In this document: positions 1 to 64,000 of the stretch, piece after piece | Position numbering within the stretch: the first letter of the stretch is position 1 | Layout: each line of letters opens with the position of its first letter | Source of the DNA: Mustelus asterias | Lineage: Eukaryota | Assembly (NCBI RefSeq): GCF_964213995.1 | Contig: NC_135806.1 | Span: 79,794,001-79,858,000 of the forward strand | DNA length: 64,000 nt | Direction: 5' to 3' | Program-made: the position numbers and the translations under genes | The notes under the pieces: generated by a model | Told to the model about the DNA's origin: nothing | The model's input: only the letters and a program-made list of their open reading frames with translations | Database searches by the model: none

Positions 1-444
1 TGGCCTCTTTCTGTGCTGTAGGGTTTCTAAGATTATGGGCAGAATTCTCCTATTTGGGATTAAATCCCATGGCGGAGGAGGAAACGGAATTTGTTTCCTA
101 CTATAGTGGCCGGCAGGAAACCATACATATCTTCCAGCCCTGACCTCACTAAACCGAGGATTTAGTGCCATATTCCGTGGTGGGGTGGGCATGATGGCAT
201 GTGGCCCATCATCATATCTGGTGCTATATTGAAAAAATGCCCAACATCACTAACCCACCATTGAAGAAAGAAGTTGAATCTCAAAGAAAGAAAATGGATC
301 TCCAGGAACACTCTGAGTCTAAAGATTGACTCCTTGATGACACTAAATCTGGAAGATCCATTCACTATTGCAGTGATCCGGGTCCAGGGTTGCTGGTGGC
401 CTCCATCCCGAACTCCAGAGGCAGCTCCAGGCATTCTTCAGGTA

Positions 445-3010
445 AGAACATAAGAACATAAGAACTAGGAGCAGGAGTAGGCCGTCTGGCCCCTCAAGTC
501 TGTCCGCCATTCAATAAGATCATGGCTGATCTTTTTGTGGACTCAGCTCCACTTACCCGCCCACTCACCATAACCCTGAATTCCTTTACTGTTCAAAAAT
601 TTATCTATCCTTGCCTTAAAAACATTCAATGAGGTAGCCTCAACTGGGCAGGGAATTTCACAGATTCACAACCCTTTGTGTGAAGAAGTTCCTCCTCAAC
701 TCAGTCCTAAATCTGCTTCCCCTTATTTTGAGGCTTCGCCCCCTTGTTCTAGTTTCTCCTGCCAGTGGAAATGACTTCCCTGCTTCTATCTTATCTATTC
801 TCTTCATAATCTTATATGTTTCTATAAGATCTCCCCTCATTCCTCTGAATTCCAATGAGTATAGGCCTAGTCTACTCAGTCTCTCCTCATAAGCCAACCT
901 TCTCAACTCTGGAATCAACCTAGTGTATCTCCTCTGCACCCTCTCCATTGCCAATATATCCTTTCTCAAGTAAGGAGACCAAAACTGTACACAGTATTCC
1001 AGGTGTGGCCTCACCAGCACCTTCTACAGCTGCAACATAATCTCGCTGTTTTTAAACTCCATCCCTCTAACAATGAAGGACAAAATTCCAGTTGCCTTCT
1101 TAATTACCTGCTGCACCTGCAAACCAACTCCTTGAGATTCCTGCACAAGGACACCCAGGTCCCTCTGCAAAGCAGCATGCTGCAATTTTTTACCATTTAA
1201 ATAATAGTCCATTTTGCTGTTATTCCTACCAAAATGGATGACCTCACATTTATCAACATTGTACTCCATCTGCCAGACTCTCGCCCACTCACTTAGATTA
1301 TCTATATCCCTTTGCAGACTTTCAGTGTCCTCTGCACACTTTGCTCTTCCACCCATCTTAGTGTCATCTGCGAATTTTGACACACTACACTTGGTCCCCA
1401 ACTCCAAATCATCTATGTAAATTGTAAACAATTGCGGTCCCAACACTGATCCCTGAGGCACACCACTAGTCACTAATTGCCAACCCATTTACCCCCACTC
1501 TTTGCTTTCTGTTAGTTAACCAATCCTCTATCCATGCTAATACATTACCCGTAACACTGTGCACATTTATCTTATGTAGCAGTCTTTGGTGCGGCAACTT
1601 GTCAAATGCCTCCTGGAAATCCAGATACACCACATCCACAGGTTCCCCATTGTCCACTGCACATGCAATGTTCTCAAAGAATTCCACCAAATTAATCAAA
1701 CATGACCTGCCCTTCATGAACCCATGTTGCGTCTTACCAATGGGACAATTTATATCCAGATGTCTTGCCATTTCTTCCTTGATGATAGATTCAAGCATTT
1801 TCCCTATTACAGAAGTTAAGCTAACCGGCTTATAGTTACCTGCCTTTTGTCTACCTCCTTTTTTAAACAGTGGCGTCACATTTGCTGTTTTCCAATCTGT
1901 GGGAAGCACCCCAGAGTCCAGCGAATTTTGGTAAATTACCACTGATGCATTTGCTATTTCTCCTGCCATCTCTTTTAGTACCCTGGGATGTATTCCATCA
2001 GGACCAGGAGACTTGTCAACCTTTAGCCCCATTAACTTTCCCAAGTTCTCTTTCGTGATAATGATAGTTTCTAGGCTCTCACCTGCCATTGCCTTCCTGC
2101 CATCAATTTTTGGCATGTTATTTGTGTCGTCCACTGTGAAGACTGGTACAAAATACCTGTTCAATGTCTCAGCCATTTTCTCATTTCCAGTTATTACATC
2201 CCCCTTCTCATCCTCTAAAGGACCAATGTTTACTTTCGCCACTCTTTTTCATTTTATATATTTGTAGAAACTTTTGCTATCTGTTTTTATATTCTGAGCT
2301 AGTTTACTCTCATAATCCATCTTACTTTTCTTTATAGCTTTTTTCGTGGCTTTCTGCTGACCTTTAAAGATTTCCCAATCCTCTAGGTTCCCACTAATCT
2401 TTGCCACTTTGTATGCATTTTCTTTCAATTTGATACCCTCCTTTATTTCCTTAGATATCCATAGCTGATTATCTCTTTTTCTACAGTCCTTCCTTATCAC
2501 TGGTATATACTTTTGCTGAGCACTGTGAAAGATCGTTTTGAAAGTCCTCCACTGTTCCTCAATTGTCCCACCATAACGTTTTTGCTCCCTGTCTACCTTA
2601 GTCAACTCCTCCCTCATCCCTTTATAGTCTCCTTTGTTTAAGCGCAAGACACTGGTATTGGATTTTACCTTCTCACGCTCCATCTGTATTTTAAATTCAA
2701 CCATACTGTGATCACTTAGAAACAGAAAAACTACAGCACAAAACAGGCCCTTCAGCCCCACAAGTTGTGCCGAACATATCCCTACCTTTCAGGCCATAGA
2801 AACATAGAACTTCTTCAAGAGGATCCCTAACTGCAAGATCATTAATTATTCCCGTCTCATCTCAGATCTAGGATAGCTTGCTCCCTTGTCGGTTCCATTA
2901 CATACTGTTCAAGGAAGCTATCGCGGATACATTCTATGAACTCCTCCTCAAGGCTGCCTTGACCGACCTGGTTTGATCAATTGATATGTAGATTAAAATC
3001 CCCCATGATT
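445..3010 (-). mobile_element. CR1-clade LINE, 5'-truncated ORF2 (RT), frameshifted
   Basis: Minus ORFs 2249-2761, 1466-2242, 1024-1488 and 658-1020 carry [30 protein letters not shown] and [11 protein letters not shown] motifs. The microsatellite tail (aagaacat)n lies at 445-465. Short internal deletion near 1480. Confidence 0.95.
2718..2809 (-). mobile_element. 3' tail fragment of another CR1-like family nested in the CR1
   Basis: agaaacagaaaaactacagcacaaaacaggcccttcagcccc...atagaaacatagaa interrupts the ORF2 sequence. Confidence 0.6.
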
Positions 3011-3234
3011 TTTATAAGCATAAGCCTCAACTTATGCTTATATATTGTTCCAGATGTGTTCTTGCAGGATACAAATCAGTTTCACACTGGCAACTAGTGG
3101 GTTTCCCGATCTGCCATGGTGGGCACCAGTGGAAGATCCCACTGGAAATTCACACTGGCAAAAAATTGGCTTTTGGACCCCTACCAAATTCTCTGCCTGG
3201 CCACCATTGAACCCACTAGTGGGAAAAATGGAAT

Positions 3235-3390
3235 AAAGAATTCCAAGATCAGCAATGTGGGACTGGAGGCTTCATTGGTAGAGGTGGACAGCAGGAGAGA
3301 CACGATGGTTCAGTGGGGCATAAGGCCCTTAAGGTCCAGACATCAGAAATGATTAGATGCAGGTGGCTCAGGTGGTAAACTCTCAGGGAA
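3235..3390 (+). mobile_element. PIF/Harbinger Myb/SANT-like ORF relic
   Basis: SKISNVGLEASLVEVDSRRDTM...QVAQVVNS resembles the N-terminus of the Harbinger Myb/SANT DNA-binding protein. Confidence 0.55.
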
Positions 3391-4479
3391 GTTGCTCCTT
3401 TTAGCTCATTTACATTTTAGTTTACATATTTCATTTTGCAGTACAGAACTTCCAAAGAAAATCATGGGGGACAGATTCCCAAAGTGCATTTCTCACTGAT
3501 ATGGCTCTATGACAGGAGAACAATCTGAAAGGATTGCTTGTAATCATGCCATTTAAACGCATATCACTTTGATGCTATTTGCATGATGGCACCTTTTTGA
3601 TCACAAATTAGGTTTGATTCAAGTCTCTATGAACACTTAGCTTTACACTTATGTGAGTGCATTAATAATTCTCGTCCTGATCAAATGGCTATTTCCACAC
3701 TTTAGACATTTGGAAATGATATATACTAAAAGCATTTATCAGTTGCTATATAAATGAATACAAATTGTCTAAGTCTTATTCTGAAGTTCCCATTTTCTTT
3801 TCACTGTCTGAACTTCAATTAAGATACTTACACTGCATTCCCATCAGAAAATTGAATAACAGTGTTACATCATATTTAATGGTTTAACAGCCTTTGATTG
3901 TAGATTTGTATAGCTTTTAACATTTAACTGTCAGAAGTGACTTGAAAATAATTGAACACATGACAAAAAACTGAAATACTGCAATTAAAACAATGTTTTC
4001 CTTTCTATTTCAAATCCAATTTCCAAAGAATTTCTGATGAATATACAATTCCATATTCCAAACCAATAGAAAAAAATCTTTCTGGATTATACTTATTTAG
4101 TCATTGCTTCAAATTAATTTAGCAAGATCATCAGTAAGAATAATGTGCTGAGGGGAGATTTCTCCTCTCATGGTAAGAGTTATTTTGTGGAAATTGGAAA
4201 TGCCAAAGAAAGAAAATCGCTTCACAAAATATCTGTGCTCAGATTGATTCCTAGCCATAAGTTCAACCCATAACCAGGGCGCATGAAACCTACCTATAAA
4301 AATGTGTTGTCATTTCTCTTTATAGTATTGAGGGGTCATTAGTCATTCAGTAAAACATACTATTCTATTATATTTAAATTAAAACAACATGATAATATCG
4401 ACCACCATAGTGGGGGCAAGGATTTTAACAAAAATTTAAACATCAGGCAAAAATAACAACTTGTGTTATGCAGTAGAAT

Positions 4480-5400
4480 CTGAAATTCAAGATCCTAATA
4501 TGCTAATGGGTGGGTTTGACAGCATGTTTCCCGTTGGGTATCATTTGGAAAATAGTGCCAGATTTCACACTTGGAAGCTCATTAATTATGCATCAACGAG
4601 TAGCTCTCTGAATCACATGGTGAAGCAGGAAGTGATCCACTGGCCCTACTGCTACGTAATAGGGTCAAAGATCTGGGCGCCATATTTAAATGCTACCTGA
4701 ACACACACATTACTCATAACATGCAGGAAACTATTGCTGTAAGCTCCTCATCCATGGAGTTCACCGGCACTGGGACACCCTTTTCCCCTGGGATGGCTCT
4801 AGGAGGCCACCAGCCTCACCTTGCCAGCCGAGGAGGTGGTTGCAATGGAAGTCAGCATGTGGAGCCCTCACCTGAGAAATGCCATCCACTGCAGGAAGAG
4901 GGTGAATGATCTCATCCACTCCGCCAAGGTAAATCAAACCTCAGCTCACTCCAATCTCACATTCTCATAATGGCATCACACACTCAAAGAGTTCCACTGC
5001 TCATGGATCTCATACAATATTAACAGGGAAACATCACTACTGACTGTCTCACAGACGCTTTAACATCACCAGCATTTCATCTATCATGCTGCACAAACTC
5101 TATTCTCAACCATTATTGGATGGGCTCAGCACACACAGCAGGTACACGTGCTTCCCAACTTCTCTTCCATCTCTTCCCATCACACTTAATTCCATTTATC
5201 ATCATAAAGGCCAAACTCACCCACAATTGCAGGGTGATATCCCAGATGGGAGGAGGGATGGCAGACATCTAGAAACGATCCCAGTTTGAAGGGGATGCCA
5301 TCGAGCTGGCAGGCAAAGATAAAAATAACTCCTGTGGGAATCTATATGGTCTCTAATTGGAGGGTGACCCAAGTTCCCACTCCATGATCACCTCCATTTG
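4480..5400 (+). mobile_element. PIF/Harbinger relic with Myb/SANT-like exon
   Basis: About 4887-4930 translates as HCRKRVNDLIHSAK followed by gtaa, matching the QCRKKxNDL helix of Myb/SANT-like domains. Boundaries are approximate. Confidence 0.6.
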
Positions 5401-5696
5401 TGAGCCTTACATTCATGTGAGGTGTAGCTGAGTCATGATAGTTACTGGACTCTTGTGTTACGTCAGGGAGATGTGTCAAACTCTTTACTGGAAGTATTTG
5501 CTAAATACATTATTAACCTCTACCCCTTACAAGACAACATGAAGTTAGGTGTTCTGAATAGCCTTGGAGGGTTAGCTGTGATTGTTTCTCAAAATGAGGT
5601 GGATTCTTCATTGATAGTTCCAAAGCACGAGACCTGCAGCCATGATGGTCTCCCCAACCATGCGCACATCTGTGTCCAGGAAAGGTTTCTCATTAA

Positions 5697-5996
5697 AGTA
5701 GCACAGTGGTTAGCACTGCTGCCTTGTAGTGCCAGGGACCCGGGTTCGACTCCCGGCTTGGGTCACTGTCTGTGCAGAGTCTGCACATTCTCCCCGTGTC
5801 TACGTGTGTTTCCTCCGGGTGCTCCGGTTTCCTCCTACAGTCCGAAAGATATGTTGGTTAGGTGCATTGGTCATGCTAAATTCTCCCTCAGTGTACCCGA
5901 ACAGGTGCCGGAGTGTGGCGAGTAGGGGATTTTCACAGTAACTTCATTGAAGTATTAATGTAAGCCTATTTGTGATACTAATAAACAAACTTTAAA
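5697..5996 (+). mobile_element. tRNA-derived V-SINE (HE1-like head and core, alternative tail B)
   Basis: A box gcacagtggttagc, B box ggttcgactcc, V-core, then tail ...ggggattttcacagtaacttcattg...aataaa. Confidence 0.9.
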
Positions 5997-6644
5997 CCTA
6001 AAAAAAATCTGAAGTGACGATGGCTGCATCAAGTCCTTTGCACTGTGTGCCGATTTTCACTTCCCAGAGCTCACAGGTATAGAGTTTACCGTTGACCTTT
6101 CCAAAAGCTGTGATCTCGTGAATAATGAGGATTGAAGGGCCAAGTCTGAATGCTGAACTCAATGTTACTTGTTGTAAAGGCCTTTCAGTGCACTTAGCAT
6201 GGCTCTAAGGGACAGAAAGAATGTGGCTGTTGTCTGCCCCTTACTCCTCCTGGAATCTTGTGGCTATCAGTGTGCCCAGACACGGGCACGTCATACAGAG
6301 CCCACTACTGAGAACTGACACTGCCAGGACTGGTGGAGCTGTCACCAATCAGATTGACTGGCAGCTCCTGAGGGCAGGACTTCCTCCTACTGAAGACTGA
6401 AACCCCACTGTTAAATAATTCAGCCTGTCCACGGTGTTTTATGGCTATGGGCCAGACTTCCTCGGTGTGTGTTAGCTTCCGGCTAATTTCCCTTTCTGGG
6501 TGGGAGTTGGGGAGTTGCAGTCAGCCCCTCGCTTCCGCCTCCCTCAACCCTTAAAATACAACCCATAAGTTAAATCCTACACATGGATTCAGCACCTGAG
6601 CTATGTCATTAAAAATAATCAGTTATGCACAATATATAACAAAT

Positions 6645-7205
6645 GACAAGACATTGGTAAGGTCACACTTGGAATACTGTGTACAGTTCTGGTCACCCTA
6701 TTATAGAAAGGATATTATTAAACTAGAAAGAGTGCAGAAAAGATTTACTAGGATGCTACCGGGACTTGATGGTTTGAGTTATAAGGAGAGGCTGGATAGA
6801 CTGGGACTTTTTTCTCTGGAGCGTAGCAGGCTGAGGTCTATAAAATAATGAGGGGCACAGATCAGCTAGATAGTCAATATCTTTCCCCAAAGGTAGGGGA
6901 GTCTAAAACTAGAGGGCATAGGTTTAAGGTGAGAGGGAAGAGATATAAAAGTGTCCAGAGGGGCAATTATTTCACACAGAGGGTGGTGAGTATCTGGAAC
7001 AAGCTGCCAGAGATAGTAGTAGAGACGGATATAATTTTGTCTTTTAAAAAGCATTTAGATAGTTACATGGGTAAGATGGGTATAGAGGGATATAGGCCAA
7101 ATGCGGGCAATTGGGATTAGCTTAGGGGTTTAAAAAAAAAGGGCGGCATGGACAAGTTGGGTCGAAGGGCCTGTTTCCATGCTGTAAACCTCTATGAGTC
7201 TATGA
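6645..7205 (+). mobile_element. CR1 (HER1-like) LINE 3' fragment
   Basis: [17 protein letters not shown] motif; 3' UTR ends in ctctatga repeats. Confidence 0.93.
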
Positions 7206-8099
7206 CCGGTGTTTTACTTTTATATAAAGAAAATAATTATGAAAAGTGCACATTATTAAATAACAATAGGGCAGCACAAATACATGTAATTTCACTTCTA
7301 TGGTATTTGAGCTTATGTGCATTTTTGACATTTGGAAGAACAGCTACTTTAGCGAACTACTGAAATTTTATATGTTTATATTAAGTGTTTAGTTTTGCAA
7401 AAGGTTGCTGCTGATTAACTACGTTGATTTAATTTTTTAAACCACTTTCTCTGAAATCACCAACAATACTTGGAAATCATTCGAATCATTAAACTAACTA
7501 ATGCCAAGTCTGACCTGGACCTGCTTCTATTTTTCTGCTTACATTTCTCAGAACTGGCTTTCAGTGAAGCCATAATAAGCAAAAATCCTTGCTGCTCTAT
7601 ATTAATTTCTGGAGCCCATGTTTTTAAATTAAAGCATTACTCAGTATACTGGCACAAGAAATCGTCTAATGATGCGTTTTCACCATATATGTAAATACTT
7701 ATCCATTTTATGAAAACTAATACACAATGGAAAATAAGCCCCAGTAGCTTCTGTTCATATATTAATTCCAAACTCACTTTCTTGAATATTCCCAGGGCGA
7801 CTACGTAGCTAAACTCTTTTGCAACTTCAGTCATTTACACACAAACAAGTCAGGGAACGGAATATCTGGAAAAATGTTTAACTCTGAGTTTTACACGGAA
7901 CTGACTGAAGCATCAACTGCAAAGCTGAACTTCCTTCTGAGATAGAGGCTGGTGTCTGACCTCAAGGAAGAAGAGGCAGGGTGTCTATAAAAGACAAAAG
8001 ATACATCATATGAGCTCTTCCTCATCACTTCTTGCTTCATCAGCCAGGTGGGCAGCATTACATACTGTCAGTCTCACTGGACTAGGAAATGTGTTTTCC

Positions 8100-8440
8100 A
8101 CAAAGGAAGTTTGCCGAAATGGGCGCAGGACCTTCACACATGCACCATATGGAGGAAAGGCACCAGCAGCAGTGTACAGCTAGAGCCAGGATACCCAGGC
8201 ATGAGATGGCAGAGCCCACAGACGGACCAGCAAGACAGAGGAAGGTTAGATGTTCCCCTGAGCAATGGGTGTACAGGAACAGTTTCAGCTTCCTGGACAT
8301 GTCTGAGAGGCAGTGTTGGCAAAGGCATAGGCTGTCTCAGGATATGGTCAGATAAATCTGTGCCATATTGGAGTCAGACCTCATGTCTCAAAGAATTGGG
8401 GTATACACCCTTCCAATAGCAGTTAAAGTCATCATTGTGA
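8100..8440 (+). mobile_element. Harbinger/HARBI1-like transposase N-terminal relic
   Basis: WVYRNSFSFLDMSERQCWQRHRLSQDMVR..ICAILESDL...LPIAVKV resembles the Harbinger DDE transposase N-terminus. Confidence 0.7.
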
Positions 8441-8919
8441 CGTTAGATTACCTTTAAGAAATTTTTTTTAAAAATCATGGTCTCTGCAGCTCTCAGCTCT
8501 CATTGTTGCCGAGTTGTCTGTAGAAGTCCTTTTATTGCTACTTAAACGGGGGTGGTTTATTTTTACTCTGGGATCTTTTATGACCCTGCATTGTTAAGAG
8601 GAAGGTCACATCTTTTAGACTTCTTTTTTCCCTCCTAGTGAATTTAAGGTTTCATTTTCAGTTTTGGCTGGCAGCAATTTTAGTTTAGAAGGGACATCAA
8701 GCTGAAAAGAAGTATTTTTCTCTCCCTGGTATTGGAAATTCTGCTGGTTAGCTGAAAGCAAGGCTTCTTGCCTTCGAGAATCTGCTGTTGGTGGCTTGAC
8801 CCGAGTCTCTCCCTGGTGTTCTGGGAAGCTATTCTGACTCCAAGTCTGTCTGTGTGTGCCTCAAGAGAACTGCAGCATTCAACAAAAGGACTCAGTTCCA
8901 CCTCGCATACCTAAACATC

Positions 8920-9865
8920 TCATGTTTAGGTATGCCTGATGCTGCTCCTGGCATGTCCTCCTGCACTCGTCATTGAATCAAGCTGATTCCCCGACTTGAT
9001 GGTCTTGGTAGAGTGGGAGTTATGCTGGGCCATGAGGTTAAATGTTATGGTGGTATACAAGTCTCTTGCTGCTGATTCCCCACGTCTATATTTTGTGTGC
9101 TTATAATTATGGATCACATATGACAGCCAGTGGAGTACTATGGGTTAGTGCCAGTAGTGTTATTATGTGCAGACCGGCAGTTCAGACTGGGCTGCAAAAT
9201 AATTTTCATCATTGGAAAGGGCACAACACTGAAGGTTGCTCAGCTCCCTGTTTTATTACAGTTGAAATGGAAGTCTGCAGCAGAGTCTTGGAAGGACACA
9301 ACTGCATAAAAGTTGAGGGCCATGGTGTTATAATTCAGGTCAGAAACTCCAAAGCATTTTATGAAGCCCGCCTGGATCATAAGTTTTGCACTTTGAATTT
9401 GGCTAGGATAATCATGAGATTTTTCACTTCAGGTATGATTCAAATGACCTACTAGAGAGCTTTTATCAAAGAAAGTTTATTTCAGAATACAGTTAAAATG
9501 GATGAAAAGAAAATTATCAATAACTTTTATCAACTACAAATAAAAACAAAACAGCCAAGATAATGTATATCTCTTAACAGATATATCAAAAATGTTCCAA
9601 TTACACAAAAACTTCCTATAGACAAAAACCTTTTCCATAGGTTTAACACAATAAAATTAATGCTCATAAAATGCTTTGGAGTTTCTGACCTGAATTATAA
9701 CACCATGGCCCTCAACTTTTATGCAAACACCTCCACTTCTGACCTGATGTTGAGGGGATTGTCATTGAAGCAGCTGAGGATGATTGAGACGAGGACACTA
9801 CCCTGAGGAAGTTCTGCAATGATGTCCTGGAGCTGAGATTATTAACCTCCAATAATCACAACTAT
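8920..9865 (-). mobile_element. Old LINE fragments (8920-9083 and 9727-9865) split by an insertion
   Basis: Degenerate CR1/L2-like sequence flanks an unrelated AT-rich block. Confidence 0.45.
9303..9725. repeat. 62-bp perfect inverted repeat pair flanking a 299-bp AT-rich spacer
   Basis: 9303-9364 is the exact reverse complement of 9664-9725. Confidence 0.9.
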
Positions 9866-9867
9866 CA

Positions 9868-10035
9868 TGGGTGGGATTCTCTGGCCGCACTCACCCCAAA
9901 ACCGGAAAATCCCTCCCGACATCAATGGCCCGCTCCGCCTCCCTCCCCCTCCCCCACACCCCCCTCCCACCGTCCCCCCCACACCCCCCCCGCCCGCTAC
10001 GATTCCTGTGGCGGGCGGGACGCGAGAATTCCTCC
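9868..10035. mobile_element. MITE-like element (GGGYGGRATT...AATTCC termini)
   Basis: Homologous to copies at 18832-18959 and 28712-28836; imperfect terminal inverted repeats. Confidence 0.65.
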
Positions 10036-10769
10036 TCTTATTTTCTATTCGATACAACTCCAACCAGTGAAGGTATTCTGGACAGGAGGGGGATTAATTT
10101 AAACAATCCTGATTTCTCCTCCCACTACCCATCAATAAACAAAGGTGTTTTGTTTTTGATTTCCCCTTTGTAATTGGTGGCAAATTTTCCCCAACCCCTC
10201 TGTTTTGGTGTACTCCAATTTTGATTAAAAACCCCAGAGCAAACTCGAGATAGTGTAAAATCAGAGGATTAATTGATCTGTACACACTCAAATGCAGAAG
10301 GAGAGTTATCACTACATAGTTCCTAGTACATTCATACAGTAACAGAGGGATCAAGAAAAGGAGATATAGGGCAAAGACCACAAAAAAGATAATTTTACTG
10401 ATTCACGTGAGTCCAGAATCAGAGTCCAATGGTGTATTGTCTCAGGGTTGGGTTGACAGGTTGAAAACTGATGCTGGATAATTCACTTCTCCAACACTGA
10501 TGACTTCCATTTTAAGATGCACACAAAGAGAGATGAATTAATCTTGTAGGCACTGGCACAGAAGGTCAGGAGGCCCAGTTGAAATGGTGTTGATTGTGGC
10601 CAGGCATTTATCTGTACTGAACCATTGTTCTAAGCTGTTCCTTGATTGATGAAACTGAATTGGGCAAACCATATCAATACTGTGACTACAAGAACAGGTT
10701 AGAGGTTGAGAATTAAATTAGATAGCAATCTTACATAATTTTCCTTAACCAGGCATGGTCACAGAACAG

Positions 10770-11445
10770 CCAGCAGTGCACAGAAATGCACAGAAGCAAT
10801 AAGACAGGAACAGGCCACTTGGCCGTACTTATCCATGCTAGTAAGTGCCCGACATGAGAATAAATACTTCTGGCAAGTATCCATATTCCTTCAACCTTTT
10901 TTTGATTTTTTTCCACCTATCCAAACTAATCTTTAATGTTGGCATAATTTCAGCATCAGCAACTAATCCAAGTAATTAATTTTAGTTTCATTACTCTCTG
11001 TACGATTAAGTTTTTACCTGTCCTTATTCTGAAGTTGTAATATTTTATATCCATGGCCCTTATTATAATCTCCTCAAATATTGGAAGGACTATATTTCAA
11101 TTTACGATGTTCCATTCTTTCATAATTTTGAGTCCTTATATTACAATCATATTGCCCTGTAAATCTGTTATTCTAGCAGGCACTTCATCAACTCTTTCTA
11201 CTTTGTATTTTCCAGACCAGGCAGCATCTGCACTGTATTCTCTCTTGACTTTCTTCGCTATAGAGCTAAATACTGTACACGGTACACTAATTCAGCTCTT
11301 ACTGAAGTTTTATATATGTTCATCATTACCTCCCATATCTCTGGTGATAAAACCTATAATTCCATTAGCTTTATTTATAGCCTTATCAACCTGAGGTTCT
11401 GTCTTTAATGTTCCATGAAGCCATAGCCCTAAATCCCTCTGCTTT
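10770..11445 (-). mobile_element. Ancient CR1 3' fragment
   Basis: Degenerate match to the ORF2 C-terminus and 3' UTR of the other CR1 copies in the window. Confidence 0.55.
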
Positions 11446-11949
11446 GCATGAAATGAACCTATTTTATCCTTATTTTAAAGATTCTAATCAATATTAAGCT
11501 GATTGGCTGTAATTACTTGGATTAGCTTTGTCCTTTTTTTATAACAAAAATTACGACATTAATACAAAAATATTGTGCAAAAGACTAATTAACACAGAGT
11601 CATTTTTCTATTTCTGACTGAGCAGGTGAAACAAAGCATTTGACGTCTATGAAATTGAAGCATTTTCTCCACTGCAATTTTGAGTTTGACCTTTTGTTTG
11701 GACAGTGTTTGATATATTTGGGGTGGCACGATGGCACAGTGGTTAGCACTGCTATCTCACAGCTCCAGGGTCAATTCCAACCTTGGGTGACTCTCTGTGT
11801 GGAGTTTGCACGTTCTCCCCATGTCTGTGTGGGTTTCCTCTGGGTGCTCTGGTTTCCTCCACACTCCAAAGATGTGCAGGTTAGTTAATTCCAGTAAGAA
11901 GTCTCACAACACCAGGTTAAAGTCCAACAGGTTTATTTGGTAGCAAATA

Positions 11950-11986
11950 CCATAAGCTTTCGGAGCACAGCTCCTTCGTCAGATGG
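11950..11986 (-). ncRNA. Minimal type I hammerhead ribozyme (mirror copy)
   Basis: Reverse complement of 12751-12787. Confidence 0.8.
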
Positions 11987-12750
11987 GGTGGATATTTATT
12001 CTCCAACAGTGCACAGACACAGAAATGAAGTTACAGAATACTAATTAGAATGCAAATCTCTACAGCCAGCCAGGTCTTAAAGGTACAGATAATGTGGGTG
12101 GAGGGAGCATTCAACACAGGTTAAAGAGATGTGTATTGTCTCCAGACAAAACAGCTAGTGAGATTCTACAAGCCCAGGAGGCAAGCTGTGGGGGTTACTG
12201 ATAATGTGACATAAATCCAACATCCCGGTTTAGGCCGTCCTCGTGTGTGCGGAACTTGGCTATCAGTTTCTGCTCAGCGACTCTGCGCTGTCGTGTGTCG
12301 TGAAGGCCGCCTTGGAGAACGCTTACCTGAAGATCCAAGGCTGAATGCCCGTGACTGCTGAAGTGCTCCCCCACTTCAGCAGTCACGGGCATTCAGCCTT
12401 GGATCTTCAGGTAAGCGTTCTCCAAGGCAGCCTTCACGACACACGACAGCGCAGAGTCGCTGAGCAGAAACTGATAGCCAAGTTCCGCACACACGAGGAC
12501 GGCCTAAACCGGGATGTTGGATTTATGTCACATTATCAGTAACCCCCACAGCTTGCCTCCTGGGCTTGTAGAATCTCACTAGCTGTTTTGTCTGGAGACA
12601 ATACACATCTCTTTAACCTGTGTTGAATGCTCCCTCCACCCACATTATCTGTACCTTTAAGACCTGGCTGGCTGTGGAGATTTGCATTCTAATTAGTATT
12701 CTGTAACTTCATTTCTGTGTCTGTGCACTGTTGGAGAATAAATATCCACC

Positions 12751-12787
12751 CCATCTGACGAAGGAGCTGTGCTCCGAAAGCTTATGG
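12751..12787 (+). ncRNA. Minimal type I hammerhead ribozyme in the Penelope pLTR
   Basis: CCAT-CTGACGA-A-GGAGC-TGT-GCTCC-GAA-AGCT-T-ATGG: conserved core, stem I, stem II, and a palindromic AGCT in place of stem III. Confidence 0.85.
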
Positions 12788-13074
12788 TATTTGCTACCAA
12801 ATAAACCTGTTGGACTTTAACCTGGTGTTGTGAGACTTCTTACTGTGCTTACCCCAGTCCAACGCCGGCATCTCCACATCAGGTTAGTTAATTGGTCATG
12901 CTAAATTGGCCTTTAGTGTCAAGGAGATTTACACTGTAAATATGTGGGATTATGGGAATAGGGCTTTGGGTTGTTGTCGGTTCAGGCTTGATGGGCCAAA
13001 TGGCCTCTTTCTGTACTGTAGGGATTCTATAAATTTATCCTGACAAGGCAAATGTCTCTCTATAGGGTCATTAT

Positions 13075-13182
13075 TTTCAGCTTTGATGAAGGGGCATCCT
13101 GACTCAAAGCATTGGCTCTATTTTCCCTCCACAGATGTTGTAAGAACTGCTGAGGTTTTCCAGCTTTTCTCTTTCTGATTTG
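13075..13182 (+). mobile_element. Degenerate Penelope family B pLTR fragment
   Basis: Similar to 53020-53225, with a decayed hammerhead core (ttgatgaaggggcatcctgactcaaagc). Confidence 0.6.
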
Positions 13183-14059
13183 GTAGAATTAATCTTAGAG
13201 GGTTTCCCTTATCTTGTTGGGAGGAGAAAGGGCATATCTCTCTCTGAAAAACCCTATTGGTGAGTGTCCTGATGATTCTTCTTCTCATTAGTGGGGTTTC
13301 CTTGGTGGAATAGGCTTTAAATTCTTCAACGATGGGGAGCCTGATTTGTACCTTTGATATGGCTGGAGAGGAGAGAGGTTTGTAATGTTGTGAGCCTTGG
13401 TTCCTGTACATGGGAATGCACTTTGCCAGGCCACATCTTTTACCGATGGAGGTATGCTGAGGTTCCTCTTTTTCTGGGTTATCCTTTCATTGATTAGAAG
13501 TCCTGGGATGTTGAGTTAGGCCCCAGTTCATTATATATTACCTCATGAGGAAACCCATATATTGTGTAGTATATTGTGTCTCTGTTATCCTGTGGAGGAG
13601 GGCATGTACCATGGGGTCACGTGCTCATGATGTTACCCTGTTGTCCAGAGATTTCCTGCCCTTTCTGTATCTTTCTTTATTCATATGAGAGGAAACACCA
13701 ACTACAATGATTGCAATGATTGATAATTTGAATAATTTGTATGGTTTTATGTGGAATAATAATTACACTGTGCCATACTAGGAATTTGTTGTGTATTGTG
13801 GTGAATGTGAAACAGAAAACTTCCAATAAAAACATCTTGAAAAAGAATTAGCCTATTAACCACAGTATCGATATGGTTTGTCCAGTTCAGTTTCATCAAT
13901 CAAGCAGCAGCTCAGAACAACAGTTAACACCCATAGTCTAACCTAATATGATGCCCCAGTTTAACCATAATGCCAAAAATTGCACACGGGGTCCCAACTT
14001 GTCTTAATCTGGACCCAAATAGTTTCATAGACAACATGGTTGGATCATCATAATGATAT

Positions 14060-14413
14060 GGGCAGAACAGGGGTGCACTGGTTAGCATTGCTGCCTCACA
14101 GCACCAGGCACCCGGGTTTGATTCCAGCCTTGGGTGACTGTCTGTGTGGAGTTTGTATGTTCTCTCCGTGTCTGCATGGGTTGCCTCCGGGTGCTCTGGT
14201 TTGCTTCCACAGTCCAAAGATGTGCAGGTTAGGTGGAGTGACCATGGTAAATTGCTCCTTAGTGTCCCAATATGTGTAGGTTAGGTGGATTACACTTGAT
14301 AAATGCTGAAGGATAGAGCAGCAGGTTGGGCCAGGGTAAAAATGTTCTTTTGGAGACTCAGTACAGACTCAATGGGCCAAATGGTCTCCTTCTGCACCGT
14401 AGGGATTCTATGA
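14060..14413 (+). mobile_element. HE1-like SINE (tail A)
   Basis: tRNA-like head, V-core and tail gggccaaatggtctccttctgcaccgtagggattctatga. Confidence 0.88.
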
Positions 14414-14489
14414 TTTGATGAAAAGCTGAATTTGATGACTGAAGTCCTGACACAGGGGCCAAAAGTGGGAGGCAAGCCCATTTAACATT

Positions 14490-14832
14490 GAAACATAGAA
14501 AATAGGGGCATGCGGAGGCCATTCAGCCCATCATTAATTTTGATCATGGCTGATCATCCAACTCGAAGGCTTGATCCCTGCCTTTTCCCCCACATCCTTT
14601 GATTATTTTCACCTCAAGTGCTATATCTAACTGCTTCTTGAAAACATTCAAATTTTTGGCTTTTACTACTTTCTGTAGTAGCGAATTCTATAGGCTGACC
14701 ACTCACTGGGTGAAGGAATTTCTCCTCGTCTCTGGCCTAAATGGTCTATTCTGTATCCTCAGAATGTGACCCCAGGTTCTGGACAGCCCCACCATCGGGA
14801 ACATCCTTCTTGCATCTACCCTGTCCAATCCA
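14490..14832 (-). mobile_element. CR1 3' fragment
   Basis: gaaacatagaa tail; translates as RMFPMVG..RTWGH..ETRRNSFTQ. Confidence 0.85.
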
Positions 14833-15256
14833 ACAGTGACCACAGTGGCACCCAAGGAGGCATATTCCTGGTGGTGACTAATTAAGAAGTAACTGTCCAG
14901 ATTGCAAACCCTATTGAGAATGGCAGCCCACCCACAAGTGCTTCTGGCCCACTCAGAGGGCTGGTAGCTCAGCCCCACCATCACCAGCAGCAGCCATTGC
15001 TGGGGCTGCACCAGCAGGATGAAGGTACATTGATGGCTGAGCACCCTTCAAGACAATGGAGTGGGGTCTGGAGTCAAGCAGCAAACTATCAGTGGAGGCA
15101 GTAAGAATCCCTTAATTAGAGACTTGCATGGCTCAATTGGACTCAATTGGACTGCTAGTAGATGGCCCATCTGCCAATTTTCCCACTGCTGCCTCCCTAC
15201 GCTATTTTGGCAGACTTCCCACCTCCCAGCCTGTCACCAAAAGATGGGAAAAATCC

Positions 15257-15550
15257 ATAGAATAGAATCCCTACAGTACAGAAGGAGGCCATTCGGCCCA
15301 GCAAGTCTGCACCGATCACAATACCACCCAGATCCTATTCCCATAACCCCACATATTTAACCTGTTAATCCCCTGACACTAGGGTCAATTTAGTATGGCC
15401 AATCAACCTAACCCGCATATCTTTGGACTGTGAGAGAAAACCGGAGCACCCGGGGTGAATATGCAAACTCCACACAGTGACCAGAGGCCGGAATTGAACC
15501 TTGTCCCACTGTGAGGCAGCAATGCTAACCACGATGCCACTGTGCCGCCC
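15257..15550 (-). mobile_element. HE1-like SINE (tail A)
   Basis: Reverse-complement head, core and tail. Confidence 0.88.
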
Positions 15551-16825
15551 AAATCCTCCCCCACAGGCCCCGGCTATCACAAATTCTTGCCATGCGGTCC
15601 TCAATTCATTCCTTCTTCTATTCAGAATTGGGATTCACAGAAATTAATTCCAAATTACATTTATCATCTGTCATATGAGCAACAGCAAAAAGACCATGAC
15701 CATTACACTCTGCTGAGTCCACAGTTTGTTGGTGCTCTATAATCCACATACCCACCATTTAACAGTACATTGGCCACCACATATATCGGACATGCTCATA
15801 TCATGCGATCTTTGCTGGCAATGCACGATGAACGGTAAATCCATCGGACTCACTAATAACTGCAAAGCATAAGAGCAAATGTCATTGCTTATCCTAGCTT
15901 TTCCAAAAAACAATTTATTCCAACAGTCAGTACACCAATGAATCTGACAACTTTGCTGACATCAGAGCCCTGAAACCATTTAAGAGGAAGTTAGATTGAC
16001 GGGGGCAATCAGAAACTGGAGCAAACAGTAACCTGACTTGGCATACTTCCAATAACCTCCTGTTTCAATTGTAATTGTCTTTCAAGAACCCTTATATGTT
16101 GGTCAGTAAGAATTTATTGGACAAAGATGCTGCTTCTCAATATACAATTAATGTCACTTGTTTGGGCTCAGATGGAGTGAGGATTTAGTGGCACTGCAAA
16201 CAGCTTCTTGAACCACCCAAAATAAGCTATCCACTACATGCAGTTCAAGTGGCATTTTTGTAGCTGACACCTATGGCAATGATGAATAGTTATCCCCATT
16301 TGTCTGATGTAGATGACAGTGTAAGTGGTGGGGGCTGTATTCCACTATATACTGAAATCCTATTATAAAGAATTTGTCTATACTTAAAAATGTTCCCAAT
16401 GAATCCTAATGAAGTGAAACTGTTCCTATAATGAAATGTTGATAAGACAAAAACACTCCATGACAAAGGCCATGGGCTTTAATAAAGATGTAATCACTCA
16501 CTTTGCCAACAGCAATGTACATCAAGCAGAACATGAAATACATCTAGGTATTATCAAAAACATATTTCATCAAGGTATTTCTTTTAAATAATCAATTATT
16601 TTTATGACAGCTGAACCACAGCTAAACAGATCCACTGTTTTGAGGAAATTTTGCTTCCAAAGAATGCCAAGTTGCAGCTTTGTTTATAGTAGTTGGCCAG
16701 AGATGCCAATGGTGCAGTAACATCCAGATGATTCAGCATAATTGGCAAATAGAAATTATACAGATCAACAGAAACCTATTAAGTGCATAACAAAATTGAT
16801 TAAAGGTCACTACCTGAAACATTGA

Positions 16826-17530
16826 GGGGTATTTTAGACACTCCCACCAGTGTATTTGCAGCTAGGGTGGGCACATAAAATGAAACAGGCGGCTAGCCCA
16901 CTGCCTTCCCTCCACCCCCCGAGCTGACACCCGTATTAGGATGCATGGTTAAGAAATCAGCCAGTCTGCTCGTTCATAAGCTTCTTGAGGCCCTTAAGCG
17001 GCCAGTTTATATCAGTTCAAGGCCTTATTCTGCCTCTGCCACAGTAACACCTGCAGCTGGGGAAGGCAGAACAAAGGAGGCCAGACCACTAGTGTTGTAT
17101 CTTGGGGTAAAAGGCGTAAAGGAAAAGGGAGATATCTTCTCTGAGGAATTGCCTGTGACCATTGGGGGGAGGGGGGCAACCATCTCCAAAATCATAATCT
17201 CCCCCCCACCCTTTGTGCCTCCCCCCCTGGCCTCCAAAAGCCTGCTCCCCCAATCCCATGTCCCCTCACTCGAGTCTCTGATCCCTCCTTGGACTTTCCT
17301 TGAACTCCAGCACCCCTGGATCTTCTGCTCAGGACTACTTGTATCCCCAGCAGTGGCCAATACTATGACCTGGCACTGTTCAGCTGCTGGCCAACAGATC
17401 TCAGGGGAGGGATCTCCAGTCTCTGAGGGCTGGATGTCTCATTTTCTATGACCTGGTTAAGTCACCCCTGGCATACAATTGCTGTGAGGCAGTCCTTTTC
17501 CTAAAGAGTTGGTGGGCTTCTCTAACATTG
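16826..17530. mobile_element. GC-rich non-autonomous DNA transposon-like relic
   Basis: Abrupt GC-rich block sharing short motifs with similar blocks at 14830-15255 and 46970-47550. Confidence 0.35.
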
Positions 17531-18284
17531 GGAGATGGGGGGTGGCGGGGGGGGGGGGGGGGGGGGGGAAATAGGGAGGGGAAAGCAAATGTACTCCTGT
17601 TAAGATTCACCCCGTTATCCTCTTATTTTTCTCTCCATGGATGCCTGACCTGCTGGGATTTTTCAGCATTTTCTGCTCTGTTGTTTTTTAAGTTAACGGA
17701 TTTAAGAACTAACTATCATAGAATATTTGTTATAGAACCAGTTGTAGAGAGAACCATGCCACAGGTTCATGTTTATACCAATTGACTCCTCAATAGTGTG
17801 AATCAATTAAATAGAGGAAATAACATGTCTAAACAAGTGGGACTGATCTCACAATAAATAGCTCAGCGCGATAATTGTGTGTAAGCTTCTGTCATGGCCA
17901 TTATCTGCCTAACCGTGATATCACATTAAGATTCATGTCGGGCCCTACACAACTAGGAAGCCATTTGAGCTTTCCTTAGCTTAAAAAAAAGCCTCAATAA
18001 AATGTGAAGATCTTATGTTGTTGCAGTACACTAAGAGGTGGGGGATACACCAATTGCACTCTGATTATACAGATGTGTAAAATGGAGGATGATGGGTAGG
18101 ATTTTCCTCACAGGCTTCTGGACCTGAAACAAATGGCACCCGGAGCCCGCAGCTGTCAGTAGCCAGGCCGAGAGCTATTTTCCCAGAAGTTGTCTCCTAA
18201 CTTGTCACAATCACAGCAGTCCTGGAGCCCCACCAGGTGAAGCGCTGAGGCAGGTCAAGTATAGGTCAAGTATACCAGAATAAA

Positions 18285-18720
18285 GGCAAAATACCGTGAA
18301 TACTGGAATTCTAAAACAAACCACAGAAAGTACAGTAAACGCCTCGAGTTTGTTTGACTCCAGAACTAAATCAAGGAAGAAATGTGATGGATTATTTACT
18401 ATATAAGAGGGGGGTTTGGCAGTTGGAGCAGAGTAGAAGGTCAGTGATTGGTGGGAGCTAGGAGAGATTGCAATAAAGATGTAGGTCACTAGGTAGAGGG
18501 AGTGTTGATGGCAGGAGAAGGTGCTGGTAGTTGCAAATAGGTAAGATATCAGAATGTCTTAATGGGAGAATCAAGGTCAGTGCTCAGTGAAAGCAAAACT
18601 TAAGAACAAGTGACAGATGGCCTAGTGGGGGAAAGAAGGATATTTTGCATTGGGACAAAAAATACAAGTGTGTCTCAAAATGGAGCCATCCTCTGTAGAG
18701 TGAACATGTTAACTTTTTTT
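18285..18720 (-). mobile_element. Degenerate Penelope-like terminal region
   Basis: Begins gcaaaataccgtgaatactggaattctaaaacaaa, similar to the family B end at 52097. Confidence 0.55.
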
Positions 18721-18831
18721 ACAGAGAGGGGCAAGTAGTTTAGTTTGGAAGGGAATGTCCTCCAGTGTTAGCATTTGGACTGGGTACAGCTGTTGATTCC
18801 AATAGGCTTCCTCTTCAGGGGATAAAGTCTT

Positions 18832-18959
18832 TGGGTGGGATTTTTCGGCCGCACTCACCCCAAAACCGGAAAGTCCCGCCTGAGGTCAACGGACCTTTGC
18901 ATGGTTCGTCCTCTGCCTGCTAGGATTCCTGTGGTGGGCAGGTTGGGAAAATTTCCCCC
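18832..18959. mobile_element. MITE-like element
   Basis: gggtgggatttttc...gaaaatttcccc termini; homologous to the 9868 copy. Confidence 0.7.
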
Positions 18960-19862
18960 TTTGTCTCTAATGTTCCCCCACTGTCCAGGCTGCTGCAGGG
19001 AAGCTGCCTCTATTGAGGCAGCAGCCTCTCCATGAGGTAGGGAGCTACTCCATAGGTGACAAAACTTGGCCCTTGATTGGGGCTTTAAATATGCAGATTT
19101 TCTGCCACTGTCACCTTCTAACAAATAGTCGATCTGTATTCCTGCTAACCCAAGGAAACATCATGTAGCTAGTTCTCCTCTGTTTTCCCACTGCCCAACA
19201 TTCCTCTGCCCACTTTCTACCACCCCTTTCCCCTCCCCCCCCTCCCCAGCCCCAACCCACCACTATGAACACTCTTGCCTCTCGCCACTCTAGGCCAGGA
19301 AAACTTTGCCCTATGAATCTGACTATGGAGTGACCTATTTTGATTTGTGTTTGTTAATTTTGTAATAGGGTGCTGATATTTTCCAAATGTGTCCCTAAAT
19401 GTTTTGTTGAGGATGTCCTTTCCTTTACTTTGAAATTTGAATGATAAAAGAGGCAGCAGTAACATGAGATTGCTAAAAGTCCTGTTAGAAGTATTATTAC
19501 ACGGTTCCAAAGGCCAAGCCATTGTATATAGCTAGATGGCCCACTATACTAGTCATTATTTAATTCTGATGTTATTCAACAAATTGCCCTAATGGAAGAA
19601 TGATTAGCATCCCATTCTGCTAAAGGGACACTGCCTTCATGAGAACATGTTGATTAAAACGGTACCTGCATGAACTAATGCAGCCACTGTTGAGTGTCTT
19701 CCGTAGCAAATGTCTTGAGAAACCACAGGGTATAATTTGAAAGCACAATTCTATCTTGAATCAACCCTTAAACGTTTTACTTTCCATTCATCATTTACAA
19801 ATATATAATGTCATTCCCTAAATTATATCAAAAAGCATCACGTGACTTGATGATGTTGCAAA

Positions 19863-20646
19863 GAAAATGACACCTCTCCAAACTGAACATCCTCAATGTA
19901 GTAAAAGCAGGTTTTGGCAGAACTCATCTTTAATTCACTTTCTACCTGGTTTCCCAGCAATGGAAGATTTGAGTCATTTCTACTCTATTTTCTTTCTACC
20001 TGCTCAATTGTGCATCAGAGCTCACATCCAAATGAGTTAAATCACATTTCATCTGGTTCACAATATTTTCAGCACAGCATATGAATTTAAAGACAACATT
20101 ATCACACATTATGAACTCTTCACATCAATAAGACCAATTAAGGTGCAATGCTGGCTAGAAAACGGATGTTTCTTCAGACTACCTATCAAATAATTTTGGA
20201 TAGTACACTATTAATAACAGAATCATTTTTCTCCTGAGAATTCTTGTGTTGTTAAAGCACAGAACAAACGATGGCGTTAGCTAATATAACTGCAGATTTA
20301 AAAGAAAACTGGAGAAATGTGTTGAGATAAATAATGAGACAGATCTTTAATCTGATCTCAGCCCAATTGTGTATATTTTTCTTAATGTCAGAAAAAAAGA
20401 ATTGTATAGATAGAGAGGCCCATCATTTGTGGTCTTAAAATATTTCCGGTTAGTACTTCACAAAAAAACTTGCCTGTTAATGTTTTTACAACCCAAAACA
20501 TTTGAGAGGAAAACAGTTTGCAATGTAGAATGATGTGGTTTTGAATTAAAATGTTTGCATGGGATTAGGACCTTGATTATGAAAATGACACCTCTCCAAG
20601 GTGAACATCCTCAATGTGATGTAAGCAGGTTTTGTAAGAACTCATC
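19863..20646. repeat. Diverged 66-bp direct repeat (19863-19928 and 20581-20646)
   Basis: gaaaatgacacctctccaa..tgaacatcctcaatgt....aagcaggtttt...agaactcatc occurs twice, 718 bp apart. Confidence 0.85.
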
Positions 20647-21145
20647 ATAGTCAGTATCAGACTATATACCTGTGCAACTGATATGAAGAGACAGTGGCCC
20701 CGAATTTCATGGATTTGGAATGACTTCAGAGCCATTTAAAAAGCAGGTGGCATCCAATTCTGGGATTTCTGCCACCATTCCTGCCCATGAACGATTGCTG
20801 GTATGGGATAAGGGTTCAGGATTCACTCCTGACCAACCAGCTCTTTTGTTGGGGTAGGTGTCTCCTCATGCTCTGCAAGCTTTGTAGATTTTTGCCAGCT
20901 TCCAGATGACTCATGGAGTCACAAAATGTAATCTGGATTCAGTAACCTTTGACAGGCAAATTCAAAAGGTCTTACCCAAGCCAGCCATGCCAACTCATAC
21001 CACCCACCATCACTATGGCTGCTTAAAGCTCCCATGCTAACTCAAGCCTTCTATTTATTCCCCATCCTCCCCCAATGGCTTCTCGTACTCTCCATGTCCA
21101 TTTACATAGTATACATTATGTACAGAACCAACTAATCTGAAAGGA

Positions 21146-22355
21146 ACAACAGCATGGCTTTGTGAGTGGAAAACCATGTCTCACAAATTTAATTGTGTTT
21201 TTTGAAGGGGTAACCAAGAAGGTAGATGCGGGCAGTGCAGTTGATGTTGTCTACATGGACTTTAGCAAGGTCTTTGACAAGGTACCGCATGGTAGGTTGT
21301 TGCATAAAGTTAAACCTCATGGGATCCAGGGTGAGGTATCTAAATGGATACAAAATTGGCTTCTTGACAGAATAAGAAGTCTCACAACACCAGGTTAAAG
21401 TCCAACAGGTTCATTTGGTAGCAAAAGCCACTAGCTTTCGGAGCGCTTGCTGTTCCTTCAGTGAGGAAGGTTATCTCCAATTGCAATGGGATCTTGATCA
21501 ATTGGGCCAGTGGGCTGATGAATGGCAGATGGAGTTTAATTTAGACAAATGCGAGGTGATGCATTTTGGTAGATTGAACCAGGGCAGGACTTATTCAGTT
21601 AATGGTACGGCGTTGGGGAGAGTTACAGAACAAAGAGATCTAGGGGTACATGTTCATAGCTCCTTGAAAGTGGAGTCACAGGTGGGCAGAGTGGTGAAGA
21701 AGGCATTCGGCATGCTTGCTTTCATTAGTCAGAACATTGAATACAGGAGTTGGGATGTCTTGTTTAAGTTGTACAAGACATTGGTAAGGCCATACTTGGA
21801 ATACTGTGTGCAATTCTGGTCACCCTATTATAGAAAGGATATTATTAAACTAGAAAGAGTGCAGAAAAGATTTACCAGGATGCTACCAGGACTTGACGCA
21901 TTGAGCTATAAGGAGAGGCTGAATAGACTGGGACTTTTTTCTCTGGAGCATAGGAGGCTGAGGGGTGACCTTATAGAGGTCTATAAAATAATGCGGGGCA
22001 TAGACAAGGTAGATAGTCAATATATTTTCCCAAAGGTAGGGGAGTCTAAAACTAGAGGGCATAGGTTTAAGATGAGAGGGGAGAGATACAAAAGTGTCCA
22101 GAGGGGCAATTTTTTCACACAGAGTGTGGTGAGTGTCTGGAACAAGCTGCCAGAGGTAGTAGTAGAGGCGGGTACAATTTTATCTTTTAAAAAGCATTTA
22201 GATAGTTATATGGGTACAATGGGTATAGAGGGATTTGGGCCAAATGCGGGCAATTGGGATTAGTTTAGGGGTTTAAAAAAAAAGGGCGGCATGGACAAGT
22301 TGGGCCGAAGGGCCTGTTTCCATGCTGTAAACCTCTATGACTCGATGACTCTATG
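21146..22355 (+). mobile_element. CR1 (HER1-like) LINE, RT region to 3' tail
   Basis: ORFs 21162-21398 (YMDFSKVFDKVPH) and 21415-22263; ctctatga tail. Confidence 0.95.
21373..21459 (-). mobile_element. Penelope family A pLTR fragment replacing part of the CR1 RT
   Basis: taagaagtctcacaacaccaggttaaagtcc...; the CR1 QGSVLGP-FADD segment is missing at this site. Confidence 0.85.
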
Positions 22356-23142
22356 TGTGGAACTGCTCAAGAATGGGACTGCCTGGAATCTTTGGCTCAG
22401 AAGTCCTGTCTCAAGACCTCCACTTCCAGCACCCGAATCATAATAGAATAGGTAACATGGCCAAGCAGCCTCCTCTGTGCTGTATGATTCTATGATTATT
22501 TTATTCCTAGACAGCTGGAAGCATTGGAAGAATTAATGGCTTCTATTGCTTATTCTGTTTTTTACTTTTTGTAATTAACATGTGGTCACCCATTCTAGTC
22601 ATGTAAGATCAATACATTCTACTCAACATGCCAGCAAGAAACATGCTATTGCCTCTATCTTTTAGATAGCATCACTGTCCTCTGTTCAAAACTAGTTTTA
22701 TTCTCTGAGGTCTTTTGTGTACACTTGAAATGGTCTAAGTGTTTATGATTCCTTTCCAAAAGAATGATCATTTAATTTTTCTTTTTCTATCTGTGATTCC
22801 TGCCTCAATCCCTTCAATGACGACAGTGCTTACTGAGGTCCTTCCTCCTGGTGCCTGCTTGGGTCTTTTCTATAATTAAAAGTTTACTTTATTGAACAAG
22901 ATTTACCAGTAACAATAAAGTTTCAAATGGAAATGATAATGCATATATGAGGAAGTAAATGCCAGAATAGGTAATGTGAAGAGAAATGGTTTGTGAGGTT
23001 GTGTGTGTATATAGGGGTGAGTCGGGTGGAGGAGCTGTGTGGGGAGGGGGAAGACGGAAGCTCAAGGTATCAACCTCAGCTTGATGGTCGCACGCATACT
23101 TCTGAAACTGGGTGGAATTGAGAGTTGTGAGGAGGATGCAAA

Positions 23143-23430
23143 GAGGCACGGTGGCACAGTGGTTCGCACTGCTGCCTCACAGCACCAGGGACCCAGGTTC
23201 AATTCCTGGCTTGGGCCACTGTCTGTGTGGAGTCTACACATTCTCCCCATGTCTGAGTGGGTTCCCTCTGGGTGCTCTGGTTTCCTTCCACAGTCTGAAA
23301 GACATCCTGGTTAGGTGCATTGGCCATGCTAAATTTTCCCTCAGTGTACCCAGGCACCAGAGTGTGCTGACTAGGGGATTTTCACAGTAACTTCAATGCA
23401 GTGTTAATAATAAAATAAACAATAAACAAA
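23143..23430 (+). mobile_element. V-SINE (tail B)
   Basis: Same structure as the 5697 copy. Confidence 0.88.
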
Positions 23431-23431
23431 G

Positions 23432-24286
23432 ACAAGGTGATTGAGTGGGCAAACACATGGCAGATGCAATACAATGTGGCTAAATGTGAAGTTATACCCT
23501 TTGGTGTAAAAAATAGAAAGAAAGACTATTGATATATTGGGAAGTGTGGATGTACAAAGAGATCTGGTTGTCCTTGTACATCAGTAAATGTAAGTGGAGA
23601 GGCAGGTGCCACAAGCAATTAGGAAGGCAAATGGTACGTTTGTCTTTATTGCAAGAGGATTTGAGTTCAGAAGTATAGATGTCTCACTGCAGCTATACAA
23701 GGCCTTGCTGAGCCCACATCTGGAGTATTGTGAAGTTTTGGTCTCCCTACCTAAGAAAGGATATTCTTACCATGGAGGAACAATAGCGGAGATTCACTAA
23801 GCTGATAGTGGGGTTGGTGGGACTGTCCTCGGAGAAGAGATTTGTTCAACTGGGCCTGTGTTCACTAGAGTTTAGAAGGATGAGAGGAGATCTCATAGAA
23901 ATGTCTAAAATTTGAACAGGGTTGGACAGATTAGATGCAGAGAGGATATTTTCCCTAGTTGGGGAATCTTGAACCAGGGAACACAGTCTCAGGATATGGG
24001 ATAGACCATTTAGGACTGAGATGAGGAAAAATTTCTTCACAGGGTCGTAAACCTGTGGAATTCTCTATCACAGACGGCTGTGGAGGCCAGGTCACTGAAG
24101 ATATTCAAGAAAGAGATGGATAAATTTTTAGACTTTACACTTCCTAATATATCAATGGCATCAAGGGGTATAGGGAGAAAACAGGAATATGGCATTGAGA
24201 TGGAGGATCAGCCATGATCATATTGAATAGCGGAGCATACTCGAAGGGCCAAGGGCCTACTCCTGCTCACAGTTTCTATGTTTCTG
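23432..24286 (+). mobile_element. Older CR1 3' fragment
   Basis: QLYKALLSPHLEYC motif; tail tttctatgtttct. Confidence 0.88.
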
Positions 24287-24289
24287 TGA

Positions 24290-24575
24290 GACAGAAGCAT
24301 AGGTGTTCAAGACTCAAGACTCCAGGACTTGAGCTCACTCTGGGGATTTGAGCAAAAGTTCAAGACCAACAATTTAGTACAATCCTGAGGGGTACTACAC
24401 TGGCAGAAGAAGTGGATGAGCCACTCAACAGTCGTCCTGTGTGCCGGCAAGGTGGATCTAAAAGATTCCATGGCATGATTTTAAAAAAACTTGAAGTAGA
24501 ATTTGCCCAGTGTTCTAATGAATCTTTAGCCCTTAATCAACATTACCAAAGTGCATTATCTGGTCATTTATTTCA
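24290..24575 (+). mobile_element. Degenerate Deu-domain SINE (SacSINE1-like)
   Basis: Similar to the 57930 copy (ttgagca...tgagggg..tacactg; tctggtcatt). Confidence 0.5.
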
Positions 24576-25442
24576 GACTGAAATGTCACAAGAGAGGGCA
24601 CAAGAAAATGTTTTTTTTTTTGCTTTTCTAATAGACCAAGTGGAACAGAGGTTCTCCTTTACTCTCCATAAGGAAGTCCTGAAGTACTGAGTCGTCCTCA
24701 TACCCATCCATTCTCAACCACTTACCCCATTGCTGGCAAGTGTTTATTTGGGTCTTCGGCAGTGATTTGCAGTCACTTAAAATCTTGCTCATGAGAACTG
24801 GCGATCTTAGGTTTTTTGCCAGCTTCAGGTAGAAGGCTTTGAGCAAGCATGTGGATGATGCCTGGGTCTTAAAATCACACAGGCTTCACACTGCAGGAAA
24901 CCAGATGATTTACCATTAGCTTCAATTCTCATCTGCCCGATTCCAATATGGAGTTCAAAATTCAGCTAATCTGTATCCATCCTCTTATACCATGCTCAGA
25001 TCATGCCTTAATCTCCTCTGTTCTAACAAAAACAACCCAGTTGCGATGTTTGGATTAGTTTTGAATAGCTACAGCCAAGAGCTAACACAAATTTACTCCA
25101 TCTTTTTAAGGCTCTTTATACATATGTTGTTGATGTCAAAATAATTTTGCATTGGTGCTTGATAGATGATCTTCTTAACCTCACCAGATCCTTCTCCTTG
25201 TGATAGTTGAGGCCTACTCTACTTCTTTCTTCATTACATAGCTGAAAAGAAGGTGATTATCTCAATATCTTTCAAAAAAATTGCTGCACATAATCATTTC
25301 AAGAAATTTCTGGATATGTTGTTTGTTAGTAGGAGAAATCATCTGAAATTTCAATAAACTCTGGTTTGAGTCCATTTCCACAGAGGTAACTACAGGTATA
25401 TATTACTTCTTGGTCCTTGAACAACTGGATATTGTTTCATTC

Positions 25443-25578
25443 TGTGGAGATGCCGGCGTTGGACTGGGGTGAACACAGTAAGTAGTCTCACAACACCAGG
25501 TTAAAGTCCAACAGGTTTATTTGGTGCTACCAAATAAACCTGTTGGACTTTAACCTGGTGTTGTGAGACTTCTTACTG
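25443..25578. mobile_element. Penelope family A mini fold-back
   Basis: Tail on the left; 50-bp arms at 25476-25525 and 25529-25578; TSD tattgtttca. Confidence 0.9.
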
Positions 25579-26523
25579 TATTGTTTCACTCAACAGGACT
25601 TCCTTTTTCCATTTGTGGTTCATCAGCACCATGGACCAAAATAACAGCCACTTACTCCAAAGTTTCACATCTTCCGAAGTCCTTCAGGGATTGGAGAAAT
25701 TTCAAAAAAGGTAAATGCAACCAACTGTATTGAAAAGATAATCAGTAGACTTGATTTTTTGCAATAAAAAGTTTCACTTTTGGCAGTTTGGACAGATAAT
25801 AATCAATGGTTTGAAGTGATTGAATTATACTTTGAAGGTTCTGGTACATAATCTTTGGATCAATAAACAAGTGAAATTTATTATTTCCTTTGTTTTTGGC
25901 CATTGAACAAACTTAATGAGTTAGATTTTAAGCTGTGCAAGAACTCTTCTTTCAACAGATTCTTGTTAAATTCTTGCATCTTCAGCTATAGATAGTTTTC
26001 AAACATATTGGTGAAGCTCTGGAGTTAACTCAAAAAAGCAGGACACTTTCTACCTTCTCTTTGAAGACATCTGATTACTTAGTAATTACATATTCTTTTA
26101 TCACATTTAATGAAACATCCATCATAATGTTCTCATGATGCACTGGTTGAATATATTGAACGACTTCAGTCTATATCGATTTGACATGACAGCTGAACTT
26201 CACCATAACAAACTCCAGCCTCCTCCTCCAAACAGAGTTTGCTGGGTGGCCTCCCTGGATGACAAGCCCCTGTCCACCACTGATTAAATACCAGCGAAGG
26301 CAGATGAAGCCCTCAACAGCTACTCAGGGACCCCAAGTTCACTTCCAGGCAAGAAGACTATCCACAAGGCTTCCCACCCTGGACATAATTGGAGGGAGGT
26401 GAAAAGCAAGAATATCTCCACCCACACAGTTGCGCCCCCCCCCCCCCCCCCCCCCCCCAAAAAAAAATTCATTTCTGGAATGGGGCATTAAAGTCTGCAC
26501 ATTGTATTGTACTCAGTCCAGGT

Positions 26524-27595
26524 TATAGGGTCATAGAGGTTTACAGCATGGAAACAGGCCCAACTTGTCCAAGCAGCCCTTTTTTTTAAAAAACCCCTAA
26601 TCTAATCCCAATTGCCCGCATTTGGCCCATAACCCTCTATACCCATCGTACCCATATAACTATCTAAATGCTTTTTAAAGACAAAATTGTACCCGCCTCT
26701 ACTACTACTTCTGGCAGCTGTTCCAGACACTCACCACACTCTGTGTGAAACAATTGCCCCTCTGGACACTTTTGTATCTCTCCCCTCTCACCTTAAACCT
26801 ATGCCCTCTAGTTTTAGACTCCCCTACCTTTGGGAAAAGATATTGGCTATCTACCTTGTCTATGCCCCTCATTATTTTATAGACCTCTATAAGGTCACCC
26901 CTCAGCCTCCTACGCTCCAGAGAAAAAAGTCCCAGTCTATTCAGCCTCTCCTTATAGCTCAATCCGTCAAGTCCCGGTAGCATCCTGGTAAATCTTTTCT
27001 GCACTCTTTCTAGTTTAATAATGTCCTTTCTATAATAGGGTGACCAGAATTGCACACAGTATTCCAAGTGTGGCCTTACCAATGTCTTGTACAACTTCAA
27101 CAAGACGTCCCAACTCCTGCATTCAGTGTTCTGACCGATGAAACCAAGCATGCCAAATGCCTTCTTCACCACTCTGTCCACCTGTGACTCCACTTTCAAG
27201 GAGCTATGAACATGTACCCCATGATCTCTTTGTTCTGTAACTCTCCCCAACGCCCTACCATTAACTGAATAAGTCCTGCCCTGGTTCAATCTACCAAAAT
27301 GCATCACCTCGCATTTGTCTAAGTTAAACTCCATCTGCCATTCGTTAGCCCACTGGCCCAATTGATCAAGATCCCATTGCAATTGGAGATAACTTTCTTC
27401 ACTGTCCACTATGCCCCCAATCTTGGTGTCATCTACAAACTTACTAACCATGCCCCCTATATTCTCATCCAAATCATTAATATAAATGACAAATAACAGT
27501 GGGCCCAGCACTGATCCCTGAGGCACACCGCTGGTCACAGGCCTCCAGTTTGAAAAACAACTCTCTTCAACCACCCTCTGGCTTCTGTTAAGAAG
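26524..27595 (-). mobile_element. CR1 (HER1-like) LINE 3' part
   Basis: ORF 26705-27574 with [10 protein letters not shown] and FVDD; 3' UTR present. Confidence 0.95.
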
Positions 27596-28711
27596 GTTCT
27601 GTCAACAGGTTCATCCTGTTAGCTGTAATAGGGCTAATTTTCAGTGATAATTGGAACTTGACATTGGAATCATTAAAACTATCAGTTTATTATAAGCAGG
27701 GTTTCTTATATTGAAAGGATCTGCTATGTAATATTCAATACCGTAATTCTTGATTTTTTTTAAATGTTGTGCTTTCTTCACTGTCTTAACTTCTGCAATA
27801 TTGAATACGCGCATGAAAGTCCATTGATTTAAATAAATCTTCAATATTTATGCTCCTATAGAGCATTGATTGTGGTATCACAGTCTAGTTGAAATCTGAC
27901 TTGCATCTTGTCTGTCAAAAGGGAGTAAAGGAATATATAGGACAAAGGCAGGTAAATGTAATTAGAACAATTTCTTCTCATAGAGAGGAAATGTTGAAAC
28001 AAATTGAACCAATTTTAGTTTCTTTCGTGAGATTTTGAATTATTAGATTTATTAGAGTTGTTTGTCGAAGACACAAGCATGCTGAATAAAGGGAAACAGG
28101 ATGTAGATGTGGAGTTTAAAAAGGCATTTGATAATGTACCACAGAGCTTAACACAAGATAAGAGTATATGGTGTAGGAAGTAACATGGTGTAGGATTGGT
28201 TATCTAACGGCAAGTAGAGAGTAGGGTTAAATGGGTCATTTTCTTATTAGCAAGCTGTAACTGTGGGATGCCACAGGGGTCAATACTGGGACCTCAATTA
28301 TTTACAAGTTATATTAATGACTTGGATGAAGGGACCGAATGTATGGCAGCTAAATTTTCTGATATCCACCAAGATAGATAGGAAAGTAAGTAGTCAAAAA
28401 AAGGTAAGAAAAGGAATATAGACAGGTTAAGTAAGTGGGTAAAAACTTTGGCATGTGGAATATAATGTGGAAAAATGTGAAATTGTCTATTTTGGCAGGA
28501 AGAATAGAAAAGCAGTATACTATTTAAATTGTGAAATTGCAGAGTCCGGTGTCATACAGGGGTCTGTGTATCCTAGTACATGAATCAGAAAAGGTTAGTA
28601 TGCAGGTACAGAAAGTGATTAGGAAGCCAAGTAGAATGCTTATTACACAGGAAATGGAATATAAAAGTAAGGAAGTTTTACTTTAGCTACACAGGGCCTC
28701 GTTGAGATTAA

Positions 28712-28836
28712 GGGCAGAATTTTACGGCCTCGCTCGAGCAAGACCAGAAATTCCTACCTGAGGTCAATGGACATTTCTGTTGCCCGGCTCTCATCCACCC
28801 TGATTCCATTGTGAGTGGAGCGGTAGAATTCCGGCA
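28712..28836. mobile_element. MITE-like element
   Basis: gggcagaatttt...agaattccggc termini; internal cctgaggtcaatggac shared with the 18832 copy. Confidence 0.65.
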
Positions 28837-29096
28837 CATATTTGGAATACTGTGTACAGTTTTGGTCTCCTTTTTTGAAAAACAAATCTAATTACATTAA
28901 AAGCAAATCAAAGGAGCATCTATTGGTTCATTACTGGGATTAAGGTCTTACCTTAAGAAAGGTTGAACAAGTATTGCCTATACCTACTGGAGCTTAGAAG
29001 AATGAGAGGTGATTTTATTGAAACATATATGGTCCTGAGAGAGTTTGATAGGTTGATATCAGAAGAATGTTTCCTCCTGTGGGGGAAATTAGAACT

Positions 29097-30294
29097 CAGT
29101 AAGAAGTCTAACAACACCAGGTTAAAGTCCAACAGGTTTATTTGGAAGCAAAAGCCACTAGCTTTCGGAACAGGCTGTTCCTTCGTCAGGTGGGTGGGAG
29201 CTCTGATCACAAACAAGGCACAAAGACACAAACTCAGTTTACATGAATAATGATTGGAATGTGAGTCTTTACAGCTAATCAAGTCTTAAAGGTACAGACA
29301 ATGTGAATGGAGGGAGCATTAAGCACAGGTTAAAGAGATGTGTATTGTCTCCAGACAGGACAGCTAGTGAGATTTTGCACATCCAGGCAGGTTGTGGGGG
29401 TTACAGATTGTGTGACATGAACCCAATATCCCGGTTGAGGCCATCCTCATGTGTGCAGAACCTGGCTATCAGTCTCTGCTCAGCGACTCTGCGCTGTCGT
29501 GTGTCGTGAAGGCCGCCTTGGAGAACGCTTACCCGGAGATCAGAGGCTGAATGCCCGTGACCGCTGAAGTGCTCCCCAACAGGAAGAGAACAGTCTTGCC
29601 TGGTGAATATCAAGCGGTGTTCATTCATCCATTGTCATAGCATCTGCATGGTTTCCCCAATGTACCATGCCTCGGGTACATTGTACATGGTATTTTGGGG
29701 AAACCATGCAGACGCTACGACAACGGATGAATGAACACCGCTCGACAATCACCAGGCAAGACTGTTCTCTTCCTGTTGGGGAGCACTTCAGCGGTCATGG
29801 GCATTCAGCCTCTGATCTCCGGGTAAGCGTTCTCCAAGGCGGCCTTCACGACACACGACAGCGCAGAGTCGCTGAGCAGAGACTGATAGCCAGGTTCCGC
29901 ATACATGAGGATGGCATCAACCGGGATATTGGGTTCATGTCACACAATCTGTAACCCCTACAACCTGCCTGGATGTGCAAAATCTCACTAGCTGTCCTGT
30001 CTCAAGACAATACACATCTCTTTAACCTGTGCTTAATGCTCCCTCCACTCACATTGTCTGTACCTTTAAGACTTGATGAGCTGTAAAGTCTCACATTCCA
30101 ATCATTTTTCATGTAAATTGAGTTTGTGTCTTTGTGCCTTGCTTGTGATCAGAACTCCCACCCACCTGACGAAGGAACAGCCTATTCCGAAAGCTAGTGG
30201 CTTTTGCTACCAAATAAACCTGTTGGACTTTAACCTGGTGTTGTTAGACTTCTTACTGTGTTTACCCCAGTCCAACGCCGGCATCTCCACATCA
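29097..30294. mobile_element. Penelope-like element (family A) fold-back palindrome
   Basis: Arms 29097-29660 and 29695-30258 (564 bp) with a 34-nt scrambled centre. ORF 29667-29954 (YFGET..LRQRMNEH) is GIY-YIG. TSD ggaaattagaact. Confidence 0.93.
30162..30200 (+). ncRNA. Minimal hammerhead ribozyme (mirror at 29155-29193, minus strand)
   Basis: CCAC-CTGACGA-A-GGAA..TTCC-GAA-AGCT-A-GTGG. Stem I covaries relative to the 12751 copy (CCAT/ATGG vs CCAC/GTGG). Confidence 0.82.
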
Positions 30295-30971
30295 GGAAAT
30301 TAGAACTAGCAGACACAGTTTAAGAACAAGAAGTCTCCCTTTTAAAAGTAAGGAAGTTTTACTTTAGCTGCACAGGGCCTCGGTGAGATTAAGGGCGGAA
30401 TTTTATGGCCTTGCTCAACAGCGCTGAGGAGATTTTTCTTTCCTCTCAGCGGGTTATTAACATGTGGAATTCTCTTTCCCAGTGAGCAATAAATTGAATG
30501 TTGAATTTTTGATAGATAAGGGAGTTGAGGGTTATGAGGGGTAGACAGAAAAGTGGAGTTCAGGCCACAACTAGATTAGCCATGATTATATTGAATGACA
30601 GAGCAGGCCCGAAGGGATGAATGGACCACTCCTGTTCTTACGTTCCTATTCCCTTTTTTGAAACTTACCTGTAAAGTGGCAGCCATCGCTTTAGACCCCA
30701 CTGGCTACCAAATATTTTGCTCCCACTTGGTAGCCAGCTGCTCTTCCCATCATTTCAATGGGGCAACTGATTGGAGCATCCAAATGATGCCCAGGCATTA
30801 AAATTGTCTGGCTCTCATACTGCCAAAATCACCATTGTTCATCATCTATACCCACCCTGGGTTAAAATTGGGACCCCAAAGTTTTTCCAGCCTTCTCTCA
30901 GAACAGGTTCCATAAAATTAGGAACTGATTGTAGCACCACTTGCAGACATTAGCGATTCTCAGTAACTGAG

Positions 30972-31112
30972 TAACACTTTTCCGTCTGTCCCCCATAACC
31001 CTCAACTCCCTTGTCTATCAAAAATCTATCTAATTCAACCTTGAATAAATTCAATGACCCAGCCTCCATTGCTAACTGGCAAAGGGAATTCCACATGCTA
31101 ATAACCCCCCTC
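30972..31112 (-). mobile_element. Tail-less CR1 fragment flanked by ctcagtaactga direct repeats
   Basis: Inverted similarity to 30450-30555; 12-bp flanking duplication. Confidence 0.65.
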
Positions 31113-31189
31113 TGTAACTCAGTAACTGAAACTGGAGCTAGCCTTTATGGCGTAGTCTGACATTTTAATTCCTGGCTCCTAACATGACC

Positions 31190-31570
31190 TCTCTGTCCAA
31201 CACTGTTCAAATGAAGCTCCATGGAAGATTCTCATTTTTCAATTAGGCATTTTAACACTTTCTAAATTCAACAATGATCTTATTAATTTCAGACCATAAC
31301 CAGGGGTTGCTTTTCTTCAGGTGTTTGTAATGGTTCTCTTGTTGTCATTTATAGTTCCTCTGGACCTATCTTGCGCCATTACTATTTTGCCTTACACCAT
31401 TATTCATTTTCTCATTTAATTACTCCTGCTTATCATCCTCTAATAGACCTCCTGCGTGGTTCTTCCACCTCCTGCTGCTCTCCTCTTTTTCCATGTTTCT
31501 GTTCTTACTTAAAAGCAGATAAATCTCTAAATCTTCTCGTTTTAATGAGAACTCATAGACTTGGGGCCTC
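31190..31570 (+). mobile_element. Degenerate Penelope-like 3' region
   Basis: Decayed GIY-YIG C-terminal-like sequence followed by a pyrimidine-rich UTR resembling 52550-53050. Confidence 0.45.
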
Positions 31571-31659
31571 AACAAATTTATTCACAACTTTGACGATCAG
31601 ATAGAGAACCTTAAATCTTAGTTTGTCTTTGTAAACGAAAGGTATATTAATAGATAAAT

Positions 31660-32352
31660 GGATAAAACTGTGGCAAATGGGTTTCTATATAGGCAAGTGT
31701 CAGATCACTTACTTTGGAAGTGCCCAGGTACAGCAGGCAGTAAAGAAGGCAAATGGCATGTTGACCTTCATAGCAAGAGGATTTGAGTGTAGGAATAGGG
31801 ATGTTTTAGTGCAGTTGTATAGGGCATTGGTGAGGCCACACCTGAGTATTGTATACAGTTCTGGTGTCCTTATCTGAGGAAGGATGTCTTTGCTAAAGAG
31901 TGTGTACAGCAAAGCTTTACCAGACTGATTCCTGGGATGGTAGGTCTGTCATATGAGGAGACTAAGTTAGTTAGGATTATATTCATTGGAGTTTAGAAGA
32001 GAGGGAATCTCATAGAAACTTTAAAAAAATTCTAACAGGATTACACAGGGTAGATTCAGAAAGAACGTTCCCAATAGTAGAGGAGTCCAAAGCTAGGGGG
32101 GTCATCATTTAAGGATAAGGGATAAACCTTTTCGAACTGAGGTGAGGAGAAATTTCCTCATCCAGGCAGTGGTGAATCTGATTTCAAGGAGGAACTAGAT
32201 ATGGCTCTTGGGGCTAAAGGGATCAAAGGAAATGAGGGGAAGATGGGATCAGGATATTGAATTTGGTGATCAGCCATGATCAAATTGAATGGCAGAGCAG
32301 ACTTGAAGGGCTGGATGGCCTACTTCTGCTTCTATTTTCTATGTTTCTATGA
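31660..32352 (+). mobile_element. CR1 3' fragment
   Basis: QAVKKANGML..QLYRALVRPHL motif; tail ttctatgtttctatga. Confidence 0.88.
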
Positions 32353-32354
32353 AC

Positions 32355-33370
32355 CTCAAATGGATAGATCAGAATATATTTTAAATGATGAAAGTGGGAA
32401 GAGTGGTGCTTCAAGGAAACTTAGGGGATCATGTACATAGATTGTTAAATGTCATGTTCAGGTACAGAAAATAATTACAAAAGCTAATGGAATGCTGACT
32501 TTTATATTTAGAGGACTACAAGGAGGTAAAAATGAAGCTGCAGCTACATAATGCCCTGGTTAGACTGCACCTGGAGCACGTAGTAGTGGGGCACCACTAC
32601 ATAGGTAGGATATGTTGACCATGGAGGGAGTGCTGTGTAAATTTACCAGAATGATAGAAGGACTCCAAGAGTTACATTACGAAAAGCGAGTATAGGGCTA
32701 GTGTAGCATTCCCTGGAATTTAAAAAGTTAAGGGGTGATTTGATTGCAGTTTTAAAGATAATAAGTGGAACTGAAAGGCAGATAGAGAGAAACTACATGC
32801 ACTGGTTGAGGAGTCTGCAACTGAGAGACTTAAGTTATTGCCAGGTCTTTCAGAAGCAAAGATGAAAATCATTTCCACACATTAAGGAGGGTTTTATGAA
32901 GCCCACAAGAGTGGGAAATATGGCACTTAATGAGGTGGGATGTAAAATCTCGATTTCCTGACAGCTGGTTGAGATGCAGAGGTAAAATCAGTGGTGCATT
33001 TGAGGTATGTTGGGCCTCACGCCAGCCTGTGTTGGGTTCCCACTGGTGATACATTTGCATGCCATGAATATTCATTCACATAAAAGCTTTTTTTGATTAT
33101 GTTCTACCTTCAAAATAAGGTCAGTGGCGCACGAGAATCTCGGGGCATCCAGTTCATGTTTGTTTAGAGCTGGGCCAAAAGGATTGTGGATGTTTGGAAT
33201 TCTTCCCGACAAGCAACAATCCATTCTGGGTCAGTTGGTAATTTTAAATCTGAAATTCTTGACGTTTTGTTAACCAAAGGTACTATGGGATATGGGGCAA
33301 AACTGGGTATGTGGATACAGATTACAGATAAGCCATGATCTTACTGACAAGTTTACCCTTGTTCCTATAT
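32355..33370 (+). mobile_element. Ancient CR1 3' fragment with an internal insertion (~32930-33175)
   Basis: Degenerate KANGML and LVRLHLE motifs. Confidence 0.7.
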
Positions 33371-33689
33371 TGCTTCAAAACATTAAATCTGTTTCACAGG
33401 TGCTGCCTGACTTATTGAATATTTCCATCATTTTGAGTTTTAATTTTTTGTATTTCTGACTCCAGGTAGCCTCGTAGTAACCGATACTTGAACATTAATT
33501 CCTAGGCATTCTGTTCAGTAGATCCTTAAACTCAACTTCATTCCTGCAGCTTTATTTGCTGCTTCTTCCCCTTCAGCCAATTTTAATTTCCAGTTGCTGC
33601 CTTTCATATAGAAATTCAGTAAAATCTTTGCAGAAGTCAGCATAAAATAGGTCTAAAATCCTGAAGCACTTCAGGTAATCTGTGATGAA

Positions 33690-33940
33690 TTGCTCACTCC
33701 AGGCCGGTCAAAGTCCTCTCACTGTCTACAAGTCTATAACAGAACACTCACTATTACTTGGATGGGACCTGTTTTAATAATGCTCAACATCATCCAAGAC
33801 AGAGCAACTTGCTTGATTGGTACCCCTGCTACTTGACTCAATTGTCACCCTCTCCGCCACCAGTGGACAGTGACTACAGAATGAATGATATACAGGATGC
33901 ACTGTGGCAACTCACCAATGTTACTTCAACAGCACCTCCC
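33690..33940 (+). mobile_element. Old L2/CR1-like LINE 3' fragment
   Basis: caacatcatccaagacagagcaacttgcttgattgg, resembling the late ORF2 IQxxAxRLI motif. Confidence 0.45.
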
Positions 33941-35679
33941 TTCTTTGTAGTGTTTATGACTTTGTAGAATAGGAACATCATTCCAGTTACTTGGAGAGAT
34001 GTTGCCATTCTCCCATTGTCCCTTTGGCACATAAACTGGAGGGTAAAAATGCATTCATGCAAGTAGCATCATTTTGCATATCCTAATGGAAGTTTCATGC
34101 TCATAATGGCCACTATGAATGGATCAACTGGGAAATGTGATTTGACAGCAGCAAGTGTATGATCTATCTTTAACTTCACAAGCACCCTAATGCTGTGTAA
34201 GTGGTGTCTGCCACTTTAAGACAGTACATAGTGAATCACCTGACTTGAGGAACCAATGGAAACAAAGTGAGTGATCACACCATAGAGTGGAGTCTTCTCT
34301 CAGGCAGAATAATCGAGAACCCATGTTGTAAGCATGGAAAGACTGGAGCTACTGATCCAGGGCAGCTAAGGGAGTTCCCTTATCAATAAATACCTTTAAT
34401 TCCTAACAAAGCCTCAAATCTATTGACAATGTCATAACAGTTACAACACCTAATTCTTACCAATATCAACACTGGCGAAGTACTGGTCAAATATTTTGGA
34501 GTATAGACAGATGAGGGAAGGCCTTGGGGCAGAATTATTTGTGCACATTACCAGATAATCTGGTGAAGAATGAGAGAGACAACTTATAACTGTTCATCTG
34601 GTTGACTAGTTATCTATTGAGATAGATAATAGCAATCTCATGGCACCAATATATCTACACAATACATACTGTAGAGCTTAAAAGGATGGCTGATGTTCGT
34701 CACGCTCAACAGAGTGCAGCCAGAGTTTTGTGAATTACTGAAGTATTAAACTGCATTTCAGAGCATCTGCTCCCACCAAGCTAATGTGTCATATGAAACA
34801 TTTAACACATATATGCTGCTTTAAGGTAAATTTGAATGGTTTTACATATATAGAATAAAACGCAAATAAAATTGCTGATTATTTTTCATGTGCCCTCAAA
34901 TCTAACGACTTAATGGATGACTATGGTGATTATACTACAACGCAGCACCTTTAATTTTAAGTTCTTCAAATAAATAAGAGCGGTAGTTTTATTTCACTAT
35001 TTCTACACAGAGAAGCAGCTTTCCTGGTTGAGGTCTTTGTAAACTCATCACGTTACTTGGGAGTCTCAAGAGAAATCAAAGAGAACTTTCAGTGCATCAA
35101 ACTAGATGAGATTTTAATCTAGTACAGAGGATGATAAAACAAAGGGCTGAGCCTCAATGGGATGTGCTGAGTGGATGGGGATGGGGGTGAAGTTGCCATT
35201 TCCATTATGTTATGGAACTTTGAATTGACAACGTGTGTACTTATGCCTTGATAGATTCCCCACCCTGAAAACGGTGGGAAGAATCTTCCAGAACCCCCTC
35301 CATTCTGCCACTCCTCCCCAAAATGCTAGGAAACCCTTGACTGTACAATTAATTCAGCCAGTATCAAAAGATATGATATGACTTCCCATTGGCCTCCCTG
35401 GAGGGAAACTTTCCCCTTCCTGCCTCCGCCATGGGTCTTGCTCCCAGAATAGGGATCACAGCCCAGTCTGATTCAGCAGTCAGCAAGGGGATCAATCTAG
35501 CACAGGCCACAGCACAGGCAAGTCACCTACTGCTCTAATGGCAGTGTACAGGAGGTCTGACCCCTGTGCCAAGGGCATCAGTGAATGCGGGGTGGCTGGG
35601 TTGGGAGATGGTTGTTTTGGGATTTATTGGATGTAAGCAGGTTAAACCACAGACTGCTAACTCTATTGGAATAAAACAA

Positions 35680-36905
35680 GTCAACAAGGCTTTACAAAAA
35701 GGAAATCCTATTTGAAATATTTATTAGAGTTTTGAGGATGCAAATAGTCGGATAGATAAAGGGGGGCCAGTAGATGTGCTATATCTGGATTTCCAAAAGA
35801 CACAAAGGTCATGGAGCGGTGGGTAATATATTAGCATGGATAGAGGGTTGGTTAATGGACAGGAGGCAAAGATTGGACATCAACAGGGTATTTTTAAGTT
35901 GGCAAGTTGTGGCAAGTGGACTGCCGCAAGGATCAGTGCTGGGGCCTCATATTTACAATCTATATTATTGGCTTAGCTGAAAAAGCAGAGAATAATGAAC
36001 CTAAGTTGACTGATGATACAAGGCTAGGGGCAAAGTAAACTATAGGAGAGGAACACAGAGTAGCTGCAAAGAGATAGACAGGTTCAGATCATTGGTAGCA
36101 AGGTGGCAGATGGAGTATAATATGGGAAGTATAAAGTTATTCACTGGTTGTAAGAAAAGCCAAATAATTTTTATAAGATGTGAGACTTCTAAATGTTGAT
36201 GATTAGAGCCTTTTGTGTGCTCATATGAGGAACGCAGAAAGTTAGCATGTAGGTACAGTAAGTATTTGCCTTCATTGTAAGGGGATTGGAGTACAGGAAT
36301 AAAATTGTACAAATTGCTAAAATTGTACAAGGGTGTGGTGAGAATACATCTGGAATACAGTGTTCAATGACATTGGGAATGCTTTGCTCCAAGAAAGGAT
36401 ATTATTAAACTAGAAAGAGTGCAGAAAAGATTTAATAGGATGCTGCTAGGACTTGATGGTTTGAGTTGTAAGGAGAGGCTGGATAGACTGGGACATTTTT
36501 CTCTGGAGCATAGGAGGCTTAGGGGTGATCTTATACAGGTCAATAAAATAACGAGGGACATAGATCAGCTAGATAGTCAATATCTTTTCCCAAAAGTAGG
36601 GGGTCTAAAGCTAGAGGACATAGGTTTAAGGTGAGAGGGGAGAGATACAAAAGGGTTCAGAGTGGCAATTTGTTCCACACTGAGGGTGGTGAGTGTCTGG
36701 AACAAGCTGCCAGGTGTAGTAGAGGCGGGTACAATTTTGTCTTTTAAAAAGTGTCTAGACAATTACATGAGTAAGATGGCTATCGAGGGATATGGACCAA
36801 ATGTGGGCAATTGGGACTAGCTTGGTTGTTAAAAAAAAGGGCGGCATGAACAAGTTGGGTCAAAGGGCCTGTTTCCATGCTGTAAACCTCTATGACTCTA
36901 TGACT
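35680..36905 (+). mobile_element. Composite CR1: old RT part (35680-36380) joined to a younger HER1-like 3' end (36390-36905)
   Basis: [10 protein letters not shown] motif, then a switch to the aaggatattattaaactag family and its tail. Confidence 0.88.
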
Positions 36906-38698
36906 AGTGTAGCCGCTCATGATGGCAAGATTGGGGGAGGAGTGTGGGGGGGGGGGGGGTGGGAGAGGGGGGGGGCAAATAAATATGGTTCAAAAAGTTC
37001 TCAACAGCGTCACAGGTGAAGAAAGTCTGTGCATCGCATTAACTATAAGGTGGAAGAAGGCTGCAGCAGTAATGTGATCCTGGTCATTGTGGTTCAGCAC
37101 TTCACCAAGGTATGACAACCAATCCATCAATGTCACATGGACAATGGCAGCACCTCAAGTTCCTCAGATTAAAGAAAATCATGCATAGATTTCTACAAGG
37201 GTCCATTTTTCAAGTCGTCTAGTAATGGAGAATTCATGATGGCAACAGGGCTGAGACTGGGAGTCCAGAGGAAAGAGGATTCACACAAGTGACAGATGCA
37301 TGAAGGCCATTGGACACTTTTGTTGGAATGGAGGTCTCTCTGTACAGTGATATCTGTGACTGAAAGGGTGTCCTAAAAATAGGATTCACACTTTCCCCTA
37401 GCTGGAGAACCCCAGCTTTTGGGAGATCACTGTCAGGGTGGTCAAAGAACGAAAACTTTAAATTTTGCAACTTCTAATATTAGAACACCCATGGTTAATC
37501 TCAAAAAAAGTCCACAATCACATCACGTGAGCGATCAAGACAACCAAGCTGACATCACCATCTTCCTGAAGAAGGGCAGGTGAAGGAACAAACAGGGCGA
37601 TACTCCTTCTGCTGAAAAGGAAATGCTGACAGAGACCCTCTTATCCACAGAGTTGGTTTTGCCATCTGGAATAGGATCTTGGATGCACTGGTTTAACAAA
37701 AGCAATGCTGAAATATGTGACCCCCGGAAAGGAAATGTGCAGCCTTCAATGTCTGGCAGAATAATAAAAGGTTGCAAGTCAAAAAGGCAGCATTCCAACA
37801 ACTCAAGGCTGACACCCAAAGACCAATCCTGAAGATAAAGGACATATGGTGGAAAGACAAAGCCTGTGAGATCCAGCAGCATACTGCCCATCATGAATCC
37901 ATGGGTGAACCACCATCGATAGGAAAGCTGCAACTAAGAATCAAATAGATGAAAAATAACAAAGCTTGGTATTCTAGCTGAGGAATTCAAACCCAGTGTG
38001 ATTTTGCTCACATCAAGACTCCATTCACTCATCCTACAGATTTAGGAGGAAAAATAACTCACCTGCCCCCAACTTCAAGAATGTGATAAATGTAACTATC
38101 ATTGAGAAGGATGATAAATCATGCTGTTGTCCATAGCAGAGAAAATCCGGACATGCATTCTCCAGAATCACCTACTTCCTTTGGCTGGGGAATCCCCCCC
38201 TGAGTTCACAGTGGGGTTTTAGACCTTCCAGAAGAACCTCTAACATGGTCTTTGCTGCCAGGAAAATCCAAGAATTTTTTTCAGAATGACACCAGGAACT
38301 TTTTATTGCATTCATCAACCTGAGCAAAGCACTGGACTCAGCAAATCACAAGGCTCAGTGGATGTCCAAGAAACTTCATCATGCTCCTGAAATTGCTTCC
38401 CGATCATAACAATGCAAATGTCCCAAGTGGAGATCTAAAACCTCTACTTTCAAAATCCAAACCAATATCAAGCAAGGCTGGATGTCAGTCCCCACACTAT
38501 TTATACTCTACCTGACAGTAATTATTCACCTCAAAGATCAACTGCCCTCTGGTGTGAGTATTAAATGCTGCCTAAATAGAGAACACTTTAACCTCAATCA
38601 CCTTTGTGCCAAAACTAAATTGCTCACTTGTAGACATACAGAATCTACAGATTGCAGATTACTGCAGCATCTTTGCCCACTCTGTACCAGATTTAGGA

Positions 38699-38771
38699 CA
38701 GTAAGGAGTCTAACAACACCAGGTTAAAGTCCAACAGGTTTATTTGGTAGCAAACGCCGGCATTTCCACAT
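38699..38771. mobile_element. Penelope family A minimal insertion (73 bp)
   Basis: cagtaagg... inverted end fused to the tail aacgccggcatttccacat; TSD ccagatttagga. Confidence 0.88.
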
Positions 38772-39162
38772 CCAGATTTAGGAGCCATGCTTAATCTCTT
38801 CAGTTCTGCATACAAGAGACTTAGCCAGTCCAAAACAAAACTCACATCAACCCAGATCTCATGAGCCAATTATTCCACCTCCCACATATGTTGAAGGTGA
38901 GACTTTGGAACATGTTAAGCACTTCCCATACCTTGGTAACCATGTCTCTCAAAGGGCCACCAACGATGAGGAGACCCAACACTGGATCAGCTGCACCAGC
39001 TCAGCCTTCTATAAACAATGGCAGTGACAACAAAAACCTCTGCAAGTCAACAATAGTCCTAGTCAGGTACAGAGCTGTTCTCGTTATCACAATCCTGTCC
39101 TGCATTAGACTGGGATTCTGTATCAGCAATATACAAGAGTGCTAGAAGATTTCCATCAGCAA

Positions 39163-39483
39163 GGGAGCAGCACGGTGGTGCAGTGGTTAGCACTGCTGCC
39201 TCACAGTGCCAGAGACCCAGGTTCAATTCCAGCCTCGGGTCACTGTCTGTGTGGAGTTTGCACTCTCCCCGTATCTTCGTGGGTTTCCTCCGGATGCTCT
39301 GGTTTCCTCCCACAGTCCAAAGACGTGCGGGTTAGATTGATTGGCCATGCTAAACTGACCCCCGTGTCAGGGGGATTAGCAGGGTAAATGAAGGATACGG
39401 GAATAGGGCCTGAGTGGGATTGTGGTCGGTACAGACTCAATGGGCCCAATGGTCTCCTACTGTACTGTAGGGATCCTATGATG
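39163..39483 (+). mobile_element. HE1-like SINE (tail A)
   Basis: Head, V-core and tail all present. Confidence 0.9.
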
Positions 39484-39751
39484 AATGCCTCTACTAAATC
39501 TCCAGATTCAATGTTAAAACTGCCAAACAACACTGGTGTCCTTCTTGAAGCCAGTTCCACAAGGATACAGGCAAAACTCCTGCAAAATGGATAGGAAGCC
39601 ATGTCTGATGGCCAAAAACGACCTCTCCTGTTTTCTCAACTCTCAAATGGCTACATTTCAGGGAGCATAAAGAAGATCCTTCAAAGACACTCCGAAGCTC
39701 TCCTTGAAATGCAGCAGCATTGAGATTAATGACTGATTAATGACCCTGTTT

Positions 39752-40092
39752 AAGATGGTTTGATAGGATAGACAGTGAGAGATTATTTCCATTGGTTGAG
39801 AAGTCTGAAACAAAGGGCCACAATCTGAGGATAGGGGACTAATCACGTAAGAGTGAGATAAGGAACTTACTTCACGCAAAGAGTTGTGAATCACTGTAAT
39901 TCATCACCCCAGCAGGTTGTGGATGCTCCATTATTGAATATATTTAAGTCTGGGGTAGACAGAGTATTGGTCTGTCAGAGGATAGGGGAAGCTGGCAGGA
40001 AAGTGGAATTGTAGCCCAAGATCAGTCATGAATGTATTGAATACTGGAAGAGGCATGAAGGCTGAACAGTCGACGCTGCTTTTTGTGTTCTT
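39752..40092 (+). mobile_element. CR1 3' fragment
   Basis: Degenerate ORF2 end and 3' UTR. Confidence 0.7.
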
Positions 40093-41334
40093 GAATGTTA
40101 GTTGTTCAATCTGCTTCCTGGGGTCAGGTTGATTGCTTGCCCATGACTGGCTTTTGCTAAACCTGGAAATTAGCAAGTTGGGATCATATCTGAGCTTTTT
40201 GAATTTTTAACATTTCATTGACCCCCAACCCACCCATTTATGTGAGTGAAGATTTAGTCCCGATAATTTTAATCCTACCATTTGTGTTGCTATGGTCTTC
40301 TGGCTCTAATTCTGTTTTGTTGGTGATGAAGTACATGTTATAATAATGATCAAGAAGAAGTCTCTTCATGCAGCAAATATTTACTGAATCACTTCAATGA
40401 GCACAATGCGTCAATCAGTATGATGCATTATCGTGACTAAAATGTCGCATAGCTCTTCTAATTTTTCTCTCTTTTCCAATTTGACAAACATCCCTGAAAC
40501 TACCAGGGCAAAAGAACTGGTGATTTTATTTTTAAAGAATCAATAATTCAAGCTTCATAAAAGGAAATGATAGGTTAGAAATTAATATAGTGATATCAAT
40601 GGATGAACACTCAGCACTTTTGTAGGACATTATTTAGTCCACTATTTCAGTAGTGGCTGTTAAACAGTTTAATACCTGTATTGGAATAGTGGATGGTAAA
40701 ATATTACACAGGTGTACTAATCATTCCCTTGCGAATAGGATCAATAGTGATTTCTCACTTAAAACAGCTTGGGTCAAAAAATAAATCAGAAATCTGTCTA
40801 AAACTAATCATGGATTTATTTTTGAATAATTCTAGCAACAATATAGTTCACTAACAGGTCCACCAATTCTCACATTCGGTGGCTGTCTATTTGCAATATG
40901 TTTTGCTTTGCACTATGGGAAAAGTTTTGCCGATGCATTTGTGCAGGGATCCTGGACCCTGACGACTGACAGTTGGAAAAATAACTTTCTGAAGGCACAG
41001 CAATTTTTTGAACATCCCAACTGTCATTGGTGACTCTCCCTCCCACCATCAGTTCCAATGCTTGGTCATCTCTACCCATCCCCATCTCAATACTCTGCCA
41101 CCCCTCCCCATCCATCCCGTGTCCCAATCCTCTGCCACCTTGACCCATTCATGCCAAGAATAAAATTTGTTCTATATTATATGAATAAACTAATTGGTTA
41201 CTTATGTGGCATTGTTGGCAGACACAGTTCATTTGAAATGACTTGACATCCCGAAAATATCACATTATTTGATTGGCATTCTCAACCAGACGTAGTCCAC
41301 TACACTATTTATTTATAGTTATTTATATACTTTC

Positions 41335-41630
41335 TGCTGCCATCACTAAGATTGCCTATTTCCAGCTCTGCAACATTACCCGTCTCTGTCCCTGCCTCAG
41401 CTCTGGTGCTGAAACCCTCATTCATGCCTCTATTACTCCAAACTTGATTACTCTAACATATTCTACTTTCTGTAAATTTGAGGTAATTCAAAATCTGTGT
41501 CCTGACTGACACCAATGTCATTTACCCATCATGCCTGTGTTCACTGACCATTGTTTCCTGGATAAGCAATGCCTCGATTTTAAAATTCTGAGTTTTATTT
41601 TCAAATTCCTTCATGGCCTCATCCTTCCAT
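41335..41630 (+). mobile_element. L2-clade LINE fragment
   Basis: ITKIAYFQLCNITRLCPCLSSGAETLIHA, an L2 ORF2 C-terminal motif. Confidence 0.7.
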
Positions 41631-42109
41631 AGGAACATTCCAGAGGAACGCCCTCCAAGATAGCTGCGTTCCTATAATACCATCGCAATCAACCTCAATC
41701 AGCAGGTAAACAAAACTAGCAATGGAAAATCACCTTATACCATATTTCTATCATAGCACTAATATTCTGAGGGTAACTGGAGATTGAAGATTACTCACCA
41801 GAGAAGTATTATTAGTATCTGATATGGTAAATTTGGTCACTTTTCGTCAACTTATTTTGAAACATATTTAATCAGTCGATATATAATGCAAATTATTTAT
41901 TTCTAAATGGCAGTTAAAATAATAATGCACATTGTGTCTATACTTTTCCTTGATGTATTTCTCTATAATAAATGACTCTAATAACTAGCTTACTGCACTA
42001 TAATTAGGAAGCTGCAAACACCCAGGATAAAAATTCAATGAAGATAATTTCTGGGCCTAGGCATTGTAATGCGTGATTACCCCACATCCAGTAGAACAGT
42101 TCTCTATTG

Positions 42110-42515
42110 CAAGTCCTGTTCAACAATCACCCCGTGTTCACTGATTTACATTTGTCCCCAGCCAAGCAACATCTCGATTTTAAAATTCACATCCTTGTTT
42201 GCAAACTCCTCCATGGCCTCATCCCCCCCTTTCTCTGTAGTCTGCTCCAGCTCCATCACCCTCCGATATCTGTGCTCCTCTATTTCTGGCCTCTTGCCAA
42301 TTTTACTACTCCACCACTGGTGACCATACCTTCAGTGGCTTAGGCCCCAAGTTTGGTGATATCCTCACTACCTCATATCATTCCTGTAAGACACTCATTA
42401 AAATTACCTCTCTGAAAAAACTTTTGATCATCTGATGTAAAATCTCGTTATGTGGCTCAATGTGAAGCACCTTGGGACATTTCATTGTGTTAAAGTCATT
42501 ATGTGAATATATGTT
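42110..42515 (+). mobile_element. L2-clade LINE 3' fragment
   Basis: PVFTDLHLSPAKQHLDFKIHILVCKLLHG motif; tail tgtgaagcaccttgggacatt...gttaaag. Confidence 0.7.
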
Positions 42516-43099
42516 GATGATATCACCAGCAGGATGTTTTATGCATGGTCACATATTAGCTACATGTTCATGGACTAGTAACCTTTGCAGTTACAGTACA
42601 ACTCCCTGTTAATATGGGGCCACTGCAAAGCCCCGAACATGGGAATCCCATTAACCTGCGAAGCCACATGCACATGTTCCTGCTTCTTGCTGCTAATTCT
42701 CTCTCCTGGTCTACGGAGCTTCTGTAACCTCCCTCCTGCAACAAAATACAGGTTGAAGAGTTGGCAATGTTACCTACCCACGCCTGGAAGGATCTGCTGA
42801 CACTGGAATAGAGTTCAATGCTGTTTAACTTCACAATACAATCATAGAGCGGTTACAGCACAGAAGATGGCTATTCAGCCCACTGTGTCTGTGGAAGCTC
42901 TCAAAGGAACAATCACCTACTGTCATTCCCCCAACTCCCTGTTCCGCCCAAACCCCCAACAGATCTTAACCGCTGTAATTTCCTTTAAAATTTTGTTCCT
43001 CTACATCTTTCTCACTATTTGGTGCCCTATAGGCTACAAGGAGCAATGTAATTGCACATTCTTTGCGCATTAGCCAAATAGATGCTCTCTCCTTAATCA

Positions 43100-44340
43100 A
43101 TACTGCCATTCCTTCCTTCCTAGATGCCTTGTATGTAGGAGTCCTACTATTCTTTGAGCCAGGTCTCCATTATCATCACAACATTACATTTCTACATGGC
43201 TATCTGCTCCTGCAACTCACCAATCTTATTCACGGCACTTTGTGCAGTAACAGTAATTTCAACTTTATGACTTTCCCCCTTACACTAAACTCACCTCACA
43301 CCTGACTATTTGCTACGCTGGTGCCTTCTGTCTCTCCCTGTATTCCATGCACCTTGGAATTTTTCCCTAGTATTTCTTCTGGTTCCTACAGCATGTTCAA
43401 GTTTGTCTTACACTCCCCAAATGACCCTACATGGAAATTAGTCCCAGCTCTGTTTATATGCAACCACAGTAAGAGTTTTAACAACACCAGGTTAGATGGA
43501 GTGGAAATCTTCACTCCATCTGACGAAGGAGCAGCGCTCCGAAAGTTAATGGCATTTGCGGCCAAATAAACCTGTGGGACTTTAACCTGGTGTTGTTAAA
43601 ACTCTTACTGTATTTACCCCAGTCCAACGCCTGCATCTCCACATCATATATGCAACCAGACAGATCTCCCCCAGAACTGATCCCAATGTCCCAGGAATCT
43701 AAAACGTTTCCTCCTGCACTATCTTTTCAGCATGCATTAATTTGCTCAATCCTCCCATGTTTATATTCACTTGTGCATGGTAACAAGAGAAATCCAGAGA
43801 TTACTACTTTTGAGGTCCTGTTTGTTAATTTCCTACTGAACTCACCAAAATCTGACTGCTGGACCACAACATTCTTTCTACATGTGATGGTGGTGCTGAT
43901 GTGAACCACAACTACTGACCCTCCCCCCTCAGAGGGGCCATTCAGTGACATCCTTGACCCTGTCCGCGGAGGGACATCATGCCATCCTGGATTCACATCT
44001 GTGGCCACAGAAATATCTGTGTGTTTCCCTATCAAATTTCCCATCACTATTGCCCTCCCAGTTGCCTCCTTCTGTACAGCTGAACTACCTGCGGTGCTAT
44101 GGAACTGGCTCAGGCTGCACTCCCCAGATGAACAATCACTCTCATCAGTATTCAGAACTGAATGCTGGTTGGAGGGTGAGATGCACATCGGGGACTCCTT
44201 CGCTACCTGCCTGTTTCTTTATAGCTGTATGGTGGTCACCCATTCCCTCTCTCCATGCATATTCTTAAGCTGCCATCATTAAACATGCTAACTACATTGT
44301 GCATGATTCTACCGCACATGACATGTCCATGTCTTATGGG
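43100..44340 (-). mobile_element. CR1 5' region: ORF1 (SGNH/esterase-like) and start of ORF2
   Basis: ORF 43727-44188 reads RAIVMGN...VVVVHIST...RTSKVVISG.LL, typical of the CR1 ORF1 esterase-like domain. Confidence 0.75.
43467..43646. mobile_element. Penelope family A short fold-back with hammerhead (43516-43552)
   Basis: cagtaag start, tail ending catctccacatca, TSD tatatgcaacca. Confidence 0.88.
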
Positions 44341-44644
44341 TGGCGGGTCCTGACAGTACCCGTTTACTGTCACTGCCTGAGACAACTTTCTACTCCTTTC
44401 TTTTCACTTTCTCCTAAGCTCAGACAGTTAAGCCAATTCTAACTTAATTGATGCCACAGATGTAATCAGCTAACTCAGCACCAGATCAGCACTCTTGGTG
44501 CAACATGTGGTCTACTTCAGCATTAGCCAGAAGCAGTGGTCATATTTATATTTTGCAGCTTCCAGCTTCTTTAGTGCTGACACCATAGTGAAACTACACA
44601 GCTGAATTTCATGGCTCTCATACTAACTACTTTCAAATGATGCA

Positions 44645-44993
44645 GGTGGCACGGTAGCACAGTGGTTAGCACTGCTGCTTCACAGTTCAGGGACCCAGGT
44701 TCAATTCCAGCCTTAGGCAACTCTCCTATGTGGAGTTTACACATTCTCCCCATGTCTGCGTGGGTTTCCTCCAGTTGCCTCCCACAGTCCAAAGATTTTA
44801 GGTGGACTGGCCATGCTAAATTGTCCCTTAAGTGTTCCAAGACGTGTAGGTTAGATGAATTAACCATGGTAAATTCATGGGATGATGTGGATCCATGGGA
44901 TTACAGGGATAGGTCTGGGTAAAATACTCTTCAGAGAGTCAGTACAGACTCGACAGGCTAAACGGCCTCTTCTGCACTGTAGAAATTCGATGA
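44645..44993 (+). mobile_element. HE1-like SINE
   Basis: Head, core and tail all present. Confidence 0.85.
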
Positions 44994-45489
44994 TCTTGTC
45001 ACATCCAAAATAAAGGAAGCCAACTAACTTGTAATTTATAAATAATACCCACGTTATCATTGCCCTGAAGACAAAAAAGATAAAATATCATTTAGGTGTT
45101 TGCAAGAGAGGCAATTAATGATCAGTACAAGCTGATGCATTCTAATTGAGTGAAATGCTCATCATTAGTGTTGTGATTGGTGTGTTCTTGTACCTTCAGA
45201 AAATGATCCTGGTTGGAAACAGAAGGCAATATGCAGCCACAGAATATTATTACACTGGATAGATTTAATGGAAGAAGCAGCGTGTCATATTTTGTTGCTG
45301 GAGTAGCTAACATGGTGAATTTACTGCTAACAATCTAACCAGATTAACCTAAATAATGTTAACTGCTTTTCTATCTGAAGTAATAGATGGCAAAATTATA
45401 AGTGGGCTTTGCTGCAATGTTATAGCAAATGTAACTTATTTGACAAGCATTAAAAAATCTCTCATAGTGCCAAGTCAGTCTCTATCTTT

Positions 45490-45600
45490 TGTGATTGCCT
45501 GGCGGATAAATGTAGTACCCAGTCAATTCCTGGTCTGGGGCTGAGTTAGCTGATTTCATCTGCGTCATCAGTTAAAGCTGGAATTGGCTTTGGGAGAGAG
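45490..45600 (+). mobile_element. Possible LF-SINE-like relic
   Basis: tcaattcctggtctggggctgagttagctgatttc resembles the LF-SINE 5' core as I recall it. Confidence 0.35.
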
Positions 45601-45877
45601 CGAGAAAGAAAGAGATAGGAATTCATGTCGGACTGTAGTACCAAACAGACAGTATCAGATCAGTCACCCATCATACAGAGCTCCTGCTATTCAGTTCCAT
45701 TGATCCGATACCAAACTGCCCAAGGCAAATGTCTATCCCAAACAGAGAGTCAGGGCCTCCCACTGGCAGCAACACTTTTTGACAGGTGCAAGCATGTTAA
45801 ATGCAAATAAGGGAAATATTATAGAATGTTGAGATGCTCTCACAGTTGAGTGGCCTCTGTTTCTAAGCTCAGTCATT

Positions 45878-46125
45878 GAATCATAGAATCACTTCAGTGC
45901 AGGAGGAGGCCATTCGGCCCATTGAGTTTGCACTGACCACAATCCCACCCAGGCCCTATCTCTATAATCCCATGCATTTATCCCAGCTAGTCCCTCTGAC
46001 ACTAAGGGGCAATCCACCTAACCCGCACATCTTTGGACTGTGGGAGGAAACCGAAGCACCAGGAGGAAACCCACGCAGACACGGGGAGAATGTGCAAACT
46101 CCACACAAACTGTGACCCAAGCCGG
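45878..46125 (-). mobile_element. HE1-like SINE, 5'-truncated
   Basis: Reverse-complement core and tail. Confidence 0.85.
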
Positions 46126-47597
46126 GATGTCAGTCATGAGGCCTGGCTATTTGAATAGTATACCAGGGAATGTCAGCACCTCCAGATGTTGCCATCAGCA
46201 AACCTGGACATATTTGGAGGGGAACATGGAAAATAAAACATCCATAGGTTGACAAGGTCAGTTTCTATATTTTTCTTCAAACAGCTGGGACAAGATGGTG
46301 GCGGTGGGACATGCAAAATGAAAAAAAGACCAAGCAGCCCATTTTGATACAATGGACAGGTAATAGGGCAAACCCTCATGTGCTTTAACCCATGTTTAAC
46401 CAAGTCTCTGCGCCAACCCGACATTTCTATTTCCAACAACAAAAATCGTATAGCTTCTCAGTGAAATTCTCCAGTTAGTATCATTGGCGTACAGTCATTG
46501 GCGGTTTTGGACTATAAAACCATTGTCCTCTGGGAATTGAATAGAGACCGGCCAAACTAATTCCACTTAAGCTCCTTAATAGCTGTCAGAAAAGAGGCTT
46601 TGAACTGGATTCACTAATAACAGGGAACTGCTCGAACCCAATGAACTATTCAATCACTATTTATTTGAATTTTTATCAAGGCAAAAGTTAGTAACCTTAT
46701 GCTTCATTGCAGTTGTTGATATTTAGTAAAATATAACCCTCTGTGTAGAACATGGACATTTCTATCAGGTAGCTGTGTGATCAGTTAGCTATTGCTCTTC
46801 AGTTTCTAATTAGCTTGAATTCAAGGGTGTAGCAAGCTCCTGGGACTATTGATTCCTAGGATGAATATATTTCAGTTGAGCCACAATGTGTCAGTGAATA
46901 ATAAGCTGTTCTCGGATATACTGTGGTTGGCATAGAAATCCACAGCCTGGATTCATCAGCAAATATTCAGGGGCTGGGCTTTTAGCATCTGCTGGGAACT
47001 GAAACAGAGACAGGTGGGTGTTAAAAATAGTATCACTGGTTGGCATGCCAGGTTTTCAGCACCATCCCTATCCCGATCCAAGAATATTATTTTCCCTCAG
47101 ACGGGATGGGCAGAAGGTTGGGGGGATTGGGGGGGGGGGGGGGGGGGGGGCGGTGAGGGAGAGGTGACAGCCTGATTAAAGTCATTAAGAATCCTTTAAA
47201 GCCAACTGAAGGTGGCTGACATTGATTTTCCAGTCGGCCTCCCGGCTCCCAGAGGTGGTCAGGGACAGTTTATCTGCCTGAAGACAGCCAACAGGTGGCA
47301 GACTGGTGGAGAAGGGACTAGCCCTCTAGGCAGACTGAGCGGCCCTCTCTACGTGCCTGGGTGCAGCAGCAGCTGTAGGCCAGCTGAAGGAAATGCCCCC
47401 ACTCTCCCAATCGGCCACACGGGTGGTCCCCGGCTGCAAAGGAAACCTTTTAGTACAAATCTGTCAAGATTGGAGTGATGACACCTCTGTTTTGAAGTGC
47501 CCTCTCCCTTATTCACCTGCCACAACAGGCTTTGTGATTCCATACTGATGGGGGGTAGTAGAGAATTTTTATTATGAGACCATTTATTTTAGTTTAC

Positions 47598-48368
47598 TGT
47601 AATAAGCAGACTAGGTAATTATAAAGTGCCTTGTGAGAATTCACAATGTGCCTGGAACAAAATATGCAAAGGTATTATAAACTGTACAACCACAAATTAA
47701 CCAAGTATTATAAGTTTAAATTATATTTTCTATATATGTATTGTGCCTTGGCCAACTTCGTTCTGAATGCAGCATGATGGGAAATGCAGTGGTAGACACA
47801 CCAATTTTTTTAATGCAATGGAGCACAGAAAGGTAGCTTCTGTTATCTTGGTTATTTGTTTTTGGATATGTGAAAGGCAACTTTAATAGGCCTGGTATTT
47901 AAAGGAGTAAATTCGTTCATGGGTAGCGAGGCTCTCAAGCTAATAAAGGAGGGCCTGGTTCCAGTGAAAGAGCGACTCCTCTCTCCAACTAAAGATCACA
48001 GATGTTAACTATGGCCTTGGTTACTAGTAATGACGTGGTTAGGTTTCCTAGGTAAAGGGGAAGGAACCTACATGGGCAATAAGCTAATAATCTCCTATTC
48101 CTGTTGACAGGTGGAATGTTATTGGCTAAGGTAATAATGGGTAATGTTGAGATTGGGCCCTCCACTCTGATTGACAAGACTGGGTAGGATATTGAAATGT
48201 TCAGAATAATATAATAATTTTACCTTGCAATATTAGCTCAGAGAGGACAGTCAATCCTCATTGACTGTGTCTCTCTCCTGATGCATGCATTAGCAAATAA
48301 ACTCCTTTTAGTTCTTTAACTATATACAGTCTTTCGCAGTCTATGTATTGGTTGAGTGAGGTTCAACA
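47598..48368 (+). mobile_element. Possible solo LTR
   Basis: TGT...ACA ends, TATA-like motif near 48209 and AATAAA near 48296. No clear TSD. Confidence 0.3.
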
Positions 48369-48559
48369 AAATACAGAGCACCCCAGGGGACACCTGAGAA
48401 AATTCCTCTTACACACTCTGGCCAAGAATTGGCAGCTCAGGGAAAATCAAATTGAGAGAAGTGTTCCCATATAGTACAGGCTTCTGGCTCCCATTAGCCT
48501 GATGGTAGGAATCAGAAGCTCATGGAGGAGATCCTGTCAGAATTCCCTAATTATTTAAA

Positions 48560-48895
48560 AAATAGAATGCTGCAGATGCGAAATCTGAAATAAAACTGAA
48601 GATGCTAGAAATGCCCAGCAGGTCAGACAGCATCTCTGGAGAGAAAACCAGAGTTAACTATTCAGGTTGATGAACTTTCATTAGAACTAGGAGAAGTTGG
48701 GGATGAAATAGTTGAGCAAGAGGTGGTTACCATAGCACACCTGCTCTAGGCACCTCTTTTGTGTCAGTTTATTTTCTTGCCTCATTATCATTCCCTTTGG
48801 CCTTGTAAGACAAATGTTTCTGTCATTCAATCTCTCCTGTCTCCCACTTTATCACAGACCTTTCTTTTGCCCATGTCCCTCCCAACTTTGTTAAA
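48560..48895. mobile_element. Degenerate Penelope family B terminal fragments
   Basis: tgctgcagatgcgaaatctgaaataaaac...cagcaggtcagacagcatct matches the 52100 end. Confidence 0.65.
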
Positions 48896-49666
48896 CCACC
48901 TGGGAGCCTGGGGAGCCTATAGTTAGTTCCCTGTCCTGATGAGTGCAAAATGAAAAGTTTTGGCAACATGCCTCTCTTTTCAATAATATTCAAGTTCTGT
49001 ACTAAAAACCTATATCTGTGTATTTTCTAGCAAGGGTTGGGGGAGGGGGGGGTGGTCAGCTGAATAGCAGTTAGCCATGTTAGACCATTTCTGATTTCCT
49101 TCTTCACTAGGGGCACCATTGGTACACCCATCATTATCTGTCATGAGATGAACTAATTAAGAGCATGCTGGGAATTGTACCTCCCTATGGCTGAGCACCA
49201 AAATTTATCAATGGTCAGTTTTTGCTTATTCTGAGGACAGCAACCCATGCAGTGGGTCTGGATTAGGTCAAACCATATAAATTTATGTTAACACATGCAA
49301 ATTGTCAATTTCAGATCTCATTGATCTTAATTTCCCTTATGAACAAGAAATGAGAGTTTTAGACTCATCAGTAAAATGCCCTAATGATTGCAGTGAGTTG
49401 AATGACTTACTTCAGAAACACTCAACAGTGCTAAAATCTTTGATGTTGCACTTATTATTTTATACATATCTAATAAAGCAATTAATGGCAACACTTTGAA
49501 CTGAAAACTCACAGTAAACACTAATGTTTTCCATTAGGCCAGTCTTGATAAGTTAAATTTACAGCATCTGTTACACTTGCTAAATCTGTTACACGATGCA
49601 AAATGTTTAATGCATTCAGTAACTGTAAGTAACAGCTATGGCATACATTTTACCTGGTCTTCTTAG

Positions 49667-49720
49667 CTGTTGGGATGGTACTGTCAGTGTAACAAGACTG
49701 GAATATCTTTGTATGAACAG
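49667..49720 (+). CDS. Candidate 54-nt exon of an unidentified gene
   Basis: Acceptor gtcttcttag and donor cag|gtaagt; open as LLGWYCQCNKTGISLYEQ. Confidence 0.3.
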
Positions 49721-50539
49721 GTAAGTTCTCACAAAATGAATTTGTACCCCGCATCAGTCAAGTCCAACCTTTAAAGTGAGGAACTGCATTCATGTGTTGC
49801 AACAAAGTGGGCCATGTATGATTCAAATGGTTCTGGGCTATGCAGAATCATGATTAATCATGTATAACATGATTTCTAATAAATAATTTCCATAAATACA
49901 GCATTTCAGCAAATTACTTCCAGAGATCACAGAATTTGAGAGTGTTGACAGCACCATGTCATGTTCGTTCTGAGCATTCATATAAAAATATCTATCTATA
50001 AAAAGTCAAACACCTACAGATCACAAAATTTATATACCCTCATAAAACATTCAAATGCTGTGCTGGAAAGTATCTCACTTACTATTTTTGTCAGCTGTTT
50101 TTTCCTTCCTGTTCTCATTATGTTGGCTCCATTTGGTGCTCTCCATTTTCCTAGCCTGGTCTGATTTGCTCTACATTGCTGCCATCCACTGTCACTGGCC
50201 AGCCAGCATAGTGTTCCTCCATTGTTGTGTGCCATTCCCCATATTACAAGTTGACCTGTATCACCAGTCTTTCATTCACAGTTGTTGTCCACTGTCATGT
50301 CCTTTCATCTCCATAACCTATTTGGCCTGTCTAGTGATCTCTGCCACAAACTACACTACTAAATTTCTAAAGAGAATGCAGAAACATTTTGAACCTATTG
50401 GCTGCAGGGAGTTGATAAAGGCTACATCATGATAGGTAGAATAAGATTGGTTATTCCCTCAGTTTTCTGAATCTACCATGACAGCAGTCCTTCCCTATCA
50501 ACCAAGCGCAGAAAGTTTAAAAAGCTGAAGCCAACAACA

Positions 50540-51460
50540 ATAGATGACACAAAAAGAGGTGGGAAGTCAAGTGGTGAGGGTAACACAAAGAGTGTAAAGA
50601 GTAATATAGACAGGTTAAGTGAGTGGGCAAAAATTTGGCAGATGGAATATAATGGAGGAAAACGTCAAAGTTATGAACTTTGGTAGGAAGAATAAAGGAG
50701 CTGAATATTATTTAAATGGAGAAGGACTGCAGAAAGTTGTAGCACAGAGGGCTTTAGGGTTCTCGTGCATAACTCACAAAAAGCTAGCATGCAAGTACAG
50801 CAGGTAATTGGGAAGGCAAATGGAATGTTGGCCTTTATTGCAAAGGGGATGGAGTATAAAAATAGGGAACTCTTGCTAAAACTATACAAGATACTAGTTA
50901 GACCACACTGGGAACACTGCAAACAGTCTTGGTCCCTTTATCGAAGGAAAGGTATAGTGGCATTGGACCCAGTCCAGAGAAGATTCACTAGGTTGCTTCC
51001 TGCTATGGAGAGATTATCTTCTGAGGAGAGGTTGAGTAGGTTGGACCTGTACTCATTGAAATTCAAAAGAATGAGAGGTGACCTTATTGAGACATTAATG
51101 TTCTCAGTGTAGATGCTGAGAAGTTGTCTCCCCTTGTGGGAGAGTCAAGGACCAGAGGACATAATCTCGGAGTAAGGTGTTGCCTCTTTAAGACAGAGAT
51201 GAGGAGGAATTTCTTCTCTCAGTGGGGAGTGAATCTGTGGAATTCTTTACCACAGAGAGCTGTGGAGGCTGGATTGTTAAATATGTTCAAGGCTGAGACA
51301 GACAGATTTTTAATCAGTAAGGGAATCAAGGGTTCCGGGGATAAGGCGGGAATGTGGAGTTGATGATCATCAAATCAGATCAGTCATGATCTCATTGAAT
51401 AACAGAGCATATTCAATAGACAAAGTGATCGATTTCTGTTCCTACACCTTGTGGTCTTAT
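50540..51460 (+). mobile_element. CR1 3' fragment
   Basis: ORFs 50765-51112 and 51124-51363 (KANGMLAFI, EMRRNFFSQ). Confidence 0.9.
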
Positions 51461-51571
51461 AAAAGCACTATTGTACACAGGCACACTGAGAGGAATCAAT
51501 AAGAGACCCACATACTGTGAGTACGCTCACCTGTTTTTAGCCACAGGCTGTCTTAAGCAAAGTCCACTCAC

Positions 51572-51631
51572 CCTCTCCTATGCCATACATTTTAAATACA
51601 ACTGCACTATTGCATGACTTTCCTTCTGAAT
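51572..51631 (-). CDS. Candidate 60-nt exon
   Basis: Acceptor tctctgtctcctctag and donor g|gtgagt; open as SEGKSCNSAVVFKMYGIGE. Confidence 0.25.
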
Positions 51632-53020
51632 CTAGAGGAGACAGAGACATAAATGTGATCTTCAGCATCCCTATCTCTTTCCCACTGTCTAGGTTCCAAG
51701 AGGGCAAATCCACAAGATTAATTGTCCCTCTGTGCAGCCAGAGAGGTAGAGTGATCATTAGACCCCATTGAGCAATGTTAAGATGTTAGATAAGATCTGG
51801 GACCAAATATAGGACAGCGGATTGTGCAAATGCTTTCATAATTGAGAAAAATTGGAATTCAAAGAAATGAATTGTTTTGAGCAACTCCTGGTACCCCTTT
51901 CTCCTAGACCAATTAGTGCAAACATTATTGGGTGCAGTGAAAATACTGAAGACATACACTATGTCAGCTGACAGGGCAATGCTGCAAGTAAATAAAATTA
52001 ATCAAAGACTCTATGAATACACTGTTATTCATATCTGCAATAATGAATAACTCAGAAGAAATAATCAACATTTCTCCCTGGACAGGATGTTAATGTAAAA
52101 GCAAAATACTGCGAATGCTGGAATCTGAAACTAAAACAGAAAATGCTGGAAAATCTCAGCAGGTCTGACAGCATCTGTGGGGAGAGAATAGAGCCAACGT
52201 TTTGAGCCTAGATGACCCTTCGTCAGAGCTGAGAGCAAAGAGAATCAGCAGAGATTTATACTGTGAGGTTGGGCGGGAGTGGGGGATGCCCCTTTACCTC
52301 CTCCCTGCTCACCAGCCCAGGTCCTAAACACTCCTTTCAGGTGAAGCAGTGCTTCACATGCACCTCCTTCAATCTGGTCTATTGTATTTGCTGCTCCCAA
52401 TGTGGCCTACGCTACATTAGGGAGACCAAACATAGACTAGGAGATTAACTTGCCGAACACCTTAGTTCAGTCCGCAAACAGGAGCCAGACCTTCCTATTG
52501 CTTGCCACATCAACACTCCACCCTGCTCTCCTGTTCACATGTCCGTCCTTGGCCTTTTGCAATGTTCCAGTGAACCCCAAGGCAAACTGGAGGAACAGCA
52601 CCTCATCTTCCGATTGGGCATTTTATAGCCTTTTGGACTGAACACTGAGTTCAACAACTTCAGAGCATGAACTCCATCTTCACCCCAATTCCATTTACTT
52701 TATTTCATTTTGTTTCATCTCATTCATCCATTTTATCATCCTTCTCTCTCACTTCCATTTTTCCACTTCTCCATTCCTGCTCTCCTTCTTGCTCCTTCTA
52801 TCCACCCCTCACTCCTTTCAGGGCAACTGCCACATTCCTCAGGCAGTCCTTTAACAATCTGTAGTTCTGTTCTGCCGTTCATACATTCTGATCACTTAAT
52901 GGACACTTTTAGCACCTTCTCAACCTTCTGTATCTTCATTTACATTCCCTTTGCCTCATTCCAACCCTCGCCCCCTTCCCATCCTCATAGTATAAATCTC
53001 AGCTGATTCTCTTTGCTCTC

Positions 53021-53059
53021 AGCTCTGACGAAGGGTCATCCGGACTCGAAACGTTGGCT
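53021..53059 (+). ncRNA. Minimal hammerhead ribozyme (family B)
   Basis: AGCT-CTGACGA-A-GGGTC..GACTC-GAA-ACGT-T-GGCT, with palindromic ACGT. The mirror at 52192-52230 has GAAA mutated. Confidence 0.8.
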
Positions 53060-53070
53060 CTATTCTCTTC

Positions 53071-53167
53071 CAGTAAGGAGTCTCACAACACCAGGTTAAA
53101 GTCCAACAGGTTTATTTGGTAGCAAATACCATAAGCTTTCGGAGCACTGCTCCTTCGTCAGATGGAG
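53071..53167 (-). mobile_element. Penelope family A pLTR piece with hammerhead (53129-53165) nested in the family B pLTR
   Basis: cagtaagg start; TSD ttctcttc. Confidence 0.88.
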
Positions 53168-53289
53168 TTCTCTTCCCACAGATGCTGTCAGACCTGCTGA
53201 GATTTTTCAACATTTTCTGTTTGTGTTGCAATGTTAATGTGTTTGACATTGCCACAGCAAAATGTATAGAGAAAACCATTTTTGAGATC

Positions 53290-53882
53290 AGGTTACGGGC
53301 TTCCCTACAAATCAATGGATATCACAGATGGGACAGTACTTTTGTGTCATCAAAAGAGAGGAGAGGCTATTTAGTTTTGTGAACTACAGCCAGAGTCAGA
53401 TGCAGGAAGGAGACGGTCTCTATTCACAGAGATGTAACCCACAGCCATCTAAGGTTTCCGGGTGATTCATCATGGTGTGACCAGAGGGGAAGAATCACTT
53501 GGACGGGCTTTATTGCTGGTAGTGGATTAAGGAAACTCTGTATAAAATAAGACAAGTGTCTGGAGGCAGTCACTCAAAATATCTATTTAGTGAAAGGAAG
53601 TTACGGGAACCAATTAGGAGCAGTGAACAACCGTGGATTGTTTGTTATAAACTCTAATTCTGTGGAGCATACAATAGGCAACAATTAGAAAAGTGAAATT
53701 CCTTTCTATGGTGTAAAGCATATGTTTTCTATAATGATAACAGTTCTTCAATAGTGCTTTAGTCATTTGTTACAGTAAAACTTACAATATGTGAAATCTT
53801 GCTGTGTTCTCCTCTTCAGCTATTAACTGGAATTTAGAATTTCTTTTTAAGCATTATTAATCGCTATGGGGATTGTAATACA
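53290..53882 (+). mobile_element. Possible LTR-like relic
   Basis: Ends ggggattgtaataca, an LTR-like terminus; the 5' boundary is unclear. Confidence 0.3.
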
Positions 53883-55013
53883 TGATTAATATAACAAAGC
53901 TTTCAAATTCCAACAAATATCAGGCAATTAAGCATTTTGCACTGTTATGCATAGCTGACTTATTGCCTATTTAAAAATCTCTCACCTTCTTTCATAGTCA
54001 CAATGAGGTATGGCTCTACAGGTGCCAGCGTCCCTCTAGTACAGTGATGGGAAATCTTGGCTAGTGAGTGGGCTGCATGAGGGGCCCTCCTTCATTGCAG
54101 TAGCTGCATGATTGAAGTAGGGCTCGTTCACTAATCATGACCCCATGAATAAGATTGAATACAACTGAATATTTCATAATGAGTTCTAGAAAATGCTTAA
54201 TCACTTATCCATTTGTACAGCTATCATCAACTTCAAATGGTAAAAACAAAATAACTATTTACACTTTGATCAGAAGGATGGGAATGCACGGCTCTCATAG
54301 TCAGTGTTGTGTGCAATCAGCACATACCTTACTTGCCCTTATTTTATGTGCAAATCACTTTAGTCATTAGGAAAAAAAATGACATGGAGGAAACAAGCAG
54401 AATCTGAAAACTCTGCGCGTGAACAATGGTCAACAAAATGTCTCAGGGACCACATTTAGAATCCAGATGGGCTGCATGTGGCCACGGGTCACAGAATACC
54501 CTCCACTGCTCTAGTTTCTTGACAAAGTGTCCATTTTGTAATAGTTGGACTGTACATCTCAGCAGAATATTTGATCACAAAGAACATCAAAGCCAAATTT
54601 GCCACTCTATGCTGGATGATCAGGACAGGACCCCATTATTCCTTCCTCTTTCTGAGCCAAGGACTGAGAGGGACTACTGAATAAGCAGGAAACAACTGCT
54701 GATCAGATGACAAGTTTATTCTTGTATTCTGTCCAGGAGTATCAGAAAGGTGTTAGAAGATCTTAGCAATGGCAACAATAGCTTTAGATGGACCTCAGCT
54801 TGTTAGTGGGCTGTGAGGTATGAAATAACCATCACAAAAGCATTGTAACCTGACATTTCTGCCAGCATTTTTGTACCAAAAAATCTAGAGGTCACATTGA
54901 ATTAACTTCCAGACAACAAGATGAAGGAATACAGTAATAACATGTCTGCTCAATAATAAAATGTCATTCAAAACCTACTGCAGAATTTTTAAAAGGTCTT
55001 CTTGTATTTACAG

Positions 55014-55052
55014 CAATGTCAAAAAGAACTTAAAAAGTGTGAAACTAATCAG
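55014..55052 (+). CDS. Candidate 39-nt exon
   Basis: Acceptor tcttcttgtatttacag and donor cag|gtaaag; open as QCQKELKKCETNQ. Confidence 0.3.
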
Positions 55053-55320
55053 GTAAAGTTCCTTTTTTATCAAATTCTCCTGTGAATTGAAGTATCTTCA
55101 CACTTCTCATTAAATCTTTGAACTCAATATTTTCATGCACTAGAAATCGAGACATGATTTCTAATGCAAAAGCCATTAACAGAGTAGACTGTTATAAACA
55201 TATATGACCCTCAATGAAGGAAAATTTATTTCTTACATATCACAATATTAAGAAATACAGAAGCAAAATACTGCAGATGCTCGAAATCGGAAATAAAAAC
55301 AGAAAATGCTGAAAAAACCA

Positions 55321-55371
55321 AGAGAGACAGGCAGAGAGACAAGCAGAGAGACAGGCAGAGAGACAGGCAGA
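55321..55371. repeat. Short tandem repeat (agagagacaggc)n
   Basis: About four 12-bp units. Confidence 0.8.
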
Positions 55372-56223
55372 TCACATTTCTAAATAATTAGAAATGTGGC
55401 AGGTTTTAAGCAAGCACAGCAGCATGGAAGCATGAAATAAAACAAAAGGAAACATCTGTGATAGAGGGGACAAAAATTGATGAAAGGGACAATGGCCCCC
55501 AGCAAAAAGGGATGATAATGGGACAAGTAAAGAAACAGTGATGGCTCCAGGGGAGATATAACATTGAACGCAGAATCATCAATTGTTATAGTCCAAGGAA
55601 AATTAAAGTTTTGAATTTGTTGTTGAGTCCAGGAGGTTATAAAGTACCCAATTGAAAAGTGAGGTGCTGTTGGTTTTCATTGTGACTATCTCGGAAGCTA
55701 ACAACAGAAAGGTCAGATTGAGAGCTAAGCAATTAAAGTTACAGGAGACCGTTAGCTTGATGTCAAGCTTGTGGACTGAATCGAAGAGATCCATAAAGCA
55801 ATTACCCAATCTGCATTTGATTTCCTCATTGTGGAGATGAGCACATTGTGAATAATGAATATTATAGTATATTAAAATTAAAGTAGTAGAAGTAACTTGT
55901 TGGGTCCCTGAATGGAGTGTTTGAGACCTAAGATATTGGAAAGGGATAAGGTAATGAGGTAGATGTTGCATCTCCTGTGCTTGCACAAGCATGTATCATG
56001 CAAGGAGAGGGGATATTGTGGGTGGTTGAAAGCTGGATTTGGGCTTCTCTGAGGGAATGTTCCCTTAGAAATGCTAAAAGAAAAGGGAAAGAAAAAATTG
56101 TGGAGACAGGGGGAGAATGATTTGTTGAAAGGATGGAGGGTAACGATAAAAGGAACTCTATCATGCTCATGGGCGAGGGAAGGGGAGACAGAGCAGAAGT
56201 ATGGGAATAGGAGAGGCACGGTC

Positions 56224-56552
56224 ATAGAATCATAGAATCCCTATAATGCAGAAGGAGGCCATTCGGCCCATCGAGTCTGCACCGATCACAGTCCCACCCA
56301 GATCACTATTCCCATAACTGCACACATTTACCCTGCTTATCCCCCTGACAATAGGATCAATTTAGCATGGTCAATCAACCTAATCTGCACATTTTTGGAG
56401 TGTGGGAGGAAACCAGAGCACCCGGAGGAACCCCCCGCAGACATGGGGAGAATGTGCAAACTTCGCACAGACAGTGACCCGAGGCCGGAATTGAACCCAA
56501 GTCCCTGGTGCTGTAAGGCAGCAGTGCTAACCACTGTGCCACCATGCTGCCC
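56224..56552 (-). mobile_element. HE1-like SINE (tail A)
   Basis: Reverse-complement head, core and tail. Confidence 0.9.
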
Positions 56553-57929
56553 CAAGGGCTCTATCAACCACAATGGTGGAGAAATCTCTGTTGAGTAAAA
56601 GAGGAAGAGATATGAGAAGAACTGTTATGAAAGGGCACATCATTAGAACAGGTTCAACAGGGACTGGAAGAACTGAATAGAATTCCTACAAGAGACAGGG
56701 TGAAAGGAAGTGGTATCAAGGTAGCTGTTGTAGCCAATGATCTTACAGTGGATATTGGCCAATAGCCTATCACCAGAAATGGAGACAGAGAAGTCAAGGA
56801 AAGGAAGAGGCTGAGAACAAGCATATGAAGGAGAGGGAAGATGGAAACTGGAAGCAAACATGATTACGTCTTTCAGTTCAAGGCAGAGTAGAAATGGCAT
56901 CGATACAGTTACCAATGTACTGGATAAAGTTGAGGGAAGCAATTTAAATACTTCATATGTCCAATGAAAAGACTGACCCAGCTTGGACACATATAGGTTC
57001 TCATTGCGATACCTATATTTGGAGGAAATAAACTTCAAAAATTAAATTGTTCGCTATGAGAATAATTTCAAATAGATGGAAGAATGGTGGCAGGTTGTGT
57101 CTCAACTGAAGAAAAAAGCAAAGGTATTCAGCCTAGGTGGAGGGTTTGGGTAGGGGTGGTGGAATTGGACTACCGTGATGAAAAGGAGACAGTTAAGACC
57201 AGGAAACTGAAAACTGTTAAAAAGTGATGGAGACCGTCAGGCAAGTAACAGGGTGTTTGTGAGAAGAGACTGGACAAGGGGCGAAAAAAGAATTGAGAGA
57301 GGAAGAAATCAGTTCCGTAGGGTAAGGACAGGAAAACAATAGACCTGCCAGAGCAGTCGTGTCTGTGGATCACAGAGAGGAGGTGGAAGCAGATTGCATG
57401 GTTTTCAGGGATTATGTGGTTGGAGGCCATGGAGGGTATATTTCTAGAGGAGGTGAGATTAATGACAGTTTGGAGAATTAAGATGTGATGTTCGTTGGTG
57501 GGGTCACAGTGCAAGTGGAAGCAGGATAAAGTGTTAAAGAGTTGGGGTTTAGCCTCAAATGCTGGCCAAATAACAACAAAACCTTGTCGGTAGATTTAAT
57601 GACACCAGCCATTTCAATTTATCTACTCCTCTTTCTCACTTTTATCCATTTGCCTTTGACCTTCCAGCATTCTGTTCTCTCAGGTCCAATCTAATATTAT
57701 TGGCCCTGCTGTCACAAGTATCTCTGTTGTTGACTGCAAAACAAAACTCTGCACAGAGGGATCTGAATGACCATTCTCTGACACCTACTCCAGACTACAA
57801 TTCCACCAAACATCAAGCTGTCACTTCCCTCATCTCCTCTGGAGATTTTCTGTCCATAGCTTCAACACCATAAGCCAGAAAAGTTGCAGGTCGCGATGGG
57901 AGAATCGCGCCCCTTATCTCAGACTAACA

Positions 57930-58270
57930 AAGTACCTGATTCAAATCCCACGTCAGTGCTTGAGCACAAAAATCAAGACTGACTCTCCAGTGCAATAGTG
58001 AGGGAGTGTTGCACTGTTGGACATGTTGTTTTCAGATGTTAAATTGAAGCCTCCCTCAATGTCTTGGTCATTATTTAATGCTCAATCAATAGAACACAAA
58101 CTGACTATCTGGTCATTATCACATTGCCATTTGTAGAACTTTGCTGTATGAAAGGATTGCCACATTTCCAACACTGAAACAATGACTACATTTCAAAAAT
58201 ATTCATGGGCTATACAAGGTGCTTTGACATATCTGGTGAACCTAAAAAGCATTATATACTGCAAATCGCT
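57930..58270 (+). mobile_element. Deu-domain SINE (SacSINE1-like)
   Basis: B box gattcaaatccc, then cttgagcacaaaaatcaag..ctccagtgcaa..gagggagtgttgcactgt and tatctggtcattatcacattgc. Confidence 0.65.
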
Positions 58271-58979
58271 CGTTTTGACCATGTCCATTCCATGTCCTTT
58301 AATTCTGTTCTCACAACCTCTCCTTCCTCCTGAACCCAGTTAGGGTTCCCCATAACTTCACTTTCCACCTCAGCAGCCTCCACGCTCAATGAATCATCCA
58401 CCACCATTTCTGTCACCTACAGTGTGATACGCCCATTTTCCACATCTACCTCTCCCCTTCCCTTTCAGCATTCAAAGGGACCATTCTGTTCATAATCCAA
58501 TCACCCATGACAAATCCTCACCTTTCCATGGCATCTTCCCTGGCAAGTGTAGGGCAACATCTGCCCTCTTACTGCCATTTATCTGTACTTGTTTCAATTT
58601 GTTACAACATTGTCTTCACTGCTCATTATGACTTCTCCTCTATTACGTGGAGACAATGCAGATTGGGTGACCTGTTTATGGAGCACCTCTGTTCAGTCCA
58701 CAAGCATGACCTTGATTATGACAGTCACCTGTCAATTAATTTCTCTGTCCTACTCACATATGGCTTCTATCCCCAGCTTCTAACACTATTCCAATGCAGC
58801 TCAAGGAGCAGCACCTCAGCTTTTGATTCAACACCCCAGAACCTTTTGAACTGTAAATTTCAGATCATAACTAGCTCCTGCTCCATTTTTTCCAAACAGC
58901 AGCTGTCAATAATGATTCTGCTGACTCATTTAGATCTCCTCTCGACACATCTTTTGTTGCTTTCCTTCTCTCATTTCCT

Positions 58980-59290
58980 GGGGCGGCGCAGTGACACAGT
59001 GGTTAGCACTCCTGCCTCATTGCGTCAGGAACCCGAGTTTGATTCTTGGCTTGGGTCACTCTGTGCAGAGTCTTCATATTCTCCCCATGTCTGCGTGGGT
59101 TTCATCCAGGTGCTCCGGTTTCCTCCCACAGTCCAAAAGAAGTGCTGGTTTGGTGCACTGGCCATTCTAAATTCTCCTTCAGTGTACCTGAACAGGCGCC
59201 GGAGTGTGGCGGTTAGGGGATTATCACAGTAACTTCATTGCAGTGTTAATATAGGCCTACTTGACTTGCATGAATAAATAAACTTTAAAA
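58980..59290 (+). mobile_element. V-SINE (tail B)
   Basis: Same structure as the 5697 copy. Confidence 0.88.
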
Positions 59291-60689
59291 CTTCATTATC
59301 ATTTCCTTTTGCTTTGCACCATCACACCTGTTATTTAAGCTCTTTTTCCTTCCACCCAAAGATCTTTCCTTTTAGCTCTTTGTTCCCGTTCCCCACCTCT
59401 GCCATGTTTAAAAGTTGGTACATTGTTTTAACTTTTTTTATCAATTCTAATGAAAGGTTATCGACCTGACCATAGGCACCGCTTGATCTGCTGAGTCTTT
59501 CCAGTGTTTTCCGTTTTTAATACAAAATGACCTATCAAAAAGTAAAGGTAAAAGATATTACACAACGCTACATGTCCAGCAACAGCAGCAAAGCCTTTTA
59601 TAGAATCTTGGTTTTACTAATTTATGAACAATTACATAGTCACGAACATTTAACAAATCAGATTTTCACTGCTAATGTGCCACTGTTCTTTTAAAAAGTG
59701 TGTTTTTTAATGTTTCCGCCTCAAATGTTCTCACTATCTTCTGAATTCAAAAAAGCTAAATGTGTCCATGCTATTCTCCTGCTTCCCTAGAGGGAAATGT
59801 TTAATTTTTCAGACGTATTAACGAATGCTTGGCAGATCTGCTGGGAGAGGCAGTTGGGCACTGTGATTAAATGAAGAGAGGGACCACTCAGGCAGTTTAC
59901 CGCCTTTTTCTTTAATGAGCCAGTCAAAAATGACAAATTATTCCCTCAGAGAAAACCTGATAATAAACAAGCATTAAGAATGAAACGTAAACAAGAGTCC
60001 AATAATCTACAGCTACCAGAACATCTACATTGATTTTTCATTAAATGAATAAATTAGCAAATAAATACCAAAGCATTAAAACATGTACTTGCATCCACAG
60101 AGCTGAAATTCAAAGCAGCAATTACAGTTTATAAATTAACATTAGATATCAGAATTCACCAATAAATCAGGCATGCTGGTTACGTTGTCACACGTGCAAT
60201 TCCTAATTCACTAAAGGTACATCATGAAGTGGATCACATGTGGATCATGTCTTCAGTAACATTACCAGTAAATTTGCCTTACTTGGTATCACTTTCTGAA
60301 CCATCAGTCATTTATAACTGCTTCTCACAGCACACATTGCAAGGGATTCTATGATGGGATAGTGGCAGTAATAATTAGACTTGTGGCATCTCTTAAAATT
60401 TTAGTTTCACTACGAAGAAAACTATTTTGCCAAATCGTCTTAGGTCCAGAAGAGCTGTGGATTATTTTTGCTGTGGTAAAACCACAAATATAAGTTTACA
60501 GAATTGGTGTGGAATCTCACTTACTGGGGAGAAGTTGGCAATTTGCTCATTCACTTCTCACAATTCTCAGGCCTTTAACTTTGATAGGTGGAACATCAAT
60601 GGGGGAGGACATACTAGAAGGCACAAATGTATTCCTGATAGTGAGGGATTATTGCACATATGACATGATTCACATATTTTCATTGTTTA

Positions 60690-62075
60690 GTCGTGATCAA
60701 ATCATGAGGGCAAAAAGGGGGCAAGAGATTACTTTGGCAGATAAGGCAAAGGAGAATCCAAAGATCTTCTACAAATACATAAAGGGCAAAAGAGTAACTA
60801 GGGAGAGAGTAGGACCTCTAAAGGATAATTGACAGCCACAGGTGAGATGCCTGAAGATTGCAGGGTGGCAAATGTTGTGCCTTTGTTTAAAGAGGGCTGC
60901 AGGAAAAGCCTGGGAACTATAGGCCGGTAAGCATAATATTTTTAGTGGGTAAGTTGTTGGAAGGTATTCTGAGAGACAGGATCTACAAGCATTTAGCAAG
61001 GCAAGGACTAATTAGGGACAAAAAGCATGGCTTTGTGAATGGAAAATCATATCTCACGAATTTGATTGAGTTTTTTGAAAGGGTAACCAGGAAGGTAGAT
61101 GAGGGCAGTGCAGTCGATGTTGTCTACATGGACTTTAGCAAGGCCTTTGACAAGGTACCACATGGTAGTTGTTGCATAAGGTTAAATCTCACGGGATCCA
61201 TAGTGAGGTAGCCAAATGGATACAAAATTGGCTTGATGACAGAAGACAGAGGGCGGTTTTAGAGGGTTGTTTTTCAAACTGGAGGCCTGTGATCAGCGGT
61301 GTACCTCAGGGATCGGTGCTGGGTCCAGTGTTATTTGCCATTCATATTAATGATTTGGAAGAGAACTTAGGAGGTGTGGTTAGTAAGTTTGCAGATGACA
61401 CCAAAATTGGTGGCATAGTGGACAGTGAAGAAGGTTATCTAGGATTGCAACTGGATCTTGATGAATAGGGCCAGTGGGTCGATGAATGGCAGGTGGAATT
61501 TAATTTAGATACATGTGAGGTGATGCATTTTGGTAGATTGAACCAGGGCAGGGCTTACTCAGTTAATGGTACGGCGTTGGGGAGAGTTACAGAACAAAGA
61601 GATCGAGGGGTACAGGTTCATAGCTCCTTGAAAGTGAAGTCACAGGTGGATAGGGTGGTGAAGAAGGCATTCAGCATACTTGGTTTCATTGGTCAGAACA
61701 TTGAATACAGGAGTTGGGATGTCTTGTTTAAGTTGTACAAGACATTGGTAAGGCCATACTTTGAATACTGTGTGCAATTCTGGTCACCCTATTATAGAAA
61801 GGATATTATTAAACTAGAAAGAGTGCAGAAAAGTTTTATGGGGATGCTGCCAGGACTTGATGGATTGAGTTATAAAGAGAGGTTGGATAGACTGGGACTT
61901 TTTTCTTTGGAGCATAGGAGGCTGAGGGGTGATCTTATAGAGGTCTATAAAATAATGAGGGGCATCGATCAGGTAGATAGTCAATATCTTTTCCCAAAGG
62001 TAGAGGAGTCTAAAACCAGAGGGCATAGGTTTAAGGTGAGAGGGGAGAGATACAAAAGTGTCCAGAGGGGCAATT
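60690..62075 (+). mobile_element. CR1 (HER1-like) LINE, cut at its 3' end by the following element
   Basis: ORFs 60945-61211, 61169-61468 (FADD) and 61493-62149. Homology stops abruptly at gggcaatt. Confidence 0.95.
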
Positions 62076-63029
62076 TGTATGTAATCTTATCAAAAGACAT
62101 CGCTTTCCCCATTAAAATCACATGCCATACAGCTCCGATCTTTATATGATGTACTCTTACATTATCTCTAATTTGATACACAATATATAGTATATAAATA
62201 TATCATACAAAGTTGGTTAAGGCTTTTCAGGATTTGATGTTATTCTCGGGTCTATATGGCAATGCTGTACTGTATAATAAAAATAATCAAGCGGCAGCTG
62301 TATCATACCACTTTACACATCGTAACCGTGATATCCAAACCCTTTTAATTCAAGCCGTTTCCATTTTTAAACTGAGCTCCAGATCAAAACCCCCGCACTC
62401 TAGGAAAATAACAGGCGCCAAATCAAAATCAAAGTAGGTACAATACATACGAGTTATTTGATTAGAAACGTTTTGGTTTGATTCTTAACTGGCTAGATTG
62501 TAAGTTTTGCAGTGTTTTTATATTTGGCAAACCTTGAATAATAGAGGGCATATGAACTTCTGACGGCAGTACATAATCTTAACCAGTTACAGAATACTAA
62601 ACTATCCGACGTTCGTAAATCGCGATATTCTGCGGACTTTAATATTGTATTTCACTGACTTGATATACTTTAAACTGACTCATAGACAATATATTTACCT
62701 CATTCTTTTGTTCCTGCTTTTCTATCTTTCCACAAAATTACTTATTTTCTTCTCTTAACTTCTCAACTAACTCTTATAATTTAATTAACTCAAAACAGAA
62801 GTAAATTCAATAAATCTTATCACTTTAATCTTTAACAGTCTTAACACTTCCCCAGCCCCCTGAGGCTAAACCAGGGTGCAATGCACTGCGCCCACTGCCT
62901 GCAACAAACACTCCACAGGAACAAACAGGCTTCAGCTCCTGCTCTCAATCTAATACAACAACAACCACCTACATTCGACAAGCTAACCAGATCACACAAA
63001 CACACTGAAATACAAAACTAAGATCTCTC

Positions 63030-63833
63030 CTATCCACCTCCAGGTATGCCACTAGCCCATTCTACCAATTCATCGTAATCTTGGGACATAATCACTCCCA
63101 TTTTTAGGATGACCTGGTGAGCGCTGGAGAGTCCATCCTTAAAAGCCTGGATGAACGCGCAATCCCCTCAACCTGGGTTCCCTTGTCCTGAGCACTCTTG
63201 ATATACCTGGAACAACCGTTCCCCGTATTCAGAAGCTCCTTCCCCTTTTAACTGTTTTGTTGTGGTAATTCTGCTCCAGTTAGTGGGAGCATTCCCTAAT
63301 ACCCTCTGAATCTCTGCTGTAAACTGGGTGAAGGGTTGATAAGTTGCCTTTGGTTGCGCATTTGTTTTCCCTCGGGTTACTGGCGCTAAGTTGTGTTCCA
63401 GCGCTTCCCACTCCTCTGAAGGAGCGGTTGGTCCCTGCTGTATGGACTCATAAGGAGGTAGAGGAACAGTTTCCCCTCTCCATTGCTTTTCTTCTGAAAC
63501 CTGGTTTTGCTTCTCCAGTTCCCTCACTCGGGATTCTAATTCTCTAATCCTTTCTTTATCTTCACTCCACTTCTTAGTAGACGCGACTACTTGCTCAATT
63601 AGACCAGCTAACTGATGTATTAACATTACTCCTATCTTCTTTGTCTTGTTTCTCTTTTCTTTATCTATCCACTTTCTCTGCTGCTCTAATGTCTGAGAAG
63701 TATCCCAGCCATCCTTTTGCATTCTCTTTATTAACTCTTTCCTGTCTGTCATGTAAACTTCAATAAGAGAACCTGCAAGCCCTCTTTTAACTTCATTATC
63801 TGCCATTTCACAGACTTCACTAATCCCGGCCAC
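63030..63833 (-). pseudogene. gag: Retrovirus-like gag with one in-frame stop, no pol following
   Basis: Coiled coil, LPPY and PTAP late-domain-like motifs, and MHR-like KQLKGEGASEYGERL. The frame continues past the TGA at 63168-63170 as GDCAFIQAFKDGL...YDELVEWA. Confidence 0.72.
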
Positions 63834-63930
63834 GATTACTCCCTAGTAAAGTGTGCTCTCTACCATAGGGACTTCACTATCCCCGGCCACGATTACTACT
63901 CTAGCATCGTGTTTCACTACCATTACAGGG
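63813..63930. repeat. ~57-bp tandem duplication in the gag leader
   Basis: gacttcacta.cccggccacgattact...taccat..aggg occurs twice. Confidence 0.85.
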
Positions 63931-64000
63931 TTTCAGGTTATACTCACGGCTTTCACTATTACCACCTCGGCAATGTGCTTCTCCACCGGAGTCCGGTTTA

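Follow-up and report, generated by a model that had tools for sequence, protein, structure and literature searches.

Palindromic insertions of a Penelope-like retrotransposon in the genome of Mustelus asterias probably arise through a symmetric double cut of the target, with the two resulting 3' overhangs primed at two start sites of one RNA and the cDNAs joined centrally. Priming from both target ends, taken alone, is strongly favored, and the mirror-image copies are likely built anew at each landing site. All evidence for this mechanism consists of genomic footprints. The two-armed insertions parsed number 147: 96 in a survey, 34 in a hold-out set, 13 in a long-copy set, and 4 with an apparent double tail.

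Truncated Penelope-Like Insertions in the Window

The window analyzed is a stretch of 64,000 nt (assembly GCF_964213995.1, NC_135806.1, positions 79,794,001 to 79,858,000, forward strand), and all positions given here are window-based. It contains seven real, truncated insertions of an EN+ Penelope-like element (PLE) with Neptune/Nematis-type motifs, one 34-mer of which has 158,145 exact matches genome-wide. The insertions lie where a sequence-only reading had placed them (11892, 21373, 25443, 29097, 38699, 43467, and 53071), and the copies it grouped as "family A" belong to several subfamilies. The breakpoint it described, CAGTAAG at the tail-less end, is present in six of the seven (53071 shares its C with the TSD, 11892 has one additional C, and 21373 begins 3 nt further in), but in the wider sample this single point broadens into a 12-nt zone (-8 to +3). 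Likewise, six copies do have TSDs, of 9-14 bp rather than 8-13 bp, and tail sequence is indeed kept in five, with only the final ~20 nt at 38699.

Insertion 1 (11891-12879, 989 bp between TSDs) is flanked by a TSD of maximally 14 bp (left copy 11877-11890, plus strand; right copy 12880-12893). Its tail-less arm (11892-12374, minus strand; template -482 to 0), preceded by the extra C at 11891, includes what is left of the GIY-YIG endonuclease frame at its C-terminal end (12195-12372, minus strand), the translation of which corresponds to the ORF end of L011 and L098. The tailed arm (12372-12879, plus strand; template -473 to +34) overlaps the first by 3 nt at the center, differs from it at 2 of 474 positions, and carries a minimal hammerhead ribozyme motif (12752-12786, plus strand; CAT-CTGACGA...GAAAGCTT-ATG), for which cutting is predicted before 12784, and the tail (12846-12879, plus strand). 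In full-length copies, the tail is immediately followed by the ORF's first in-frame ATG.

Insertion 2 (21373-21459, minus strand) is a tail-less arm starting at -3, without tail or TSD; it stands in place of ~178 bp of host repeat, by comparison with the homolog at 61021-62076, and its left flank represents one half of the target motif. Insertion 3 (25440-25578, 139 bp) consists of a tailed arm on the left and a tail-less arm extending to 25578, within a 10-bp TSD (25430-25439, 25579-25588). In insertion 4 (29097-30294, 1198 bp; 13-bp TSD at 29084-29096 and 30295-30307), the tail-less left arm (to -579) and the tailed right arm (-572 to +36) are separated by a 9-nt templated filler. Both insertion 5 (38699-38771, 73 bp), a tail-less arm with a tail-only second arm (~+16 to +34), and insertion 6 (43467-43646, 180 bp), in which a 27-nt tail-less arm and a 17-nt filler precede a tailed arm (-98 to +36), have 12-bp TSDs and occupy TG-N16-CA sites. 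Insertion 7 (53072-53167, minus strand) is a lone tail-less arm reaching -97, with a partial 9-bp TSD (53063-53071, 53168-53176), hosted by another hammerhead-like repeat.

Sequence traits point to membership in the EN+ PLEs: an RT ORF, a GIY-YIG domain with a CCHH motif, tandem and inverted pLTRs, a 30-40-bp tail, and a hammerhead motif. The natural copy L098 contains an open stretch of 883 aa with a Pfam RVT_1 match (E 3.7e-10) and, as read from the translation, a KPADKGG motif. PF01541 matched a piece of L011 (E 1.7e-4; 22.3 bits, slightly below the cut-off of 22.6) and was not reported in the Pfam search of the whole L098 protein. A CCHH motif, its Cys pair flanked by VVY and YIG and its His pair located further on, is readable in both L011 and L098, and a GIY-YIG endonuclease at the C terminus that bears this motif belongs to the definition of EN+ PLEs in the relevant passages of PMC8557442. 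These passages also define the Neptune/Nematis clades by an RT-EN linker of the form CX2-5CxxC, which is CHSNLCKTC in L011 and L098. A partial tandem pLTR with an inverted 5'-truncated copy was observed in L011 and at 30 loci across the tail-ORF junction. The putative ribozyme has the core boxes and a palindromic AGCT, and its stem I covaries (CAT:ATG/CAC:GTG), being paired in 139 of 152 matches; the Rfam search gave no match to the hammerhead family. No solved structure of a relative was found at E <= 0.01.

One Tail per Insertion and Two Start Zones

In 146 of the 147 two-armed insertions, one tailed end is paired with one tail-less end (96/96 survey, 34/34 hold-out, 12/13 long-copy, and 4/4 apparent double-tail), and none has two tails; the exception, L180, has two tail-less ends and no TSD. 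The four candidate double-tailed copies that were fetched turned out to be tail-less ends lengthened by target matches. Genome-wide, 28,478 of 56,031 exact cores run on into the tail; the pairing rule itself derives from the 147 parsed insertions. Tail-less ends cluster around CTTACTG, falling exactly there in 20 of 76 cases, and tail ends fall at +31 to +43 (n = 79). Single tail-less arms with TSDs were found 17 times, and 5 of these bear, as read by eye, the first 6-15 nt of the tail end in inverted orientation. RNA structure was rejected as the determinant of the start sites: the stem around the tail-less site has z = -1.2, and the inner hairpin is broken by subfamily variants.

With cut sites set by the target motif, the target ends match the RNA past the start point over 1-4 nt, in excess at both ends. 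The mean primer/template match was 1.2 vs. 0.53 at the tail-less end (n = 41, p = 2e-4) and 1.4 vs. 0.49 at the tail end (n = 45, p = 2e-4), with hold-out values of 1.62 vs. 0.71 (n = 8) and 1.17 vs. 0.54 (n = 12), respectively. The excess at both ends argues for both target 3' ends acting as primers.

A Spaced Palindrome at the Target

TSDs are present in 84 of the 96 survey insertions, with a length of 12-13 bp in 52; the score threshold was reached by 1 of 300 shuffled end pairs, so the TSD calls are not attributable to chance. Most insertions sit in a palindrome with a spacer, TG-N2^N12^N2-CA, centered on the TSD. TG-N16-CA occurs at 43 of 72 distinct sites (1.4 expected), a spacing of 17 at 15 of the same 72 (1.6 expected), and TG-N16-CA again at 17 of 28 hold-out sites (0.6 expected), and the motif is found in all five reference subfamilies. 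TG-N16-CA is missing from 29 of the 72 sites, and of the five window copies with two arms, only two have it. The sequence-only reading had not included this symmetric motif.

Proposed Mechanism and Alternatives

The steps we infer begin with an endonuclease, probably a dimer, that would cut both strands of YCTG-NN^N12^NN-CAGR. The two 12-13-nt 3' overhangs would both serve as primers for copying a single RNA, one in the tail-less start zone and the other in the tail-end zone ~35 nt further 3'. The 3' primer would follow and displace the first cDNA and, as we propose, both cDNAs would thereby often end at an identical point on the template; either primer may stall early, giving unequal or one-armed copies. 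The two cDNA 3' ends would then be joined through microhomology or a short templated filler, in a manner resembling polymerase-theta-type end joining, and gap filling would yield the TSD. Two-ended priming within the pLTR with central joining, as the sequence-only reading had it, fits every test run, including the one-tail rule, microhomology at both ends, arms of either kind being longer, loop-less junctions, and private junctions; its "fixed" positions gave way to two zones ~12 nt wide.

Arm end points are no more than 20 nt apart in 48 of 82 insertions (12.3 expected; signs 20/8/20), in 18 of 34 hold-out insertions (7.1 expected), and in 5 of 27 with a longer arm of at least 300 nt (1.4 expected). 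Beyond 20 nt, the tail-less arm is longer in 18 cases and the tailed arm in 16; with 7 vs. 9 in the hold-out set, a rule placing the tail always on the shorter arm was discarded. A set of 13 young best-hit copies is skewed 10:1 toward a longer tail-less arm, which counts against the proposed mechanism. Two transcriptases moving in step were also rejected, the corresponding +35 offset being seen in only 2 of 95 cases. Two further candidates concerned the inner ends. A ribozyme-cut footprint (10 ends no more than 1 nt from the predicted cut vs. 4.3 expected, p 0.013) is weak and partly reflects BLAST ends. A sharp RNA 5' end near -100 was suggested by 36 of 164 inner ends at -110 to -91, yet in copies that extend across the ORF start the 5' ends range from -6 to -1351, and some of the cluster is possibly alignment drop-off.

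The junctions bear on an alternative to which we assign a low but appreciable probability, namely, that both ends are primed and one cDNA, from either primer, remains short, whereas the long one folds back, is extended with itself as template, and pairs with the short one. Such self-priming, proposed in the pertinent passages of PMC3846280, would also yield the one-tail rule, identical arms, and near-equal arms differing in either direction. Room for a 3-nt hairpin loop exists in 43 of 51 filler-free junctions, one junction center lies on a native 14-nt hairpin, and of 21 fillers, 12 are copied from arm sequence close by (2.6 expected), all in keeping with fold-back. However, 8 of the 51 junctions lack this room, including four perfect palindromes with 2-4-nt self-complementary centers, two of them without arm differences, and arm asymmetries, which reach 2.7 kb, would demand very large loops.

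Somewhat less probable is a dimer with two separate RNAs, one serving as template for each target end, with an asymmetric complex assigning the start sites. Minimal hammerheads of these elements are held to act as dimers (PMC4209133), and the motif here, with its palindromic AGCT and its covarying stem, is compatible with this arrangement, but templates used independently would not be expected to give equal inner ends far from the ribozyme cut, such as -550/-550, -848/-857, and -975/-981. Nor did any of 75 insertions prove clearly mixed in subfamily; of the two that were flagged, an old one has five sites and the other is probably a projection artifact. Subfamily-diagnostic sites are concordant between arms at 2802 positions and discordant at 76, with the caveat that two subfamily groups each have 0-3% arm divergence; such concordance is also expected if one source dominates a cell or if arms convert each other. 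A nearest-neighbor test of partner arms (n = 60; 16 closer, 10 tied, 34 not) does not favor partners.

Very unlikely, in our assessment, is a single first strand that starts from the tail end and folds back, the tail-less end being made by endonuclease resolution. It accounts for one tail per insertion and combines two published attributions, in the passages concerned, of the tail to EN-mediated resolution (PMC8557442) and of palindromes to self-priming (PMC3846280). It demands, however, that the tailed arm always be longer, which the 18 and 16 cases above contradict, and leaves the tail-less-end microhomology, the 17 single tail-less arms with TSDs, and the tail-only arms unexplained.

That the short palindromes are MITE-like units moved by a DNA transposase is suggested by their inverted ends, TSDs, and two pairs of copies sharing a junction, but is extremely improbable given the unequal ends, arm lengths that grade up past the full RT-EN unit, shared junctions occurring only 3 and 2 times genome-wide (only these two were counted), and a tail on opposite arms in one pair. 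The same counts led us to reject re-mobilized palindromes as a family; the third copy of the first shared junction has no private variants, making local gene conversion or local re-copying as likely. Neither random arm end points or a general lack of TSDs nor clades of identical cut-and-paste copies were found in the copies examined.

Comparison with Known Systems

In L1 twin priming, as reportedly described by Ostertag and Kazazian, both nicked strands prime one RNA and the cDNAs are joined by microhomology, giving an inverted insert within one TSD; the second primer is said to start at a variable internal site, with nonoverlapping parts. Here, in contrast, both primers would begin within ~35 nt and the arms overlap fully, so that the palindrome would consist of two copies of one 3' end. 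The Mustelus insertions appear to work like twin priming but give a different product.

We lean slightly toward a broader reading, in which the normal EN+ PLE route has a DNA-transposon-like geometry: a dimer on a spaced palindrome, a concerted break with 12-nt 3' overhangs, both ends primed on two set RNA sites, and a second RT displacing the first cDNA. If true, this geometry would give the tail, the inverted arm, and the TSD in one step. MITEs and TIR DNA transposons, as characterized in part of PMC8969392, are short inverted-ended inserts with TSDs and symmetric target preference; the insertions here differ in their unequal ends, private centers, and RT-EN coding parent, and identical-copy clades were not found.

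Earlier work already describes the inverted arm, the tail on one side only, and two sites at which reverse transcription starts (sections of PMC8557442, PMC3846280, and PMC11167929). A typical EN+ PLE insertion has an inverted 5'-truncated copy, a TSD, and a 30-40-bp tail (insertion-structure passages of PMC8557442), and Pen2a_Av of Adineta vaga is of the same type (corresponding passages of PMC3846280). In these passages, the tail is optional, and no rule, target motif, or two-ended priming is given; here, tailed and tail-less ends pair almost without exception, TSDs measure 12-13 instead of 8-10 bp, and the target takes the form of a spaced palindrome. In the literature searched, we found no published account of both-end priming at a palindromic target for PLEs.

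The closest biochemistry concerns PAc (Poseidon, Anolis carolinensis), for which the main text of PMC11167929 describes, in vitro, two internal RT start sites bracketing the tail, cutting and extension of both strands, a predicted dimer, no need for ribozyme cleavage, and a preference for 5'-ATT, reporting no target/template homology and containing no discussion of stagger, TSD, or inverted structure. PAc belongs to another clade, and its tail lies more than 100 nt within the ORF, whereas the tail here ends at the first in-frame ATG. Its post-priming steps are left unvalidated in that text, and the passages of PMC8557442 on PLE structure name the origin of the tandem/inverted structures and the one-sided tail as open. 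The footprints supply concrete values that can be tested: TG-N16-CA for the duplex, 12-13 nt for the stagger, and one start site per end. Such copies risk misannotation as MITEs or hairpin RNAs. In Rfam, the palindrome centers gave sub-threshold matches to microRNA precursors.

Window insertions and element identity

Self-BLAST and direct sequence reading bear out seven related inserts in the window, at 11892, 21373, 25443, 29097, 38699, 43467 and 53071. These are genuine stumps of a Penelope-like element, of a kind and layout already known, and the integration geometry of the series is unusually clear and testable. Five inserts consist of two head-to-head arms, each with one tailed end (the tail being a ~35-nt extension) and one tail-less end, and with target site duplications (TSDs) of 14, 10, 13, 12 and 12 bp. 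At 53071 a single tail-less arm is present, with a partial TSD of 9 bp, and the copy at 21373, with neither tail nor TSD, replaces ~178 bp of host repeat. The insertion at 53071 lies inside a different repeat, which also has a hammerhead-like core and is arranged head-to-head around ~1.1 kb (52099-52273, minus strand; 52978-53230, plus strand); this repeat probably belongs to another Penelope-like family, and an insertion at the identical position within it is found at L100:8667, elsewhere in the genome. A perfect 62-bp inverted repeat pair, ~300 bp apart (9303-9364 and 9664-9725), has no relation to the Penelope family.

One 34-mer of the element end is present 158,145 times in the 3.68-Gb genome. 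An almost complete natural copy lies at locus L011 and comprises an inverted tailed arm, a partial 5' pLTR, the ORF and a tail-less 3' end, and L098 retains an 883-aa open stretch including the RT (Pfam, E 3.7e-10). The C-terminus scores slightly below the Pfam cut-off for GIY-YIG. By its motifs, the protein resembles Neptune and Nematis, sharing CCHH residues and a CX4CxxC linker; PMC8557442 gives the linker for these two groups and CCHH for the endonuclease. The pLTR contains a minimal hammerhead motif, with stem I alternating between CAT:ATG and CAC:GTG (139/152 paired). The tail stops where the ORF has its first in-frame ATG, a position that coincides with the tail-end start zone (L011:1711-1749), whereas in the Anolis element, according to PMC11167929, the tail is internal to the ORF.

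Loci and parsing

The discovery set comprised the window and 140 loci (1,065,770 non-redundant bases), namely best hits, stretches of contig C1 (10 or 3 kb long) around exact matches to the element-end core, and 200 kb adjoining the window. Automatic parsing yielded 90 head-to-head pairs and 88 unpaired ends; two pairs were removed (one re-parsed by hand, the other with a tail-only arm 94 bp off its partner) and eight complex pairs were entered by hand, giving 96. Arm statistics cover 95 pairs, one mis-parsed copy being left out. The hold-out set consisted of 36 new 10-kb loci treated by the same rules, 31 around genome-wide exact matches and five arbitrary, and both sets are weighted toward contig C1 and well-preserved copies. 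Identical copies with identical flanks occur on several contigs (L021, L022 and L027; L147, L153-L155, L168 and L170; L148, L150, L169 and L174), some adjoining 35-bp tandem arrays; these spread within larger duplicated units.

A spaced palindromic target

TSDs are present in 84 of the 96 discovery pairs (null, 1/300), 52 of them 12-13 bp long. The reconstructed empty sites form a spaced palindrome, YCTG-NN-[12]-NN-CAGR. After removal of 12 similar sites, 72 distinct sites remained; in 43 of them the TSD lies at the centre of a TG-N16-CA motif, versus 1.4 expected (maximum 6 among 200 controls); a spacing of 17 was found in 15 sites versus 1.6 expected, and other spacings in 0-5. The motif recurs in 17/28 hold-out sites (0.6 expected) and 9/10 long-copy sites; among the five two-armed window copies, those at 38699 and 43467 fit exactly and that at 11892 scores poorly. 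Such a two-fold symmetric target with a fixed stagger would be the footprint expected of a dimer cutting both strands. In the literature searched, mostly non-subscription papers, no published proposal of a spaced palindromic target or of two-ended priming for Penelope-like elements was found; older key reviews and supplementary figures may bear on this point.

One site in an abundant LINE-like repeat, closely resembling the target motif in sequence, was hit repeatedly by different subfamilies (window 21361-21372; L176, L177, L192-L194 and others). At L030:901-1985, the TSD junction of one insertion contains a further insertion; a half-site may there be contributed by the CAG end of the element itself.

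One tailed and one tail-less end

All 96 discovery pairs and all 34 hold-out pairs combine one tailed with one tail-less end, as do 12/13 pairs from 20 loci chosen so that long copies could be followed to their far ends. If each end picked its start site independently, half of the pairs would be same-type. Four of four apparent double-tail cases resolved to this arrangement, and the sole exception is L180, in which both ends lack the tail and no TSD is present. The outer end of the tail-less arm is eroded in 4/96 discovery pairs. As a rough check, 28,478 of 56,031 exact cores genome-wide continue into the tail. Among 25 unpaired ends with a TSD, read by eye, 17 are tail-less and eight tailed, and 5 of the 17 also carry the first 6-15 nt of the tail end in inverted orientation.

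The sequence-only reading had proposed a single shared tail-less breakpoint. The same CAGTAAG-type end does recur, but sampled ends occupy a zone from -8 to +3 (20/76 at template position 0, the tail-less end at CTTACTG; plus values run into the tail). Tailed ends span +31 to +43 (n=79, mode +35/+36).

Both target ends as probable primers

With cut positions taken from the motif (53 motif sites, minus trimmed ends and non-templated starts), the target end exceeds permuted ends in its match to the template just past the first copied base, at both the tail-less end (mean 1.2 versus 0.53, n=41, p=2e-4) and the tail end (1.4 versus 0.49, n=45, p=2e-4). The small hold-out is concordant (p=0.004 and 0.002, respectively). 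These excesses fit 3' overhangs acting as primers and account for the wandering end positions. Tail ends reaching +37 to +43 match the ORF start, and copies extend up to 1.35 kb beyond a full unit, which means that templates were tandem or circular, with internal initiation. At G000:C6:79920018-79920185 (L127:2018-2185), the second arm apparently begins with ~9 nt of tail end, jumps to ~+125 in the ORF and is copied back to +28; here the template seems to have run on past the tail.

Joining of the arms and alternative mechanisms

Judged from sequence patterns, we consider it likely that the target is cut symmetrically on both strands, that its two ends prime at two start zones on a single RNA, that the 3' primer displaces the first cDNA, and that the cDNAs are joined centrally by end joining followed by gap filling. 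The earlier proposal of priming at both ends with central joining is partly supported: the one-tail pairing and the match excess at both ends fit it, but its fixed start points give way to zones.

The 95 central junctions comprise 41 with filler, 45 with overlap, six blunt and three long, and 12/21 longer fillers copy nearby arm sequence. Priming at both ends followed by fold-back of a long cDNA is an unlikely alternative: 43 of 51 filler-free junctions have room for a hairpin loop, but eight do not. Templating by two RNAs appears somewhat less likely still, and footprints tell the first two of these readings apart only in part. In 48/82 survey copies the arms end within 20 nt of each other (12.3 expected; signs 20/8/20), as in 18/34 hold-out pairs (7.1 expected; BLAST ends), and only 2/95 lie near a +35 offset; arms are thus equal by template position, not by length, which points to a shared template. 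Beyond 20 nt, the longer arm is tail-less in 18 survey copies and tailed in 16. Subfamily-diagnostic sites agree between arms at 2802 of 2878 positions. Counting against the main reading are the room for a loop at 43 filler-free junctions, a nearest-neighbour test that gave no preference for partner arms, and a 10:1 arm-length skew toward the tail-less arm in young best-hit copies. A single primed strand that folds back and is then resolved by the EN is a highly improbable alternative. Spread as a MITE can be practically dismissed, as two shared junctions counted across the whole genome occur only 3 and 2 times; for these two, the expectation that short copies form no MITE-like clades held, and palindromes are therefore mostly made anew at each site.

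Two copies 1.8 kb apart (L047 and L048; G000:C1:460.6 kb and 462.5 kb) have a common central junction and private variants, but their TSDs differ and the tail is carried by opposite arms, suggesting local gene conversion or local re-copying. L069 and L102 (G000:C1:1.266 Mb and 2.390 Mb), 1.1 Mb apart, have in common a junction with GGGGG filler that occurs nowhere else in the genome; their TSDs differ. Several arms stop near template position -550 to -586 (window 29660-29690; L011:1600-1630; L099; L134), a possible pause site, and fillers there repeat one short motif.
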